A DNA stretch of 64,000 nt from an uncultured archaeon. Lineage in GTDB: Archaea; EX4484-52; JAADEF01. This document shows positions 1-64,000 of the stretch, piece after piece (the stretch's first letter is position 1; every line of letters begins with the position of its first letter). A program made the translations under genes and the position numbers. The notes beneath the pieces are model-generated. The model worked only from the letters and a program-made list of their open reading frames with translations. It was not told where the DNA came from and searched no databases. The stretch lies in assembly GCA_964407715.1 (NCBI GenBank), contig CAYOWP010000004.1, positions 1-64,000 of the forward strand. The letters are read 5' to 3'.

Positions 1-1
1 A

Positions 2-2812
2 ACCATATCAGGTAAAGCTATATTACAACCAGATGGAAGTCCTGTTGTGAATAATCCAATTGGGATTTGGTTGGATGGAAAGATGTGGTCAAAATTGGTT
101 GAAGGATGGAATTGTAAAGATGCTTGTTCAGATCTATATAACCAAGGCATGAGATATCGCAGACCAATAACAATCCAAGAAAACTCAGGAAATAACTTAA
201 CAGATTATCAGATTCCAATAAATATAACCTATGCTCCTCACATGCAACCAGATTTTGATGATGTAAGATTCACATATTATAATGAAACTTCAAATAAAGA
301 AATAAAGATTCCATATTGGATAGAACAAAAAGTAAACTCTTCATGGGCATATGTATGGATAAAAGTTCCATTCATTCCTGCAAATGGAACAGCAAAGGTT
401 TATCTTTACTATGGAAATCAAAATGCTGTGAGTGAGAGTAATGGAAGTAATGTTTTTGAGTTCTTTGATGATTTTGAAACTTGGAAAGGATGGGTGCAGT
501 ACAGTAGCGGAGTAGTCTCACAAGATTGCTCATTGTCATATGATGGAATATGCTCACTCAAAAAAGATACTTATGGCGATCCAAATGGAGGATATAAAGA
601 TCTAGGTTTCACTTTGAATTACCCATTCATTTTAGAGGTATGGGACAGAAGAACTTATAATAGTGGTGCCAATGCAGATAGAGTTGGAGTAATAGATAGT
701 GATGGAAATGGTTACGGATGGATAATTGAGAACGGTGCTTCACCAGATACTATATATTTTGATAGAAGAGATTCCTATACAGCAACAACTTTTGGAACAC
801 AAACTTCTTTAGGTAAAGATTACTTTGATGTATGGAGATTTGTTCAATATATCTGGAATAATGGGAAACATATTGCAAAGGTTTATGATATAGATGGAAA
901 TTTATTGGCAAGCGTTTCAGCTACAGAAACAACATATTCTTCATTCACACGAGTTTATGTTTTTGGTGGTTACACTTATTATATCGATTCAATAAGAATA
1001 AGGAAATACACTTCCCCAGAACCCACAGCAATAATAGGCTCTGAAGAATCAATAGTCTCAACAGATTCACAAGGAAATTATACCTACACGTTCAAAGCAC
1101 CGTTAGTGGTTGGAACTCATACTGTAAAGGTTAATTTAACTGATTCCCATGGTATTTATGGAGAGAACCAAACAACTTTTGAGGTTATATCTATAATTCC
1201 TTATTATTTCTATGATCAAGATGATTCTAATGGTTCTGTAAAGGAAAGTGAAATAGTGAATGTCTCTGCTTATTGGAATGATAATGACAATAATTTATTC
1301 TTTGCACTTTTACGAACTAATAAATCTGGAGTCTGGAAGAATGAATCATACTTAATGTTTACTTCAACTCCTTCATATTCAAACTTTACAATTAATACTT
1401 CCTATACAGGAGGAAAAACAATTTGCTGGGTAATATGGGCTAATGATACTGATGGACACTACAATATCTCAATGCCTGAGCATTGTTTCTACGTAAAACC
1501 TCCCCCATTCCCTTGTGATTCTGGTAACTTGGATACTGTCTGTTATGTAAACAGTTCTAAGAATGTGACAGGTATGAATATCTCAGGAAATGGAAGTCTA
1601 GTAATAGAAAGTTATGGTACACTATGGACAGAGGCTGGAGAAGGAACGCTCTGTAGCATTTCTATGGGAAGATATGTTAGAATAAGATCTAATGGAGGAT
1701 TAATAGGTAACTTCAATATCACAGCTCAGAATCTAACTATAGAAGAAGGAGCAAAGATAGATGCAACAGGAAAGGGATATCCTGGAGGTAATATTAACTC
1801 TACTGGTCAAGGTCCAGGAGGTGGAGGATATTGCTCTGCTGGAGGTGATGGATGTGGTGGTGGTTATGGAGGTTATGGAGGTTCTTCTATATCATGTTCC
1901 TGTGGAGGATCTTCTTATGGTTCATTAACTCAGCCAACAAGTTTTGGTTCAGGAGGAGGTGGAAGTTCTGATGAATCAGGAGGATATGGTGGAGGTGCAA
2001 TATTCATTAATGTTAGCGATACTTTAATAGTTAATGGTTCTATTATTGCAAATGGAGAAACTCCATACTCAGATGGAGATTCTTATGTACCTGGTGGTGG
2101 ATCAGGAGGTTCAATATGGATAATTACTAAGAATTTCATTGGTAATGGAACTATTACTGCTAAAGGAGGAGATAGAGGTTCTGGACCTAATGAAGGTGGA
2201 GGAGGATCTGGAGGTAGGATAGCTATTTATTATGTGAATAAAGATTTCTATGGAGATATAGATGTAAGTGGTGGGTATGGATATGAGAATGGGTCTAAAG
2301 GAACAATATATCTTGCTGAAATGAGAACCACTATTTATATTGGTGGTATAAAGGTATTTAATTATTACGGAATATTTAATGGAACTAAACAACTCTCCAT
2401 ACGGGATGTTTTAATGGGTGTATTGGAGAATTGTGTTCCAGATGCTTATGGAATGTGTAAAATACCAATAAAGGTAGAGAATGGATACTATTCAAATATG
2501 TCATTATATGATCTACATATCAATTACACGGTGCCCTCAGATAGTAAAGAGGTAAGGGTCTTTGTCCGTAGTGCATCAACAGAGAAACACGTTCTCACAA
2601 ACATAACATTGATACTTAAAGATAAAACAACATGTGAGTTATTAAATGGAACTTATATTTTAAAGGGTATTGGGACAAGAATGATAAGAACCTATGTATA
2701 CAACTGCTCATTTAGATGTGATGATATACAGAGCATATATCTTGGAGGTTATTGTGGAAGATATGATTTATTAGATAGAGAAAGAGTTGAGAGAATATGT
2801 CACGATAGGTAA
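2..2812 (+). CDS. Large secreted/surface protein (5' partial): Ig-like fold, DUF2341-like domain, glycine-rich repeat region
   Basis: Frame is open from base 2 (TISGKAILQPDGSPV...), so the gene starts left of the window. DUF2341-like motifs (MQPDFDDVRFT, IPYWIE, VWIKVP, VYLYYGN, FEFFDDFE); GGGSGGSIWI/GGGGSGGRIAI repeats; many N-x-S/T sequons. Confidence 0.8.
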   Translation, partial: TISGKAILQPDGSPVVNNPIGIWLDGKMWSKLVEGWNCKDACSDLYNQGMRYRRPITIQENSGNNLTDYQIPINITYAPHMQPDFDDVRFTYYNETSNKEIKIPYWIEQKVNSSWAYVWIKVPFIPANGTAKVYLYYGNQNAVSESNGSNVFEFFDDFETWKGWVQYSSGVVSQDCSLSYDGICSLKKDTYGDPNGGYKDLGFTLNYPFILEVWDRRTYNSGANADRVGVIDSDGNGYGWIIENGASPDTIYFDRRDSYTATTFGTQTSLGKDYFDVWRFVQYIWNNGKHIAKVYDIDGNLLASVSATETTYSSFTRVYVFGGYTYYIDSIRIRKYTSPEPTAIIGSEESIVSTDSQGNYTYTFKAPLVVGTHTVKVNLTDSHGIYGENQTTFEVISIIPYYFYDQDDSNGSVKESEIVNVSAYWNDNDNNLFFALLRTNKSGVWKNESYLMFTSTPSYSNFTINTSYTGGKTICWVIWANDTDGHYNISMPEHCFYVKPPPFPCDSGNLDTVCYVNSSKNVTGMNISGNGSLVIESYGTLWTEAGEGTLCSISMGRYVRIRSNGGLIGNFNITAQNLTIEEGAKIDATGKGYPGGNINSTGQGPGGGGYCSAGGDGCGGGYGGYGGSSISCSCGGSSYGSLTQPTSFGSGGGGSSDESGGYGGGAIFINVSDTLIVNGSIIANGETPYSDGDSYVPGGGSGGSIWIITKNFIGNGTITAKGGDRGSGPNEGGGGSGGRIAIYYVNKDFYGDIDVSGGYGYENGSKGTIYLAEMRTTIYIGGIKVFNYYGIFNGTKQLSIRDVLMGVLENCVPDAYGMCKIPIKVENGYYSNMSLYDLHINYTVPSDSKEVRVFVRSASTEKHVLTNITLILKDKTTCELLNGTYILKGIGTRMIRTYVYNCSFRCDDIQSIYLGGYCGRYDLLDRERVERICHDR

Positions 2813-2829
2813 TGACGTGATTTATCCTC

Positions 2830-3207
2830 TCATTTTCTCTTGGCTTTTCTAATTTGTATATTTATTGGGGTGCCATCTGAAAGTATATTTGTACAGTTGC
2901 AAAGCCCTTGGGTTTTATTAAAAACTATATCCTTATAATTTCGTTTATATTCATAAACTGGAAAGCATTTCCATTTATCTTTTACATCTCCTATTTTTTT
3001 ATCATTTAACTCATATTCCAATAAACTGCAAAACTCTGCAAGAGATAAATTGCTTATTGATTGGTTGCTTACACTAACCAATACATCTTTTATATCCTTA
3101 GTATTATTCTTTGTAATATGAAAATAAAAAATCATAGCAAAAATACAAATAAAAAACATGAGAATTATGAGACTATTTTTTAATCTCCTCTTGTAAACCT
3201 CTGACAT
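2830..3207 (-). CDS. Hypothetical membrane-anchored protein
   Basis: ORF with one N-terminal hydrophobic helix. Start uncertain; ATG at 3207 chosen, overlapping the pheT end. Confidence 0.55.
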   Translation of the reverse strand: MSEVYKRRLKNSLIILMFFICIFAMIFYFHITKNNTKDIKDVLVSVSNQSISNLSLAEFCSLLEYELNDKKIGDVKDKWKCFPVYEYKRNYKDIVFNKTQGLCNCTNILSDGTPINIQIRKAKRK

Positions 3208-4819
3208 CCATTTCCCCTCCAATAATAGGAACCTCCAAATCAAAGTTTCTTATTATTTGAGGATGTATCTCTCCAAAATGTCCTATTTCTTTATCGTTTA
3301 TTATGATTTTAGCACATCTTCCCTCAATATAAAAAGGACATTTTTCCTCTTCCACTTTATATGTCAATCCAAGTTCTCTCATTAAAGCATCTACTATTGC
3401 TTTGGCATCTTCATAACTTGCTTTTGTATCTGCACATGCCCATGCGAGATGTTTTTCTTCTTTTGCATCTCCATCTTTTTTATAAAACACGTTTCCTATT
3501 TCAAAAATAAACTGTTTATACTCATATCTCTTATTTTTGGATAAGAATTCCAATAACAAAGGAATAATGGAATCTCTCAAAGCATTGTATTCTTCATTCA
3601 TTGGATGAATTACCTTTATGCATGTTTTATTTTTTATTCCCATATTTTCATGTAAGATTTTTTCATTTGAGAGATGATATGATAACACCTCTATTGCTCC
3701 CATCCCAATAAATGTGTCTCTAAGAATATCCTCAAATTTGGTTTCATCTGATAGCGAAGCTATTGTAAATATATTTGGAAGTTCAGGTTCAAATTTGTCA
3801 TATCCGTATGCAATACCTATATCCTCCACAATATCTATAGGGTGCAGAATATCTGTTCGATACGGTGGAACAAGTGCATAGAAGTTTTTATTGTCTATTT
3901 TCTCAAATCCTAATCCCATTTTCAAAAGCAACTCCTCTATATAATTCATATTGAGATTCAACCCCAACAATGAATTTACATAATCCAAATTTACTTTCTT
4001 CCTTTTATAGGAAAGATCAGGATATTCTGAATTTCCTACTCTAAATGAGTATACTTCACCGCCCAACTCAACAAGATGAGTAACAACAATGTTTAATATC
4101 TCATTGACTACTCTTTCATTTGTACCTGTTACATCAATAAAAAAGTTTCGTGTTTCAGGAGAGATAGCGGTTACACATCCATTAATTATTGGAGGCAATG
4201 CCAAAACATCTCCCTTGTTATCTATCCACACAGGATATATCCCTTCGTTAAGTAGATGTCCATATTCTTTTCCTTTTTCATGTTCTCTAAGAATTTCCTT
4301 TACACTACCTTCTCTCTCCCAGCCTAGTGGTGTGAATTTGAAATTTTCATCCACGCATGTATACTTTAATGGAAATTCTATTTTTCTTAAATCATGAACT
4401 CCTATACTTGCAACTTTTCTCTTTCTTCCATGAGTCACATGAAGTTTTTCTTGCAGGTTTATTATAGATTCAAAGGCTTCTTCATCAAAATCTTTTACAT
4501 TTTTAACAATTGCTCCTGCAATATAAGGCCGTGGCTTTAATGCCTTTTTGTTGATTTCAGCATAGTATGTATCCTCATGATTCACTTTGTATTGCTTTAT
4601 CTCATCTTCCAATTCAAGGAAATATCTTAATGCTCTTGCAAAACCCTCTTCACTTAGCATATCTGGTCTATTTGGTGATACCTCTACAATTATATTTTCA
4701 TTATTTATCTCCTCCAAATCAGTGCCTATCATTGAGATCGCATATGATAATTCTTCATTGTCTATTGGTTTCCCTACTAATCCAAGAAGTCTTTTTCTTT
4801 TTAGTGTGATTGTTGGCAT
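3173..4819 (-). CDS. pheT: Phenylalanine--tRNA ligase beta subunit (archaeal type)
   Basis: MPTI start, NRPDMLS, LQEKLH, LALPPIIN, PPYRTDILHPIDIVEDIGIAYGY, GEIHPQ motifs. Confidence 0.96.
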   Translation of the reverse strand: MPTITLKRKRLLGLVGKPIDNEELSYAISMIGTDLEEINNENIIVEVSPNRPDMLSEEGFARALRYFLELEDEIKQYKVNHEDTYYAEINKKALKPRPYIAGAIVKNVKDFDEEAFESIINLQEKLHVTHGRKRKVASIGVHDLRKIEFPLKYTCVDENFKFTPLGWEREGSVKEILREHEKGKEYGHLLNEGIYPVWIDNKGDVLALPPIINGCVTAISPETRNFFIDVTGTNERVVNEILNIVVTHLVELGGEVYSFRVGNSEYPDLSYKRKKVNLDYVNSLLGLNLNMNYIEELLLKMGLGFEKIDNKNFYALVPPYRTDILHPIDIVEDIGIAYGYDKFEPELPNIFTIASLSDETKFEDILRDTFIGMGAIEVLSYHLSNEKILHENMGIKNKTCIKVIHPMNEEYNALRDSIIPLLLEFLSKNKRYEYKQFIFEIGNVFYKKDGDAKEEKHLAWACADTKASYEDAKAIVDALMRELGLTYKVEEEKCPFYIEGRCAKIIINDKEIGHFGEIHPQIIRNFDLEVPIIGGEMDVRGLQEEIKK

Positions 4820-4904
4820 TATTTTGACCTCCTCTCGCTTTATTCTTCACATCTTAATTAACATAACATTAAAAGAATTTAAAAGTATTTAGATTATCAT
4901 GTTA

Positions 4905-5455
4905 TCTACATCTCAAGGTGATCTTTTGAGATGTTATGCTTTCCGTTAACACTCTTATTAAAAATTTTTATTTTTGGTTAACGCGAAAAATCGCTAACAT
5001 AAAGGTTTTGGGGCATGCTATCCTTTTTTTTAGAGGTTAGGTGCTTCCCAACCGCTTTGAAGGGTTATCATACTCCAATACTCCTTTTCTATGGGCTATT
5101 GTCCCGTTAACCATATTTTTATTTAAAGGATATTGTTAACGCAGAGGAATCGCTTTTCCAGAGGTTTCGGAGCAGCTAACCCACTTAAAAAGATTAGCCG
5201 CTTCATGCACGTGTATAAAAGGTTAGCTTCTGTAAGATGTCTTGTGAGAAGATATTCTTCCACTTAACCATTTTTAAAATAAAAATTGGTTAACGCGAGG
5301 AGATCGCTAACACAAAGGCTTTGGAGCACCTAACCTCTTCTAGGGGTTAGCTGCTTCCTAACCACTTTCAAAGGTTAGCTTCTGTAAGATGTCCTGTGAG
5401 GAAGTATTCCTCCCCTTAACCATTTTTTAAATAAAAATTGGTTAACGGGAAGAAA
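4905..5455 (+). repeat. Tandem array A1 of ~155-bp modular palindromic units
   Basis: GTTAAC hairpin 3' arms at 4976, 5134, 5288, 5440 (spacing 158/154/152); intervening CTAACC..GGTTAG palindromes; homologous to the arrays at 16.9, 24.1 and 40.1 kb. Confidence 0.9.
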
Positions 5456-5539
5456 ATCATTTATTTGTTAGCATCACTTGTTCAAATGTGCTCCATATCT
5501 TGAACCTATTTAAAAACAGAACCTTTTTTATTCCTGATT

Positions 5540-7336
5540 ATGGTAGAAGATAAGAGGAAGTATATTAGGCAGCCAATAATTTCTGTGTTGGCTCATGTTG
5601 ATCATGGTAAAACAACTTTATTAGATTATATAAGAAAAACAACTATTGCAAAAAAGGAAGCAGGGGGAATAACACAACACATAGGTGCAAGTGAGATAAC
5701 AAAAGATGCTCTTGAGGAAAAATGCAAGTCTCTATTAAAAAAATACAATATATCAATTCCTGTGCCTGGTTTGTTATTTATAGATACACCAGGACATGAG
5801 GCATTTACTTTATTAAGAAAGAGAGGAGGAAGTTTGGCAGATATCTCTATTCTAATAATCGATATAAACGAGGGAATAATGCCACAAACAAAAGAATCCA
5901 TAGAAATCTTAAAACAATACAAAACTCCTTTTGTTGTTGCTTTAAACAAGATAGATAGAATTCATGGTTGGATATCACATCCAGGAGAGGATTTCTTAAC
6001 AACATTCAACAAACAACGTGAAATAACCAAACAAGAGTTTTATAATAAGCTCTATACTTTAATTGGCCAGCTTAGTGAGTATGGATTTGAATCAGAATTA
6101 TATTATGAGATAAAGGATTTTACAAAGACCTTGGCATTGATCCCAATTTCTGCATTGACAGGAGAGGGGGTAAGTGACCTTCTTACTGTTATCATTGGAT
6201 TGGTAAACAAATTCTTAAAAGATAAACTATATATTGATCCTGAGGATGTTGGAAAAGGGGTTGTATTAGAGGTGAAAGAAACGCGTGGTTTGGGTGTAAC
6301 TATAGATGCTATACTCTATGATGGCTCTATTCATAAAGGGGATATATTAATCATTGCAAATCCTGATAATATTATTGAAACAAAGGTTAGAGGGATATTG
6401 AAACCAGCACCTATGCAAGAACTCAGAGCTAATATAAATTTCAAAACTTATGATTATGTGGTTGCTGCAAGTGGTATTAAGATAGCCTCAACTGGAATAG
6501 AAAATGTGATTCCTGGTGTATCTTTTGTTTGTTTAAGAAAGGATAGTAAAAAGGAAGATAGAGAGAGATATATCTCTGAGTTAAGAAAAGATGTGGAAAC
6601 AGTTTCTTTTAGTAAGGATGTAGAGGGAGTGGTTATAAAAGGAGATGCCCTTGGTAGTTTGGAAGCTATAGTGAATGTTTTCAAGAGAAAAGGAATATCA
6701 ATAAGAGAGGCTGCCATAGGAAACATAACAAAAAAGGATATTATGCTTCTGGAGAACATGCCAGAAGAAAAAAGAATTGCAATAGGATTCAATGTGAAAA
6801 TTGATGAGGATGCGATGGAATTGGCAAAAAAGAATAATGTAAAGGTCATTATTTCTAAGGTTATTTATCATATCTTGGAGGAGTATGAGAAATACCTTGA
6901 AGAGCTTCGTGCTGAGAAAGAAAAAAAGATTCTTGAGGGAGTTGTTTATCCATTCAAGATGAAATTTTTGGAACATTTTGTTTTTAGACAAAGCAAACCT
7001 GCAATCATAGGGTGTGAGGTAGAGGTAGGAATTGTTAAACCCAACATCAGGATAATGAATCAAGAGGGAAAAATTATAGGTACTATCCTTGGGATACAAA
7101 TAAGAGGAGAAAATATAAAAGAGGCGAAACAAGGGGATACTATCGCTATATCTGTAGATAAAGGATTTGTTGGAAGAAATATAAAACCAGGCGATGAATT
7201 CTATCCTGTTATTCCAAAAGAACATTATAAAATACTTATAGAAAACATCTCATTACTCAAAGAAAATGAGAAGAACACATTAGATTATATTAAGCAATTA
7301 ATGAAAAAACATGATCCAAGATATGATATATTTTAG
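5540..7336 (+). CDS. infB: Translation initiation factor aIF5B (IF-2)
   Basis: RQPIISVLAHVDHGKTTLLD, EAGGITQHIGA, DTPGHEAF, NKID motifs. Confidence 0.97.
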   Translation: MVEDKRKYIRQPIISVLAHVDHGKTTLLDYIRKTTIAKKEAGGITQHIGASEITKDALEEKCKSLLKKYNISIPVPGLLFIDTPGHEAFTLLRKRGGSLADISILIIDINEGIMPQTKESIEILKQYKTPFVVALNKIDRIHGWISHPGEDFLTTFNKQREITKQEFYNKLYTLIGQLSEYGFESELYYEIKDFTKTLALIPISALTGEGVSDLLTVIIGLVNKFLKDKLYIDPEDVGKGVVLEVKETRGLGVTIDAILYDGSIHKGDILIIANPDNIIETKVRGILKPAPMQELRANINFKTYDYVVAASGIKIASTGIENVIPGVSFVCLRKDSKKEDRERYISELRKDVETVSFSKDVEGVVIKGDALGSLEAIVNVFKRKGISIREAAIGNITKKDIMLLENMPEEKRIAIGFNVKIDEDAMELAKKNNVKVIISKVIYHILEEYEKYLEELRAEKEKKILEGVVYPFKMKFLEHFVFRQSKPAIIGCEVEVGIVKPNIRIMNQEGKIIGTILGIQIRGENIKEAKQGDTIAISVDKGFVGRNIKPGDEFYPVIPKEHYKILIENISLLKENEKNTLDYIKQLMKKHDPRYDIF

Positions 7337-7410
7337 GGTGAGCCTTTAGGTTACTTTGTTGTTGCTAAAAAATAGAATTTATTTAAATCTGCAATCTAAC
7401 TCACAGCTTT

Positions 7411-8649
7411 ATGAAGGTGTATATAGAAACTTATGGATGTGCCGCAAATAAAAACAATTCTGAGATTATAATTGGTAAGGCATTAGGTGGTAGACATGAG
7501 ATAGTAAATGAGATAGATAAAGCCGATATTATAATCATCAATACATGCACCGTTAAGCACATAACCGAGCAGAAGATGTTCTCAAGATTAAAAAAGTTAA
7601 AAGAAAAAGGTAACAAGGTAATTGTCACTGGCTGCATGGTTCCTTATCAAAGCGATGAGATTGAGAGGATAAGCAAAGACTTTATCCAAATACCTTGGAA
7701 TGATCTTGACAGATTCGATAAGATTTTCCATATTAAATCATCACAAGCCAGAGATTTTTCTTTTAGCCCAGTAACAAGGATAATACAAATAGGCACGGGT
7801 TGTCTATGTAATTGTGCTTATTGCGCTGTAAAATTGATAAAAGGAAATATAAGAAGTAGAAGCATAGAAGATATTCTTCATGATGTAGAGAAAGCACTTT
7901 TGAGAGGATATAAAGAAATTTATCTAACCTCAACAGATAATGCAGCATATGGGTTTGATATCAATGTTAGATTGCCTGATTTGGTTAATGAAATTCTTGA
8001 AAGATTTGATGGGGATTATATTATAAGAATAGGTATGATGAATCCCTTAATACTAAAATTGTTTTATAAAGAATTCATGGAATTATATAGAGATGCAAGG
8101 ATATACAAGTTTTTGCATCTTCCTATTCAATCAGGTAGTGAAAAGGTTTTGAAAGAGATGCATAGGCCTGGAAAAATGGAGGATGTATATGCTATGCATG
8201 ATTCATTTATGAGAATCACAAAACATATGGGAAATTTTGCCACAGATATTATTGTAGGATATCCAACAGAGACAGAGGAGGATTTCAATAAAACGATGGA
8301 GGTTTTGAAGCATCTAAAACCTGACATGACCCATGTATCTAAATTTGGGCCAAGAAAAGGTACTGTTGCAGCAAAAATGAAGAAGTTACCATCACAAATT
8401 GTCAAAGAGAGATCACGAAAACTTTCATCTTTGGTTAGAGAGATTGCAAAAGAAAGAAATATGAGATGGATAAACTTGGAAACTGAGACACTCATAAAAG
8501 ATGTCACTCAAAGCGGTTTAATAGGTAGGAATAGATATTATAAGCCAATAGTTATCACAAACGAAAACAGTAAAAGATACTTGGGAAAATGGGTAAAAGT
8601 AAAGATTGTCTCTTGCACACATGCTCATCTAATTGGTGAGATTATATGA
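7411..8649 (+). CDS. tRNA methylthiotransferase, MiaB/MtaB family (archaeal e-MtaB type) radical SAM
   Basis: ETYGC, NTCTV, VTGC N-terminal cysteines; GCLCNCAYC radical-SAM motif; HLPIQSGS; C-terminal TRAM-like region. Confidence 0.9.
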   Translation: MKVYIETYGCAANKNNSEIIIGKALGGRHEIVNEIDKADIIIINTCTVKHITEQKMFSRLKKLKEKGNKVIVTGCMVPYQSDEIERISKDFIQIPWNDLDRFDKIFHIKSSQARDFSFSPVTRIIQIGTGCLCNCAYCAVKLIKGNIRSRSIEDILHDVEKALLRGYKEIYLTSTDNAAYGFDINVRLPDLVNEILERFDGDYIIRIGMMNPLILKLFYKEFMELYRDARIYKFLHLPIQSGSEKVLKEMHRPGKMEDVYAMHDSFMRITKHMGNFATDIIVGYPTETEEDFNKTMEVLKHLKPDMTHVSKFGPRKGTVAAKMKKLPSQIVKERSRKLSSLVREIAKERNMRWINLETETLIKDVTQSGLIGRNRYYKPIVITNENSKRYLGKWVKVKIVSCTHAHLIGEII

Positions 8650-9849
8650 AGATTCTCCATAAATTTCCTTAATTATTTTTATAATTTCATCTTTTCCAAA
8701 ACCACATAATGTTATAAAAGATCCTTTTAATCTTCCCTTGCTATTTTTAAAATAGAACTTAAAAAATTTTATTTGGTTTTTTGATTTCCAAAAAGTTTCT
8801 GGAAAAATCAAAGAAGCATTACTTTGATTACAAATTTTTAGTTGAATCTTTACCACATCCTCTGCCAATTTTCTTTCATTTTCAGTATTATCACTCGTAA
8901 CAATTATCGTGGAGCCATAATAGTCATAACCAGAAAAATTAAATAAATCCAAAGGACATCTAAGTCGGTGCTCATTTTTTATCTCATCCTTATATATCAA
9001 TCCGCCTCCCAAAGCTGCATGCCACCCCACTTTTCCATTATATTCCTCTTTAACTTCTGGTAAAATATTCCTTGCGAATTCCATCATTCTTAAACATTCC
9101 TTTTCTGTTATGTTTTCAGAATGCAATCCTAAAACAACTTCTGGCTCGTTTAATACAAAAAATAATTCTACCTTTTCTTTTTCTGCTAACTTTGCAGTAT
9201 CAATGATCACTTCCTTTAAATTTTTCCAAAAATTCTCATTCTCCAAGATATCCTTTGGAAGCTCACCAAAAGAAATTGAACTTCCAGGTTTAAGCAAAAC
9301 AGGGGATAAAGCTACCGCGTAACCCATATTATGGAACCTTCTTATTTGCAATTTTGCTATAAACCTTGAAAAAGGAATTTCAGAGATTTCTCCTTTTTCG
9401 TTTACTTTATAAAAAATTATCAAATAAACAGAGTTCACATTTAGCTTTTTTAAATCCATCAAACTTAAAGGAAAACCAAAAAGTAAAAGAAAATAATGTG
9501 TTAGGGTGTTGAATCTCACTCCTCTAAAATATTCAGGATAATTTCTATGGTATTCGGTGAAAGAAATGCTTTGAGAAAGTATGATGATATAGGGAAAAGA
9601 AAAAATCAAAAAAGAGATTAAAAGAACTATGAGAAGTTTCTTGATGTTTTTTCTTTTGACTATTAAAAATAAAATCACCAATGCAAAGAGCATTGAAATA
9701 ATCAAAGAGATAATTGGTCTAAAAACAGAAAACAATAAGATGAGAAATAAAAATATTAAAATGATAAATATAGAAAAAAGATATTTAAAACATACACATG
9801 CTCCTCTTCTTATAATTCTATACAATGACTCTGTTTTGATTTTGACCAT
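8629..9849 (-). CDS. Membrane-anchored TIM-barrel glycoside hydrolase-like protein (clan GH-A-like)
   Basis: N-terminal TM helices; LFFVLNEPE (NE acid/base motif) and LIFPETFW (putative nucleophile E); DYYG strand. Confidence 0.55.
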   Translation of the reverse strand: MVKIKTESLYRIIRRGACVCFKYLFSIFIILIFLFLILLFSVFRPIISLIISMLFALVILFLIVKRKNIKKLLIVLLISFLIFSFPYIIILSQSISFTEYHRNYPEYFRGVRFNTLTHYFLLLFGFPLSLMDLKKLNVNSVYLIIFYKVNEKGEISEIPFSRFIAKLQIRRFHNMGYAVALSPVLLKPGSSISFGELPKDILENENFWKNLKEVIIDTAKLAEKEKVELFFVLNEPEVVLGLHSENITEKECLRMMEFARNILPEVKEEYNGKVGWHAALGGGLIYKDEIKNEHRLRCPLDLFNFSGYDYYGSTIIVTSDNTENERKLAEDVVKIQLKICNQSNASLIFPETFWKSKNQIKFFKFYFKNSKGRLKGSFITLCGFGKDEIIKIIKEIYGESSYNLTN

Positions 9850-9903
9850 AATACTAAGTATTGTAAAAATATTTAAATACTTCTTTCCAAATTAGAGAAT
9901 TTT

Positions 9904-10599
9904 ATGGTTAAGCAAAACAAAGATTCGCACATAAAATTCATATTTTTTATAAGTGTTATTTACACATTGTCAATTATTGCACTTACATTTTCTATTACAT
10001 ATTACTTGGATCAAATAAAGATAAGGGAAGTGCTTTATGATTATAAATATGAGGTTCTAACAATAAATGAGTATGATTTGTTTACAGAATATTTGGACAA
10101 TTATTTCAAAAAGAATAAATCTTTTTATTGTGAATATGCATATCCGTTATTGGATAGCCTAACTGAAGATATAAAAAGATTGGGAATAAAACTATCAAAA
10201 TATGGAAAATCCTCTTCATCTCTCTCTGAGATTGACTATGATTACTTAAAGAGAAAATATTATCTTGTTATGCTTAAAGAATATAATATATTGTGGAAAA
10301 TAAAGGCAAGATGCAACAATATAAATATAGGCGTGTTCTTTTTCAAAAAGGATCACGAGCCCTCTCTGATTATGGGAAGGGTTTATGAGGAGGTATCTAA
10401 GAGGATAAATAACACTTATATTCTCTCATTTGATATTGAATATGAAGATATAGCTCTTTTAAATTATCTTAAAAGCATATATTCATTAAAGAATTCAGAT
10501 GCTCCTGTATTCATACTTAACGACAAATGCATAATAAAAGGGGTTAAAAGCATAGATGAAGTGATTAAATATATAAATGAGAATAAATGCTTAAAATAA
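9904..10599 (+). CDS. Hypothetical membrane-anchored protein with thioredoxin-like C-terminus
   Basis: N-terminal TM helix; C-terminal DAPVFILND..IKG pattern; no CxxC. Confidence 0.6.
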   Translation: MVKQNKDSHIKFIFFISVIYTLSIIALTFSITYYLDQIKIREVLYDYKYEVLTINEYDLFTEYLDNYFKKNKSFYCEYAYPLLDSLTEDIKRLGIKLSKYGKSSSSLSEIDYDYLKRKYYLVMLKEYNILWKIKARCNNINIGVFFFKKDHEPSLIMGRVYEEVSKRINNTYILSFDIEYEDIALLNYLKSIYSLKNSDAPVFILNDKCIIKGVKSIDEVIKYINENKCLK

Positions 10600-10632
10600 A
10601 ACATTTAAAAATCACAACAATACCTTTAATAT

Positions 10633-11703
10633 ATGACACATAATTTAGAGGAAATATTAAGCAAAATCTCCTCTATAATAGATAAAAAGAACAGCATACC
10701 TAAGGGATATGTAGAGTTAGAAGATATTATGATGGCTGATTCTGAGCAGGACCCGCTTTATGATAAAAAACCATTTAAAGAAATAAACGCATACAATCTA
10801 GATGACATAAAACATCTTAAGATGGATATAGAGTCTTCTCTTTTTGGTGTTGATGGAAGCAGCAAAAGTGTAGTAGATACAAATGAGTTTGCGATTTTAA
10901 TGTGTAGGATAGTAGGTACAAATCTCAAAAAAAGATATATCTCTGAATATATTTCCTTTGCATATCTTGAAAATGAAAAGGAATATGTATTGGAGCATTA
11001 TTTTATAAGAGGAATGAGATTATTTGATGATGGAAAAATAGGAAATTTTGATGCATATGATACGAGATATACATTCAAAGGCAAACGTGCTGATCCAAAG
11101 GAAATAGCATCTATTCTACGTAAATTTGGAGAATGGAAGATAGTGGAGAAAATAATGGAGGAAGAGGAAAATGCTATCATAATCAAAGATGGAGGATTAC
11201 ACTCAACAGTAAAAGAAGAATCTCATCTCATTAATGAAGTAATCAAAAAGCAAAGAGATAATCTCTTTGCAGGATTAATTAAAAATAACCTGTTGATAAC
11301 TACGACTGGTAGAAATCTGATTTATGATGCCATGATATATGTTGAATCGAAATATGAATATAAGAGATGGTTGTTTGGAGAGATTGCCATAGGAAAATAT
11401 GATATTCACCCTGCTAAGATATTTATAGCAAAATTTCATGAGAGTTCAAGACCTTATAGAATAGACATCCCTAAATCCTTAGAAAAGGATAATGTGATTG
11501 AGTTAATAAATGCTATATCTCTCTATACTAATGATAGCGATTTTTTGGGATATCCATATATCTTGGTAATGGCTGATAGGGAGAGCAATATAAAGGATCA
11601 CGAAATTATTAAATATAAGAATGCTCTCCTGTATAAATCAAAGAAACTAAGAGAAATGGACAAGTTGTTTGAGGATATACATAAAATGTTATGGAAAATG
11701 TGA
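10633..11703 (+). CDS. nurA: NurA-family 5'-3' nuclease
   Basis: FGVDGSS, IIIKDGGL, GYPYIL.MAD motifs typical of NurA. Confidence 0.8.
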   Translation: MTHNLEEILSKISSIIDKKNSIPKGYVELEDIMMADSEQDPLYDKKPFKEINAYNLDDIKHLKMDIESSLFGVDGSSKSVVDTNEFAILMCRIVGTNLKKRYISEYISFAYLENEKEYVLEHYFIRGMRLFDDGKIGNFDAYDTRYTFKGKRADPKEIASILRKFGEWKIVEKIMEEEENAIIIKDGGLHSTVKEESHLINEVIKKQRDNLFAGLIKNNLLITTTGRNLIYDAMIYVESKYEYKRWLFGEIAIGKYDIHPAKIFIAKFHESSRPYRIDIPKSLEKDNVIELINAISLYTNDSDFLGYPYILVMADRESNIKDHEIIKYKNALLYKSKKLREMDKLFEDIHKMLWKM

Positions 11704-11709
11704 AGTGCT

Positions 11710-13095
11710 ATGGAAGAGAGAATATTCAAGGCATATGATATAAGGGGTTTGTTTGAAAAAGAAATAGATTTGGATGATATAGAAGATATCTTCTTTTCGA
11801 TATTGGATGTGTTCAAACCTACAACAATCTCAATAGCTCATGATGCGAGGAAAGAAAACATAATGATATATGAAAAAGTGAAATCTCTTTGTGAGAAGAT
11901 AAATAATATCCAGGTGTTCTTCTTAGGGAGAGTGCCAACAACAATCTTTTATATTTATAACAAATTAAAAAATATAGATATTGGCATAATACTTACAGCA
12001 TCACATAATCCTAAGGGATATATAGGAATAAAGATTGTTAAAAAAGGAGAGAGCATTTCTCCGGGTGATTTAAAGAAGATAAAGGAAATTGCATTTGAAT
12101 ACAAAAAAAAGAAAAAATTTGAGATCAAAGACACTAAAAACAAAAGCATTAGAGAGATAAGTTTAGATGAGATTTTGGAGGTGTACTTCGAATATTTAGT
12201 GAATTCAATTCCATTAAAATACAAAAGAATCTCAGGAGATCCTCCAAAGATAATATTTGATGTGGCATCAGGATCTTTTTCAAGCCCTTTTATAGAGGGT
12301 TTCCTATTGAGGTTAAAAGAACTTGTAAACATTGAATATGATCTCATTAATCATGTGGATGACAAAGGAGAATTTAAATCTCATCCTCCAGATACATCAA
12401 ATATAAACAATTATAGAGATCTCATAGAGAGGTGCAAAGCAAATAGATCCTGGGGAATCGGCTTTGATGGGGATGGTGATAGAATACTCGTGGTTGATCC
12501 AAGAGGAATTGTATACCCATCAGAATACATAGCATATCTAATAAGCAAATATTATGAATTTAAAAATATCCTTATTGAGGTTTCTGTATCAAAATATGTG
12601 AGTGATCTCATGGAAAAAGAAGGGATGAACATAAAGATGATCAGAACAGGGCATATTTTTATGGAGGAAAATATGAAAAGTTGTGGAATGGAAATTGGTG
12701 TGGAGAGATCAGGGCATTTCTATTTTAAAACAAGAAAATATGGTTATGTTGAGGATGCTATTTTAATAATGGTACTCTTTCTCTTTGTTATCTCAGATAC
12801 TGCTGAGAGAGAAAAAATCATGGAAAATAGTGTTAGGGATTTAAATTATTTTTATGATGTTAAAAAGATAGATTTTGAGGGCGGTTTCTTAGCTATTAAA
12901 AACACAATAAGGGATCGCTTCAGAGAATGCAATATCATAGAGATAGATGGAATAAGAGTTGAATGCGACAAGCATGGTTTCTGGTTTCTTATAAGAAAAT
13001 CAAATACAGAAGACATTGTAAGGATCATAGTTGAGAGCAAAAGCAAAGAAAAATTGGATGAGATAAGGGAAGAGCTATTGTCTCTTATCAGATAA
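11710..13095 (+). CDS. Phosphomannomutase/phosphoglucomutase family protein
   Basis: FKAYDIRG, TASHNP, FDGDGDR, ERSGH, RKSNTE motifs. Confidence 0.93.
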   Translation: MEERIFKAYDIRGLFEKEIDLDDIEDIFFSILDVFKPTTISIAHDARKENIMIYEKVKSLCEKINNIQVFFLGRVPTTIFYIYNKLKNIDIGIILTASHNPKGYIGIKIVKKGESISPGDLKKIKEIAFEYKKKKKFEIKDTKNKSIREISLDEILEVYFEYLVNSIPLKYKRISGDPPKIIFDVASGSFSSPFIEGFLLRLKELVNIEYDLINHVDDKGEFKSHPPDTSNINNYRDLIERCKANRSWGIGFDGDGDRILVVDPRGIVYPSEYIAYLISKYYEFKNILIEVSVSKYVSDLMEKEGMNIKMIRTGHIFMEENMKSCGMEIGVERSGHFYFKTRKYGYVEDAILIMVLFLFVISDTAEREKIMENSVRDLNYFYDVKKIDFEGGFLAIKNTIRDRFRECNIIEIDGIRVECDKHGFWFLIRKSNTEDIVRIIVESKSKEKLDEIREELLSLIR

Positions 13096-13677
13096 CAAAC
13101 CTTCAGCAGCTCTCTTTGCTTCCTCATAGAGGTTCTCTAATGTCTTATAGAAAAGTTCTATGTTTCCCTCTTTAAAAGCCTTCTTAAATTTTTCCATTTC
13201 CTCATCAGTGGGTTGCCTCATTTTTTTCTCATGTATTTCTATATTGTGAACATATGTTCTATATCTATCCTCAGGATCCTCAAATCCTCTCCAAAGAAAA
13301 CTCATATATATGGATTCGGCAGATACTTCTTTAGCAAAATATAATCCGCAAATGAGAGTGTTGAGGTGGTTATCCCCACAGGAATAAACATCAAATCCTG
13401 CATATTCCTTTTCAGGCCAGGTATGTATTGAGATGTGTGATTGCTTGAGTATCAGGATTATGCTTGCTCCTCCTTTTTTTCCGCTAAAATTGACTACATA
13501 TGAACTCATAACATCCAGGTTTGAAAGATCACATACCTCATATGCCTTGTCTAAAAGATATTTTGTATCAGAAATCTTTTTATGATTACATCCCGAAAGT
13601 TCTGCTATGAGATGGTATCCATACTGCTTTGGCTTCTCAGCCCTCCCCAAATATCTCACAAATTTATCATACTTCAT
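13075..13677 (-). CDS. speD: Pyruvoyl-dependent decarboxylase proenzyme, S-adenosylmethionine decarboxylase family
   Basis: YGYHLIAEL, SHISIHTWPE, DVYSCG motifs; cleavage site reads QSH instead of ESH. Confidence 0.8.
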   Translation of the reverse strand: MKYDKFVRYLGRAEKPKQYGYHLIAELSGCNHKKISDTKYLLDKAYEVCDLSNLDVMSSYVVNFSGKKGGASIILILKQSHISIHTWPEKEYAGFDVYSCGDNHLNTLICGLYFAKEVSAESIYMSFLWRGFEDPEDRYRTYVHNIEIHEKKMRQPTDEEMEKFKKAFKEGNIELFYKTLENLYEEAKRAAEGLLSDKRQ

Positions 13678-13723
13678 AAAGTTAATTATAATATAAGGAA
13701 ATTAAATATATTTTTTTAGAAAT

Positions 13724-14224
13724 TTACCATTTCCATCCTTCTTTTCTCATCAATCCAATAATATTTGTACATTCAACTCCAAATTGCTTACAAACAAAGG
13801 GAATATTAACCTTGTTTGGTCTAAATCTCTCTTCTGTGATTATTACCCTTACTTCAACTTTTGGTACTAATTTGTATTGTTTTTCTTTTTCCAAAGCTAA
13901 CGCTATAAGCCAAGGATCAGCATCTATCTCTTTATCGGTGTCTATTATTCCTGGAAATTTGGCAGTGATATCTTTCATAATCTTTATTTGTTGAGGTGTA
14001 ATATCTTTAAACATAGTCCTTCTTTCTTTTGCCCACTTATATGCTGAATCATACTTTTTTGAAAGTTCCTTTAAAACAAATTTATGAGAGATTAATCTCT
14101 CTTCTCTAATAAGTCCATCTAAATTCTTCCATAATCTCGGAAAAATGTCTAAAGGATATAACCTAAATAAATCTATTATCGAACATGTGTCTATAATATA
14201 TATGAATCTCTTGGTATGGTTCAT
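13724..14224 (-). CDS. DUF4411 family PIN-like protein
   Basis: YIIDTCSII, ADPWLIALA, VIITEE, IPFVC motifs; directly downstream of an HTH-M78 gene. Confidence 0.85.
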   Translation of the reverse strand: MNHTKRFIYIIDTCSIIDLFRLYPLDIFPRLWKNLDGLIREERLISHKFVLKELSKKYDSAYKWAKERRTMFKDITPQQIKIMKDITAKFPGIIDTDKEIDADPWLIALALEKEKQYKLVPKVEVRVIITEERFRPNKVNIPFVCKQFGVECTNIIGLMRKEGWKW

Positions 14225-14229
14225 CCTTA

Positions 14230-15390
14230 TTACCTCCTAAGAAAAGAAAGTATTTTCTCGTAATGGTTAGATTTTATCCCCAGATATTCCAAAGCTTGAT
14301 CAAATGTTATATTTCCTTTTTCAAGATTCACTTCAACCAAGGAGATAAACTTCTCACCTTTTTCAACTATACACCTTTTATATGGTGGTAAAAATCCTTC
14401 TTTTTCAGCAAATTTCTCCTTTCTTATCATTTCCTCATATTTTTCTTTAGTTAAATAACCCAACTTTACCATATTGTAAAGTAGCATGCCTTTACTGATT
14501 TTATATCTTTTAGACAATTTTCTTAGCGTATCTTTTTCAAAAAGCACTGTTTTGTTTTCATCAAATATTTTCTTAGCTATTTTTTGCGGAAATAAAAATT
14601 CAGAAGCAAAATCATTGCACCATTTTTCTATCTTGTTAATTTTTATTTTATCCAATAATGACAAGGATTCCTCAGGTAAATCTATTCCAGATCTTTTTAG
14701 TAAAATATGCCCAAATTCATGAATAAGCGTGAATAATCTTGGTTCGACCTTTTCTTTGGAGTTTATAACGATTACGAAAGGTTCTTCATCCGCTAGCGTA
14801 AATCCACGAGCATCTTCAATAGGCATTGGAATTTGAAATACGAAAATATTCAAATTTTCAATCTTTTTTCTGAGAAAATTGAATGCCTCATACGCATTTC
14901 TCCATCTTGTTTGAACTTCTTCATCTATTCCAAAATCATCCCTATATTCTTTAGCTATTTCTAATGGATCTTGTTCTATGCTAACATGTTTTATGGTTGG
15001 CTTTGTACTTATTCCCAAATTTTCAAGTAAGCTCTTGGCAATTTTTTGTAATCTTCTTGCTAATCTAATAGCCAAAAGAGTTTCTCTGCTAAAAACTCCT
15101 TCCTTATCTGGTAACATTCTATAATCCTTAGGTAGTGGTTTTTCTTTTGGTGGAGCCGGCAAGAAAAATACAGATAAAGGCCTTTTAACATACTTAGCTA
15201 AATTTTCTAATTGTCTAAGAGTAGGTTTCTTCTCACCAATTAACCAAGCTTTTATATTCTCTTCCGAAACTTTGAGCTTTTTACTTAGCTCTTCAACTGT
15301 CCATCCAGAGGTCTCAATAGCCCATCTGAGCACTTCTGGCTTAACCTCAACCTCAAATGTTTTGGTTGTCATTTTTTCATCCCCTTTCAA
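14230..15390 (-). CDS. XRE-family HTH + ImmA/IrrE (M78) zinc metallopeptidase
   Basis: N-terminal HTH (ELSKKLKVS...W..GEKKPT..QL); RLFTLIHEFGH (HExxH); EKWCNDFASEFL. Start may be 15372. Confidence 0.9.
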   Translation of the reverse strand: MKGDEKMTTKTFEVEVKPEVLRWAIETSGWTVEELSKKLKVSEENIKAWLIGEKKPTLRQLENLAKYVKRPLSVFFLPAPPKEKPLPKDYRMLPDKEGVFSRETLLAIRLARRLQKIAKSLLENLGISTKPTIKHVSIEQDPLEIAKEYRDDFGIDEEVQTRWRNAYEAFNFLRKKIENLNIFVFQIPMPIEDARGFTLADEEPFVIVINSKEKVEPRLFTLIHEFGHILLKRSGIDLPEESLSLLDKIKINKIEKWCNDFASEFLFPQKIAKKIFDENKTVLFEKDTLRKLSKRYKISKGMLLYNMVKLGYLTKEKYEEMIRKEKFAEKEGFLPPYKRCIVEKGEKFISLVEVNLEKGNITFDQALEYLGIKSNHYEKILSFLRR

Positions 15391-15541
15391 ACAATATACC
15401 TAACCAAGCAAATAACAAACCTAATATAAAGACTATTATCCTTTCACTAAAGTTTAGATTAGAAACAAAAATAGATATAACTATTGCTACAAATCCTAAC
15501 AATACTGCCATAGCTGTCCCCGAAAGAATATTATTACTCAT
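15377..15541 (-). CDS. Small two-TM membrane protein (54 aa)
   Basis: GGAGGAGGTGA RBS before ATG at 15541 (MSNNILSG...); two hydrophobic helices. Confidence 0.65.
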   Translation of the reverse strand: MSNNILSGTAMAVLLGFVAIVISIFVSNLNFSERIIVFILGLLFAWLGILFERG

Positions 15542-15591
15542 CTTTTTCACCTCCTCCACCAAACACCCACTAGCATAGGATTTTATTTTCT

Positions 15592-15771
15592 CTATCTGCT
15601 CCATTTTTCTAAGAATTTTATTAATTGCTTTATCTCATTTCTTGCCTCTGGTGGTATAATTATGTTACTAGTAGTTTTCCAAGTACCATTCCATCTTGAT
15701 TCTGCTATCGTAAAATAAAAATCAACAGGATGACTTTTTGAATTTATTATGACATGATTAGGTCTTTTCAT
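15592..15771 (-). CDS. Small ORF (59 aa, MKRPNHVIINSKSHPVDFYF...), possibly a truncated gene remnant
   Basis: Translated by hand and below the ORF-track cutoff; frame stays open 14 codons upstream without a start codon. Confidence 0.4.
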   Translation of the reverse strand: MKRPNHVIINSKSHPVDFYFTIAESRWNGTWKTTSNIIIPPEARNEIKQLIKFLEKWSR

Positions 15772-15880
15772 CCTCTCCCATCCTTCACTGCCAAATCTCT
15801 CAAGAATTAGGAATTATATTTTATAAGATGGGTAAAAAATTTATAAATTTTTTGAATTCGGGAGGCATTTCAAAAGTATT

Positions 15881-16843
15881 ATGGATAACAAAAAAGAGAG
15901 CATACCGATTATTCCTTCTGAGTTCAAGGCAAGGTATCACAAACTTTTGGGCAAGGAAAACAAAACATTCTTAAGATATTGCATGAAACCCCTAAAAAAG
16001 AGCATACGTCTCAATCCCATAAAAACAGATATTAAGGAAATCAAAAAAAGGTTAGAGGAAAAATATGGATGGAAACTCAAAAAGATTCCATGGTATAAAT
16101 ATGGCTTCTGGATAGAAAATGAAGATGTAAAGGAAGGTGTTGTTGGAAATACATTAGAACATTTTATGGGATATTATTATGTGCAGGAAGCTGCATCAAT
16201 GATTCCTCCTGTTGTTCTTGATCCAAATGAAGATGATTTAGTATTGGATATGTGCGCAGCTCCAGGATCAAAAACAACACAAATATGTGAGATGATAAAC
16301 AATAAAGGCACAATAATAGCAAATGATGTAGATATTCCAAGAATAAAGGCATTAAGGTTTAACATAGAAAAACTTGGATGTGCCAATGTTGTTGTTACAA
16401 GAATGGATGGAAGAGAATTTAGCAAAACTAAGTTGAAATTTGACAAAGTACTAGTGGATGCGCCATGCTCTGCAGAGGGTACAATACGAAAGGATTGGAA
16501 AGCATTATCAAGGTGGAGCATAAATCTAATAAAAAGCATTTCAGGATTGCAAAAGAAATTGATATTGGCTGCTTATGATTCTTTAAAGGAAGGTGGTACA
16601 CTTGTGTATTCAACGTGTACTCTTTCTCCAGAAGAAAATGAAGGAGTCATAAATTATCTCATAGAGAATAGAGAGGGAGTCAAAATAAAGAAAATAGATA
16701 TTCCTGGGATTAAATATCATAAAGGAGTCGTTGAATGGGAAAAAGAAAAGTATTGCTCAGATGTAAAGAAAATAGCAAGAATATATCCACATGATAACGA
16801 CACAGAAGGATTTGTAATAGCAAAAATTGTCAAGGAAACATGA
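15881..16843 (+). CDS. NOL1/NOP2/Sun RNA cytosine-C5 methyltransferase
   Basis: YVQEAASM, VLDMCAAPGSKTT, VLVDAPCS, LVYSTCT..PEENE motifs. Confidence 0.95.
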   Translation: MDNKKESIPIIPSEFKARYHKLLGKENKTFLRYCMKPLKKSIRLNPIKTDIKEIKKRLEEKYGWKLKKIPWYKYGFWIENEDVKEGVVGNTLEHFMGYYYVQEAASMIPPVVLDPNEDDLVLDMCAAPGSKTTQICEMINNKGTIIANDVDIPRIKALRFNIEKLGCANVVVTRMDGREFSKTKLKFDKVLVDAPCSAEGTIRKDWKALSRWSINLIKSISGLQKKLILAAYDSLKEGGTLVYSTCTLSPEENEGVINYLIENREGVKIKKIDIPGIKYHKGVVEWEKEKYCSDVKKIARIYPHDNDTEGFVIAKIVKET

Positions 16844-16854
16844 AAATTTTTATA

Positions 16855-17140
16855 TGTTAACCTAATTTCAAAACTTGGTTAAGAGGAAAGATAAGCTCGT
16901 AGGAGGTCATCCAACAGCAGCTAACCTTTTTGATTGGTTAGCTGCTCCTAAAGCCCTTGTGTTAGCGATCTCCTCGCGTTAACCAGTTATTTTTAAAAAA
17001 TGGTTAAGGGGAAAATGTCCTCTTAATGAAGCACATTGCAGCAGCTAACCTCAGAAAGCGGTTAGGAAGCTGCTAACCTCTTTGAGTGGTTAGCTGCTTC
17101 AAAACCTTTGGGAAAAGTGGTATCTTCGCATTAACCAATC
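16855..17140 (-). repeat. Tandem array A2 of modular palindromic units (opposite orientation to A1)
   Basis: TTAACC hairpin arms at ~16856, 16978, 17130; perfect GCAGCTAACC-N9-GGTTAGCTGC at 16917-16945. Confidence 0.88.
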
Positions 17141-17195
17141 TCAGATCAGTTGCATTTCGGGGTGTAAAACTTGTGGTATCAAATGCGTCAATTAA

Positions 17196-17270
17196 CGAGC
17201 CCGAGGGGATTTGAACCCCTGACCTGCAGCTTAGGAGGCTGCCGCTCTAACCAAGCTGAGCTACGGGCCC
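17196..17270 (-). tRNA. tRNA-Arg (CCT)
   Basis: Cloverleaf GGGCCCG...CGGGCTC G; anticodon arm GCAGC-CT CCT AA-GCTGC; GGTTCAAATCC T-loop; CCA not encoded. Confidence 0.96.
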
Positions 17271-17287
17271 GTAACAACACAAGAAGA

Positions 17288-19690
17288 TTACTCTATCTCT
17301 ATGCTATTGCTGTTATGATATTCAATTCTCTTTACATGATGCATCATTACAATGTCCTTTTCAAATGGAATGAATTTCTCATTTATTTTTAAAAGATTTA
17401 TCTCATCTCTCAAACTCATATTCTTATCCTTTTTATATTTCCATACCGCTTTATTTATCTCAATTAAATCCTCAAAATCGACAGAGGAATATATATCAAT
17501 CTTCTCAGGAAATCTCATCTCAATTATATTCTTCTTATATACATCCTTCATGATTTTATATGTAATAAAAGGCACAACAGGATGTAGCATAACCAATATA
17601 TCTTTTAAAATTTTGTGTAATGTATAAAGCGCTGATTTTTGTTCCTCCTGGGAATAAATTCCCTCGGAGTTATATGCACGGGATTTTACCATCTCAATAT
17701 AATGGCTCGCAAAGACATCCCATAGATAATCCCTCAATAATGTTGCAGCATTGTGTATCTCATATTTCATATACCTCTCATATGCCTCATCTATAATGCG
17801 GTTATGGAAACATAACATGCTCTTATCTAAATCCGTAAGTTTATCTAAAGGAAAACTATCCACTATCTCAAAAGCGCTAACAAATCTTGAGACATTCCAC
17901 AATTTTGTAAGAAACTTACTTGCAGATTCTATTCGCTCAAAACTTATTCTAAAGTCTCCTTTATGCATATTTCCCTCAAATGCACACCATAACCTAAAAG
18001 GCTCTGCACCATATCTCTTAAGTATCTCTTGCGGATCTATCACATTTCCCAAACTTTTGCTCATCTTGTTACCATGCTCATCCAACACATGATAGTGTAT
18101 CCACACGTGATCAAAAGCCTCCTTACCTGTCAATAAGTACACTCTGAGCAAGGTATAGTATAACCATGTCCTCACTATCTCCTTTCCTTGAGGTCGCAAC
18201 GTGATTTTGCCTCCTATCTTCTTAAAGAATTCTTGATCCCTCAGATAACCACCAATAAAGAGAGGTGTAATCGAGGAATCAAACCACGTATCAAAAACTC
18301 TTGTCTCTCCTATAAACTCCTTACTTCCGCATTTTGGACATTCATTAACAGGAGGTTTTTCTTTCCATGGAATATAATACCTCCCGGATTCTGGAACAAT
18401 TACTTCACCACATTTCTTGCAATACCATAATGGAATCTCAGTAGCATAGTATCTTCTCCTTGATATAGGCCAATCAAAAGAAATCGTATCTATCCAATTT
18501 TCCAAGATTTGACGCGAATCCTCAGAGAAGAATTTGATTTTCCTTGAAATCTTACGGATCTCGTTCTTGAACTCAACCTGTTTCAAATAAAGCTCCCTTA
18601 ATGGAATAAACTCAATAGGTGTTTTTGTTCTTTCACATACTGGTATTTTATGCCTTATTTTCTCCTTCTTAACCACATATCCCTTATCCTCAAGAATCTC
18701 CACAATCTTCTTTCTCGCATCCTCTACTTTTAATCCTGCTATTGGTCCTGATTTCTCATTCATCTTGCCATCCTCATCTATAAGAATTATTGGCTCAAGA
18801 TTTTGCTCTCTAAAGAATTGAATATCTGTATAATCACCAAAGGAACACATCATCACTAACCCTGTACCAAACTCTTTTTTAGCATAGGGATGTGCTTTTA
18901 TTGGTACTTCCCTATTATAAACAGGCAAAATAGCATGTTTACCATTTAAGTGCTTATATCTCTCATCTTGTGGATTAAAGATTATCATCTGACATGCCCC
19001 TAAGAGCTCTGGTCTAGTAGTTGCTATCACTATCTTCTCTCCTGTTTCCTTAACCTCAAAAGTGATATACACCAAATATCCCTCAACTTCCTTATATTCT
19101 ATCTCAGAATCTGCAACAGTAGTTTTTAACTCCGGACAATAATTGCTTATATATTCTCCCTCATAGATTAATCCTCTTTTCCATAAATCAATAAATGTTG
19201 CTTGAGTCAATGCTCTATACTCGGGCATATCAGTTAAGTATACATCCCCTATATCTGTACCAACATCCCATGAATTAAAGCTTATTCCAAGTCTAAAAAA
19301 AGTCTCTGCACTCTTAAGTGAGTACTCCTCCAATAATTTTTTACATGCCTCTATAAATTCCTCTCGTGTAACTTCCTCAGGAGAGATGTTTAATATCTTC
19401 TCAACAGATACCTCTATCGGCAACCCATTTCTATCCAATCCTAAAGGAAATAAGACCTCATAACCTATTAACCTTCTAAACCTTGCGAACATATCCATTA
19501 ATGTATAGGTTGTTGCATGACCAATATGTACTGGTGAGTTAACATATGGAGGAGGAGTATCTATAGAGTATATCTTCTTATTCGTTTTCTTATTGAACCT
19601 ATACATCTTCTTTGATCTCCATTCCTCAGCTATCTCCAATTCCCAATCTTTATTCCATGTTTTCTCCCTTAACTTAAACTCAGACATCAA
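17288..19690 (-). CDS. valS: Valine--tRNA ligase (archaeal type)
   Basis: IDTPPPY, HIGH, IATTRPEL, DWPISR, DTWFDSS, KMSKSLGN motifs. Confidence 0.95.
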   Translation of the reverse strand: MMSEFKLREKTWNKDWELEIAEEWRSKKMYRFNKKTNKKIYSIDTPPPYVNSPVHIGHATTYTLMDMFARFRRLIGYEVLFPLGLDRNGLPIEVSVEKILNISPEEVTREEFIEACKKLLEEYSLKSAETFFRLGISFNSWDVGTDIGDVYLTDMPEYRALTQATFIDLWKRGLIYEGEYISNYCPELKTTVADSEIEYKEVEGYLVYITFEVKETGEKIVIATTRPELLGACQMIIFNPQDERYKHLNGKHAILPVYNREVPIKAHPYAKKEFGTGLVMMCSFGDYTDIQFFREQNLEPIILIDEDGKMNEKSGPIAGLKVEDARKKIVEILEDKGYVVKKEKIRHKIPVCERTKTPIEFIPLRELYLKQVEFKNEIRKISRKIKFFSEDSRQILENWIDTISFDWPISRRRYYATEIPLWYCKKCGEVIVPESGRYYIPWKEKPPVNECPKCGSKEFIGETRVFDTWFDSSITPLFIGGYLRDQEFFKKIGGKITLRPQGKEIVRTWLYYTLLRVYLLTGKEAFDHVWIHYHVLDEHGNKMSKSLGNVIDPQEILKRYGAEPFRLWCAFEGNMHKGDFRISFERIESASKFLTKLWNVSRFVSAFEIVDSFPLDKLTDLDKSMLCFHNRIIDEAYERYMKYEIHNAATLLRDYLWDVFASHYIEMVKSRAYNSEGIYSQEEQKSALYTLHKILKDILVMLHPVVPFITYKIMKDVYKKNIIEMRFPEKIDIYSSVDFEDLIEINKAVWKYKKDKNMSLRDEINLLKINEKFIPFEKDIVMMHHVKRIEYHNSNSIEIE

Positions 19691-19698
19691 ACATCACC

Positions 19699-20361
19699 TT
19701 ATCTATACCTACATTTATATATCTCGGCAGCCAACTGAGGTAAACTCCTTGTTTGAAGATAGACTCTTCCATTACCGCTTATCTCAAACAAAAAACCTTC
19801 TCCTCCAAAAAAGAAGGTCTTTAACCCACCAATCTTCCTAAGTTTTACATCTAATGAAGAGTCAAATGCCACAAGATTATAGTTGTCCACTAACACGCTT
19901 CCTCCATCTAATTTTATTTCCTCTATGGCTCCATAGACATTGAGATATGCGCTTCCATATCCCCTCAATTTTAGCCAGAATAAACCTCCACGAGAAAATA
20001 TCCCTTTAAGACCAAAAAACTTTGTATCTATCTCTATGTTTCCTGTATTTAAAAGATAAGCCCCATCCCTTACAAAAAGCTCCTCTCCATTTAAAGGAAT
20101 CTCCAATATCTCTCCTGGATATGATGGCGAAAACCATAACTCTGCATTGCTTATTGCTATGAACCTATTTATAAAGAATGTCTCTCCCCCAAATAGAGAT
20201 CTCTTTATGCCCTTGAATATCCCACCAAAAGATTTTGTTTCTATTCTCACATCTCCATTCATGTACATCAAAGACCCAGGTTGCGCATATATCTCTTCTT
20301 CAGGTTCAATAAAAGCCCTTACATAGTCATATCCTTTACGTTCTATAATCTCTGTTTTCAT
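19699..20361 (-). CDS. AIM24/DUF124 (TIGR00266) family protein
   Basis: GGETFFIN, PSYPGEI, GGEG, GRVYLQTR motifs. Confidence 0.9.
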   Translation of the reverse strand: MKTEIIERKGYDYVRAFIEPEEEIYAQPGSLMYMNGDVRIETKSFGGIFKGIKRSLFGGETFFINRFIAISNAELWFSPSYPGEILEIPLNGEELFVRDGAYLLNTGNIEIDTKFFGLKGIFSRGGLFWLKLRGYGSAYLNVYGAIEEIKLDGGSVLVDNYNLVAFDSSLDVKLRKIGGLKTFFFGGEGFLFEISGNGRVYLQTRSLPQLAAEIYKCRYR

Positions 20362-20385
20362 AGAACATCACCTCAAAATCTCATG

Positions 20386-20808
20386 CTATATAACACCACT
20401 ACTCTCCAATTGTTGCCTTATCTTTTCCATTTGTCCAACAACATCCTCGATCATATCATCCAATCTGGTTAACTCTGCACTTGCCTTTTCTTTTAATTTT
20501 TCAAAATATTTTATTGCCTTATCATGAGACATCTCAACAACTATATTTGATCCTATATTAACAAAGAGATTTTTCTTATTTACACTTCCAACCTTTACAT
20601 ACACCCGCGAACTTATTGGTAAAATGTACTCATCATGATCTTCTTTTAATCCCTCAATAGATTTGATGACTATATCATATTCATTTATTTTTTTCTCTAT
20701 TTTTTCCCTTAAGAGAACTAATTGATTTGCCTTTTTTTCATATACATCATACATATACAGCATCTCCTGAACCTTTGATTCCACATCCATATCTTCTTTC
20801 TTTTCCAT
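20386..20808 (-). CDS. pfdA: Prefoldin alpha subunit
   Basis: Coiled coil - beta hairpins (LPISSRVYV, VNIGSNIVVE) - coiled coil; follows aIF6. Confidence 0.88.
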   Translation of the reverse strand: MEKKEDMDVESKVQEMLYMYDVYEKKANQLVLLREKIEKKINEYDIVIKSIEGLKEDHDEYILPISSRVYVKVGSVNKKNLFVNIGSNIVVEMSHDKAIKYFEKLKEKASAELTRLDDMIEDVVGQMEKIRQQLESSGVI

Positions 20809-20823
20809 TTTACACCACCATCT

Positions 20824-21498
20824 TTATAGAAATCCTAAGCTCTCTGTGGCTCTTCCTAATTCAATTGGAGTAGTGATATCTCCAACAACTAAGGAAGTAT
20901 CATTAACAAGAATGCCAGATTTAACATAAGGAGAGCCATAATTAACGGTACCTATATCTCCATCCACTCCCAATACCTCTTTAACTTTCTCATATTCCTC
21001 TTCCTCTGCATATGCAGAGATTAAAAATCCCTTATTATTTGCAACGCCTAAACTACCAACCAAATCCAAATCCATAATCTTGCCTATTTCAACATCTACA
21101 TTCAAGATATCCGCAATCTCTTTCTTATATTTGATAAGTGTCTTTGATATCAATGCACCTTTATTATTGCATAAAATCAGATTGCCAATTACATTTTCCC
21201 TTGCCTTTAAGAATCCAACATTGATATCTACACCTTCCTCTTTCAATGCTTTTTTCAATGCCTTTTTTTCATTATCAGATATGATATCTGATAATAATAT
21301 ACCATTATCATTCATACATGCAAAAATACCTATAAATGGAGTATTATAAATGCTTGCCTTGATAACCCTCACCTTGAATACCTCTGCTATATCTAAATTA
21401 AACGATAGTATCTTAGGCACTATTGCTATCTGATTATTTACGATAGCGTATAGTCCAATGTTAATATCTCCATCTATTTTGCCCTTTAATATAACCAT
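20824..21498 (-). CDS. eif6: Translation initiation factor aIF6
   Basis: NIGLY, VIGNLILCNNKGAL, VGSLGVANNKG, GTVNYGSPYVKSG, TTPIEL motifs. Confidence 0.95.
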   Translation of the reverse strand: MVILKGKIDGDINIGLYAIVNNQIAIVPKILSFNLDIAEVFKVRVIKASIYNTPFIGIFACMNDNGILLSDIISDNEKKALKKALKEEGVDINVGFLKARENVIGNLILCNNKGALISKTLIKYKKEIADILNVDVEIGKIMDLDLVGSLGVANNKGFLISAYAEEEEYEKVKEVLGVDGDIGTVNYGSPYVKSGILVNDTSLVVGDITTPIELGRATESLGFL

Positions 21499-21500
21499 AA

Positions 21501-22529
21501 TTAACCACAAAACAACCCTTCAGCTGATGCATTTTCCTCATTAGATAAAGTTAAGTTGCATTCCTCTGGAGAATCTATAAATGCCTCGCATATGGCATCT
21601 TTTAAGGCTTGTGTACTTCTCTCACCGTTATATTTGTAGTCATTTATAAATAAAGTTGGTGATGCTTTTATGCCCTTTGCAGATGTTGCCTCGTATTCTG
21701 ATAAAACAATCTTATCAAACTCGTTATTATACTCTTCCTCTATCCTTTCAACATCTAAATTCAAGTTTTTAGCAATTTCTTTCCAGCAATCCTCTATATT
21801 ATTGAGGCTACATTCCTTATTAACCTCAACCACATACTCCGCCCATGTCTCTATGCCATAGAGATTATAAATTACCTTTTCTCTCACATCCTGATAAAGC
21901 TCCCTGTTACCATGTAATGACCAATATTTCTCTCCATTAATCTCAACTATTTCTTCGCTATTGTAGGGATTGTCTCCTTTATAGATAATATAATGAGGGA
22001 CAAAATTAACCTTATCCTTTAAGAGCTTGATAACTCCTATCATGACATTTTCTATTTGATTTCCATACGGGCAAAAGGACATCACATTTATACTTACATT
22101 TGGAACTTCGCTCTTTGTGATATTTGGTTTTGGAATTTCAAAGTGCTCAACTACCTCTACCTTTTGTAAAAATGCTGTCTCTCCATCACATGAAATATAG
22201 AGAGGATGAGGATATTCCCTTCCATTAATTAAAAAATATACCTCATAAAGACAATCGTTGAATTTTTTTACATCATTAACCTCCACATCCAATGATAAAG
22301 AATCAAGATTCATCCCCATTGATGAATAATAATCATATAGCAACTTTGTAAAAGTATTCTTTGCAAGCTCTCCTGCTTGTTTCTCACTTATCAATGATTT
22401 TTGATTTAATGTGCTTGGATGTGTAAGGTATCCCATTAAAAATCCAACTACTATCCCAACAATGCCAATGATCATGATCATATAATCCTTTGATATCTTT
22501 AAAGATATCTTTTTGTCTTTTTTACTCAT
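21501..22529 (-). CDS. Membrane-anchored thioredoxin-fold protein (DsbA/DsbC/GILT-like)
   Basis: GGAGGTGA RBS; N-terminal TM; LYEV...LYISCDG; VMSFCPYG active-site-like loop; GIKASPTLFIN cis-Pro loop. Confidence 0.7.
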   Translation of the reverse strand: MSKKDKKISLKISKDYMIMIIGIVGIVVGFLMGYLTHPSTLNQKSLISEKQAGELAKNTFTKLLYDYYSSMGMNLDSLSLDVEVNDVKKFNDCLYEVYFLINGREYPHPLYISCDGETAFLQKVEVVEHFEIPKPNITKSEVPNVSINVMSFCPYGNQIENVMIGVIKLLKDKVNFVPHYIIYKGDNPYNSEEIVEINGEKYWSLHGNRELYQDVREKVIYNLYGIETWAEYVVEVNKECSLNNIEDCWKEIAKNLNLDVERIEEEYNNEFDKIVLSEYEATSAKGIKASPTLFINDYKYNGERSTQALKDAICEAFIDSPEECNLTLSNEENASAEGLFCG

Positions 22530-22533
22530 TATT

Positions 22534-24012
22534 TCACCTCCTAACAACAATTGTTTTTATTTTTGTAAACTCTAATATAGATTCTCCTATTCCCTCTCTG
22601 CCTGTTCCAGAACCTTTATTCCCGCCAAATGGGAAGTATCCTATTCCATGTGTGGGATGTGCGTTTATTGTTATTTCTCCCTCTCCCAATTCCTTTGCTA
22701 TTTCAATACCTCGCGATGTGTCAGCAATAAATATGCTTGCATCAAGTCCATATTTTGTATCCTTTGCCTTTTTTATTGCATCATCCAAATCTTTTGCTGT
22801 GGTTATGGTAATTACAGGACCAAAGGTCTCTTCATAGAATATCTTCATCTCATTTGTTACGTTATCTAAAATAGCAGGTGTAATTACATTATCTCCTTTT
22901 CTTTCATATCCATAAACAAGAGTTGCTCCTTTTGTTAAAGCATCTCTTATTAGCTCCTCTACCTTATCTGCAGCATCCTTGTCAATTAAAGGAACCAAAT
23001 TTGTATTTGGATCATAGGGATCCCCAAATCTCCAGTTATCCATCTCTTTTAACAATGCATCTATCAGTTTTTGTTTAATTTCCTCTAAAACAATAACCCT
23101 ATTTATGGCATCACATCTCTGTCCTGAGAATTTTAAAGCTCCCTTGGATATTTCCTTTGCATACATCTCGATGTTCTTATCATCTAAAACCAATGCATTT
23201 CCCTTACCTCCCAGTTCAGAATGGAATTTTTTAAATGTAAGTTTAGATGCTATTTTTTCTCCCACATATGTAGAACCTGTAAATGAAACCATATCTGTAA
23301 AATCATGTTGCAACAATATATCTCCAATCTCTGAGGATCTTCCCGTAACAACATTGAATATCCTCTTATCAACTCCCACTTTCTCAGCAGCCTTATCAAA
23401 AGCCTGAGCAAGAAGAATAGAAGAGATTGGGGTTTTAAGAGAAGGTTTTGCAACTATTACATTACCAGAAAGAAGTGCAGGGATTACCTTTATCATCAGT
23501 GTTAGAGCAGGATAATTGAAAGGAGAAATGCACACAACACCACCATAAGGTTCCCTTATGATTATGGCATATTTTCCATCACTGCCAAAACCAAATTCTC
23601 CATCCTTAAATGTCGGTTGTAGTATCTCTACTTCTCTTTCTACATATTTGAATCGCTCTATTAATGCATTCACCTCTCCCTCAGCATAATGAATGCTTTT
23701 TCCAGATTCCTTAATCAATATGTCTATTAGCTTGTCCTTTATCTTTTCTATTTCTTCTTTCCATGCATACATTAGAGATAGTCTCTGCTTTATGCTGCTC
23801 TTCTTCCAGTATTCTTTTATCTCTATCAAAGAATCCAGTACCTCGGTTGCTCTTTCCTTGCTAATTAAAGAAACCTGAGCAAATTCTTTTAAATCATGAG
23901 GGGATACCACTCCTTTTCTATCTTCAGAATATTCGAAATTTCCTAACACATAATACGGATATACATTCTCCTCTTCATTAAAAGACATAATATTCTTATA
24001 GTTGAAATACAT
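22534..24012 (-). CDS. Aldehyde dehydrogenase, probably non-phosphorylating GAPDH (GAPN-like)
   Basis: ISPFNYP, SFTGS, ELGGK, FSGQRC, EETFGPV, FPFGG.KGSG motifs; substrate inferred. Confidence 0.85.
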   Translation of the reverse strand: MYFNYKNIMSFNEEENVYPYYVLGNFEYSEDRKGVVSPHDLKEFAQVSLISKERATEVLDSLIEIKEYWKKSSIKQRLSLMYAWKEEIEKIKDKLIDILIKESGKSIHYAEGEVNALIERFKYVEREVEILQPTFKDGEFGFGSDGKYAIIIREPYGGVVCISPFNYPALTLMIKVIPALLSGNVIVAKPSLKTPISSILLAQAFDKAAEKVGVDKRIFNVVTGRSSEIGDILLQHDFTDMVSFTGSTYVGEKIASKLTFKKFHSELGGKGNALVLDDKNIEMYAKEISKGALKFSGQRCDAINRVIVLEEIKQKLIDALLKEMDNWRFGDPYDPNTNLVPLIDKDAADKVEELIRDALTKGATLVYGYERKGDNVITPAILDNVTNEMKIFYEETFGPVITITTAKDLDDAIKKAKDTKYGLDASIFIADTSRGIEIAKELGEGEITINAHPTHGIGYFPFGGNKGSGTGREGIGESILEFTKIKTIVVRR

Positions 24013-24060
24013 TTTAAAAATTTTTAGATTTTATCACCCAACAAGAGACTTCCTCATCAA

Positions 24061-24660
24061 AAGCCTTTGGAAAGTGATTTTCCCTGCGTTAACCAGTTAT
24101 TTTGATAAATATGGTTAACGGGAGAGAGAGCCATTTGAGAGAGCTGAGTATAGTATGATAGCCTTTGAAAGCAGTTAGGAAGCAACTAACCTTTAAAAGC
24201 GGTTAGCTGCTCTAAAATCTTTGTGTTAGTGATATCTTCCCGTTAACCAATTTTTTATTTTTAAAAATGGTTAAGGGGAAGTATACCTTCTCAAAGGATA
24301 TCTTACAGCAGCTAACCATTTCAAAGCAGTTAGGAAGCAGCTAACCTTTTAGGGAAGGTTACCATACTCCTAAGCCTTTGTGTTAGTGATATCTTCGCGT
24401 TAACCAATTTTTTATTTTTAAAAATGGTTAAGGGGAAAAATACCTCATCAAAGAATATCAAACAGCAGCTAACCTTAAATTGGGTTACTATGCTGTAAAA
24501 CCTTAGTTATAGTGATATCTTCGCGTTAACCAGTTATATTCAAATAAAAAACATGGTTAAATGGAAAACCTGACCATCTGAAAAACCATGGTAGAGCAGC
24601 TACCCAAAATAAATGGGTTAAGAAGCGAAAAGTTTCTGAAAAGGATAGTATGGAGCAACA
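24061..24660 (-). repeat. Tandem array A3 of modular palindromic units
   Basis: CGTTAACC at 24087, 24241, 24398, 24524 (spacing 154/157/126); 24219-24280 nearly identical to 24376-24437. Confidence 0.9.
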
Positions 24661-24668
24661 TGGATAGT

Positions 24669-24825
24669 GGCATTATCCAATCATTCTCCATTTGTTAAGC
24701 GGAAGAGTAACCTCTTAAAGAACCGCATTAAAGTAGCGAACCTTATAGAGCTGATGCGATTACCGCTATAAGTGCTATTTGCGCGTTAAATTTCCGCTTA
24801 ACAATAAAAAATTTTGGACAAAGCC
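24669..24825 (+). mobile_element. Short MITE-like element B1 (157 bp) abutting array A3
   Basis: Imperfect terminal inverted repeats GGCATTATCCAA...TTGTTAAGCGGAA / TTCCGCTTAACAA...TTGGACAAAGCC; co-linear with the elements at 47.7, 53.8 and 55.3 kb. Confidence 0.75.
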
Positions 24826-24910
24826 CTCAATGCCTAATGAAGAGTTAATATTTTAAATTTTTTGGTTTATATCTCTTATTTTTATTTTTATTTTAAGTTT
24901 ATGGAGGGAG

Positions 24911-25153
24911 ATGATGAGGTTTGAGAAAATATCTCGATTAACAGAGATTTGTATTAAAGAGGGAGGTAACTTTTATGTTATCTTGAATGGCAATGTTTAT
25001 TGTGGGATAGCTCGTACTCGCGGTCCTGTAGAATGTCCATATTGCTGTAAAGAAAAAGACATAAATGGGTTATATAAGTGTACATATGAAGGATATACAA
25101 AAATTAGGGATATGATTCTCTACAAAAAACCGCTTAATGATAAGAAATTATAA
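24911..25153 (+). CDS. Small Cys-rich hypothetical protein
   Basis: GGAGGGAG RBS; C...C...CPYCC...C pattern. Confidence 0.6.
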   Translation: MMRFEKISRLTEICIKEGGNFYVILNGNVYCGIARTRGPVECPYCCKEKDINGLYKCTYEGYTKIRDMILYKKPLNDKKL

Positions 25154-26729
25154 AATTTTTTATAATTATATTAACAATATGAAGATTGAACATTCAGGAA
25201 CTTTTCCTTATTCAAAGATCCTTTTGTATGGAATGATAATTGAAATTGGATTGTTTTCATTTATAACATCTTGGTATTTTTATCCATGGGATTTTTTGTC
25301 ATATTTGCTAAATGGGGATTACTTATTTGGGAATGGAGAATATTATGAAATATACAGACCTCCTTGCCTCTCTTTTTTCCTCTTTCTATTGAAATTATTT
25401 TTTCAAAATAAATATCTTATATTATTTTCCTTTATTTTTATGTCATCAATATTTTTTATTTACTCTATAGAACATATCTTAAACTCATTACCCATCAAAA
25501 ATAGAGATCATGCAAGGTTGCTGATATTTTTTGTACTTGGTATGAATCCTGTCTTTATTGCTTTCTCTTTTATCCCATCGGGTACTGAAATCATTTCTAT
25601 AAGTTTCGCTATGTTAGGAATCTCATACCTTCTTTCTTCCAATGGCATAAAAGATGCAACATTAAGTGGAATCTTGCTCTCACTCTCTTCCCTAACAAGA
25701 TATAATTTTCTAATTTTGTTTCCTATCTTGTTTTTTCACAGAAAACTTAAGAAAATATTTTTTGCAATTGTTTCATTTTCTATGCCTTGGCTCTTCTGGC
25801 TAATATATAACAAAGTAATGTATGGTAAATTCCTTTATAGTTTTATAGACTCATATTTCCTTAATGTATACTATCGAGAAACAATATCACAATCACCTTC
25901 TTTCAATGAACTTCTTTTCTTATTCGTGATTATCATTACAACATCTCTTTTTTTAATATACGTGCTTAAAAAATTACTTTTCTATCATATAGAATACAAA
26001 AAGCAAATAATCGCTCTGCTTTTTATATCATTATATATTTTATTGACCTCCCTCTATACCTTTATTATTATGCCTCTAAAAATAAAGAGATATATTTATC
26101 CTATAACTATCTCTTATATTCTCTTTGTTCTAATCTACCAAATGCTAATATCTAGCAAAAGAAAAGTAAAAATCAACAAAAGAACCATAAAAATTGGAGC
26201 AATATCTTTTATCATCTTGCTTGTTTCTTTTAATATTTTTTATGCGCAATATCTCTCTTTTTATGAGTTCAAAAATCACTATGCTCCAATCCAAGAAGAA
26301 ATCGAAAATGTTTATGAATATATAAAAAATGCTTCCTGTATATACTCTGATTATTGGATTTATTATAATGCTCTTAATATTAAAGCATATCCTGAAGGAT
26401 TCTTATATGATCCGCTTACAAAATCTTTTGATACACGTAATCTCAATAGTAATTGTTCATACATTATCTTGCATGAAAATAAAGTAGATATCTTTCCTTA
26501 TTATAATGAAACCTTTAAAATGAAAGAGATAAATCAAACAAAGATATATTTTATATCCTCAGTACTCTTAAGGAAAGAAAGCACTCAAAATGCATACTTT
26601 AAAAGATATAAAAATAAAGTGGTCATAGATAACATATATTGGTATTCTTTGTTGTATGAAGATCCAAATTTATTTTATAAAGTATGCTCAGATGCTTTTG
26701 GCATTTTCTCTTTTGCAATGTGCAAGTGA
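25137..26729 (+). CDS. GT-C fold membrane glycosyltransferase (PMT/ArnT-like)
   Basis: Many TM helices; WD, YRPP, TE, LTRY, RY motifs; C-terminal soluble domain. Confidence 0.75.
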   Translation: MIRNYKIFYNYINNMKIEHSGTFPYSKILLYGMIIEIGLFSFITSWYFYPWDFLSYLLNGDYLFGNGEYYEIYRPPCLSFFLFLLKLFFQNKYLILFSFIFMSSIFFIYSIEHILNSLPIKNRDHARLLIFFVLGMNPVFIAFSFIPSGTEIISISFAMLGISYLLSSNGIKDATLSGILLSLSSLTRYNFLILFPILFFHRKLKKIFFAIVSFSMPWLFWLIYNKVMYGKFLYSFIDSYFLNVYYRETISQSPSFNELLFLFVIIITTSLFLIYVLKKLLFYHIEYKKQIIALLFISLYILLTSLYTFIIMPLKIKRYIYPITISYILFVLIYQMLISSKRKVKINKRTIKIGAISFIILLVSFNIFYAQYLSFYEFKNHYAPIQEEIENVYEYIKNASCIYSDYWIYYNALNIKAYPEGFLYDPLTKSFDTRNLNSNCSYIILHENKVDIFPYYNETFKMKEINQTKIYFISSVLLRKESTQNAYFKRYKNKVVIDNIYWYSLLYEDPNLFYKVCSDAFGIFSFAMCK

Positions 26730-26821
26730 TTGAAGTACTTTTTAATAGAAGTAACCAAAAATTTTAAATATTTTGATATATCAATATATTTATATACATT
26801 TGTTTATCTAAAGGTGATTAA

Positions 26822-27574
26822 ATGTCTCAACGAGTTATAGGGATTTTGTCAGGTAAAGGAGGAGTGGGAAAAACTGTCACATCTCTAAATCTTGGGTTGG
26901 CATTACATCAATTCGGAGAAGATGTTGTTGTAATAGATGCAGATATTACAGCTTCAAATTTAGGGTTGCATTTAGGAATGTACAATTTTCCGCATGGTCT
27001 TCAAGATGTATTAAATAATGATCTCGACATCGAAAAGGCAATGTATATGCATCATACAGGATTACGAGTAATACCAGCATCATTAGATATCTCATCTTTA
27101 AAGGCAGATATCTCACAATTAAAGAAGGTAGTGAAGGAAATCCCTGCAGAAATAATACTTATAGATGCTCCACCAGGCATAAATGAAGATGTATTGGCTG
27201 TGTTAAATGCATCAAAAGAAATTATGATCGTAACAAATCCTGACATTCCGACAGTTACAAATGCCATGAAGATTTCACGGGTATCAGAAAAATATAAAAG
27301 GCATGTTTCTGGTGTGATAGTTAATAGATACCTTGGAAATGCATATGAATTAAATATTGATGAGATTGAAATGATGATAGAATCACAAATATATGGTGTA
27401 GTACCTGAAGATCCTTATGTGAGAGAAAGTATTTATCAAAAAATTCCAATTGTGGCGTATAAACCTTTTAGTCCTGCATCAATAGCATTTAAACAGATTG
27501 CGGCTAAGATAATAGGTAAGGTATATAAACTCCCAAGATTTTATAGAATAAAAAGATTATTGGGATTAATATGA
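26822..27574 (+). CDS. minD: MinD/ParA-family ATPase (archaeal MinD-like)
   Basis: SGKGGVGKT deviant Walker A, VIDAD, IDAPPG, VIVNR, VPED; C-terminal amphipathic tail. Confidence 0.88.
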   Translation: MSQRVIGILSGKGGVGKTVTSLNLGLALHQFGEDVVVIDADITASNLGLHLGMYNFPHGLQDVLNNDLDIEKAMYMHHTGLRVIPASLDISSLKADISQLKKVVKEIPAEIILIDAPPGINEDVLAVLNASKEIMIVTNPDIPTVTNAMKISRVSEKYKRHVSGVIVNRYLGNAYELNIDEIEMMIESQIYGVVPEDPYVRESIYQKIPIVAYKPFSPASIAFKQIAAKIIGKVYKLPRFYRIKRLLGLI

Positions 27575-29952
27575 GAAAAAGAAAATTTTTGTTGTGTAGT
27601 GTGGTGGTATTCTTACTTTTGATATCTCTTAAAAATGTTTATGCTCAAATTGAAGTTATTAGTTATGATAAGTATGTTATCTTTTCTGATGAGGAATTAA
27701 AAACAGTAAGTGTAAGCTTTGCATGTCAAAAAGATAATGCTTCTGTAACTGATGCAATTGCAAAATATGATAATTTCGGGTTTGTAAAAGCCACTTATAA
27801 TGGAGCATACTATACAGCAAACCTTCAGATATTCAATATGCTAGGTCTTTATGGTAATAAGACGATAACTATTTCATGTATCTATTCTGATTCAACAACA
27901 GAAACCAAGTATATACATATTATAGTAGATAAAATATATTTAGAAATTAAGGAACCAACATTCTCTGACCCAGTTGAGGTATATAATGGAGAATATGTTA
28001 CCTCATTAAAAGTTATGCTCAGTTCTTATTATCTTAATACTGATCCCTATTCATTACAAAATCTAAGAGTTGTGCTAAAATCGTCTGAGAGCACATATAC
28101 TATAGAAAGTCCTTTAATATCATACAATGGGAATGAGATGAACATAATATTTTATGTTCCATATGATATAAAAGAAGGATTATATGATATCTATGTTAAA
28201 GCAGCATACTCGTACTATGGAACAAATTTACAATTAGAATCCAAATCACCAAGAAGTTTAAATGTACGCTCACCTATAAAGATAGAAATGCTTTCTCCTT
28301 CCAAAGGAAGTACAATAAAGCTGGATACATCAAAAAGAATTTCTATATCCTTTAAAGTATATGAAAAAGATGAAGAATTAATTGATCTCAGTGATACCAA
28401 CTTCAAATTTAAACTTGGAGATAAGGAATTAGAATATGAGGTAAAATATGATGAGCAAAATGCAAGATATGTTGCAACAGTATATTTAGTGAAAGGTAAT
28501 GATGGTAACAAAACACAAGATACTTTATTCATTTTCATTAAAGATTATAAAGATTATCCTGAACTTAAATTCCCTATTTTGAATGTGGAGTATGTTGTAT
28601 CACTTAAAGGATCAACATTAATAAAAGGAGGTAAGATTATAAATGCGAAATTTATACTTGAAGGAAACAATAAAGTATATGAGTTTTCCACAGATAATAA
28701 AGGTAATTATAATATTCTTGTGCCAAAAGGAACATATAATGTAACATTAATATTAAATAATATAGACAAAATTATATTTTATGATGTTGAAATAGATAAT
28801 ACCTTAGACTCTTTTATAAAGATAGATTATCCTTCAATATCTAATGATAAATTCAGAATTATAAAATCTCTTGTGGTTGAGATATCTTCTCCATATTCAT
28901 ATGCAAAATCAGAGATTTATTATGATGACACTAAAATAGTTGATGAAAGAAACATTATTGCATTATATTGTGATTATTGGAATTTTGGTTTACAGAAATG
29001 TAATGGTGATTTAAAGAAATATGATTATAATATAAATATAATATCTAATAGGATATATCTTGACAAATTTGAAGGTAATGTCATTATCTCAGAAAAAAAG
29101 AGGCTCTATATCACATTAGATGTGGAAAAAAAAGATTATTATGTAGGTGATGAAATAAAAGTCACAGGATATATAAAGGATTTTGATGGCAATCCACAAA
29201 GTGGTATCGAGATAAAATATAAGATAAAAGGAACAGATATAGAAGGAGATGTGAATACAGATGAAAATGGCAAGTTTGAGATATCTTTCATTGCGCCTAA
29301 TATAAATAGAAGATATGAGAAAAAGGAATTAGTAGTGTTCATTCCATCTTCAGAAGTTAAGGCAGAAAATAAAAGCATAGTGTTTAACATTGAAAAAAGA
29401 GTACGATTAGTTGGTTATGTTGAAGAAATAGTAGATGTGTACAAAGGAGTAGAAACAGAGATACCTATAACAATATCAAATGAGGGAGATCTTGATTTAA
29501 CAGATATAGAGATAAGATTGGCAGGTATCAAAGAGGATTGGTATACTTTCACACCTTCCTTTATCGAAACTTTAAAAGCAGGAGACAAAGTCAAAGTTAG
29601 ATTAAGAGTAAAAATTACATGTGGTAATGAATGTAAAGATTATTACTTTGTTAATATGCGCATAAAAAGCAAAGAAGCAACAGAGGATGTAAGTTTTACA
29701 TTGAGGGTATTGGATAAAGCCAACACCACTGCTACGCTATCAAGTAAGCAAACTCAGGAAAAAAGCATATTTTCAGGAATCTCAGATGCCATAACAGGAA
29801 AAATAACAAGCATAAATATAAATAGCAGCAATGTCAATTATTATATAATCATTGCATTTTTCATAGCAGCATTTATAATAATAACCATAAAGAAAAGGTC
29901 GCGCAGAAGATCAAGGATAAGCAGAGCAATTATAATAAAAAAGAATTTTTAA
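27571..29952 (+). CDS. Large surface protein with Ig-like/CARDB-like domains, signal peptide and C-terminal TM anchor
   Basis: Signal peptide; TDNKGNY and TDENGKF Ig-like motifs; ISNEGD CARDB-like motif; TM followed by basic tail. Confidence 0.75.
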   Translation: MRKRKFLLCSVVVFLLLISLKNVYAQIEVISYDKYVIFSDEELKTVSVSFACQKDNASVTDAIAKYDNFGFVKATYNGAYYTANLQIFNMLGLYGNKTITISCIYSDSTTETKYIHIIVDKIYLEIKEPTFSDPVEVYNGEYVTSLKVMLSSYYLNTDPYSLQNLRVVLKSSESTYTIESPLISYNGNEMNIIFYVPYDIKEGLYDIYVKAAYSYYGTNLQLESKSPRSLNVRSPIKIEMLSPSKGSTIKLDTSKRISISFKVYEKDEELIDLSDTNFKFKLGDKELEYEVKYDEQNARYVATVYLVKGNDGNKTQDTLFIFIKDYKDYPELKFPILNVEYVVSLKGSTLIKGGKIINAKFILEGNNKVYEFSTDNKGNYNILVPKGTYNVTLILNNIDKIIFYDVEIDNTLDSFIKIDYPSISNDKFRIIKSLVVEISSPYSYAKSEIYYDDTKIVDERNIIALYCDYWNFGLQKCNGDLKKYDYNINIISNRIYLDKFEGNVIISEKKRLYITLDVEKKDYYVGDEIKVTGYIKDFDGNPQSGIEIKYKIKGTDIEGDVNTDENGKFEISFIAPNINRRYEKKELVVFIPSSEVKAENKSIVFNIEKRVRLVGYVEEIVDVYKGVETEIPITISNEGDLDLTDIEIRLAGIKEDWYTFTPSFIETLKAGDKVKVRLRVKITCGNECKDYYFVNMRIKSKEATEDVSFTLRVLDKANTTATLSSKQTQEKSIFSGISDAITGKITSININSSNVNYYIIIAFFIAAFIIITIKKRSRRRSRISRAIIIKKNF

Positions 29953-29964
29953 AAGTGATGTCAT

Positions 29965-32900
29965 ATGAGAACATGGAAAATCATGTTTTTGTTATTGTTT
30001 TCCCTTTATTTTATTGTATCTGAAATACATGCTTATAAAATTTATTTTGAAGTTCAAACATATGATAGGAAATATAACTTCTCAGATAAAGTAGTCCTTG
30101 ATGACTCAATAAATAACAAAATTTATTTTTATTTAAGGCAAGATGATGGAGAAGACAATATAACAAATATAACATTTTATCTTCCTGGAGATGTTACCTT
30201 CACAGGTAAAAATGATACTTCTCTTGGTGATGCAGCAGATTTTGGTGTAAATTCTTCCAATCAATCAATTGGGCAGTGGAATATAACAGATAGCACCCAA
30301 CTAAAAAATAGTTTTGGAAGTTTTTGGATGGAGGTTAATGTTCCTATAGATAAGGAAAAGGAATATACTTTCCAATTAAATATCACATATAAAAATAAAA
30401 GCGGGATCTTACGTAATTTCACATTGTGGGTTGATACTCTTTCTCCAAGGGATGTCAAAATAACAAAGGAAAATGATTATGAGTATTATAATATATCTGA
30501 AAACTTGATAGTGGAAGTCTCTTCCTATGATGCTTTATGGAACAAAACTATTCTTGCTGTAGTGTTTAAGAACTCAACAAATTATCCTTATTTACCTGAG
30601 AACACTACCTATTTCATATATGAAAATTCACATATAGAAAACTTTACATATGAGGTTCCAAGTAAGATAATTATCCTTAAGGATATCATAAATGGCACTA
30701 CGTATAATGTTCTTGTTAAAAAAATAGAGACATCATCAAACACATATTATATCATGTTAGGTAATTTCACTAATACCATAAATAATGAATGGTTTAATGG
30801 AGGTTTTGTGTATGATAAAGAAAATATCTCTCAATTTCTTTATATTATTAATTTTGACAAAGATCTTCTTATTAATAAAAGCGGAATATACTATGTGAAT
30901 GGCACTTCATTGCTTTTGGATTCTCACCAATTTGATTATCTCAATGTTAATCTAAGTTATGGTTTTGTCAATTTAAGTGGATTGCAAATAGCATATAGTA
31001 ATCTATCTTTTAATGTCTCATATGTTATTGAAAATACAACTCTTGTATTTAAACCTCTTTATGATGGAAATTACTCTGTATTTGTAGAGGTTTGGGATTT
31101 GTTCTCAAACACTTCCTCAGAAATATCATATGAAATAAATAACTCGCCTTTAGTGTCACCACCTACAGTATCTTTGGATATAGTTAACGGAACTAGGATT
31201 TTGGTAAATAAACCATTTCATTTTACTTTTACATTGGATGATGAGGCTCAAAATTCATCATGCTCCTTATATCTCAATAATAGTTTAGAAGATTCCATAT
31301 CTAATATAGGATCAGGAAAATATTCCCTTTCCTCTACACCAACACAAGCGAAATATTATGTGGTTAATATCACATGCATAAATGACTTTAAATTAAAAGG
31401 CGCTGATTTTAGAGAAATCTATGTTGAGGACAAACCAGATCTCAACTTGTCTTTAGTATCAATTTCACCATCTGCATATGGATTAAATGATGAGATAAAT
31501 ATCTCATATAATATAAGCAATTTGGGCTCCTCAAATGCAAATCAAGTTAATATCACATTCAAAGTATGCTCTGATTCCTCATGTACAAATATCTTACACG
31601 AAAAGTATACAGAAATCAATACGCTTTCCGCAGATGAGTATAAGATAGATTGGTTCAATTATACCATAAAGGATTCCTCTACTCTCTATATAAAAATGGA
31701 TGCTTATTCCAATGATACTGATTTTGATTATTCAAATCAAAACCTATCTCTTATTTTATCTCCAACAATTTCTATAAGTTATGCTGTATCAGAATCAACA
31801 GAGGATTTAAAACCTGGAAGTGATCTAACTATTTATGTAAATGTAGTTCACTATGATGGAACATATATCAGCGAGCTTAATGAAAATAACTTCACTATTT
31901 ATGATTATTGGCATTATATAGGGAAGTATAGAAATAAAACCAAAAATTTATATCTCATCAATAATTTTGGTAATGGGACATATAAATTTGCTTATACCTT
32001 GCCTAATATTTCCTCTAATGAGAAGTATTATGAGTTCGGTGCACATAAATTAATCTTAGAAGTTAGAACAAATAAATATAAGAAAATCAATACAACTGAA
32101 TTGAACTATGATATACAGGCTCCATTTGTTGAGCTTTATTTCAGTGATGTCCCTTCTAGTATGAAAGAAGGTGATAAAAAGACAGCATATATCAAAGCCA
32201 AAAACCTTGGAGATATGACGATTAACACAATTAAAATAACAATAAAAACATCCTCAACCTCAAAACTCACATTTAACGGAGATTCCTCTTATTCCTGCAA
32301 TATAACAGGATTAACTCCTGGAGATACTGAGTCATGTAGTTTTACCTTAAAGGCAGAAGATACGGGAGATGTGGAGATTTATGTAAGTTCATCTTCAAGT
32401 GATACATATTTCATCTTGGATAAGGCATACTCTAAGGATTATCCAGGTTTAGGAGGTAAAATATATTTCTATTCATATCCTGAAAAGGATATAGAAATAG
32501 AAGAAGAGCAAGAAAGTACAACACAGGAATCCTCAAGTGATGAAACAGAATCATCAGAGGAGACAGAAGAGAATGAAGAAACATCACAAACATCTACAAC
32601 AGAAGAAAGCAATAAAGTGAGTGAGATCAAAATTGAAATCCCTGAGAATGAATATTCATTTTTAATTAATGAGTCTAAAACAATTGAAATTAAAATAAAA
32701 AATATAGGAAACAAAACCGCATCTTCCTTATCCTTAGGATTAGAGTATGATAAGGAGAACCTAAATATTACTCATGACTTCAAAAAATCCTCTTTGGATC
32801 CTGGAAAAGAATATGTATTTCATTTGAATGTCTCATCTCCTACTCAACGAGTCGGAAAATATACAATAGCTATAACAGTTGTTTATGATAGCAATAAAGT

Positions 32901-33363
32901 AGCGGATGGGACATTAACCATTACTCTTTTACCTACAGAAAAAAAGAAAAAAGAGATAGAAGATATGTTAGAAAATATGAAATCTGAGATTGAAGAGTTG
33001 GATGTGCCAGAGGATATGAAAGCAGTATATGATCAAACAAAAAGATTTATTGAAGAAGCAGAGAATAAGATAAAAAATGGAGATTATGTATCCGCATATG
33101 CTTTATTAGAAAAAGCTCAAAAGAACATAAATGCAATAAAAATGTCTGCAACTTCAAAGGGAAAAAGCAAATGGTGGATATGGGTAATAGTAATACTTAT
33201 TATATTGGGAATCATAGGAGGAGTGGCTTATTATTTGCTTACACCTCCAACATCAACATATCATCCTGAAAAAGGATATTCATTCAATCCAAAGGTATAT
33301 GAGGAACAGAGAGCAAATTATATAAAGAGATTAAAAGAATCCCTTCAAAGAAAATTGAGTTAG
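29965..33363 (+). CDS. Large surface glycoprotein with CARDB domains, S/T/E linker and C-terminal TM anchor
   Basis: KPDL..ISNLG, KNLGD and KNIGN CARDB-like repeats; dense N-x-S/T sequons; acidic S/T linker at ~32500-32610; WWIWVIVILIILG anchor. Confidence 0.8.
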   Translation: MRTWKIMFLLLFSLYFIVSEIHAYKIYFEVQTYDRKYNFSDKVVLDDSINNKIYFYLRQDDGEDNITNITFYLPGDVTFTGKNDTSLGDAADFGVNSSNQSIGQWNITDSTQLKNSFGSFWMEVNVPIDKEKEYTFQLNITYKNKSGILRNFTLWVDTLSPRDVKITKENDYEYYNISENLIVEVSSYDALWNKTILAVVFKNSTNYPYLPENTTYFIYENSHIENFTYEVPSKIIILKDIINGTTYNVLVKKIETSSNTYYIMLGNFTNTINNEWFNGGFVYDKENISQFLYIINFDKDLLINKSGIYYVNGTSLLLDSHQFDYLNVNLSYGFVNLSGLQIAYSNLSFNVSYVIENTTLVFKPLYDGNYSVFVEVWDLFSNTSSEISYEINNSPLVSPPTVSLDIVNGTRILVNKPFHFTFTLDDEAQNSSCSLYLNNSLEDSISNIGSGKYSLSSTPTQAKYYVVNITCINDFKLKGADFREIYVEDKPDLNLSLVSISPSAYGLNDEINISYNISNLGSSNANQVNITFKVCSDSSCTNILHEKYTEINTLSADEYKIDWFNYTIKDSSTLYIKMDAYSNDTDFDYSNQNLSLILSPTISISYAVSESTEDLKPGSDLTIYVNVVHYDGTYISELNENNFTIYDYWHYIGKYRNKTKNLYLINNFGNGTYKFAYTLPNISSNEKYYEFGAHKLILEVRTNKYKKINTTELNYDIQAPFVELYFSDVPSSMKEGDKKTAYIKAKNLGDMTINTIKITIKTSSTSKLTFNGDSSYSCNITGLTPGDTESCSFTLKAEDTGDVEIYVSSSSSDTYFILDKAYSKDYPGLGGKIYFYSYPEKDIEIEEEQESTTQESSSDETESSEETEENEETSQTSTTEESNKVSEIKIEIPENEYSFLINESKTIEIKIKNIGNKTASSLSLGLEYDKENLNITHDFKKSSLDPGKEYVFHLNVSSPTQRVGKYTIAITVVYDSNKVADGTLTITLLPTEKKKKEIEDMLENMKSEIEELDVPEDMKAVYDQTKRFIEEAENKIKNGDYVSAYALLEKAQKNINAIKMSATSKGKSKWWIWVIVILIILGIIGGVAYYLLTPPTSTYHPEKGYSFNPKVYEEQRANYIKRLKESLQRKLS

Positions 33364-33382
33364 AATATAGGGAGATGAAACC

Positions 33383-34291
33383 ATGATAGAATATATTCTT
33401 TATATTATTGGGATATTCCTATCAACACTTGCTCTATATTTCACAGGCATTTTAAATGTTGATTTTTATGATATTTCTTCTCTTCTTTTTATTTATAAAT
33501 ATGTTGATTTAAAGATGGTATTGGCATTTGTCTTAATCTATGGATTATCGCTATCTTTTCTTTATTGGATAAAAATAAAAAATGAGAATCCAAAACTTAT
33601 GTTCTTAGCAAGTTTTGTTTCTTCTTTTCCATTTTTGATGCTTTCTTATTTTGTTTTTGATATTGGATGGTTTATATTGCTTATTGTGTGTACATTGGGC
33701 ATATCATATATCATTAATATGAATGTATTACGTGAAGAAAAAATATATAAAGTTATACCTTATGACAAACTCTCAGTTAAATTATTTAAGAATGTTTTAT
33801 CTTTATTTTTTATTATTTTTGCTTTATTCCTTGCATTTACATCATCATCAAGGGATAATTCTATATACATAAATAATCTAACATATCACATTGGAAAGAT
33901 AAATCTAACAGATATAACCAATTTAGAGAACAAAATTATATCTCTTCAAAGAAATTATGCTATAAACATAGCAAATGCAACCACTTTCATATTAATGAAT
34001 GAAATATTTAATGATAACTCGCTCTCATATAACACCAAGGTCCAGTGTTTAAGAGCAATAGACTCAAATCGAGAAAATGTGTTAGATAAGATTGATAGAG
34101 AAATATCAAGGAATGCTTCAAACAATATTGGGCAATTTGAAGATATCTCTGGGGTTGTTGAGATATCAATAAAAGCATATCCTATCATAATAGGACTTTA
34201 TGTATATGTGTTATTGGGTTTCACTTTCTTTTTTATATCTTTTGCCTCTCAGGTATTAGTTAAAATATATAAGTTAGTATATCATAAATAA
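33383..34291 (+). CDS. Multi-pass membrane protein
   Basis: About six hydrophobic helices. Confidence 0.7.
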   Translation: MIEYILYIIGIFLSTLALYFTGILNVDFYDISSLLFIYKYVDLKMVLAFVLIYGLSLSFLYWIKIKNENPKLMFLASFVSSFPFLMLSYFVFDIGWFILLIVCTLGISYIINMNVLREEKIYKVIPYDKLSVKLFKNVLSLFFIIFALFLAFTSSSRDNSIYINNLTYHIGKINLTDITNLENKIISLQRNYAINIANATTFILMNEIFNDNSLSYNTKVQCLRAIDSNRENVLDKIDREISRNASNNIGQFEDISGVVEISIKAYPIIIGLYVYVLLGFTFFFISFASQVLVKIYKLVYHK

Positions 34292-34297
34292 AAGTAT

Positions 34298-34789
34298 ATG
34301 ATGCCCTCAACAGAATGTTTAAGTGATGAAGAAAAGATATCCTATTATCTAAGCCACGTAAAAAAACCTGTGTTATTATTTATTGGATTTCCTTTTTCAG
34401 AGATAAAAAAATTTGAATCTCATGCAAAGGTAATATATCTCATTGGAGATTTAAAAGAGAAAAAATCTTGCAAAAAAATAAGTGCATTTTCCTCTATGGA
34501 TGATTTTATCAATAATTTTACATCTCTTGATGCAAAGATAACACATATATTTGCTTATTATATTGGATGGGATCAAATAAAAAACCAACTTCCTCCAAAA
34601 TTTACTCTTAATAACTCAAAACTCTATCTCTTTATAAAAGTGCCATTTGAGAAATGGAAATCTTTTATTGATAAGGATAGATATTTGATTGAGAATACCT
34701 TAAGTGATTATAACCTCAAATTTGATGATATTATCTCATCAAATAAAGAAAATTATTTTTATGGTGTTTTTGCAAAGGTGAAAGGATGA
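34298..34789 (+). CDS. Hypothetical protein
   Basis: ORF tightly packed in the co-directional cluster. Confidence 0.6.
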   Translation: MMPSTECLSDEEKISYYLSHVKKPVLLFIGFPFSEIKKFESHAKVIYLIGDLKEKKSCKKISAFSSMDDFINNFTSLDAKITHIFAYYIGWDQIKNQLPPKFTLNNSKLYLFIKVPFEKWKSFIDKDRYLIENTLSDYNLKFDDIISSNKENYFYGVFAKVKG

Positions 34790-35466
34790 ACTTTAAAGGA
34801 ATGTCTCCTTTATTATCTGGAGTGCTTTACATGACAATCATAGTTACAGGTATTTTGATAGTGATGGCATCCATTTATCCAAAAATAATGGATTTAAAGG
34901 AATACTCAAAAATAACAAATACAATAAAATGTGCTAGGAACATGGATTATGCTTTGTCTCTTTTAGAAAAATCATCTCTTAGAGGAGAACAGGAAATAGA
35001 ATGTAAAATAAAAAATGCAAAGTTGTCAATTAAAAATGACACTATGCTTTTTATATTTCCACATATTGATTATTTATCTCTTGACATATTCAAAAATGAA
35101 GAATATACGTTAAATGAAGGTGTTTATGTCTATGATAATGGAAGTTATTTTCTTATGGGAAACAAATACTTAGAAGTTAATTTTTCAAAGATATATGCCA
35201 ATAACATGATAAATATCTCGCAAATTATAAATAACATATATTATAAAAAGACTTCTAAAAATATTGATGGCTCCTCTTTATATTTCATATTAAATGATGA
35301 TCCCTCTATAAGCATAGGTAGAGGATATACGATAGCTGAGCGCTCTGGAGCATATCTAAAATATGGAAAAATAATTGCTCATGTGGAAAATGATAACGCT
35401 AAATATAATTTAACCTTTATTCTATATCCCTCGGCAGATTATATTATTATCTCTGTGGAGAGTTAA
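34786..35466 (+). CDS. Type IV pilin-like protein (class III signal peptide)
   Basis: MNFKG|MSPLLSGVLYMTIIVTGILIV matches the archaeal K-G cleavage motif followed by a hydrophobic helix. Confidence 0.75.
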   Translation: MNFKGMSPLLSGVLYMTIIVTGILIVMASIYPKIMDLKEYSKITNTIKCARNMDYALSLLEKSSLRGEQEIECKIKNAKLSIKNDTMLFIFPHIDYLSLDIFKNEEYTLNEGVYVYDNGSYFLMGNKYLEVNFSKIYANNMINISQIINNIYYKKTSKNIDGSSLYFILNDDPSISIGRGYTIAERSGAYLKYGKIIAHVENDNAKYNLTFILYPSADYIIISVES

Positions 35467-35501
35467 AAGTATATATTTAACAAATATCTAATAAAATATT
35501 T

Positions 35502-36722
35502 ATGATGTTAAAAAGAAAAGGAACAGAATCTTTTTTTTATGTGTTGTTAGCAGGTTTGGGAATTTTTATACTGATAGCTATAATCTCATTAAGTATTGAT
35601 TATGTGGAAGTAGAGCATCCAGAGGAAGAGATTCCATATCTCCTTAATAAAAAAGGCATAGCCGATACAATCAAAGAGAACAAGATATATTATTTTGATA
35701 AGTTTCTATTTAAATCCTTAGGTAATGTAGAGGAGAATAAAAGGACAATTTATATTGGAGATAAAAACATAGGAAATGTCCTGGCATATGGTGTAGTTAG
35801 AGAGAAACCCAAAATAGAGATATATAATGGATTGTTTGGTAAGAAAAATGAAATAATTTATTTTAGCACATATAATGCAAAAAAGGTTAGAATCTCTTTT
35901 GTTGTTAACAGAACAAACAGATATGGAAGATTGATCCTAAAATTTAATGGAAAAGAAATATTCAGGAACCTAACATATGAAGGAGAGAGAATATTGGTTG
36001 AGATTGAAAAAGGAATAAAAAATAAAAATGTTTTGGAAATTATGTGTGAATCATCTCTACCAAAAATATGGGCTCCAACAAAGTATGAGATAACAAACTT
36101 AAGAATTGAAGCATTGGATTATATATCAAAGGATGCTTACATAGAATTTGAGATTCTTCCAGAAGAATATCAAGGATTACGCTATGTTGAAATCAAATTT
36201 AATGTATTGGATACAAATGAATATGCTCCTCTCTCTTTTATAGTAAATGGAAAAAAGGTATTTGAGGATGTATTTGATGCTGGTGCAGAGCCATATAGAG
36301 TATGGTTATATAGAAAGGACAATCTTAAACCAGGAATAAATGTTCTAAGAATGGAAACATATAACTCATCATATTATGACCTCCTAAATGTAGAGATTAA
36401 CATATATTATATAGGAAATGCACATGTATATGTGGATGAGAGTAATTTCAATATAAATCCTGATGATTATGAGTTTATAGAAAAGAATAAGGATATTTTA
36501 GAGGGAGTTATCGAAATCAACACAAGAAGCATAAATCTTGATAAGGGCATAGTTTTCTATATTAATGGTGCTCGATACACTATCAGCAACTTAAGGAGTT
36601 ATGCATCAAATTATCTCACATTTGATGTTGATCTCCTTAGAAAAGGTGTAAATTATCTGAGATGGGAAACACAAGGAAATTATGAGATAAAAGATATCAA
36701 GATAGGAGTTAGGAAAAAGTGA
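35502..36722 (+). CDS. Putative class III signal-peptide protein with repeated beta-sandwich modules
   Basis: KRKG|TESFFYVLLAGLG; three similar segments (FNG/VNG/ING ... KNVL/INVL/VNYL). Confidence 0.65.
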   Translation: MMLKRKGTESFFYVLLAGLGIFILIAIISLSIDYVEVEHPEEEIPYLLNKKGIADTIKENKIYYFDKFLFKSLGNVEENKRTIYIGDKNIGNVLAYGVVREKPKIEIYNGLFGKKNEIIYFSTYNAKKVRISFVVNRTNRYGRLILKFNGKEIFRNLTYEGERILVEIEKGIKNKNVLEIMCESSLPKIWAPTKYEITNLRIEALDYISKDAYIEFEILPEEYQGLRYVEIKFNVLDTNEYAPLSFIVNGKKVFEDVFDAGAEPYRVWLYRKDNLKPGINVLRMETYNSSYYDLLNVEINIYYIGNAHVYVDESNFNINPDDYEFIEKNKDILEGVIEINTRSINLDKGIVFYINGARYTISNLRSYASNYLTFDVDLLRKGVNYLRWETQGNYEIKDIKIGVRKK

Positions 36723-36728
36723 TATGCT

Positions 36729-37148
36729 ATGAGTGAAAAAAAACTTACATGTCCTGTTGAAGGATGCAACAATGAAGTATATCTTGAGATGATAGATGGT
36801 GAATTATATTGGATTGATAAGATGAATCCATTACAACATAGAGGTAAAGTAATGGAATTACCTTCTCCAAAAAGGGAGCTTTTTTTGGGATATGCATATG
36901 AAAAGGGAATATTAAAAAAGGATAGCGAAAAAAAAGATCAAATAATACAATACACAACTCAGAATATGAAAGTCCCCGTGGATAGCAAACAACACATCCC
37001 ATATGATGCAGCGCTACTTTTTCTTATAGGCATCATATATATAATCTTCTCCTTTATGCCATTTAATGAGTTTTCAAGCTCTCTTTTATATTTATTAGGT
37101 GGTTTCTTTATGATATTAGGCATTGTGGAGTATTTTTCACTTTATTAG
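36729..37148 (+). CDS. Small membrane protein with N-terminal CPxxxC motif
   Basis: CPVEGC; two C-terminal TM helices. Confidence 0.6.
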   Translation: MSEKKLTCPVEGCNNEVYLEMIDGELYWIDKMNPLQHRGKVMELPSPKRELFLGYAYEKGILKKDSEKKDQIIQYTTQNMKVPVDSKQHIPYDAALLFLIGIIYIIFSFMPFNEFSSSLLYLLGGFFMILGIVEYFSLY

Positions 37149-37156
37149 ATTAAAGT

Positions 37157-39004
37157 TTGGTGAATAGCATGATTAACATACTTTTTATAACCACGCTTTT
37201 TTTGGGATGGATGCTAAAATATATTGGATATGATACTCATTATTTTGTACTTTTAATCTTGTTCATAATTGCTTATGGTATATTCTATATAGGTATAAAA
37301 GAAAACAAACAAAAAAGATTTTTGGTTTATGTTTTGTCTTCAAGTTTTATAATTGTTGTGTTGTGGGTATTGGAGTACTTTGAAATCTTATCTCTATCTA
37401 TATATGACTCGCTCTTGTTATCTTTTTCTATATATTTGGCTGGAAGTATTGTTTCAAAACAAAAAAATGAGATAATAACAATTTTTTTAACAATCATTTT
37501 CATAGGTGCTTTTATCTTTTATGTGCCAAACATATCCTTGGCAGAGATATATGGGGGAGATTTAACACATCTTGATAACACCTTACAGAAGCTCCCTTTT
37601 ATTGAAAGGGTAAAGGAAGGTTACAACATATTGATTCAGAGCTTAAAAAATATGACATATTATGAGGATCTTGATTATCCTTCTGGTGCATCTAAGGAAA
37701 AGGAAAAAATAAGAGAATCTGTGAAAAAAGAGATAGATGATATTGTACATCTTGATATTTCCCCTTCCTCAATATCTCAAAAAGGAGATACGAAAAGCAT
37801 TGTCTCGCTCTCTGCAAATAATCTCTTAAAAGATAGATATGCGAGAAATGTATATGTTGGTATGGATGTTGGAAGTGAGGGAAGAATGTATGGTCTTGAT
37901 GTGAATAGTGAAGAAGGATTCTGCTATGAAAATAATAAGAATTGCTATAGTGCAATAGACACAATACCTCCACAAGGATTTGCACCTGCTCTATTCGAGA
38001 TCATGCTTCCCCCATGTAAGAATGATTTTAATGCAGAAATTTATACAAAATATATCACTACAGCAATTGGTGAAAAGGTAATATTTGTAGATAAGGGAGA
38101 ATATAGAGATACTATATCATCAGAAGGTCCATTAACATTGGATATTGAACTTCTTCCAAAGAGACTTACATATCCAGGAGAGGGAGACATGAAATTCATT
38201 ATCAATATCTACTCATTGCTTAATAGCAATCAGTTTGAGAATCAACATGCATATTACAAATATTTATTTCTTTCTATTCCAAAAGAGATAAATCTTGAAA
38301 GGGATTCAACATATTGTCCTTATCAAAAATATAGAGAGGAAGGAGGAAATACAATATATCTTTTTGAAATCAGAGATGAACTTCAATGCTTTGATAAAAA
38401 TACTATTGGAGTGTTAACATGTAAAGCACAAATACCTGAAGAGAGGGTTGATGAGTTTATAAAAGGATATAAGACATTTAGAGTTTATGTACCATATATA
38501 TTTTATGGATCTTTTCCTTATAAAATAGAAACAATAAGTGATAAAGAATGTGAGAATGTCTTTAAGAAAAACACATTTGGATTGAGTGATGTAGAGTTTT
38601 TAAATAAAAGAGGATATTTAATCTCCTTCAGAAAAACATATAATGAAAAGGAAACAATAAACTTAGAAGATTTAGTAAGCGAGATGATAGATTTTTGTCA
38701 TAATATCTTTGAAGGATCTTTTTCTGATCATGAATGTGCTTATGTTGTATTAAAAGGATATAAAGGAAAATTAAACATAGATTCATCAAGGTTCTCAAAG
38801 AGTTCAAAAGATAAGGATAAAGTTGTGTTACAAAAAGATAGTTCCTTAGATGATATCTTATCTAACTTGGAAAAGATATATGGAAATGAAATGGAAAAAG
38901 ATGTGGAAATAATAAACAATTATGATGGTGAAGGAGATCTAAGTATAGATGTAAAATATAAATTTGATTGTAGAGGTGGTAAAATAGTGGTTATCTTTGA
39001 ATGA
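37157..39004 (+). CDS. Membrane protein with large Cys-containing extracellular region
   Basis: About five N-terminal TM helices followed by a beta-rich domain; start may be 37169. Confidence 0.7.
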   Translation: MVNSMINILFITTLFLGWMLKYIGYDTHYFVLLILFIIAYGIFYIGIKENKQKRFLVYVLSSSFIIVVLWVLEYFEILSLSIYDSLLLSFSIYLAGSIVSKQKNEIITIFLTIIFIGAFIFYVPNISLAEIYGGDLTHLDNTLQKLPFIERVKEGYNILIQSLKNMTYYEDLDYPSGASKEKEKIRESVKKEIDDIVHLDISPSSISQKGDTKSIVSLSANNLLKDRYARNVYVGMDVGSEGRMYGLDVNSEEGFCYENNKNCYSAIDTIPPQGFAPALFEIMLPPCKNDFNAEIYTKYITTAIGEKVIFVDKGEYRDTISSEGPLTLDIELLPKRLTYPGEGDMKFIINIYSLLNSNQFENQHAYYKYLFLSIPKEINLERDSTYCPYQKYREEGGNTIYLFEIRDELQCFDKNTIGVLTCKAQIPEERVDEFIKGYKTFRVYVPYIFYGSFPYKIETISDKECENVFKKNTFGLSDVEFLNKRGYLISFRKTYNEKETINLEDLVSEMIDFCHNIFEGSFSDHECAYVVLKGYKGKLNIDSSRFSKSSKDKDKVVLQKDSSLDDILSNLEKIYGNEMEKDVEIINNYDGEGDLSIDVKYKFDCRGGKIVVIFE

Positions 39005-39019
39005 ATTTGGAGGTGAGTT

Positions 39020-40036
39020 ATGAAAAAAAACTATAAGAGTTTATCGGTAATAAGCATATTGTTTTATCTTGCATTATTATCTGTGATAGTAGTCATGCTT
39101 GTTATTGCTACAAAAAAGCATGTCTCATTTTTTGGAAATTTCTTTGGTGAAACCTCTGAACAATCCGCGGCTTATAATAGATGTCTCACTTATTGCCTTT
39201 CTGCATCCCCAAAAGACAAGTGCAAATATGGAGATAAAGAGATTTTATGTGCAGCATTTTTAAGCGTTTTTGGTTCTTCCTTTGTTTTTGATGATGAAAT
39301 ATTTAATGAAGGAAGTTTAACAGCATTAGGCATCAAAAAGGAAAACTTAGTAAGTAATGTTGGAAGTTCTGAAGAATACAAATGTAAGATTTATGATTTC
39401 TTAAATATAGAAAAAAGAACCTTAGGCAAAGGTATAGGTATCCCATCTTTGGATGATATAAGAAAGAGTGTTGAGAGAACCATAGAGAAATATGGCTCAG
39501 CTATAGAGGAGATATCAGAAAACGAGGGTATTGATCCTTGTATTCTTGTGAGCACAGTAGCAATTGAGAGTTCTGGGGGAGTTGTTAAAAGAACAAAATA
39601 TATCTCTTGTGGAATTACAATGATTACCCCACAAAATTTGAGATCATTGGGATATTGTAATGCAAAAGAAAGTGATAAAGAATGTTGTGAAAAGATAGCT
39701 AAGAATGATAGAGCTGCCATTGAGTTAAGCGTTAAACTTTTTAAAAGGTTTGAGAATAACGTGAATCAATACATCTTTAAGAACAACTATCCTATAGATG
39801 AAAATGGAGTTTTCAAGTTGGCATATCTTTTCGCATATTATAATGGTGGTGGAAGTTGCATGGGTCCATCTAAAAGTTGCAGTTTTACATCTTGTAAAAA
39901 CTTAAAGGAAGACTTAAGAGGATTTGATAGCATTCCAATATTCATGTGTGCCTATAAACCTGGAGGTTGCATCGAAACTCAAGCGCATGTTACTAAATCT
40001 CTCTATGCATATAAAATATGTAAGGAGACGTGGTAG
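39020..40036 (+). CDS. Membrane-anchored lytic transglycosylase (SLT/lysozyme-like) domain protein
   Basis: GGAGGTGA RBS; N-terminal hydrophobic helix; Y..AI...S...GIDP.IL...VAIESSG (catalytic ES), GITMITP (GLMQ-equivalent), AYYNGG (AYNAG-equivalent). Confidence 0.75.
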   Translation: MKKNYKSLSVISILFYLALLSVIVVMLVIATKKHVSFFGNFFGETSEQSAAYNRCLTYCLSASPKDKCKYGDKEILCAAFLSVFGSSFVFDDEIFNEGSLTALGIKKENLVSNVGSSEEYKCKIYDFLNIEKRTLGKGIGIPSLDDIRKSVERTIEKYGSAIEEISENEGIDPCILVSTVAIESSGGVVKRTKYISCGITMITPQNLRSLGYCNAKESDKECCEKIAKNDRAAIELSVKLFKRFENNVNQYIFKNNYPIDENGVFKLAYLFAYYNGGGSCMGPSKSCSFTSCKNLKEDLRGFDSIPIFMCAYKPGGCIETQAHVTKSLYAYKICKETW

Positions 40037-40057
40037 TCAATTGCAATGTGAGCTTCT

Positions 40058-40750
40058 CTAACACAACTTTTTAGATGTTATCTCGCCTGTTAACCATAAT
40101 TTGTTGAAAATGGTTAACGGGAAGAAATCGCTCTTCCAAAGCTTTGCGGCGGGATATCCTTTTTTGAAGGTTAGGTGCTTCACAACCGCTTTGAAATGTT
40201 AGCTGCTCTTATGTGTTTTCTTAGAGGGTTAGGTTTCCCGTTAACCAATTTTTTATTGAGAAGATTATGGTTAACGGGAAGAAATCGCTATCACAAAAGT
40301 TTTTTTGAGTGCGCTATCCTCTTTTAAAAGGTTATCTGCTTCCTAACCGGTTTATTAGGTTAGCTGCTCTTATGTGCTTCATTAAGGTGACATCTTCCCG
40401 TTAACCAATTTTTTATTGAGAAGATTATGGTTAACGGGAAGAAATCGCTATCACTAAGGCTTCGCAGCATGCTAACCTTTATCAAGGGTTAGCTGCTTCC
40501 AAACCGCTTTAAAAGGTTAGCTGCTCTTATGTGTTTTCTTAGAGGGTTAGGTTTCCCGTTAACCATATTTTTATTGAGAAGATTATGGTTAACGGGAAGA
40601 AATCGCTCTTCCAAAGCTTTGCAGCATGCTAACCTTTATCAAGGGTTATCTGCTTCCAAACCGCTCTGAAAGGTTAGCTGCTGTAATATGCTTCATTAAG
40701 ATGACCTTTACCCTTTAATCAACTTTAAAAAAGAAATGTCTTGATAACGC
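40058..40750 (+). repeat. Tandem array A4 of ~158-bp modular palindromic units (best conserved)
   Basis: GGTTAACGGG at 40112, 40269, 40429, 40587 (spacing 157/160/158); 40235-40294 identical to 40395-40454. Confidence 0.93.
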
Positions 40751-40820
40751 TAAAATTTGATAAACTTAAGATCAGCAAAATAGCATCACCTTTTTTAAAT
40801 GTCAAGAGGAGAGATATTTT

Positions 40821-41927
40821 ATGGTATCATCTATAGAGGAAAAAATAAAGGCATTGGAAGAGGAGATAAGAAAAACGCCAAAGAATAAGGCAACAGAGGT
40901 ACATTTAGCAAAATTAAAATCAAAACTTGCAGCATTAAAAGAGCTATTAGAAACAAGGAAAAAAGCACAAAAGAAGTCTGGAAAAATCACAACAATAAAA
41001 AAACAAGGTAATGCAACCATTGGGATAATAGGATTTCCTTCTGTTGGAAAGAGCAGTTTGTTAAATGCTCTTTCAAATGCTGAGTCAAAGATAGGAGATT
41101 ATGCCTTCACAACAGTAAATATTGTTCCAGGAATGATGTTTTATAAAGGTGCTTATATTCAACTATTTGATTTACCTGGAATAATAGAAAACGCGTCAAA
41201 AGGAATTGGGATGGGAAAAGAAATATTAAGTTATGCTCGAGCTTGTGATCTATTACTCATCATGATAGACCCAACAAAGGATATAGAGCACCAAATAAAA
41301 ACAATTCTTAATGAACTTCACAAAGCAGGTTTTCGAATAAATAAACCAAAACCAGATATAAAGATAGTGAAAAAAGATCGCGGTGGGCTGGATATATTTA
41401 TTGCTAATCACCTGAATATAAAAGAGGAAGATGTGAGAGAAATTTGTTATGAGTTTAATATTCATAATGCTGACATAGTAATCAAAGATGCCGAAACATT
41501 GGAGGATGTTTATGATGCGCTGTTCTCCAATAGAGTATATGTAAAGGCACTCATCATAATAAACAAAATTGATTTGTTGGAGAAGCGTACATTAGATGAT
41601 CTCAAGAATAAGCATCATGATTGGGTATTTATCTCTGCAAAAAATGGAGAGGGAATAGAGGAGTTAAAAGAAAGAATATTCAGAGAATTGAACTTGATAA
41701 GGATATACACAAAAAAACCCTTACAAAAACTTGAGGATGTTGATAAAGAGTTTCCATTAATCCTCAAAAGTCCATGTTATGTAAGAGATGTTGCAGAAAA
41801 GCTACATCTCTTAAAGATTTTCAAATATGCAAGAATATGTGGAAAATCAGTTAAGTTTGATGGTCAGAGAGTTGGTTTGGATCATAAACTTGAGGATGAA
41901 GATATCGTGGAGATATCAACTGAATGA
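40821..41927 (+). CDS. DRG/OBG-family GTPase with TGS domain
   Basis: KNKATEVH, GFPSVGKS, YAFTT, DLPGII, NKID, GQRVGLDHKLEDEDIV motifs. Confidence 0.93.
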   Translation: MVSSIEEKIKALEEEIRKTPKNKATEVHLAKLKSKLAALKELLETRKKAQKKSGKITTIKKQGNATIGIIGFPSVGKSSLLNALSNAESKIGDYAFTTVNIVPGMMFYKGAYIQLFDLPGIIENASKGIGMGKEILSYARACDLLLIMIDPTKDIEHQIKTILNELHKAGFRINKPKPDIKIVKKDRGGLDIFIANHLNIKEEDVREICYEFNIHNADIVIKDAETLEDVYDALFSNRVYVKALIIINKIDLLEKRTLDDLKNKHHDWVFISAKNGEGIEELKERIFRELNLIRIYTKKPLQKLEDVDKEFPLILKSPCYVRDVAEKLHLLKIFKYARICGKSVKFDGQRVGLDHKLEDEDIVEISTE

Positions 41928-42047
41928 AGAGATTTTAAATTTTACCACGTATGAACTGTATCTATTACTTCTCTTTATATTTTTGACACTTCTTAACTTT
42001 ATATTTCATAAATTGTCATGTGAAAGATGTAAAATGAGAAATATTTG

Positions 42048-42851
42048 TCAATGACAAAATCTTTTTAAGAAAGAAGATAAAAGAAAACCTATACCCGATA
42101 CCAAAACAATAGTTGCGCCAGATGGCAAATCGAACACATAAGAGAGATATAAGCCAATTAGAGTTAAAATCATACTTATAAATGTTGAAAAAATCATCAA
42201 TTTCTTTATGTTATAGGTAAATGCTCTGCTTATCGCTGCTGGAATCGTAAGTAATGCTATAACAAGAATAACTCCAACAATCCTTATCAAGACCACAACA
42301 CTCAAAGCAACTAAGCATAAAAGAAGAAAATATACCTTTTTTGTTGGAACTCCCACAACTTCTGAGAACTCCTCATCAAATGAGATTGCCAAAAATTCCT
42401 TGTAAAACAAAATCACCGTAAAAATTATTATCATGTTCAATATCAACATTATAATTAAATCAAAGGAGGTAACTGTAAGAATTGACCCAAATAAATAGCT
42501 AAAAAGATTAGGAGCATATCCTGGGCTTAAAGCAACAAAGATAATTCCTAATGCCATGCCAACTGTCCATGAAATTCCTATGGCTGTATCTTCACTGACC
42601 TTTGTTTTTTTACTGATAATACCAATGAAAAGTGCAGATAATATACTAAACGGGATAGCAGTAAGAATAGGATTCATTCCAAGCAAATATCCTAAACCAA
42701 TACCACCAAATGCCGCATGAGAAATCCCTCCACTAATAAAAACTATTCTTTTTATCACTACATACGTCCCTACAATTCCGCATGTTATGCTCACTAAAAT
42801 TGCCGCTATTAATGCATTTCTCATAAATTCATATTGAAGAATCTCTATCAT
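42048..42851 (-). CDS. znuB: Zn/Mn ABC transporter permease
   Basis: [32 protein letters not shown] motifs; start taken at MIEILQY. Confidence 0.88.
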
Positions 42852-43602
42852 CTTTCTCATTCCTCCGCGATATTCTCTCAGGAAGCTCATAAGTTATTAG
42901 ATCTACTGAGTATTGATATGCCTCCTTAAGGTTTTTCAATACTGCTTCCTTTGAACCATAATAAAACAACCTGCGATTTAAACAGGCAATCTTTTCCACA
43001 TAAGTGGAGACCACGCTAATATCATGTGTTACAAGAACAATCGCCATTTTTTTCTTGAGTTTTGATAGCAATTTATAAAATGATTCCTGTATATTTGGAT
43101 CTATGCCTGTAGTTGGTTCATCAAGCAGAAGTAGTTTTGGCTCTCTTACAATAGCTCTTGCTACAAAAACCCTTTGTAACTGCCCACCAGATAGCTTGCC
43201 TATCTGTCTATTTTTGAATTCAAGCATATTCACAGCTTTAAGAGCATTAAGTGCTGCCTCTTTATCCTGTTTGGAATATGGTTTAAATGCTCCTTTATAC
43301 CTTCCCATTAAAACAACATCAAATACGCTCATCGGAAACTCTGGATCAAAAAAGGTGTATTGTGGAAGATAACCAATTAGTTTTCTACCTTCCTTTGGGT
43401 CTTTTCCAAAAACTTTAACTTCTCCTCTATTAGGCTTAATTAATCCAAGGATGACCTTTAGCAGCGTAGTTTTTCCACCACCATTTGGCCCTATAATAGC
43501 AAGGAAATCATTCTGCTTTATGGAAAAAGAGATATCTTCAAGAACAGGAATACTATCAAAATAAACATACACATTCTTTAAGCTAACAATCTCCTTTCCC
43601 AT
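42829..43602 (-). CDS. znuC: Zn/Mn ABC transporter ATP-binding protein
   Basis: [29 protein letters not shown] motifs; start taken at MGKEIV. Confidence 0.9.
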
Positions 43603-43603
43603 T

Positions 43604-44470
43604 CTAATCACTTGCAAATGCTTCAGCAACTTTACGCATGTTTTGTAGATAGTCCTTCTTCAAAGGATCTACCATAATAACTTTACCATTAATTTCCTCG
43701 GCTATCACTTGCGCGATTTTTGGATTAGATTGCGGTGACGCAAATATTAAAGTTATGTTATTTTCTTTTGCTTGTTTTATTAAGCTTGCAATTCCTTGAG
43801 GTGTTGGTTCTTTTCCTTCTTTTTCAATTGCTATCTGCTCTAATCCATAATCTCTCGCAAAGTATGTCCATGCTGGATGATATACTATGATCTTTTTATT
43901 CTTTTTCTTAGAAAGAATTCTAGCGATGTCTTTATCAAGTTCATCCAACTCCTCTAAATATTTTTCTTTATTTCGCGCATAGTATTCTTTGTTAGAAGGA
44001 TCCACCTCCACCAATCCTTGGAATATATTCTCAACCATTATCTTTGCATTTTTTGGAGAAAGCCAAATATGTGGATCATTATCTATAATCTCTATTCCTT
44101 TTGAACAATCCACAACAAGCATTTTTTTATTAACAGAAAGTATTTTATCCATCCATGACAATTCAAATTCAATTCCTGATCCAACTTTGGCATAGAGTTT
44201 TGCTTTGCTAACCTCTCTTAACTGAAAGGGTGTTGGCTCATAAGTATGTGGATTTGCATCTGGAGGAATCATTATAACAACTTTTACTCTATTCCCTCCT
44301 ATCTTCTCTACAAACTCTGCTTGTGGTGGTATAGTAACAACTACAACTATCTTATTATCAACATCTTTTGAGTGTGGAATAAGAAAAAGATATGCACTAA
44401 TCAAAATCCCAATAACCAATATTCCAAAAAACAATAATCTTTTTCTTTCCATCTTCTTTGTCTCCATCAT
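43604..44470 (-). CDS. znuA: Zn/Mn ABC transporter substrate-binding protein
   Basis: NPHTYEP, DPHIWLSP, YHPAW, EKEGKEP motifs. Confidence 0.9.
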   Translation of the reverse strand: MMETKKMERKRLLFFGILVIGILISAYLFLIPHSKDVDNKIVVVVTIPPQAEFVEKIGGNRVKVVIMIPPDANPHTYEPTPFQLREVSKAKLYAKVGSGIEFELSWMDKILSVNKKMLVVDCSKGIEIIDNDPHIWLSPKNAKIMVENIFQGLVEVDPSNKEYYARNKEKYLEELDELDKDIARILSKKKNKKIIVYHPAWTYFARDYGLEQIAIEKEGKEPTPQGIASLIKQAKENNITLIFASPQSNPKIAQVIAEEINGKVIMVDPLKKDYLQNMRKVAEAFASD

Positions 44471-44535
44471 AGATATATAATGGTTATTAGTTGTTAATTT
44501 TTAAAATTTTTTGTTGATTATATACTTAGTGAGGT

Positions 44536-45117
44536 ATGAATATGAATATTGATGAATTGAACAAAATGATAAAAAATTGTAGGAGATGTAGATTGTCAGA
44601 AACAAGAACAAATGCTGTTTGTGGAGAAGGAAATCTAAATGCTAAAATTATGTTGATTGCTCAAGCACCAGGAGAAAAGGAGGACAAAGCAGGAAGAATG
44701 TTTGTTGGTCCTTCTGGAAAAGTATTGGATGAATTACTAACGTTAGCAGGAATTAAAAGGCAAGAGATTTATATGACAAATCTAATTAAGTGTATGCTAC
44801 CAAATTATAGAAGGCCTAAGGAGGATGAAATTAAAACATGTAGTTATTATTTGGATGAAGAGATTAAATTAATAAATCCAAAGATATTAGTTCCATTAGG
44901 TTATTATGCTACCTGTTATATTTTTCAAAAATATAATATTTCTCTTCCTTTAACACAAAAATTTTCTTCAATTTATGGAAGAGTATTCTTAGCTGATAAC
45001 AAAAAGATATTTCCTCTTCCCCATCCAGCAACCATGCTCTATAATCCAAACTTTAAACAAGATTTAATAGAAAATTATAGAAAATTGCATATGGTACTTA
45101 AAGAGGTGGAAAAATGA
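44536..45117 (+). CDS. Uracil-DNA glycosylase, family 4-like
   Basis: CRRCRL, APG..ED..GRMFVGPSG, TNLIKC, HPA motifs; motif A reads AQAPG. Confidence 0.88.
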   Translation: MNMNIDELNKMIKNCRRCRLSETRTNAVCGEGNLNAKIMLIAQAPGEKEDKAGRMFVGPSGKVLDELLTLAGIKRQEIYMTNLIKCMLPNYRRPKEDEIKTCSYYLDEEIKLINPKILVPLGYYATCYIFQKYNISLPLTQKFSSIYGRVFLADNKKIFPLPHPATMLYNPNFKQDLIENYRKLHMVLKEVEK

Positions 45118-45806
45118 AGTTTATTATTGTTTATGATGACATTGTGTTTAGAAAAGATTTGCAAGCTGATTGGGGATTCTCAGCTCTTGTAGAAGTTGAA
45201 AAAAGAAAAATTCTCTTTGACACAGGTGCTAATCCGAAAATTTTGCTTTCAAATATGGAAAAATTTGGCATTAATCCGAAAGAGATTAACAAAGTGGTCA
45301 TCTCTCACATTCATCATGATCATATTGGAGGTTTAGAAGGTTTCTTAGAAAGGAACAATAATGTTACTGTTTTCATCCCAAGTTCCTTTCCTCAATCTAT
45401 CAAGGATATGATAATCCAGAAAGGCGCAAAATTTGTGGAGATTTCAGCACCAAGGGAAATCTCCAAGTTTATTTACACAACAGGAGAGCTTTATGCTTTT
45501 CCACCAGAGCAATCCTTGATTATTGATTCAAAAAAGGGACTGATAATTATTACAGGTTGCGCCCATCCAGGAATAGTAAATATTGTGAAGAGAGCTAAGG
45601 AATTAATGAAGAGAGATAAAGTATATTTGGTTTTAGGAGGTTTTCACCATCCTCCCATTTCATGTGTTAAGGAATTCAAAAAATTGGAGGTTGAAAAGGT
45701 TGCGCCATCTCATTGTACAGGTGATGCTGTCAGAGAAGCCTTTAGAAATGAATATAAAGATGGTTTTATTGAATATGGAGTTGGAAAAATAATTGAAGTT
45801 AAATAA
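45114..45806 (+). CDS. MBL-fold metallohydrolase (COG1237-like)
   Basis: WGFS, LFDTG, SHIHHDHIGG, TGCAHPG, GGFH, PSHCTG motifs. Confidence 0.9.
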   Translation: MKFIIVYDDIVFRKDLQADWGFSALVEVEKRKILFDTGANPKILLSNMEKFGINPKEINKVVISHIHHDHIGGLEGFLERNNNVTVFIPSSFPQSIKDMIIQKGAKFVEISAPREISKFIYTTGELYAFPPEQSLIIDSKKGLIIITGCAHPGIVNIVKRAKELMKRDKVYLVLGGFHHPPISCVKEFKKLEVEKVAPSHCTGDAVREAFRNEYKDGFIEYGVGKIIEVK

Positions 45807-45830
45807 TGATTGAAGTTAGGAGGTTATATT

Positions 45831-46133
45831 ATGGATTTGAAAACATTTCAGAAAGAGGTAGAGGAGTTGTTTAATAAAATCTCTAATAAAAGAAATAGAA
45901 AACATGAAGAGGAAGAGGTATTTATCCATTTGATTGAGGAAATTGGAGAGATAGCAAGGCAATTAACAAACAAAAAAATAAGAAAAGAAAAGTTTAATCA
46001 TAAAAATCTTGAAGAGGAAATCTCAGATGCAATTGTGTTTTTAACATACTTGGCATCTCTATATGAAATTAACCTATCAGATTCTCTAAGAAAAGATATA
46101 GAGAAATTAAAGAAAAAGTTTGGAATTTCGTAA
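45831..46133 (+). CDS. MazG-like nucleotide pyrophosphohydrolase
   Basis: LIEEIGEIA...EEEISD motif; AGGAGG RBS before ATG at 45831. Confidence 0.85.
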   Translation: MDLKTFQKEVEELFNKISNKRNRKHEEEEVFIHLIEEIGEIARQLTNKKIRKEKFNHKNLEEEISDAIVFLTYLASLYEINLSDSLRKDIEKLKKKFGIS

Positions 46134-46169
46134 AGACAACTAAACTTTAACAATTTCATCCTTGTGCTT

Positions 46170-46535
46170 CTATTCATCATACTTGCTTAGCAACTTAAAG
46201 TATTTCTCTATGATGGAATTCCAGAGTTTAATTAAGGGGGTGCTCTTATCATAATGGTTAAAATTTTTTCCGTAATACATTATTTCCTTGTTTTTGATTT
46301 TTCCATTTTCAAAAATTAATCTCTCCCAAATTATCAACCATCCTGTTCTTGTTATTTGCTCAATAGAATATGTTAACAATGCAGGATACTCAGGAAAATC
46401 AAATTTCAGTTTTAAATTTTGATCAAGATATGTTCTTACTTCATCATAAAGATTCCCTTCTCTCTTCTCGATCTCTTTGAGAGCCTTTAGATATTCCTCC
46501 TGAGTTTTTAATCCAAGAATGCTAAATTTTTTTAA
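46170..46535 (-). pseudogene. 5'-truncated gene remnant
   Basis: Frame open for ~121 codons (LKKFSILGLKTQEEYLKALKEIEKREG...) with protein-like composition but no ATG near its 5' end. Confidence 0.45.
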
Positions 46536-46584
46536 TTAGAAATCACATATTATAGATGTCATAGCAATATAAGGGAGGAAGAGA

Positions 46585-47556
46585 ATGAGAAAGATAGAGA
46601 TCATAGTAAATCATATCTCGAAATATATGCTGATTTACACATTACTGACAATTGCTTTTGGGACTTTTATTAGTTGTAATTATTCTCTAAGCTTTCTATC
46701 CAAGTATATAATGATTATTGTGTTCTTAATGATATACCCAATGATGGTTAATGTGTCTTTTGAAAGTCTTAAAAAAATCAAAACAGTTCACAAACCTGTT
46801 GTGATTGCACTATTTTTTAACTTCATTGTTGCGCCATTTCTATACTGGCTTTTATGCATCATATTTCATGTTCCCATGGATATAAAAATCGCATTGTTGT
46901 TATTGGCTGTAGCGCCTGCTTCAAGCATGGGATTAGGATATGTTGGTTTATCAAAGGGAAACATGGTCTCAGCAAGCATAATTGTAGCATTGGCTTTTAT
47001 TATGTCTTTATTTGTTTATCCTATAACAATCCACATATTGAATGCAGGAAATAATATAATTCCTTTTAGCCAGGTCATCAAAAACTTGATCTTTGTATTA
47101 GTATTGCCCATGATATTGGGTTTGACTACAAGAGAAGGAATAATAGAAAAGAAAGGTAAAGACTTCAAGAAGATAAAGCCATATTTCTCTCTTGCTACAT
47201 TAACTTTCCTTTATATATTAATTTTTGTAATCTTTGCACTTAAAGGAAAATTGATAATAGAACATTGGAGAAAGGTAATTTTAATAGCGCCTATTGCGAT
47301 ATGTTTTTATACGATAATGATAGGTGTAGCTATTATATTCAATAAATATTTAGCAGGATTAGGATACGAAGACCATCAAGCAATTGTATTTACCACAGTA
47401 AGCAAAAACATAGCATTAACAATTGGTTTGTTAGCAACAGTTTTTGGAAAAAATGCGCATGAACTTGCAATGTATCCAGCCATAATTTCAATCTTTCAGA
47501 TAATATTCTTAATGAGCTATCTGCATTTTAGTGAACATATAAGAAGATGGTGGTAG
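46585..47556 (+). CDS. ACR3/bile acid:sodium symporter family transporter (arsenite-efflux-like)
   Basis: FLMIYPMMV, NFIVAP, VAPASSM, SKN motifs; about ten TM helices. Confidence 0.8.
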   Translation: MRKIEIIVNHISKYMLIYTLLTIAFGTFISCNYSLSFLSKYIMIIVFLMIYPMMVNVSFESLKKIKTVHKPVVIALFFNFIVAPFLYWLLCIIFHVPMDIKIALLLLAVAPASSMGLGYVGLSKGNMVSASIIVALAFIMSLFVYPITIHILNAGNNIIPFSQVIKNLIFVLVLPMILGLTTREGIIEKKGKDFKKIKPYFSLATLTFLYILIFVIFALKGKLIIEHWRKVILIAPIAICFYTIMIGVAIIFNKYLAGLGYEDHQAIVFTTVSKNIALTIGLLATVFGKNAHELAMYPAIISIFQIIFLMSYLHFSEHIRRWW

Positions 47557-47730
47557 AAATAAAATGAAGTTTTAGTGTATGCATATCTTTTACTATCCAC
47601 AATTCTATGCACAATGATGCACTGAAATGACTATCATAATGAAAAAATATAATTGTTGTTCCCTCTAAAGTCGAACATCAAAAGATAAGAGATATCGCGG
47701 AAAGAGTTGAGGAGGTGTTAAGTAAATGAT

Positions 47731-47972
47731 AGCATTGTCCAATAATTCTCTATTAATAAAATTTTGTTAAGCGGAAACATAATCTATCAAAGAAGCGCAT
47801 TAGAGCAGCAAACATTATAGAGCTAATGCGATTGTAAGAGCAAATTTTCTCGTTAACAAATCCTTATTAAAAAATTATTGGACAATTTGTTAATAGGAGG
47901 CATAGCCATATTCAACGGGTTAACTGCTCTAATGCGCTTCTGCGAGAGGTTATGTTTCTGCTTTACAATGCC
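47731..47972 (+). mobile_element. MITE-like element B2 (242 bp) with 9-bp target-site duplication
   Basis: Ends AGCATTGT.../...ACAATGCC; flanked by GTAAATGAT at 47722-47730 and 47973-47981; internal AATTATTGGACAAT and an inverted partial copy at 47923-47972. Confidence 0.85.
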
Positions 47973-48029
47973 GTAAATGATGTTAATGAAGTTTAAATTT
48001 AAAAGTTTTTCTAAAAAGAATATTTCCTT

Positions 48030-49097
48030 ATGCAATCATATGAATGGTCAAAAGAGAAATATTATAGTTTTCTGTTGGATAATGAGTGTATAGGTTTTCA
48101 TGAACAAGGCATAAAGTTGAAATCAGGAAGATTGTCTCCATTTTATGCAAACCTTAGGATATTAACAGACACTACTGAAAAAGCAAAGGAGTTGGCATCT
48201 TATATCATTAATTTTTCAAAAGATAAAGGAATCATAGATGATCCTAATATCCTTTTTTATGGTGTTCCTGAGGGTGCAACAAAAGCAGGGTTTTTTGCAC
48301 AACTACAACTTATCCAAAACTATAAGATGGCTCAACCATATATCTTGAGTGATAATACCTCTTTTAAAAACCAACCACTTCTATATCCGCTTTCACACCT
48401 TGAAGCTATAGCATCTTTAATACTTGATAGATTAGAAAAGGAAAAGCTTGAGATTAAAGCAATTGATACGATTTATGGTGATCCAAAAACCATTTATCGA
48501 GAGGTGTCTTTGTTATTAGGAGCAAAATGCTATGAGAAATATAAGAAAGATTATTATCTCGTTTTAGGAAGGATAAAACCAAAAAGCCATGGCCTGGCTC
48601 GTGATAGATACTTCATAGGAAAACCAAAAGGAAATGTGCTTATATTAGCACATAATGAGCAAAGAGCTGAAGAATTGGAAAAACAAGTTAGAGAAATAGA
48701 AGATATTAAGCAAATATATAAAGTTGTTATTAATGCAGAGATGCATTATCATAAGCCATCAATACCTGCTTATAATATCATACTCATAGAGGATGTAACC
48801 ACAACAGGTGGTTCTGCAATTAAAGAAGTTAAGAACATGCTTTCCATGGGCTTCTCAGTTAAGGGGGTTATAGCGTTATTTAACAGGAATGAGATAAACG
48901 AGGAAGGCACAACAATAGAGGAAGAGCTTAATAAGTTGGGTGTTTCTTATTATGCCATGGCTAATGCACTTGATTTGCTTCCTGAGGCTGCTAAGAGAAA
49001 GAAGATAGATAAAGAGATGATAGAAAAAGTGATTTCATATTATAAAAAATATGGTGCTCATGATAAAGAAGGAATAAGAAAAATCCCAATTTTTTAG
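48030..49097 (+). CDS. pyrE: Orotate phosphoribosyltransferase (elongated)
   Basis: LKSGRLSPFY, YGVPEGA, R.KPKSHG, ILIEDVTTTGGS; adjacent to pyrF. Confidence 0.85.
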   Translation: MQSYEWSKEKYYSFLLDNECIGFHEQGIKLKSGRLSPFYANLRILTDTTEKAKELASYIINFSKDKGIIDDPNILFYGVPEGATKAGFFAQLQLIQNYKMAQPYILSDNTSFKNQPLLYPLSHLEAIASLILDRLEKEKLEIKAIDTIYGDPKTIYREVSLLLGAKCYEKYKKDYYLVLGRIKPKSHGLARDRYFIGKPKGNVLILAHNEQRAEELEKQVREIEDIKQIYKVVINAEMHYHKPSIPAYNIILIEDVTTTGGSAIKEVKNMLSMGFSVKGVIALFNRNEINEEGTTIEEELNKLGVSYYAMANALDLLPEAAKRKKIDKEMIEKVISYYKKYGAHDKEGIRKIPIF

Positions 49098-49111
49098 AGG
49101 AGGTAATACCC

Positions 49112-49840
49112 ATGGAAGATAGAAAAAGATTAATCGAGAAACCTCGAAGGATTATTGTTGCATGTGATGTCGAAACATTAAATGAGTATGAAGAAATAAT
49201 AAAGAAAACATATGATCACCCTGCCATTGGTGGGTATAAAATTGGCTCTTTATTGGCTATTACATATAGTCTTCCTCGTCTTGTTGAAATAACACGCAAA
49301 TATACTCAGAAACCCATAATCTATGATCATCAAAAAGCAGGCACAGATATACCTGACCTCGGTAAGAAATTCATGAAGACAGTCAAATATGCTGGTACTG
49401 ATGCCATAATAGTTTTCCCTCTTTCAGGATCTTTGGTATTAGAGAAATGGGTAAAAGCAGCATACGATGAAGGATTATATGTTTTGGTTGGTGGCTTAAT
49501 GACACATAAGCAGTTTTTGATAAGTGAAGGGGGGTATATAGGTGATAAAGAGGTATATGATATTTATAAAAGGGCTGCACAATTGGGAGTAAGGGATTTT
49601 GTTGTACCCGGAACAAAACCTGAAGAAATAAGGAAGATAAAAGATATATTGATAGAATCTAACATAGAACCTATTTTTTATTCTCCTGGATTGATTACTC
49701 AAGGAGGAGAAATCACAGAAGCTGGAAAAGCAGCAGGTAAGGAATGGCATGCCATAATTGGTCGCGCAATTTATGCATCAAAAGATGTCCGCAAAACTCT
49801 TGATGAGCTATATAAAGCAATAAAGGAAAGCGAAAATTAA
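49112..49840 (+). CDS. pyrF: Orotidine-5'-phosphate decarboxylase
   Basis: [29 protein letters not shown]...QGG, IIGRAIY motifs. Confidence 0.92.
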
Positions 49841-52608
49841 CCAACATATCCCATAATCTCTGCAGGCGTCTTCAATGCAGCCTTTTTCATTTTCTCAACT
49901 TTCTCTTTATATCTTTCAATAGTTTCCTTATCTATTGATGGCTTTATTATCTTCAGAGCCTCCATGAAATCATCTCGTGTTACCTCTCTTGCATTTATAT
50001 TCTTCCTTAAAGCAATTATACCTGCCTCTTTACAAAGATTAGCAATATCAGCACCTACAAATCCCTCTGTTAAATCAGCCAACTCCTCAAGGCTAACATC
50101 AGAGGATAAAGGCATTTTTCTTGTATGAACCTCCAATATCTTCAAACGTGTTTCTCTATCAGGAACAGGAATATATATCTGCCTATCAAACCTTCCTGCT
50201 CTCAATAATGCTGGATCCACGATATCAGGTCTATTGGTTGCAGCAATGACAACCACATTCTCTAACTTCTCTAAGCCATCCAATTCTGTAAGAAGCTGAG
50301 TGATTATTCTATCTGTTACCTCGTTTCCTATGCCAAGCCCTCTTCTTGGAGCTATGGCATCTATCTCATCTATAAATATGATAGCAGGCGCTACCTGTTT
50401 TGCCTTCTTAAACACGTCCCTTATTCTCTTCTCACTTTCTCCAACCCATTTGTTAAGTATTTCTGGTCCTTTAATATATATGAAGTTTGCCTCAGATTCA
50501 TTAGCCACTGCTTTGGCAAGCAATGTTTTTCCTGTACCTGGCAATCCATATAGCAGTACTCCTTTAGGAGGTTCAATACTTAATCTCTTAAATGATTCTG
50601 GATATTTAAGCGGCCATTCTACCATCTCCTTTAATTGTTGCTTTACATCTTCCAAGCCACCAATATCATCCCATGTTACATTTGGCACTTCTATAAGTAC
50701 CTCTCTCATTGCAGAGGGTTCAACATAGTTTAATGCGTGTTTAAAATCCTCATATGTCACATATAGCTTTGAGATATCTTCCTCAAGAATCTCCTCATCT
50801 GGAGATATCTTGTCAAGCAATCTTCTTAGAGCATTCATAGCAGCTTCCTTTACCAATGCCTCCAAATCAGCACCCACAAACCCATGAGTTAATTTTGAGA
50901 GTTCATCAATCATATTATCAACGGATTTATCAATTATCTCTTCCTCATATTTTCCAAATAATTTCAAGATGTTGAATAAAGACTCTACATCCTCATCATT
51001 AAGTTTGGATAACTTCTCTATGAATTTGTTATTTAATCCCATGCCTCTGCATATTTCAAGCAATTTTTTCTTATCGAATTTAATCACATAAGCATTCCTT
51101 ATCTTCCTAAGATAAGGAAAATCTCTTTCCACCAAATCCTCCAAAATCTCTTTATATTCATCTTTATTTATTATGCTCTCAAATTTCATTATGTTCTTTT
51201 CTAATTCATCCCATGATATTTCTCTATCAGGATAATGAATAAATACGAACTCTTTTATGTTATCCAATATCATTGTATAATATCTCTTTAAGATTTCCAT
51301 CCTTTCAATGCTACTTATGTTGGAGAATAAAGAAATAAACCTTCTTTTTAATCCATTTATCGCCTTCTTATTATCTACCTTGCAAAGAATAATCTCAAAT
51401 GCTATGTTATCATCCCAGTGATATAAAGGCATATTTCGAGTTTTTATTTGAAGAATCTCTTTTCTTCCATCCTTATTTGGCACTCCTATCTCAATTTCCC
51501 TATCAAATCTTCCAGGTCTCCTTAATGCAGGATCCAATGCTTCTGGGCGATTGGTTGCACCTATCACCACAACTTGGCCTCTTCCTTTTAACCCATCCAT
51601 GCTTGCTAATAATTGAGCCACTATTCTTCTTTCAACCTCTCCAAGAACATCCTCACGTTTTGGTGCTATGGCATCTATCTCATCTATGAATATGATAGCA
51701 GGAGCATTCTCCTCTGCCTCTTTAAATATATCCCTTATCTTTTTTTCGCTCTCTCCATACCACTTACTCGTTATCTCAGGTCCATTTATGGAGATGAATC
51801 TTGTGCCTGCTTCATTGGCAACTGCTTTAGCAATCATTGTCTTACCTGTGCCAGGAGGCCCATAAAGCAGTATTCCTTTTGGTGGCTCTATGCCCAATCT
51901 CTCAAATAATCGAGGATGTTTTAAAGGCAATTCTATCATCTCCCTTATCTTTTTTATAGTCTCACTTAAACCCCCTATATCTTCATAGCTTATGGAAGGA
52001 ATGCTCTCTTCCTCTCTTATCTCCACTGCCTTAGAAAGCACCTTTACATTAGTTAGTTCTGTTATCTTAACAATGCCAAGAGGTTTTGTATCCACAACCT
52101 TAAATTGTATTTCTTGCAATCCAAAATTAAAGAAATCATCCCTTGAAGGTGGGAAAAATCTTGCGCTTCTTTTATTATATGGAAGGACAATATCTCCCTT
52201 GGTAACAACTCGATTCATCATTATTCTCTTAACATATTCATTTGGCATATGTAGAATAATTCCCTTCTCTGCTGGTGCAAGAACAACTTCCTTTGCCTCT
52301 CTAACATTGGCTCTTCTTACCTTCACTATCTCTCCTATGCTCGTACCTGCATTTCTTCTTGTTATACCATCCATCCTTATAATGTTAATGCCTATATCTG
52401 AGGGATATGCCCTTAAAGCTATAGCAGCAGTTTTTCTTGATCCCTCTATCTCAACAACCTCTCCCTCTCTTATCCCTATTTCCTCCATCTTTTTTGAATC
52501 TATTCTCACTATATTGACCCCTATATCTGATTGAATACTACTTGGAATCTCAGCAACTTTTAATAGAATCTCTCCCTTCGGTTCTTTTTCATCATGCTTC
52601 TCTTCCAT
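49837..52608 (-). CDS. cdc48: CDC48/VCP AAA ATPase with large insertion in D1
   Basis: N-domain plus two AAA modules ([16 protein letters not shown]; DEID; RPGRFDR/RAGRFDR). Confidence 0.95.
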
Positions 52609-52644
52609 AAATGATAATATAAGAGGGTGTATTTATAAATGTTT

Positions 52645-53001
52645 TTAAATAAAACTAACCTTTAATCTTTCTCCTTTCTCGGCCTTAAAGTTTTCTCTTG
52701 CATCGACCTCAAGAACATATTTATATGGAACCTCAGAACAATAAAGCTTCCATGTGCTTGGATCAAAACTGATTTTCTTGGCATACTGAACATCCACAAC
52801 CTCCAATCTCTTATTTAAAAAATAAAGATGGAGATCATATCTCATAAATAGCATACAAATTCTATGTCTTCTCTCGCTTTTGAATTCTAAAAGCGCATTG
52901 CCCTTCTTTTTAAACATTAAACCTCTCACTAATTCAAAATAGCATTTTTTATGCTCCGCTTCTATCTCCGAAGACCTACTTTTTATCAAAACCTTTGCCA
53001 T
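52645..53001 (-). CDS. DUF192 family protein
   Basis: RGLMF, MLFMRYDL..YFLN, KYVLE motifs. Confidence 0.8.
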   Translation of the reverse strand: MAKVLIKSRSSEIEAEHKKCYFELVRGLMFKKKGNALLEFKSERRHRICMLFMRYDLHLYFLNKRLEVVDVQYAKKISFDPSTWKLYCSEVPYKYVLEVDARENFKAEKGERLKVSFI

Positions 53002-53026
53002 ATGAAATCAACAACCTCGATGGATG

Positions 53027-53785
53027 TTATTCTATAAACATCTTTATCTCTCCATTATTCCATTTTCTTATTATCTCCTTTGATGCTCTTTCTAAATCTT
53101 CTTCACCATTACTTAAATAAAACTTTCTTCTTATAGCATATTCCCTTAATATATCCGTTGGCTCTTTTGATGCAATGTTCTTTATCTTTAGTAGCTCCTC
53201 AAGGTTATTCTCATATCTCTTAGAATATTCAAGTAACAACAAAGCATGCTTAAGACATTCCTGTTTTTCAGGATTAACATTTCCTCTAAATACAATGAAA
53301 TCCTCTGGCTTTTTAGCATTTATTATTCCTGCGGTATCTATGAGTAAGATATCCTCTTTAAGCTTTATCCATTGATACTTTTTTGTATAAGCTGGTAAAG
53401 GAGATGTCTTAGCTTTTTGTGATCTTGTTAAGAGATTTATAAGAGAGGACTTTCCAACATTTGTGTATCCTATAATCCCAACCTTAACTTTTTTGGTTCC
53501 TGTGGTTTTCTTAACTTTATGTGATAAGAGATATATTAGCTTTTTAACGCTATTTACTCCCTTTCTTTCTTTATATGAGGCATATGCTGTAGGAAAAGGC
53601 AATGATTTAAGCTTTTTCTCTAATTTTGATTTCTCAACCAAATCGCATTTCATTGCTACAATCATCAATAATTTCCCTTTATTCACTATTCTTTTTTCTA
53701 ATGGTTCACATCTAGTAAAATCTATTGCTCTACTATCCACAACCTCTATAATTATATTGCTCTCATTTATTATTCTATTTATCAT
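53027..53785 (-). CDS. Circularly permuted GTPase (YlqF/RbgA/Nug1-like)
   Basis: EVVDSR, KCDL before GYTNVGKSSLIN, then DTAG. Confidence 0.88.
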   Translation of the reverse strand: MINRIINESNIIIEVVDSRAIDFTRCEPLEKRIVNKGKLLMIVAMKCDLVEKSKLEKKLKSLPFPTAYASYKERKGVNSVKKLIYLLSHKVKKTTGTKKVKVGIIGYTNVGKSSLINLLTRSQKAKTSPLPAYTKKYQWIKLKEDILLIDTAGIINAKKPEDFIVFRGNVNPEKQECLKHALLLLEYSKRYENNLEELLKIKNIASKEPTDILREYAIRRKFYLSNGEEDLERASKEIIRKWNNGEIKMFIE

Positions 53786-53814
53786 AATTAGATAACTCTA
53801 AAAGAAATTTTAAA

Positions 53815-54190
53815 AGCATTGTCCAATAATTCTTTGTTGTTAAGCGGAAAAGTAACCTCTTAAAGAAGCGCATTAAAGTAGCGAACCTTGTAGAGCTAAT
53901 GCGATTTAAAAGGTTAGCTGCTTTATTGCCTTTTGAGAAGGTACATCTCTAACCTCTCGTTAAAGATTAGCTGCTCTGATGTGTGTTGTTGATGTGGTAT
54001 GCTTCCTGTTAACCATGTTTTATTAAAAACATAGTTAACGAGAAAATATCTTCATTCACTCATGGAATGCAGCATGTTAATCTTTCGTTAAATGTTAGTT
54101 GCTTCATAACCATTATAAAGAGTTAGCCGCTATAAGTGCTATTTGCGCGTTAAATTTCCGCTTAACAATAAAGAATTATTGGACAATACC
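53815..54190 (+). mobile_element. MITE-like element B3 (~375 bp) with ~35-bp TIRs containing array-type modules
   Basis: GCATTGTCCAATAATTCTTTGTTGTTAAGCGGAAA versus reverse complement GTATTGTCCAATAATTCTTTATTGTTAAGCGGAAA (2 mismatches in 35); internal GTTAAC hairpin at 54008-54039. Confidence 0.88.
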
Positions 54191-54275
54191 TTTTTAAAAA
54201 GTATGGCGATAAATTTAAAAAATTTTAAAACATAATTATAATATATCCTCTGTAAAATCAGGAGGTGAATAAGAA

Positions 54276-54482
54276 ATGGCAGATGTAAAAGGAAAGAGTG
54301 CATGGGACTGGATTGCAATTGTGTTGGTGATTATAGGGGGTCTAAATCTTGGTATATTGGGATTGTTCAATGTTGATGTGATAGGAAAGATATTTGAGAG
54401 TGTAGAGGTTGTAGCAAGAATTATATATGTCTTAATAGGTCTTGCTGCACTATATATGATATATTTCGCAACAAAAGAATAG
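54276..54482 (+). CDS. DUF378 family small membrane protein
   Basis: LVIIGGLNLG..GLFNVD, RIIYVLIGLAALY; GGAGGTGA RBS. Confidence 0.9.
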   Translation: MADVKGKSAWDWIAIVLVIIGGLNLGILGLFNVDVIGKIFESVEVVARIIYVLIGLAALYMIYFATKE

Positions 54483-54517
54483 CCTCCATTTTTTTTGTTT
54501 TTAATTTTCTTCTTATA

Positions 54518-55276
54518 TTATATTTTTCGTATTATATTTAGGAGTTGTTGTAATATATTAGGGAATGTCTCTCTCCGTATTTTATAATACATCTCTTTGA
54601 ATTCCTCTATCAACTCTGGATTAGAGGAATCTCTATCATATAAATTCCAAACACATGGTGGTAATACAAGATATTTATTATATAATGAGATTGAATGTGC
54701 TACCCTATCAAAATAGCTTAAATCTTCATCAATATAAGCAAAATAAATATTCATAATATGAGGTGATTTCATCTTAAAATATTCCATAAAAATATATCCT
54801 CCTGTGATGATAAACGATTTCTTACTCTCTTCATTAAGCTCATCAAAACTTCTTACTCTTTCACCAAAGTAAATTATATTTACTTTATCGAAAGCTCTTA
54901 TGAATTTCTTCTTAGGTGTTTTCTCTATATCTTTGTTTTTTAGCCATATTGCAAGATTAATATATTTTTCTTTTCCTTTTCTTTTTACTCCATCTATTTC
55001 CACACAACTGTATTTTATATCTTTCCTTTCAAGGATTTCCTTAACTCTTGGTTCTAATTCTTCCTCATACTCTCCAAGAATGAATGCTGCAGAGCCATCT
55101 ATAGATTTTTTAGCTGCATAAGAGAAAATCTCTTCATAAAGCTTATCAGAAATATCTATTTTAATATCTGCACATACTCTTATCATAGGTTTTTCAAAAT
55201 TCTTTATCTTCTTATATATCAGATCAACCATATCCCTATACTCAATTATGACTTTGACATCATCATGAGTGTTCAT
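54518..55276 (-). CDS. Hypothetical protein
   Basis: Long ORF with host-like composition; start uncertain; lies between two B elements. Confidence 0.65.
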   Translation of the reverse strand: MNTHDDVKVIIEYRDMVDLIYKKIKNFEKPMIRVCADIKIDISDKLYEEIFSYAAKKSIDGSAAFILGEYEEELEPRVKEILERKDIKYSCVEIDGVKRKGKEKYINLAIWLKNKDIEKTPKKKFIRAFDKVNIIYFGERVRSFDELNEESKKSFIITGGYIFMEYFKMKSPHIMNIYFAYIDEDLSYFDRVAHSISLYNKYLVLPPCVWNLYDRDSSNPELIEEFKEMYYKIRRETFPNILQQLLNIIRKI

Positions 55277-55323
55277 ATGCCAATTTATTATTTTAGAAAA
55301 CTTTAAAAACATTACTCATAAAT

Positions 55324-55451
55324 GGCATTGTCCAATAATTCCCTATTAACAAAATTTGTTAAGCGGAAAAATAGCCTTTTAAAGAAGCGCATCAGAGCAG
55401 CAAAGCTTATTGAGCTAAGCGATTGTAGGAGCAAATTTTCTCGTTAACAAA
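55324..55451 (+). mobile_element. Truncated MITE-like element B4
   Basis: GGCATTGTCCAATAATT left end; co-linear with 47731-47860; right TIR not seen. Confidence 0.78.
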
Positions 55452-55498
55452 ACAAAAAATAATAAAATAAAAAAAGATTTTTCTTTTAAAATTTGCGG

Positions 55499-55621
55499 TT
55501 ATATTTTTTCTTCCTTATGTAACCAGTAAAGAACTCCGCCAATGATCAACAAAACCACAATAACAACTACTGCAATTACATAAGGGTCACTCAAATTTAT
55601 CCCTGCTATTTCAGCGGCCAT
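55499..55621 (-). CDS. 40-aa single-TM microprotein (MAAEIAGINLSDPYVIAVVVIVVLLIIGGVLYWLHKEEKI)
   Basis: Translated by hand; GGAGGTGA RBS; begins 13 bp after the stop of the upstream regulator. Confidence 0.7.
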   Translation of the reverse strand: MAAEIAGINLSDPYVIAVVVIVVLLIIGGVLYWLHKEEKI

Positions 55622-55634
55622 TTTTTCACCTCCT

Positions 55635-56126
55635 TTATTTTTTTGATATACTCATGTTGTTCTCCATATTTAATGATGATAAATATTTCATCGTCTTTGA
55701 GAATATCAAAATCCCTATATTCAATTTTTCATATTCTCTTATTATCCTTCTAACATTTTCCCTAATAGTACCATCTTCTATTTTGTTTAGGTTTTTAGAT
55801 AAATAATCAATTAAAGGTTTGATTTCAGTTTCAAGAAAATCATTTATCATATTATTAAATCCATCAATCAAAGAGGTATTGGCAGAGTAATAGATCTCTT
55901 TACCTTTTTTTGTTATGTTAATCATATTTAACTCCCTCAATTTTTTTAAACTTCTACTTATAAGACCTCTACTATATCTTATGCCTTTTTCTATCTCCTC
56001 TTGTGTCATTGGTTTTGAGTTAAATAATAAGAAACCCCATACCTTTCCTACAGATTTTCCTAAGCCCCATTGCTTTGACATCTTTTCAAATGATGATAAC
56101 ACTTTTTTTATATTTATCTCTTTCAT
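55635..56126 (-). CDS. GbsR/MarR-type winged-helix transcriptional regulator
   Basis: WGL.KSVGKVWGFL....KPMTQEEI...SRGLISRSLKKL pattern. Confidence 0.8.
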   Translation of the reverse strand: MKEINIKKVLSSFEKMSKQWGLGKSVGKVWGFLLFNSKPMTQEEIEKGIRYSRGLISRSLKKLRELNMINITKKGKEIYYSANTSLIDGFNNMINDFLETEIKPLIDYLSKNLNKIEDGTIRENVRRIIREYEKLNIGILIFSKTMKYLSSLNMENNMSISKK

Positions 56127-56226
56127 GTTATCACCTTCATTTTACTTTTTACTAAAAAGTATAATAGTACAATGATAAATATATAATTTTAAAATTTTTA
56201 AAAATTATCTCTACTTTAATATTACT

Positions 56227-56290
56227 GAGTGCACCATCCTGTTGAAGGATGGTGACACGCCAGCGGATTTATGAGGCTGGCATGTGGAGT
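56227..56290 (+). promoter_or_regulatory. Candidate structured 5' leader of rps2 (two GC-rich hairpins)
   Basis: CACCATCCT-gttga-AGGATGGTG (56232-56254) and GCCAGC-N11-GCTGGC (56259-56281), just downstream of a TTTAAAAA TATA-like box. Confidence 0.5.
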
Positions 56291-56299
56291 GTGAATCAA

Positions 56300-57058
56300 A
56301 TGCCTAAAAGAAAAATGCAAAGAAAAAAATCAGATAAAAAATATAGCAAGAAAAGGCAAAGACTTCAAAGGTCAAGTTCTGATAAGGAAATAATGGCAAA
56401 TGCTAAAAAAGAGAAGAGGGAAGATATCTCTAAGGAGGCAGAAACAAAATTCTTAATACCTTTAAATCAATATTTAGCTACAGGAATACATATAGGAATG
56501 AGAGCAAGAACAAAAGATATGGAGAAGTTTATTTATAAAATCAGACAAGATAAATTGGCTGTGTTTGATATATCAAAAGTAGATGAACGCATAAGATTAG
56601 CAGCAAATTTGTTAAGTACATATGAACCAAATGAGATATTAGCAGTAAGTAGAAAAAGAAATGGACACAAGCCTGTATATATGTTTGCAAAAGCAACTGG
56701 TGCTAATTGCTTTTATGGTAGATTTATGCCCGGCACACTCACAAATCCAAATTATGAAAAATATATGGAACCAAAAATCATTATTATAACTGATCCCTTT
56801 GCTGATAGCCAAGCATTTCAGGAAGCAATAAAATCAAATATCACAATCATAGCCATGTGCGATACATTTGATCAAACAAAATATATCGATTTAGTGATTC
56901 CAATGAACAATAAAGGAAGAAAAAGTGTTGCTTTGGCGTATTATCTCCTTGCAAAAGAATACTTAAAATTAAGAGGAGAGATAAAATCAGATGATGAGTT
57001 TCCATATAAATTAAAAGATTTTGAGATGCCAATTGCTGCTAAAAGGAATATTGTTTAA
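56300..57058 (+). CDS. rps2: 30S ribosomal protein uS2 with basic N-terminal extension
   Basis: YLATGIHIG, GRFMPGTLTN, TDP..D.QA, IPMNNKGRKS motifs; start uncertain (56300 or 56393). Confidence 0.93.
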   Translation: MPKRKMQRKKSDKKYSKKRQRLQRSSSDKEIMANAKKEKREDISKEAETKFLIPLNQYLATGIHIGMRARTKDMEKFIYKIRQDKLAVFDISKVDERIRLAANLLSTYEPNEILAVSRKRNGHKPVYMFAKATGANCFYGRFMPGTLTNPNYEKYMEPKIIIITDPFADSQAFQEAIKSNITIIAMCDTFDQTKYIDLVIPMNNKGRKSVALAYYLLAKEYLKLRGEIKSDDEFPYKLKDFEMPIAAKRNIV

Positions 57059-57070
57059 AAAGGTGATTCT

Positions 57071-58315
57071 ATGACAACAGAAAAAGGAAGCCTGAAGGTT
57101 AATCATTTTATTGAAAAAAGGTTTTTCTCTATACTTGATGATGATTATCTCTCAAAAGCATTAGGGGAAATGTATAGCAATAATGTTAAAGGTTTGCTTG
57201 TATTTGATAGGAATTGTATATTTAAAGGAGTGTTAACAGAAGAAATCATTACAAAATCATATCTTGATCCTTCTACAACAAAAGTAAAAAGTTTAGCTGT
57301 TATGCCGCCAAAGAATATCACTGAGAATGATGATGTATATAAAGCAGCCTATATCTTATTCAACTCTCATCTTCCTATTATCCCTGTATTTGACAAGGAT
57401 AAAAAGGAAATCATAGGAGTTTTGGAAATAAAATCTCTCATTAAGAAATACTCAGAGATAGATAAGCAATTTTCCAATATGAGAATCATTGATATAGCGA
57501 CAACAGATGTTGTAACCGTTAATGAATATGACACGCTAGGAAATGCATTAAGATTAATGCGCGAGAACAAGATTACAAGATTGCCCATCTTAGGAAAGAA
57601 TGGAAAATTAACTGGTATCTTAACCTTGCATGATATAATAGAAAAACTAATAAAACCAAAGTATAGAAGCCAGAAATTTAGGGAGGGTGAAAGAGTTTCT
57701 CGTGAAAAAATAAAAATCACAGAATATCCTGTAAAAGAAATAATGAATAATGTCGTATTTACAATAGATCCTCTTGCCACAGTTAAAGAATGCATAAAAA
57801 TGATGGAAGAACTCAATGTTTCAAGTTTGGTTATTATTGAGGATGATAAAGTAAAAGGTATCGTAACAGATAAAGACATCCTTGGCTATATTGCATCGCT
57901 TTATCAAAAACCAGAGAAGTTTAAGGTATTGTATGCAATATCAGGAGATGTTGAGGAGCTAGACAAATATGAGCTTGAAGATGCAATAGAGCATGTTAGA
58001 AATGTTATTCAGAGATATGAGGATTATTTAAACTCAGGAAACATATATATCTATATAAAGCAACATGATGAAAGATTTAGATCAATGCCTCTATACCATA
58101 TAAGAATTAGACTATCATCTGAAAAAGGAGTATTCATAGGGATTGGAGAAACCTGGGGTTTATATAATGCGATAGGATGCGCATTAAAGAAATTGAGGGA
58201 TCAAATAGAGTATAAAAGAGAACTTGAAAAGGATCCATACTTAGGTTTAAGAGCACTTGTAAAAGAAGTAGCAAATACTACAGTATTACCAAACATAAAG
58301 GGGCCAAAAGATTAA
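57071..58315 (+). CDS. Four CBS domains + C-terminal HPF/RaiA-like domain (Hib-type ribosome hibernation factor candidate)
   Basis: Four CBS repeats (e.g. LPIL...GKLTGILTLHDI); C-terminal YHIRIRL...G.F...GETWGLYNAI..ALKKLRDQI resembles the S30AE/HPF fold. Confidence 0.75.
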   Translation: MTTEKGSLKVNHFIEKRFFSILDDDYLSKALGEMYSNNVKGLLVFDRNCIFKGVLTEEIITKSYLDPSTTKVKSLAVMPPKNITENDDVYKAAYILFNSHLPIIPVFDKDKKEIIGVLEIKSLIKKYSEIDKQFSNMRIIDIATTDVVTVNEYDTLGNALRLMRENKITRLPILGKNGKLTGILTLHDIIEKLIKPKYRSQKFREGERVSREKIKITEYPVKEIMNNVVFTIDPLATVKECIKMMEELNVSSLVIIEDDKVKGIVTDKDILGYIASLYQKPEKFKVLYAISGDVEELDKYELEDAIEHVRNVIQRYEDYLNSGNIYIYIKQHDERFRSMPLYHIRIRLSSEKGVFIGIGETWGLYNAIGCALKKLRDQIEYKRELEKDPYLGLRALVKEVANTTVLPNIKGPKD

Positions 58316-58334
58316 AAAATAAAAGAAGAAAGGA

Positions 58335-58811
58335 TCACTCTATATTCACTTTTTTCTTTTCCTCCTTATGAGCCTTCTTTATCCTTACCTCCAATACTCC
58401 ATTCTTATATGTTGCCTTTACTTCATCAGGATTCACATCTGTAGGCAATGATAGCGTGATATAATATCCTTTATACGCTCTTTCCTCGAATCTTGCTCTC
58501 TCTCTTTCCTCCTTTGTCTCCTCTTTTCTTTCAGCCTTTACTTCCAATGTTCTTGAAGTGACTCTTAAATCAATATCCTCTTTCTCAACTCCAGGAAGCT
58601 CTATAACTGCTATAACCTCATCATCCGTCTCCCATACCTCACTAATAGGTTCTCTATATTCTCTTTCCTCTTCAATATAAGCCCTTCTTCTTGGACCTCC
58701 TATATAACTTGTTCTAAAAACATCCTCAAAGGATCTTGCTATATCCTCAAATAGATCCTCTAAGAAGTCATCAAAAAACCCTCTCCTTCTCCTGAACCTC
58801 ATTTTTATCAC
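58335..58811 (-). CDS. hsp20: Small heat shock protein (Hsp20)
   Basis: ELPGVEKEDI, ATYKNGVLEV, C-terminal VNIE (IxI) motif. Confidence 0.95.
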   Translation of the reverse strand: MIKMRFRRRRGFFDDFLEDLFEDIARSFEDVFRTSYIGGPRRRAYIEEEREYREPISEVWETDDEVIAVIELPGVEKEDIDLRVTSRTLEVKAERKEETKEERERARFEERAYKGYYITLSLPTDVNPDEVKATYKNGVLEVRIKKAHKEEKKKVNIE

Positions 58812-58901
58812 CTCCTTCCTGATTTATTTAATAATTATAAAATATATTTTATATATTTTAGAATTTAAAAATTTTTAAGATTATCTCTTTAATTAAAGTT
58901 T

Positions 58902-59972
58902 ATGGAGTCAAATCGTGCTGAAGATAGATATGAGATGCCTCTAAGCACAAGATTGCAATTAAAAAAGAAGCAGTATGGATTAGTAGGTAAACAAGCATCT
59001 GTTAAGATATGTCTATGGACAAAAAAAGCCCTGAAAAGAGAGTATGTATGCTATAAGCAAAGATTTTATGGTGCTGAAACACATAGATGTGCTGAAATAA
59101 CACCAATCACAGCAATATGTTCTCAAAACTGCATATATTGCTGGAGACCTATGGAATGGATGAAATTTTATGAGCCAAAAGAGGATGAGGTTGATGATCC
59201 AAAAGAAATAATTGAGGGCATCTTAAAGGAAAGGCGTCAACTTTTATCAGGATTTAAAGGTAATGAGAAAGTTGATCAAAAGCTTCTTGAGGAAAGCTAT
59301 GATCCTTCGCACTGGGCTATCTCGCTATCTGGAGAGCCAACATTATATCCAAGATTGCATGAGCTTATAAAGTTGCTATGGAATAGAAAAAGCACAAAAA
59401 CAATATTTGTTGTAAGCAATGGGGAGCATCCTGAGACATTTATGAAGATGTATGAATATGAGAAAGGAATGCCATCACAGATATATATCTCGCTTGATGC
59501 TCCTAATGAGGAGTTATTCAAGAAAATAAATAGACCTGTATATAAAGATGGTTGGGAGAGATTGATAAAAACGCTAACAATTCTATCAAAGATGCCAGTC
59601 AGAAAAGTTGCGAGATTAACGCTAATTAAGGGCTTAAATGATTCAGAAGAGTACATGCCAGAATTTGCAAAGATATTTGAATTAGGAAATTTTGATTTCA
59701 TAGAGATAAAGGCATTTATGCTATTAGGATACTCAAGGAGAAGATTAAGCATAGATAACATGCCTACACACAACGAAATAAAAGAATATGCTGAAAAGCT
59801 TTTAAGATATCTTCCTAATTATAGATATGAGGATGAGGTTAGGATGTCAAGAATAGTATTGCTAAGGAATATCTTCTCTCCATGGCCAAGATATATTAGA
59901 GAGGTTCCCATGCATGTAAAGGATATACCATCAGATAAGGATGATGAAAATATGGAAATGGAGGATGAGTAA
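58902..59972 (+). CDS. taw1: 4-demethylwyosine synthase Taw1/TYW1 (radical SAM)
   Basis: VKICLWTK, CYKQRFYG..THRC, CSQNCIYCWR, AISLSGEPTLY motifs. Confidence 0.93.
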   Translation: MESNRAEDRYEMPLSTRLQLKKKQYGLVGKQASVKICLWTKKALKREYVCYKQRFYGAETHRCAEITPITAICSQNCIYCWRPMEWMKFYEPKEDEVDDPKEIIEGILKERRQLLSGFKGNEKVDQKLLEESYDPSHWAISLSGEPTLYPRLHELIKLLWNRKSTKTIFVVSNGEHPETFMKMYEYEKGMPSQIYISLDAPNEELFKKINRPVYKDGWERLIKTLTILSKMPVRKVARLTLIKGLNDSEEYMPEFAKIFELGNFDFIEIKAFMLLGYSRRRLSIDNMPTHNEIKEYAEKLLRYLPNYRYEDEVRMSRIVLLRNIFSPWPRYIREVPMHVKDIPSDKDDENMEMEDE

Positions 59973-59989
59973 GCATTATCAACTTTATA

Positions 59990-61645
59990 TCATATCTTAG
60001 ACAAAGGTTTAATTCCAATAATATCAAAAACAATACTTAAAACATCTCTTACTAAAAAAGAAAGATACATTCCAGCATGCTCAAACTTAGGGTTATCAAT
60101 AAAGCGTATGTTTTGATATAAGGTGTTATATCTCTTACATAGCTCTATGCTATATATAACCAAATAATGTGGGTCATAATTATCTATGCTTTTCTTAATA
60201 TAAAAAGGAAACTTATAGATGAAATTCAAAAGTTTTTCTGATGCATTGTTCTCTTTAAGCATTTTCAATATCTTTTCCTGATTTAGCTCATTTTCCTGTT
60301 TTTTATCTTTATATTTGTTGATAAGGGATTGTATTCTTGCATAGGTATAAACCAAATAAATTGCATTCTCATTGTTGAATGTGGTGAATTTCTTAACATC
60401 AAACATAAAGTTTTTTCTTCTGCTCTGTGAAAGTAAAGCAAATTTTATGGTATTTATGGCAAGCCTTTCCAAGTTATCATGCAATATCTCTTTTTCCCTT
60501 TTTTCAAAATCTTCTTTGATTTTCTCTTTTAGAAAATCTATGAACTCATCAACAAAAACAACATTTCCTTTTCTTGTGGAGAACTTGCCTTCTGGTAAAT
60601 ACAGCAATCCAAAATCCACATGAACCAAATCGCTATCGCATAACCCTGCTTTTTTAGCAGCATAAAAAATCTTCTCAAAATATTGCTGCTGCTCATTTCC
60701 AACCACATAAAGTATTGCTAAGGGATTATATTTGTTGCATCTAAATCTTATCGCAATCAAGTCACGTGTTGAATATAATGTTCTCTCTCCTTTTTTATAT
60801 ATCACAAGATTGCCATAAGGAGTAGGAATCAAAACACTGCCATCTTTCTCATCTATAAAAGCAATCTTTCTTTTAATGAGATTCTCTATCAATGAATTTG
60901 CATGTTCAACTTGATTGCTCTCGCTATCATACACATCAAAAGATATATTGAGCTTATCATATATTCTCTTAAACTCTCTCATGCTAACCTCACAAAATCT
61001 CTTCCATAATTCAAAATTCTCTCTATCCCCATTTTCCAATTTTATAAATTCCTCTTCTCCCTTCTCTTTTATGCTCTCATCCTTTTCCTCATCTTTATGA
61101 ATTCTTACATATAACTCAAATAAGTATCTTATTCCTCTCTTCTCTAATTCTTTCTCATCACCATATTTTTTATATGCATATATAAGTTTTCCAAATTGCA
61201 ATCCCCAATCACCAAAATAGGTCATTCTTAGAACATTATATCCTGAGATGCTTAACAATTTGCTTAGAGAATCTCCAAGAATTGTTGATCTCAAATGTCC
61301 TACATTAAATGGTTTGCCTATATTAGGAGATGAAAACTCAACAATAACTCTCTCCTTATTTCCAAATCTTGGAATAGATATGGTATTCAAGAAAAGATTT
61401 TTATATGAAACTCTCAGAAAGCAATTATCTAAAGAAAAACTCATTCCTATGCTATCCTCTAATTTTTTCTTTATTTTATCACATCCCTCATTTGAAATGT
61501 TTTTTATTTTATGTAGAGGAATCACAAAAACATAATCATCGCTCTTCTCATATATTGGCTGTACCTCTATGCCATATTCTTCCTTGAGGTATCTGTTTAT
61601 TTTTTCATAGAGTTGATAATAATCAGCTATGCTGTGCTCATCCAT
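59990..61645 (-). CDS. argS: Arginine--tRNA ligase
   Basis: VEFSSPN.GKPFNVGHLRS, GDWGLQFG, KFSTRKG, YL.YTYARI motifs. Confidence 0.95.
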   Translation of the reverse strand: MDEHSIADYYQLYEKINRYLKEEYGIEVQPIYEKSDDYVFVIPLHKIKNISNEGCDKIKKKLEDSIGMSFSLDNCFLRVSYKNLFLNTISIPRFGNKERVIVEFSSPNIGKPFNVGHLRSTILGDSLSKLLSISGYNVLRMTYFGDWGLQFGKLIYAYKKYGDEKELEKRGIRYLFELYVRIHKDEEKDESIKEKGEEEFIKLENGDRENFELWKRFCEVSMREFKRIYDKLNISFDVYDSESNQVEHANSLIENLIKRKIAFIDEKDGSVLIPTPYGNLVIYKKGERTLYSTRDLIAIRFRCNKYNPLAILYVVGNEQQQYFEKIFYAAKKAGLCDSDLVHVDFGLLYLPEGKFSTRKGNVVFVDEFIDFLKEKIKEDFEKREKEILHDNLERLAINTIKFALLSQSRRKNFMFDVKKFTTFNNENAIYLVYTYARIQSLINKYKDKKQENELNQEKILKMLKENNASEKLLNFIYKFPFYIKKSIDNYDPHYLVIYSIELCKRYNTLYQNIRFIDNPKFEHAGMYLSFLVRDVLSIVFDIIGIKPLSKI

Positions 61646-61697
61646 AAATACTTATCCGTCTTAACTTTTTAAAATTCTTTTTATATATGTTTATAAT

Positions 61698-61772
61698 AGC
61701 GGGGTGGAGCAGCTTGGAGTGCTCGTCGGGCTCATAACCCGAAGGTCGCAGGTTCAAATCCTGCCCCCGCTA
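61698..61772 (+). tRNA. Initiator tRNA-Met (CAT)
   Basis: AGCGGGG...CCCCGCT A (A1-U72 pair); anticodon arm TCGGG-CT CAT AA-CCCGA with three G-C pairs. Confidence 0.96.
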
Positions 61773-61802
61773 TAGCTATGCTATAAGGAATTGGGTGTTT
61801 AA

Positions 61803-62480
61803 ATGCATATAAAGAACATCTCAAAAAACCTGATAAAAATAAACAACAAACATTATGCCACATTATCAAAAAAGGAAGGATATAATGTATATGGAGAGAG
61901 AATAATAAGATATAAGAATAGAGAATATCGCATATGGAATCCAACAAAATCAAAATTAGGTGCTGCTTTACACAATAAAATTCCAATAAACATAATCAAG
62001 AAGATAGAATCTTCAAATTATATTTTATACTTAGGTATTGCCAATGGCACAACAGCATCTCATTTAGAGGATCTAAATCCAAATGCTATGATATTTGGTG
62101 TTGAAATTAGTCCAAGAAGCATCATTGATCTCGTTTATATGATAAAAAAGAGGAAAAGCAATATCATTCCAATATTGGAGAATGCAGCACATCCATTAAG
62201 ATATTCCTTTATGGTTGCAAAATCTGATATTCTATATGTGGACATTGCGCAACCCCACCAAACAGATATTGCATTAAGAAATGGAGAGCTATTCTTGAAA
62301 AAAGGAGGTTTGTTATTTCTTGCAATAAAAACGAGATCCATAGATATAAAAAAGAAGCCTGTTGAAATTGTTAAAAAAGAAATAGAAAAAATAGAATCTT
62401 ATGGATATGAGATTAGTTTTAGCACTATGCTGGATCCCTATGAAAGAGATCATGGATTTGTAGTAGCAATAAAAAAATAA
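61803..62480 (+). CDS. flpA: Fibrillarin-like rRNA 2'-O-methyltransferase
   Basis: VYGER, YRIWNP.KSKLGAA, LYLG.ANGTT.SH, DIAQP.Q, LDPYERDH motifs. Confidence 0.95.
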   Translation: MHIKNISKNLIKINNKHYATLSKKEGYNVYGERIIRYKNREYRIWNPTKSKLGAALHNKIPINIIKKIESSNYILYLGIANGTTASHLEDLNPNAMIFGVEISPRSIIDLVYMIKKRKSNIIPILENAAHPLRYSFMVAKSDILYVDIAQPHQTDIALRNGELFLKKGGLLFLAIKTRSIDIKKKPVEIVKKEIEKIESYGYEISFSTMLDPYERDHGFVVAIKK

Positions 62481-62493
62481 TAAGTAAGAGAAT

Positions 62494-63246
62494 TTATTCC
62501 TCTGCACGAGGTGCTAGTATATAATACATCCACAAATCATCGCTATCCTTAAAATCAAATCTTGCAGGTGCATCTTGATTTATGCTTATCTTAACTGTAG
62601 GTGCAACCTTCTTGGCTTTTGTTATCTTCTTAAGATAATCTATGGAATATTTTGCCTTAACATCTTCCTTAGCATCCAATGCTATCACACCTTCTGATTC
62701 TTTCTTAAATTCTGCCTCCATACTTGTAAGCTCACTTTGGGCAGAGATTGTAAATGCTCCATTCTCAAATGAAAATGTGGCTTCATCAGATATGTTAGAT
62801 GCATCTTCTATAGCCTCCACAAATAAACTTGAGAGAATCTCAGCACTTCCCTTGAATTCAAGATTGAGTTCTGGTATTTCTTGAACCTCGCTGTCTAAGA
62901 TAGGTAGAACAAATCTCTTTTCATGCTTGCCCTTTATAATCACATTCAATCTGCTTATATTTTTCTCATTAATTTGAAATATGACCTTATCTGATGCCTT
63001 TGTCTTTTTTAAGGATTGTCTCAACAAATCTATGTTTAGCGTAAGATACACCTTATCCTCTACCTCATATATATCAAAATTCTCCTTACCATAGAACATC
63101 TCTATAAGCGTTACCATTGTTGGATCAGTTGCCTTGAAATGTATTCCCTTTTCATCTATTACAAATGTTCCTTCGCTGAGAAGATTGCTAATTGCATCCA
63201 ATATATCCTTAAAAGTACCTATGCTCATAAATTGCACATTCAACAT
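62494..63246 (-). CDS. pcn: DNA polymerase sliding clamp PCNA
   Basis: ATDPTMV, YSIDYL, YILAPR motifs; 250 aa. Confidence 0.94.
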   Translation of the reverse strand: MLNVQFMSIGTFKDILDAISNLLSEGTFVIDEKGIHFKATDPTMVTLIEMFYGKENFDIYEVEDKVYLTLNIDLLRQSLKKTKASDKVIFQINEKNISRLNVIIKGKHEKRFVLPILDSEVQEIPELNLEFKGSAEILSSLFVEAIEDASNISDEATFSFENGAFTISAQSELTSMEAEFKKESEGVIALDAKEDVKAKYSIDYLKKITKAKKVAPTVKISINQDAPARFDFKDSDDLWMYYILAPRAEE

Positions 63247-63312
63247 ATCATCACCTCTTCACATGATAATATAATTAAATAATAATTTGTAATCTTTAAA
63301 AATGTTATCTTA

Positions 63313-63386
63313 TGGACCCGCCGGGATTTGAACCCGGGCTAATGCCTCCGCAGGGCATTGTGCTAACCAAGCTACACTACGGGTCC
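63313..63386 (-). tRNA. tRNA-Arg (GCG)
   Basis: GGACCCG...CGGGTCC A; anticodon arm ATGCC-CT GCG GA-GGCAT; T arm CCGGG TTCAAAT CCCGG. Confidence 0.93.
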
Positions 63387-63406
63387 AAAAAATAAAAAAG
63401 AATACA

Positions 63407-63631
63407 TTAAAAACTTTTTTTATATCCCTCTCTATATATCACAGGTTTATAAAATCCGCATCTCTCATAATTTCCCTCGAGGGTTCTATAAAATCCATAC
63501 CCTGAACACTCCTTGCATTTGTTTGAATCAGGAATCTCTTTTGGAGAATATACTGTAGGCTTTCCTTTTTCAATCTTCCATCTACATATATAAATACCTC
63601 TCCCTCCGTTCTCCTCCCCTATATCTACCAT
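63407..63631 (-). CDS. Small Cys-rich hypothetical protein
   Basis: GGGAGGTGA RBS before MVDIG; C...CKECSGYG...C pattern. Confidence 0.6.
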   Translation of the reverse strand: MVDIGEENGGRGIYICRWKIEKGKPTVYSPKEIPDSNKCKECSGYGFYRTLEGNYERCGFYKPVIYREGYKKSF

Positions 63632-63682
63632 ATTACTATTCACCTCCCTGTATTTAATTTTTACATTCTTTAAAGTTTCTTT

Positions 63683-64000
63683 TTAAAAATCTATTAATTT
63701 AGATATTATCTTTTCTTTCTTGAATATCTCCAAATCCTCATATCCTTGCCCTGTTCCTAAGAAAAAAATTGGTTTTTTAATGGCATAGCATACATTCAAG
63801 AATGTGCCTCCTTTATTGTCAGCATCAAATTTTGTTATGATGTATCCATCAAATCCAACCTCATTAAATAGCTTAGCTTGAGATATTGCATCATTTCCCG
63901 TAGTAGAATCTATCACCAAAAAAATAAAGGATGGTTTATTTACTCTAATAATCTTTTGAAGCTCATCTATAAGATTCTTATTGATATGCACTCTCCCTGC
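63683..64000 (-). CDS. ftsY: Signal recognition particle receptor FtsY (5' partial)
   Basis: AGR.H..KNL, DSTTGND, TKFDAD.KGG, KPI.FLGTGQGYEDL; ends right after the G domain; runs off the window. Confidence 0.9.
   Translation of the reverse strand, partial: AGRVHINKNLIDELQKIIRVNKPSFIFLVIDSTTGNDAISQAKLFNEVGFDGYIITKFDADNKGGTFLNVCYAIKKPIFFLGTGQGYEDLEIFKKEKIISKLIDF

Follow-up and report, generated by a model that had tools for sequence, protein, structure and literature searches.

What are the tandem arrays of palindromes that lie between genes in this small archaeal genome from hydrothermal-vent samples, and how did they arise? The initial annotation described four such arrays in a window of 64 kb (the whole stretch of DNA analysed, 64,000 nucleotides), and nhmmer recovered all four where they had been placed (Table 1). 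Tandem Repeats Finder reported a period of 157 at 24164-24474 (2.0 copies, 85% matches) and at 40110-40682 (3.6 copies, 82%). The window contains 22 matches to GGTTAACGGG with at most one mismatch, where 0.61 would be expected, and 0/100 shuffles reach 22; 21 of these matches are inside the four arrays and one is at 54005. A1 sits between the divergent genes for PheRS-beta (3173-4819, -) and aIF5B (5540-7336, +) and has degenerate edges, A2 is flanked by a gene for a NOP2-like methyltransferase and one for a tRNA (17196-17270, -), and A3 is directly followed by an element of a second family, B. The edges of all four arrays consist of complete hairpins or degenerate units. As first described, the arrays contain no long ORFs, and no transposase or cas gene neighbours them. 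CRISPR, already set aside in the initial annotation, was rejected because the 'spacers' are shared among units and not unique; conservation extends over the whole 127/156-bp unit, from unit to unit and from locus to locus, the units being only ~66-72% alike, and no cas gene adjoins any array in the window. The original inventory missed four further related elements, all from family B.

Table 1 Repeat features in the 64-kb window
Feature	Position	Strand	Description	Basis
Array A1	4905..5458	+	4 units	Sequence; nhmmer locus 4943-5458 (4 hits, all +)
Array A2	16856..17145	-	2 units	Sequence; nhmmer locus 16916-17145 (-)
Array A3	24058..24660	-	4 units and a degenerate tail	nhmmer locus 24058-24563 (-); TRF period 157
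Array A4	40079..40750	+	4 units, best preserved	nhmmer locus 40086-40704 (+); TRF period 157
GTTAAC hairpin, example	40397..40438	+	3' repeat …TTCCCGTTAACCA, ~20-nt AT-rich spacer, next element's 5' repeat TGGTTAACGGGAAGA…	
Short palindromic module, example	40464..40496	+	GCAGCATGCTAACC-N9-GGTTAGCTGC	Sequence
Family B MITE	24669..24825	-	Short (~157-bp) deletion form	GGCATTGTCCAATAAT-type inverted repeats on either side
Family B MITE	47731..47968	-	Near full length (~250-bp class)	Identity of 81-90% to 18 other copies
Family B MITE	53815..54190	-	376 bp; enlarged by extra internal family-A-like sequence	Terminal repeats
Family B MITE	55324..55452	-	Half element	Profile positions 130-251

The arrays belong to family A, one of two related repeat families in this genome, both short, palindromic and non-coding. 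The family A element is 105 or 135 bp long, with ends TGGTTAACGGGAAGA…TCTTCCCGTTAACCA that form terminal inverted repeats of ~15 bp, and is followed by a ~20-nt AT-rich spacer. Its conserved body holds one or two internal GCTAACC-N-GGTTAGC palindromes, and an optional module of 28-29 bp accounts for the 127- and 156-bp periods. Hairpin-to-hairpin spacing is accordingly bimodal across the genome, at ~125-130 bp (70 cases, 115-134 bins) and ~155 bp (57 cases, 145-164 bins). The repeat unit proposed in the initial annotation therefore stands, but its phasing as a hairpin plus four modules is better replaced by one in which an element bounded by terminal inverted repeats is followed by a spacer. 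Likewise, the 42-bp hairpin CCCGTTAACC-(~20 nt AT-rich)-GGTTAACGGG exists as drawn, not as a single module but as two adjacent element ends and the AT-rich spacer. The short module GCAGC(AT)GCTAACC-N7-9-GGTTAGCTGC is also present, and its ~28-29-bp step is visible in the bimodal spacing. Half-sites alternate, with two linker types between them. TTAACC and GGTTAAC are invariant in 51/51 units at four positions each, and the internal GGTTAGC/GCTAACC half-sites are >90% conserved, while the linkers drift to about 50-65%. This hints at continuing sequence-specific constraint, because a purely neutral satellite would not predict such half-sites amid drifting linkers.

A whole-genome profile scan, one of the checks first suggested, showed that the family is not only dispersed through the window but genome-wide. 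It comprises 258 units at 83 loci (30.1 kb, 3.5% of the 855-kb non-redundant assembly); 62 of the 83 loci have 2-8 units, and units within one array are co-oriented. The assembly is 92% complete at 854.5 kb, for a genome of roughly 0.9 Mb. Together, families A and B occupy 44.0 kb, or 38% of the non-coding DNA, and 453 of the 557 GTTAAC sites in the genome (81%) are inside them. Reduced genomes are expected to lose repeats, yet here two palindromic families make up 5.2% of a ~0.86-Mb assembly.

Repeats are present in 54/149 divergent but only 15/147 convergent intergenic regions. This enrichment mostly vanishes once scaled to the available non-coding length (repeat bp per non-repeat intergenic bp: divergent 0.55, tandem 0.35, convergent 0.43). 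The median distance of an array edge is 107 bp to a start codon and 52 bp to a stop codon, and arrays are co-oriented with flanking genes in 22 cases and opposed in 21. This placement fits tolerated DNA. Neither family was found in the 41 relatives searched, same genus included. In a same-genus genome the orthologous region upstream of aIF5B is 166 bp long and has no array, and the family A motif pattern had no second carrier among 185,579 species genomes.

Family B consists of 54 solitary repeat-bounded elements (13.9 kb) in size classes of about 150 and 250 bp. Its 27 full-length copies have ~35-bp terminal repeats, with GGCATTGTCCAATAATTCTTTATTGTTAAGCGGAA… at both ends, and matches to the end motif number 57 on the + strand and 58 on the - strand. 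The 9-bp flanks are identical at a mean of 5.09/9 positions, compared with 2.63±0.19 in 500 shuffles (highest 3.19), and 9/54 elements have a perfect 9-bp target-site duplication. Because of its terminal inverted repeats and target-site duplications, family B is a true MITE, and the duplications indicate transposition via a cut-and-paste, DDE-type route. Over 386 bp, the element at 53815..54190 matches C14:108-492 with 89.6% identity. Two copies of family B also have one visible inversion between them. No ORF lies between any pair of family B ends. Searches for PF01797, PF07282, PF01609, PF00872, PF00665 and PF13610 gave nothing that reached the cut-offs, and no autonomous element or transposase was found in this 92%-complete genome, in which 9/30 contig ends fall inside A or B repeats. 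The multi-copy ORFs of the genome encode beta-helix, glycine-rich and AAA proteins.

Family A is homologous to family B. A single B copy used as an nhmmer query matched 10 units in true A arrays (E 6e-8 to 4e-6), and the A element is homologous to the two halves of the ~250-bp B element. Both families are short, non-coding and multicopy (258 and 54 copies), and family A begins with TGGTTAACGGGAAGA and ends with its complement in a plurality of loci. No target-site duplication was detected for family A, observed values being equal to shuffled ones for k = 8-10 at three offsets; we therefore class it as MITE-derived and not as an active MITE. We consider that family A is probably a MITE-derived satellite amplified in place, with a probability of roughly 60%. 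Family A would have descended from a MITE and, with units ~66% alike between loci, would be older than family B and no longer bear insertion marks. The element and its AT-rich spacer would be gained and lost together in place, by replication slippage or unequal recombination between units. The outcome would be arrays of 1-8 units in a single orientation, varying in length among near-identical populations, and these arrays may persist where non-coding space allows, clear of core promoters. The GGTTA(A/G)C half-sites may be, or may once have been, binding sites of a transposase or another sequence-specific protein. Several observations count against this reading: the missing target-site duplications, so that the route by which family A reached its 83 loci is itself inferred; the failure to find a transposase or autonomous element; the conserved half-sites; and the non-uniform array ends, both in the window and across the genome. 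GGTTAA is the commonest first motif (50/120 loci), but 40/120 start with TTAACC; TTAACC is the commonest last motif (59/120), but 32/120 end with GGTTAA. Among the 44 arrays with at least three units, about 28 end …TTCCCGTTAACCA (read by eye, unscripted).

Units are 71.6% identical within arrays and 65.6% identical between them, as amplification in place would predict. Of 93 units, 21 have an array-mate as their nearest relative, against 1.5% expected; for the other 72/93 it is in another array, so exchange between loci also occurs. At two loci unit number differs between near-identical vent populations, as drawn from short-read contigs, which can mis-join in repeats. In a 2513-bp contig from run X2 (depth 11.8), A4 lacks the 483 bp between 40132 and 40616 and has 9 different letters in their place, which makes it shorter by 474 bp, or 3 units. 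The metagenome contig L057 is colinear with C11 (99.1% and 96.2% in two aligned blocks) and has about 122 bp, one unit, more. The arrays are therefore possible strain markers and likely rearrangement hotspots. They also break the assembly, as the repeats at contig ends show.

Of the four roles put forward in the initial annotation, a REP/BIME-like one came closest. The arrays would be REP/BIME or IS200/IS605-derived (PATE-like) elements, moved as ssDNA hairpins by a HUH Y1 transposase (RAYT/TnpA). The description as non-coding, interspersed intergenic palindromes survives, but the Y1/RAYT partner is absent: Y1_Tnp (PF01797) had 0 matches in the genome, although 6/14 control genomes matched in the same search, and there was no TnpB above cut-off. 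The arrays resemble BIMEs in that imperfect palindromes are clustered, their arms alternate in orientation and the linkers are of two kinds (PMC2817692), and family A shares with REP/BIME its species specificity, extragenic position and hundreds of copies. Its missing target duplication is also as in IS200/IS605. Family A differs from REP/BIME in lacking a RAYT gene, in having units of 105-135 bp and not 20-40 bp, in being AT-rich and not GC-rich, and in being accompanied by a MITE relative that has target duplications. True terminal inverted repeats and 9-bp duplications, as seen in family B, are not made by HUH elements, and the hairpin stems lack compensatory change. Because the homologous family B has these marks, we favour a MITE origin over a REP origin, which we regard as extremely unlikely.

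The arrays could also be transcribed as multi-hairpin RNAs that act in regulation or processing, in the form of either long imperfect hairpins of ~120 nt or strings of short ones. The segment 40340-40660 folds far better than shuffles (-118.4 kcal/mol, z -9.0, on the + strand), but the - strand folds alike (-107.7, z -7.5), as any DNA palindrome would. Mismatches in the large stem are more often G-T than A-C (62 against 35 of 896 cells), which speaks for this role. However, the stems show no covariation: 87.7% of cells are paired compared with 87.8% in shuffles, and 9 cells changed on both sides compared with 14.3 expected. This applies both to the 14-bp stem of the large hairpin (86.6% paired in 51 units) and to the 11 pairs of the short module (89.1% paired). 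RNAalifold found almost no consensus structure (-0.7 kcal/mol). In Rfam, only 3 tRNAs reached the gathering score in the 64 kb; at a relaxed threshold all matches were far below it, the best being a generic miRNA-precursor hairpin (28.6 bits vs 245). Array orientation, as given above, is independent of neighbouring genes. The RNA role suggested in the initial annotation was thus not borne out, and we consider it very unlikely.

Conservation of the half-sites as sequence and not as base pairs would agree with recognition by a protein. The arrays may thus be platforms for a sequence-specific dimeric DNA-binding protein, with inverted GGTTA(A/G)C half-sites every 13-15 bp. The protein loaded there would be a chromatin protein, a regulator or the genome's only XerA-like tyrosine recombinase, and the arrays would act as recombination sites, insulators or organisers beside housekeeping genes. 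Xer/dif-type core sites of tyrosine recombinases, which the enzyme binds and cuts, consist of two ~11-13-bp inverted arms around a 6-8-bp spacer. The module arms of 12-13 bp around a 7-9-bp spacer resemble them, and the module AGCAtGCTAACCT-N7-AGGTTAGCTGCT has, judged from its sequence, a geometry compatible with Xer/dif-type sites. The genome has one gene of the Phage_integrase family (C1:72424-72912, E 9e-49). The concentration of GTTAAC sites in the repeats and the frequency of the repeats in divergent regions also favour this explanation, the latter with the scaling noted above. However, no protein partner was identified, unit number varies freely, the sister family B bears transposition marks, and the array is missing upstream of aIF5B in the same genus. 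As the repeat is absent from all 41 relatives, any function would be recent. On balance, a platform role appears unlikely. A lineage-specific, fast-evolving binding lattice, in which selection keeps the half-sites for a dimeric protein (the lone XerA-type recombinase or an unrecognised DNA-binding protein) that drives unit gain and loss and array spread without a transposase, seems to us quite improbable. If this were true, a reduced archaeal genome would possess hypervariable tracts for insulation or recombination next to its housekeeping genes. Strict half-site conservation without covariation nevertheless offers a handle for finding the reader protein, whether a transposase or a host factor.

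We also compared the arrays with known systems. As the initial annotation supposed, the literature searched holds no archaeal element with such an architecture. The MJRE repeats of Methanocaldococcus jannaschii resemble family A in being archaeal, extragenic and palindromic, with low inter-copy identity in an AT-rich host. To our knowledge they have not been described as tandem arrays; the likeness is one of general description.

Prokaryotic MITEs (e.g. SM of the archaeon Sulfolobus and QMITE2 of Coxiella) are likewise small, non-coding, multicopy and intergenic; they have terminal inverted repeats, and their palindromic body folds strongly. The 9 bp duplicated by family B is inside the 7-9 bp range given for QMITE2 in a 2024 review (PMC10969869). 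Unlike these MITEs, family A is organised as tandem arrays in which as many as 8 complete, co-oriented elements are separated by constant spacers; it lacks target duplications, and no transposase or autonomous IS was found here. The word 'tandem' is absent from that review (PMC10969869) and from a census of 183,232 genomes (PMC11602168). In the census, the densest archaeal genomes have 146 and 105 MITEs per Mb, and the densest bacterial endosymbionts devote up to 1.23% of the genome to them (PMC11602168). The ~365 elements per Mb and 5.2% of 854.5 kb found here are above these figures, which were obtained by different methods. In Volvox mitochondrial and plastid DNA, selfish short palindromes fill intergenic DNA in a small genome encoding no transposase (PMC2670323); they have no sequence relation to family A and are dispersed singly or clustered, with no defined 127/156-bp tandem unit.

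The closest precedent that we found for tandem arrays of whole MITE-like elements is in corals. In coral CMITEs, full-size MITEs and the intervening sequence are repeated head to tail, replication slippage and not repeated insertion is invoked, and the internal region is more conserved than expected (PMC2872659). Those elements are eukaryotic and piggyBac-related, whereas family A occupies a compact archaeal genome in which arrays dominate (62/83 loci).

All four intergenic arrays of the tandem palindromic repeat (family A) are present where the initial annotation placed them, as inspection of the sequences confirmed, and Tandem Repeats Finder recovered a 157-bp period at 24164-24474 and 40110-40682. 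The window contains 22 occurrences of GGTTAACGGG with at most one mismatch, where 0.61 would be expected (0 of 100 shuffles attain 22), and 21 of these matches fall within the four arrays. The assembly, in which the window corresponds to C4:1-64000, consists of 16 contigs (898,521 bp, 31-35% G+C) and is rated 92% complete. Because C9 is nearly a whole reverse-complement duplicate of C8 (43,696 bp, or 43.7 kb, at 100% identity), it was excluded from every count, and removing this redundancy of ~44 kb leaves a non-redundant size of ~854.5 kb. The genome is small and encodes archaeal PheRS-beta and aIF-2 equivalogs. Its sequence is carried by 5 runs, all of DNA and labelled as hydrothermal-vent metagenomes.

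A profile of the repeat unit gave 345 non-overlapping matches genome-wide, many of the 'single' ones being a separate element, family B. After these were split off, family A comprises 258 units at 83 loci (30.1 kb), with 2-8 units at 62 of the 83. Families A and B together occupy 44.0 kb, which is 5.2% of the 854.5 kb and 38% of the non-coding DNA. Of the 30 contig ends, 9 fall in a repeat, and the actual load is therefore likely to be greater. The arrays are genuine, and the scale of the finding is striking.

We mapped the half-sites as 6-mers, since a short model restricted to the hairpin lacked sensitivity, giving no match at 49 of 130 loci. Across all loci the map reads TTAACC -27- GGTTAA -43- CTAACC -15- GGTTAG -[13- CTAACC -15- GGTTAG]- 44 - TTAACC, where the bracketed 28-bp module is optional. 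Hairpin-to-hairpin spacing is bimodal for this reason (~125-130 bp, n=70; ~155 bp, n=57). The map and the spacing together bear out the ~29-bp modules of the initial annotation, and the short palindromic module of family A can be written AGCAtGCTAACCT-N7-AGGTTAGCTGCT. The whole unit is a long imperfect palindrome that folds far above shuffles on both strands (z -9.0 and -7.5). At the edges of loci, GGTTAA is the commonest first motif (50/120, with TTAACC first in 40/120) and TTAACC the commonest last motif (59/120). Among arrays of at least three units, ~28 of 44 terminate in …TTCCCGTTAACCA followed by unique DNA, as judged by inspection. These ends suggest a different phasing from that of the initial annotation, in which the repeating entity is an element of ~105/135 bp with ~15-bp terminal inverted repeats, followed by an AT-rich spacer of ~20 nt. 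The 42-bp GTTAAC hairpin that had been taken as the start of the unit does exist, but under this phasing it is rather the junction of two elements. The element phasing is not universal, as the array edges in the window show complete hairpins or decayed units.

Family B elements are solitary and measure ~250 bp, or ~150 bp in the deletion forms. They have terminal inverted repeats of ~35 bp, and 54 copies are bounded by GGCATTGTCCAATAATTCTTTATTGTTAAGCGGAA… and its complement; four copies lie in the window (Table) and ~50 more elsewhere in the genome. The two 9-bp flanks of a copy agree on average at 5.09 of 9 positions, versus 2.63±0.19 in 500 shuffles (highest 3.19), and nine copies have a perfect 9-bp target-site duplication. 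Flanks of this kind mark cut-and-paste transposition, and family B is therefore a true MITE. No target duplications were found at family A elements. Family B is homologous to family A and is an inverted dimer of family A-like units, with inner ends TTGTTAAsCGrGAAA, and one B copy used as a query matched 10 units in true A arrays (E 6e-8 to 4e-6). Family B copies are 81-90% identical to one another, whereas family A units share 71.6% identity within arrays and 65.6% between them, so family A is the older of the two. Simple expansion of B elements does not account for the A arrays, since no B end motif lies near 38 of the 44 arrays of at least three units.

On C7 the flanks of two family B copies have been exchanged, so that the sequence to the left of each copy is the same as that to the right of the other, as expected from inversion of the ~500-bp segment between inverted MITE copies. 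A short copy on C3 lies directly 3' of a tRNA-like sequence, inserted in the T-rich stretch behind it, with the perfect 9-bp duplication CGTTTTTTG.

Locations of family B copies and of other features (window positions are on C4)
Feature	Location	Remark
Family B copy	window, 24669-24825	
Family B copy	window, 47731-47968	
Family B copy	window, 53815-54190	
Family B copy	window, 55324-55452	
Family B copy	C7:54162-54412	exchanged flanks
Family B copy	C7:54925-55078	exchanged flanks
Family B copy, short	C3:63412-63569	behind tRNA-like sequence
Beta-helix paralogue	C10:16892-18421	
Beta-helix paralogue	C10:33854-36403	
Beta-helix paralogue	C3:37241-39127	
Beta-helix paralogue	C8:5676-7205	
Beta-helix paralogue	C14:18914-21677	
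Beta-helix paralogue	C2:111554-113226	
Beta-helix paralogue	C13:15-1085	
Phage_integrase gene	C1:72424-72912	XerA-like
ORF by array A3	window, 25137-26726 (+)	530 aa
ORF by array A4	window, 39020-40033 (+)	338 aa
aIF5B orthologue (L046)	G003:C175:54-1814	same-family relative

For 21 of 93 family A units the nearest relative belongs to the same array, against an expectation of 1.5%, which shows local duplication; the remaining 72 are closest to a unit from elsewhere, so there is also some exchange between loci. Comparison of the large arrays gave few matches of at least 85% identity (68 pairs), the longest wholly within arrays being 204 bp. Unit number varies at two loci between near-identical populations, in both cases as judged from short-read contigs. 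A 2513-bp contig from one run (X2) spans both flanks of array A4 in pieces of 1151 and 1353 bp, with 4 and 3 differing letters, respectively. In this contig, position 40132 is followed by 9 other letters and then by 40616, so that 474 bp net, equal to three units, are lost. At the second locus, a metagenome contig (L057) is colinear with C11 in blocks that are 99.1% and 96.2% identical and carries ~122 bp extra, equal to one short unit. We interpret family A as most likely a MITE-derived satellite that is now amplifying in place (probability of about 0.6).

Searches of the genome for Y1_Tnp, TnpB-type, DDE_Tnp_1, Transposase_mut, rve and DDE_Tnp_IS240 domains gave no match at or above cut-off, and each of the six matches several control genomes. 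A single Phage_integrase gene was detected, and no ORF lies between paired family B ends of the GGCATTGTCCAATAAT type. Multi-copy ORFs, considered as possible hidden transposases, instead encode NosD/beta-helix (surface-type), glycine-rich and AAA_14/DUF4143 ATPase proteins. The seven NosD/right-handed beta-helix paralogues, at least 50% identical, look like a variable surface-protein family. A conserved ORF of 110 aa that matches nothing in Pfam precedes three of them, and several of the seven adjoin family B elements.

The initial annotation recognised no described archaeal element with this architecture, and the literature searched yielded none either. The closest precedent in the texts available to us is the coral CMITEs, in which whole MITEs plus intervening sequence form tandem arrays ascribed to replication slippage (PMC2872659). 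As far as the available text goes, a 2024 review of prokaryotic MITEs places archaeal ones in Sulfolobus, Halobacterium, Haloquadratum and Desulfurococcus (PMC10969869). The word 'tandem' does not appear in that text, nor in the available text of a MITE census of 183,232 genomes (PMC11602168). In the same census text, the densest archaeal genomes have 146 and 105 MITEs per Mb, and MITEs make up as much as 1.23% of the densest bacterial endosymbiont genomes, compared with ~365 elements per Mb and 5.2% of the genome for A and B here, although the methods differ (PMC11602168). REP/BIME elements, as described in the source text available, likewise consist of clustered alternating palindromes but require a RAYT gene, which was not found in this genome (PMC2817692).

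Family A was not found in 40 relatives, by BLAST or covariance model, nor in 41 other genomes of the order, and a search of the same 40 for family B gave nothing beyond a chance match of 21 nt; many of the relatives' assemblies are fragmented, and repeats may be lost from them. The nearest genome, from the same genus, shares just 76% amino-acid identity in aIF5B, and its 166-bp aIF5B upstream region has no array. The architecture pattern GGTTAACG-N30-50-GCTAACC-N5-12-GGTTAGC has 42 matches in the organism's own genome. Among species genomes it revealed no second carrier, only 4 single matches in unrelated bacteria, all rejected by the covariance model. Metagenome contigs gave 5 single matches, and only L057, from the same population, is real. 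Plasmid and phage collections contained no match to the family A pattern, and the family B end motif was not found in viral contigs.

Compensatory stem changes, proposed earlier as a check on whether the arrays encode multi-hairpin RNAs, are missing from 51 re-phased and aligned units. Pairs were counted against shuffles over the 14-bp large stem and either of two alternative 11-bp stems, defined by hand since RNAalifold returned essentially no consensus structure for these units. Pairing was no higher than chance (87.7% of cells; shuffles 87.8%, with 367 of the 500 reaching the observed value), both-side changes occurred in 9 cells versus 14.3 expected, and no covariation was seen. What is conserved in the arms is therefore their sequence and not their pairing, with TTAACC and GGTTAAC showing little or no variation and the linkers drifting (mean identity per column 65%). 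A weak hint in favour of RNA comes from large-stem mismatches, with 62 G-T versus 35 A-C among 896 cells. Against it, in addition to the near-empty RNAalifold output and the missing covariation, array orientation is unrelated to that of neighbouring co-directional genes (22 co-oriented, 21 opposed). These tests lend no support to the RNA reading. Constant half-sites without covariation make a host role as a putative protein-binding lattice possible. The Rfam search suggested alongside the stem check gave just three tRNAs across the 64 kb at gathering scores. With a relaxed threshold over 40000-40800, the best match of an array unit was MIR2646, a plant miRNA precursor (28.6 bits versus a gathering score of 245), which is generic long-hairpin resemblance and not membership.

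Gene positions were taken from a longest-ORF heuristic (782 ORFs, 87% coding) in place of a gene finder. Repeats are present in 54 of the 149 intergenic regions between divergent genes, in 39 of the 450 between tandem genes and in 15 of the 147 between convergent genes (chi-square p 3e-16), and the load per base of remaining non-coding DNA is similar (0.55, 0.35 and 0.43, respectively). The median distance of array edges is 107 bp to start codons and 52 bp to stop codons, as would be expected if selection removes insertions into core promoters. Promoter donation by the arrays was rejected, as the start-codon distance is broad (interquartile range 79-175 bp) and has no fixed register. Restriction-site avoidance as the source of the GTTAAC content was also discarded, the observed/expected ratio outside repeats being an unremarkable 0.75. 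The ORFs next to A3 and A4 (Table) have no Pfam or NCBIfam match. Other array neighbours in the window are housekeeping genes, encoding PheRS-beta, aIF5B, a NOP2-like methyltransferase, ValRS, an aldehyde dehydrogenase and a GTPase. The aIF5B orthologues of four relatives (G001, G002, G005 and G006) have no in-frame TGA; L046, from a same-family relative, is read through two, and a recoded stop, a broken gene or an error in sequencing could each account for them.

What the first reader, a model, noticed from the sequence alone, without database searches (positions are those of the whole stretch)
47722..47981. Perfect 9-bp target-site duplication indicates the repeat superfamily is transposable
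Seen: GTAAATGAT directly flanks both ends of the 242-bp element (AGCATTGT...ACAATGCC). The interior of B elements aligns with the array unit: GTTAAGCGGAAAAGTAACCTCTTAAAGAAGCGCATT..AGTAGCGAACCT at 53839 versus GTTAAGGGGAAAATGTCCTCTTAATGAAGCACATT..AGCAGCTAACCT at 17003. Established: GGCnnTGT ends occur in the IS903 group (IS5 family, 9-bp duplications), IS6 and some IS1595 elements. Inference: a non-autonomous element mobilised by a DDE transposase in trans seeds the palindromic arrays. B2 also looks nested, with an inner TIR at ~47873-47886.
Basis: partly seen in the sequence, partly recalled or inferred. Interest (0 to 1): 0.75.

Follow-up and report, generated by a model that had tools for sequence, protein, structure and literature searches.

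The report
MITE-like palindromic repeat in an archaeon
A 242-base non-coding palindromic repeat in an uncultured archaeon sits between two perfect copies of a 9-base sequence, the footprint a cut-and-paste transposon leaves, so it is most likely an ordinary miniature transposon of a family not seen elsewhere.

Summary
GTAAATGAT occurs twice in the window, at 47722-47730 and 47973-47981, abutting a 242-nt element (47731-47972) that ends AGCATTGT...ACAATGCC. The left end is a terminus of a four-copy "B" family with sharp ends and an 18-nt terminal inverted repeat, GGCATTGTCCAATAATTC. Five ends match within 3 mismatches, against 0.19 expected.

A 9-mer recurring at exactly such a terminus has P about 1.3e-5. 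The generic pattern of a 9-mer repeat plus an 8-nt inverted repeat is not rare: 5 in the window against 2.4 per simulation.

- **Reading:** a MITE-like element inserted by a transposase making 9-bp staggered cuts. The repeat matches the IS903-group end (IS102) at 14 of 18 in-register positions, and that group makes 9-bp duplications.
- **Duplications:** only 1 of 3 complete copies shows one (B1 3/9, B3 6/9).
- **B2 right end:** it keeps just 8 nt of the repeat.
- **Transposase:** none among 51 window ORFs.
- **Other genomes:** no copy in 185,579 reference genomes. No empty site could be examined.
- **Arrays:** the related 157-nt tandem arrays lack these ends and probably grew by recombination.

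It is a new member of a known kind, of modest interest.

The parts
47722..47730 (+). Left copy of the 9-bp direct repeat GTAAATGAT (putative target-site duplication). It contains an ATG 8 nt downstream of a GGAGGTG ribosome-binding motif at 47711.
47731..47748 (+). Left terminal inverted repeat of B2, AGCATTGTCCAATAATTC (17 of 18 to the family consensus)
47731..47889 (+). Complete B-type unit (about 159 nt) with left and right arms. Its own right repeat is at about 47869-47889, with the last 3 nt TTG instead of GCC or ACC.
47890..47972 (-). Extra inverted copy of a left-type arm. It is 84% complementary to 47764-47813 over 50 nt and keeps only the 8-nt tip GGCATTGT (47965-47972, minus strand). 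About 27 nt of subterminal repeat are missing.
47973..47981 (+). Right copy of the 9-bp direct repeat GTAAATGAT
24669..24825 (+). B1: complete 157-nt B unit, ends GGCATTATCC... and ...GGACAAAGCC. The 9-nt flanks match at 3 of 9, so there is no duplication. It sits 20 nt from the end of an array.
53815..54190 (+). B3: 376 nt, about 2.5 array-type units capped on both sides by B-type repeats (17 of 18 each). The AT-rich flanks match at 6 of 9.
55324..55455 (+). B4: perfect left repeat and left arm, 89% identical to B2 over 129 nt. The right terminus is lost.
40043..40721 (.). Largest tandem array of the related 157-nt period unit: units of about 137 nt bounded by TGGTTAAC...GTTAACCA, plus AT-rich spacers of 15-24 nt across the arrays. 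Other arrays are at 4914-5459, 16876-17137 and 24058-24648.

Best explanation
B2 is a non-autonomous, MITE-like element of a lineage-specific family (B). A transposase supplied in trans recognises the 18-nt terminal inverted repeats, cuts the target with a 9-bp stagger and joins the element in. Repair of the gaps duplicates GTAAATGAT.

The repeat sequence and the 9-bp length point to an IS5-family, IS903-group-like DDE transposase as the most likely partner. I put about 0.35 on that sub-claim.

B2 is a composite: one complete unit of about 159 nt plus an inverted, internally deleted left-type arm. The outer pair of tips was either used together, or the interior was rearranged after insertion.

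Shown:
- the repeat and its position at the family terminus;
- the terminal inverted repeat family;
- the resemblance to the IS102 end.

Inferred:
- transposition itself;
- the identity of the enzyme;
- the order of events inside B2.
For: 1. There is a perfect 9/9 direct repeat immediately outside both tips. It has only two copies in the window, and P = 1.3e-5 for that position.
2. Family homology stops exactly at the tip in 4 left and 2 right ends with unrelated flanks. Five ends match the 18-mer within 3 mismatches, against 0.19 expected.
3. There is no coding capacity. ORFs lying wholly within B2 reach at most 20 aa; the longest overlapping it are 32 aa (ending in the right repeat copy) and 60 aa (minus strand, running into the right flank).
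4. In-register matches to the 18-bp end of IS102 (1057 bp, IS903 group, pSC101) across the eight B ends are 14 (B4 left), 13 (B2 left, B3 left, B3 right), 12 (both B1 ends) and 10 of 18 (B2 inner right, B2 outer right). IS1A gives 9 and 7 of 18. The IS6 consensus gives 8 of 14 (passage in PMC6807381).
5. Nine of 9 IS903-group elements in Table 2 of PMC3281130 make 9-bp repeats. IS903B also makes 9-bp repeats (PMC9769513).
6. Removing 47731-47981 in silico places the orphan GGAGGTG motif (47711) 8 nt upstream of the ATG of a 38-aa ORF (47977-48093). Seven other GGAGGTG motifs sit 4-9 nt upstream of the start of an ORF of 40-342 codons.
Against: 1. Only 1 of 3 complete copies has a duplication: B1 3/9, and B3 6/9 in AT-rich flanks, which is not significant. 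B4 cannot be scored.
2. B2's outer right end shares only 8 nt with the repeat. Five of those 8 (ATTGT) could come from ordinary interior homology.
3. The generic repeat-plus-inverted-repeat pattern is not rare: 5 observed against 2.4 per simulated window.
4. Fourteen of 18 to one insertion sequence is weak evidence when thousands of IS ends exist. A near-identical 18-mer (the IS102 end shifted by one base) with up to 4 mismatches hits random AT-rich sequence about 1.2 times per window.
5. No transposase domain was found in 51 window ORFs, and 12 ORFs have no Pfam family.
6. No copy exists in 185,579 species genomes, plasmids or phages. There is therefore no second genome and no empty site.
7. 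Copies are 70-89% identical, so the family is old and may no longer move.
Confidence: 0.6

Rival explanations
1. The element is mobile by a DDE transposase of another family that also has GGnnnTG ends, such as archaeal IS6-like or IS1-like, rather than an IS903-group enzyme.
For: GGnnnTG is shared by the IS6 and IS1 families (passage in PMC6807381). Archaeal IS6-type elements are common, and one (ISPfu5) is recorded with a 9-bp duplication (Table 5, same call). One IS6 element in PMC3281130 Table 2 also has 9 bp.
Against: The B repeat matches the IS6 consensus at only 8 of 14 positions and IS1A ends at 9 and 7 of 18, against 14 of 18 for IS102. IS6 duplications are 8 bp where recorded, in most entries seen.
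Confidence: 0.2
2. The B and A repeats are not transposons. They are palindromic modules spread and reshaped by recombination, slippage and gene conversion. The 9-bp repeat around B2 is then a by-product of such a rearrangement, or chance.
For: - Arrays have a constant 157-nt period and spacers conserved between loci.
- B3 joins B arms to array units at shared GGTTAGC motifs with no duplication.
- B1 and B3 lack clear duplications.
- B2's right end is atypical.
- The generic pattern occurs by chance about 2.4 times per window.
Against: - Recombination does not explain unrelated flanks abutting identical 18-nt tips at five ends.
- It does not explain an exact 9-mer at exactly those tips (P about 1.3e-5).
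- GTAAATGAT is not part of any other copy.
- The apparent similarity of the right flank to the repeat body is not significant: 1518 of 5000 shuffles and 1105 of 7068 intergenic 23-mers score as well.
Confidence: 0.15
3. The repeats are hairpin elements moved as single-stranded DNA by an HUH/Y1 transposase. This would make them REP/BIME elements with a RAYT partner, or an IS200/IS605-derived palindrome-associated element.
For: - Folding as single-stranded DNA is strong: B2 -49.4 kcal/mol with z -7.2, and an array unit z -4.9.
- The units form mosaic clusters in intergenic DNA.
- IS200/IS605 is the commonest IS family in archaea (abstract and passages of PMC13343696).
Against: From established knowledge, recalled and not tested here, these enzymes insert without a target duplication and need subterminal hairpins rather than terminal inverted repeats. 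B has 18-nt terminal repeats and B2 has a 9-bp duplication. No Y1 transposase or TnpB domain was found in 51 ORFs.
Confidence: 0.08
4. The units are genes for a structured non-coding RNA or a regulatory element, kept by selection and not mobile.
For: The units fold well. Two B copies lie 11 and 29 nt from gene starts.
Against: No Rfam family matches at the gathering threshold or at E up to 1. In an alignment of 15 units only the terminal stem is conserved, with 2 of 9 pairs showing a compensatory change and a covariation term of +0.25. The interiors vary (mean column identity 64%).
Confidence: 0.05

Closest known systems
[quoted passage not shown]
   Same: Small (157-376 nt), non-coding, multicopy, intergenic and strongly palindromic. 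The element has an 18-nt terminal inverted repeat, and B2 has a 9-bp flanking direct repeat within the 2-10 bp range given for MITEs (passages in PMC11602168 and PMC10969869).
   Different: No partner insertion sequence is known. A duplication is seen in only 1 of 3 complete copies. The family has no match in 185,579 reference genomes. The host is an uncultured DPANN-like archaeon.
IS903 group of the IS5 family (IS903, IS102)
   Same: The 18-bp terminal repeat starts GGC. IS102 GGCTTTGTTGAATAAATC and B GGCATTGTCCAATAATTC match at 14 of 18 positions in register. Both show a 9-bp target duplication.
   Different: B has no transposase gene and is 157-376 nt rather than about 1050 nt. The known members seen here are bacterial. 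One search found no paper in the held library treating archaeal IS903-group members. The similarity is a lead, not proof of membership.
BrickBuilt MITE of Porphyromonas gingivalis (a MITE containing a minisatellite)
   Same: It has tandem repeats between small inverted-repeat ends and lies in intergenic DNA (abstract of PMC4596501). B3 likewise carries about 2.5 tandem units between B-type ends.
   Different: The BrickBuilt repeat is 23 nt without spacers. Here the unit is 157 nt, itself palindromic, and also forms arrays that lack the mobile ends.
MJRE1-3 palindromic repetitive elements of Methanocaldococcus jannaschii (Suyama, Lathe and Bork 2005)
   Same: They are palindromic repeat families in an archaeon. 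Their abundance and mainly extragenic location are recalled from the abstract. Only the title and citations were seen.
   Different: The paper is not held, so the sequences could not be compared. The host here is not closely related to M. jannaschii. Its fibrillarin scores no better against the M. jannaschii chain 1fbn (166 bits) than against the other archaeal chains (172-177 bits), and the best aligned match shares only about half its residues.
REP/BIME clusters of enterobacteria
   Same: They are mosaic clusters of palindromic units in intergenic DNA (recalled; named as a separate class in PMC2229807).
   Different: REP units are about 35 nt and lack terminal inverted repeats and duplications. 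No RAYT was seen here.

Membership tests
MITE | Short and without coding capacity | tested here: met
   Elements are 157-376 nt. ORFs lying wholly within B2 reach at most 20 aa. Longer ORFs that overlap it (32 and 60 aa) run into the flanks.
MITE | Terminal inverted repeats of at least 10-15 bp | tested here: met
   Five ends lie within 3 mismatches of the 18-mer, against 0.19 expected. The exception is B2's outer right end, which keeps only 8 nt.
MITE | Target-site duplication flanking the copies | tested here: inconclusive
   B2 9/9, B3 6/9 (AT-rich), B1 3/9. B4 cannot be scored.
MITE | Multiple dispersed copies with unrelated flanks | tested here: met
   Four loci in 64 kb. The three left-flank comparisons against B2's left flank scored no better than shuffles.
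MITE | An autonomous element with the same ends supplies the transposase | not testable with these tools
   No transposase domain in 51 window ORFs. The rest of the genome is not available. The genome scan looked for the MITE pattern, not a full IS.
MITE | Presence/absence polymorphism (empty sites) | not testable with these tools
   The flanking-gene scan found no relative.
IS5 family, IS903 group (as source of the ends) | Terminal repeat of about 18 bp resembling GGCTTTGTTGAATAAATC | tested here: inconclusive
   Ten to 14 of 18 in register across eight B ends. The six canonical ends score 12-14. This beats IS1A (9 and 7 of 18) and the IS6 consensus (8 of 14), but about 1.2 chance hits at up to 4 mismatches occur per window.
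IS5 family, IS903 group (as source of the ends) | 9-bp target duplication | tested here: met
   B2 has 9 bp. The group norm is 9 bp in 9 of 9 listed elements.
IS5 family, IS903 group (as source of the ends) | DDE transposase of this group in the same genome | not testable with these tools
   None in the window. No other sequence of this genome is available.
IS6/IS26 family (as source of the ends) | 14-bp repeat GGTTCTGTTGCAAA and 8-bp duplication | tested here: not met
   Eight of 14 positions match, and the duplication is 9 bp rather than 8. Rare 9-bp records exist.
REP/BIME-RAYT or IS200/IS605-derived elements | No target duplication, no terminal inverted repeats, HUH transposase nearby | tested here: not met
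   B has 18-nt terminal repeats and B2 a 9-bp duplication. No Y1 transposase domain in 51 ORFs.
Known RNA families (Rfam 15) | Match to a covariance model | tested here: not met
   Only three tRNAs were found, at the gathering threshold and at E up to 1.
MJRE elements of M. jannaschii | Sequence similarity to MJRE1-3 consensus | not testable with these tools
   The paper is not held and no M. jannaschii sequence was fetched.

The most novel reading that the evidence does not exclude
One 157-nt palindromic module exists in two states in a small-genome, DPANN-like archaeon. In the first state it is capped by IS903-like terminal repeats and mobile (B). In the second it is uncapped and amplified into tandem arrays (A), with B3 caught in between as a capped 2.5-unit array. 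On this reading a miniature transposon would be turning into satellite-like arrays that now fill 41% of the intergenic DNA and sit against promoters.
Probability: 0.25. Interest if true: 0.5.

Novelty: new member of a known kind. Interest (0 to 1): 0.3.

Why it matters
If the reading is right, this uncultured archaeal lineage carries, or once carried, an active IS5/IS903-like transposase and a private MITE family. Most archaeal phyla show low insertion-sequence content in the recent survey (PMC13343696, passages seen).

The related units occupy 3005 nt, which is 4.7% of the window and 41% of its intergenic DNA. Two copies abut gene starts, so they may shape transcription.

The capped array B3 offers a concrete model for how tandem palindromic arrays arise from a mobile unit. 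None of this is surprising in kind, since MITEs with duplications are well known in bacteria and archaea.

Tried and rejected
1. **Orthologous or empty sites.** The search for related loci with the 355-aa flanking protein gave 66 pattern hits, none a relative.
2. **Copies in other genomes.** A pattern matching 4 of 4 window left ends had 0 matches in the genome collection.
3. **Plasmids and phages.** Distant blastn of 47722-47981 found no match.
4. **Known RNA family.** Rejected.
5. **A longer, degenerate right arm.** I tested whether the right copy of GTAAATGAT is really part of a degenerate arm reaching about 47990, which some alignments suggest. The similarity is not significant: 1518 of 5000 shuffles and 1105 of 7068 intergenic 23-mers score as well.
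6. **Shared right flanks of B1 and B2** (TAATGAAG...TTTAAATTT). The signal is weak (9 of 500 shuffles, or 1 of 500 with the tips included). These are probably similar archaeal promoter boxes. I did not take them as part of the element.
7. **The 264-aa ORF between B3 and B4 as a transposase.** The repeats face the wrong way and there is no Pfam hit.
8. **Conserved interior structure by covariation.** Only the terminal stem survives.
9. **Literature text search for the repeat sequence.** Zero papers.
10. **The MJRE paper.** Not held.

Full report
**The observation**

GTAAATGAT lies at 47722-47730 and 47973-47981. These are the only two copies on either strand of the window. Between them is a 242-nt segment (47731-47972) that begins AGCATTGT and ends ACAATGCC.

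The repeat finder reports:
- the 9-nt pair at 251-nt spacing;
- a 50-nt inverted repeat, 47764-47813 against 47919-47968, 84% complementary;
- an inner inverted repeat, 47734-47756 against 47864-47886, 87% complementary.

**The family**

Four B-type copies lie in the window:

| Copy | Coordinates | Length | Note |
|---|---|---|---|
| B1 | 24669-24825 | 157 nt | complete |
| B2 | 47731-47972 | 242 nt | composite |
| B3 | 53815-54190 | 376 nt | capped array |
| B4 | 55324 to about 55455 | about 132 nt | right terminus lost |

Their homology stops sharply at an 18-nt terminal inverted repeat, GGCATTGTCCAATAATTC. Five ends match it within 3 mismatches (24669+, 47731+, 53815+, 54190-, 55324+). Dinucleotide shuffles give 0.19 expected, and 0 of 100 shuffles reach 5. 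The B1 right end and the B2 inner right end are more diverged (4 mismatches each by my own count). Left flanks compared with B2's do not align better than shuffles.

**Anatomy of B2**

- 47731-47889 is a complete unit. It is colinear with B1 (71.5% over 165 columns) and with B4 (89% over 129). Its own right repeat ends ...GGACAATTTG.
- 47890-47972 is an inverted copy of a left-type arm.
- At the outer right end only the 8-nt tip GGCATTGT is kept. The next base already corresponds to the interior, AAAGCAG against AAGCGG.
- A deletion of about 27 nt between short TTGT/ATTGT repeats would give this. That is inference.

As single-stranded DNA the whole folds into one long hairpin: -49.4 kcal/mol, z = -7.2, 0 of 200 shuffles as stable.

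**Is the 9-mer more than chance?**

- The probability of this 9-mer at one fixed position is 1.3e-5, and the left position is fixed independently by the family terminus.
- The bare pattern is common. Any 9-mer direct repeat 60-3000 nt apart with an 8-nt inverted repeat just inside (up to 1 mismatch) occurs 5 times in the real window. It occurred 244 times in 100 first-order Markov simulations, or 2.4 per window. The evidence is the coincidence with family ends, not the pattern itself.
- I tested the alternative that the right 9-mer belongs to a longer, degenerate arm. One BLAST alignment to B1 runs to 47988. The flank's similarity to the repeat body is reached by 1518 of 5000 shuffles and 1105 of 7068 real intergenic 23-mers, so I rejected it.

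**Duplications at the other copies**

| Copy | Left flank | Right flank | Match |
|---|---|---|---|
| B1 | ATGGATAGT | CTCAATGCC | 3 of 9 |
| B3 | AATTTTAAA | TTTTTAAAA | 6 of 9, AT-rich, not significant |
| B2 | GTAAATGAT | GTAAATGAT | 9 of 9 |
| B4 | — | — | no right end |

So 1 of 3 complete copies has a clear duplication. Copies are 70-89% identical, so old duplications may have decayed. B1 also abuts an array. Even so, this is the main weakness.

**Circumstantial support**

A GGAGGTG motif at 47711 lies 8 nt upstream of the ATG inside the left 9-mer, and the frame runs only 14 codons into the element. With 47731-47981 removed in silico, the same motif and ATG head the 38-aa ORF 47977-48093. 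Of the 14 other GGAGGTG motifs in the window, 7 sit 4-9 nt upstream of the start of an ORF of 40-342 codons and 7 lie inside genes.

**Which enzyme?**

- No transposase, integrase or HUH domain was found in 51 ORFs scanned with Pfam, and 12 ORFs have no family.
- I fetched IS102, the IS903-group element of pSC101. It is 1057 bp with perfect 18-bp ends GGCTTTGTTGAATAAATC.
- In register from the first base, the eight B ends match it as follows: B4-left 14 of 18; B2-left, B3-left and B3-right 13 of 18; both B1 ends 12 of 18; the two atypical B2 right ends (inner and outer) 10 of 18.
- IS1A ends from E. coli K-12 match the B consensus at 9 and 7 of 18.
- The IS6/IS26 consensus GGTTCTGTTGCAAA matches at 8 of 14 by my count (passage in PMC6807381). 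That paper also notes that GGnnnTG is shared with IS1.
- All 9 IS903-group elements in Table 2 of PMC3281130 have 9-bp direct repeats (passages). IS903B made a 9-bp repeat in PMC9769513 (figure legend).

Two independent features therefore point to an IS903-group-like transposase. The match is still weak. In 20 simulated windows, a near-identical 18-mer (the IS102 end shifted by one base) matched at up to 4 mismatches 1.2 times per window, and thousands of IS ends exist.

**Relation to the arrays**

Tandem arrays with a 157-nt period lie at 4914-5459, 16876-17137, 24058-24648 and 40043-40721.

- Each unit is about 137 nt, bounded by TGGTTAAC...GTTAACCA, with AT-rich spacers of 15-24 nt that resemble each other between loci.
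- A profile of 12 array units plus the B1 core found only seven intergenic loci. These include B3 (E 7e-12 and 1e-11), B4 (1.4e-3) and B2 (0.014). B1 (E 1.9e-11) was part of the profile, so its hit is by construction. The "superfamily" is real.
- B3 is about 2.5 array-type units capped by B-type repeats. Its junctions fall in shared GGTTAGC motifs, with no duplication. This fits unequal recombination between B and A units.
- Outside B3, no array carries a B-type end.

"The arrays are seeded by the mobile element" is therefore possible but not shown, and the direction of descent is unknown. In an alignment of 15 units only the terminal stem is conserved (9 pairs, 2 with a compensatory change, covariation term +0.25). 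No Rfam family matches. I see no case for a structured RNA.

**Host and distribution**

- The window encodes archaeal housekeeping genes: CDC48, aIF5B, eIF-6, prefoldin, fibrillarin, PCNA and NurA.
- Its aIF5B has relatives at 76, 68, 65 and 64% identity, then about 45-55%. The few named ones are metagenome-assembled Nanohaloarchaeota, Aenigmarchaeota and DPANN-group archaea.
- Fibrillarin scores almost equally against all archaeal PDB chains (166-177 bits for the top eight), and the best aligned match shares about half its residues.
- The flanking-gene scan found no relative.
- A pattern matching 4 of 4 window left ends had 0 matches in 185,579 species genomes.
- Plasmid and phage collections gave nothing.

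The family is lineage-specific as far as can be seen. No empty-site or second-genome test was possible.

**Comparison with the known**

- MITEs with terminal repeats and 2-10-bp duplications are widespread. They were reported in 58.5% of bacterial and 20% of archaeal genomes (passages in PMC11602168).
- They are known in several archaea (PMC10969869).
- A MITE holding a minisatellite (BrickBuilt) has been described (abstract of PMC4596501).
- Palindromic repeat families are on record for M. jannaschii (Suyama et al. 2005). I saw only its citations, and the paper is not held.
- A text search for the repeat sequence found no paper.

**Verdict**

The transposon reading is the best explanation for B2 (confidence about 0.6), with an IS903-like partner as the leading but unproven candidate. 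The extension to the whole superfamily is not supported. This is a new member of a known kind, of modest interest.

Noticed in passing
window 4914-5459, 16876-17137, 24058-24648, 40043-40721: Tandem arrays with a 157-nt period. Units of about 137 nt are bounded by TGGTTAAC...GTTAACCA and separated by AT-rich spacers of 15-24 nt. Together with the B copies they make up 3005 nt, which is 4.7% of the window and 41% of its intergenic DNA.
   Followed up: partly
window 53815-54190: B3 is a capped array of about 2.5 array-type units between B-type terminal repeats. The junctions fall in shared GGTTAGC motifs, which suggests unequal recombination between B and array units.
   Followed up: partly
window 55313-55341 and 53786-53832: The B4 tip lies 11 nt, and the B3 tip 29 nt, upstream of the start codons of minus-strand ORFs (54518-55312 and 53027-53785). 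Their promoters must therefore lie inside or right at the edge of the elements. An AT-rich TTTTAAAA box abuts the B3 tip.
   Followed up: no
window 47711-47730 and 47977-48093: An orphan GGAGGTG motif sits 8 nt before the ATG in the left 9-mer. Without the element it would serve a 38-aa ORF that overlaps the start of the 355-aa gene in another frame.
   Followed up: partly
window 24826-24870 and 47973-48010: The right flanks of B1 and B2 share TAATGAAG and TTTAAATTT (9 of 500 shuffles score as well). This may reflect similar BRE/TATA promoter boxes or a target preference.
   Followed up: partly
window 13724-15390 (minus strand): An adjacent gene pair: DUF4411 (166 aa) and an HTH plus M78/IrrE-like peptidase (386 aa). 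It looks like a toxin-antitoxin or defence-type module.
   Followed up: no
window 27571-39004: A run of eight same-strand ORFs. Two are large (793 and 1132 aa, with CarboxypepD_reg and CARDB domains) and six have no Pfam family. This may be a surface or secreted protein cluster.
   Followed up: no
window 17138-17271: A tRNA-Arg(CCT) gene (17195-17271, minus strand) lies 57 nt from the end of the array at 16876-17137.
   Followed up: no
window 24644-24668: GGATAGT occurs twice, 18 nt apart, immediately left of the B1 tip. Its origin is unexplained.
   Followed up: no
window 5540-7336 and 61803-62480: The host is poorly represented in public data. The nearest aIF5B is 76% identical, and fibrillarin scores almost equally (166-177 bits) against all archaeal PDB chains. 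The named neighbours are DPANN-type MAGs.
   Followed up: partly
window 1840-1883: A 9-nt tandem repeat (TGGAGGTTA, 4.9 copies) lies inside the 921-aa DUF2341 ORF. It encodes a glycine-rich stretch.
   Followed up: no
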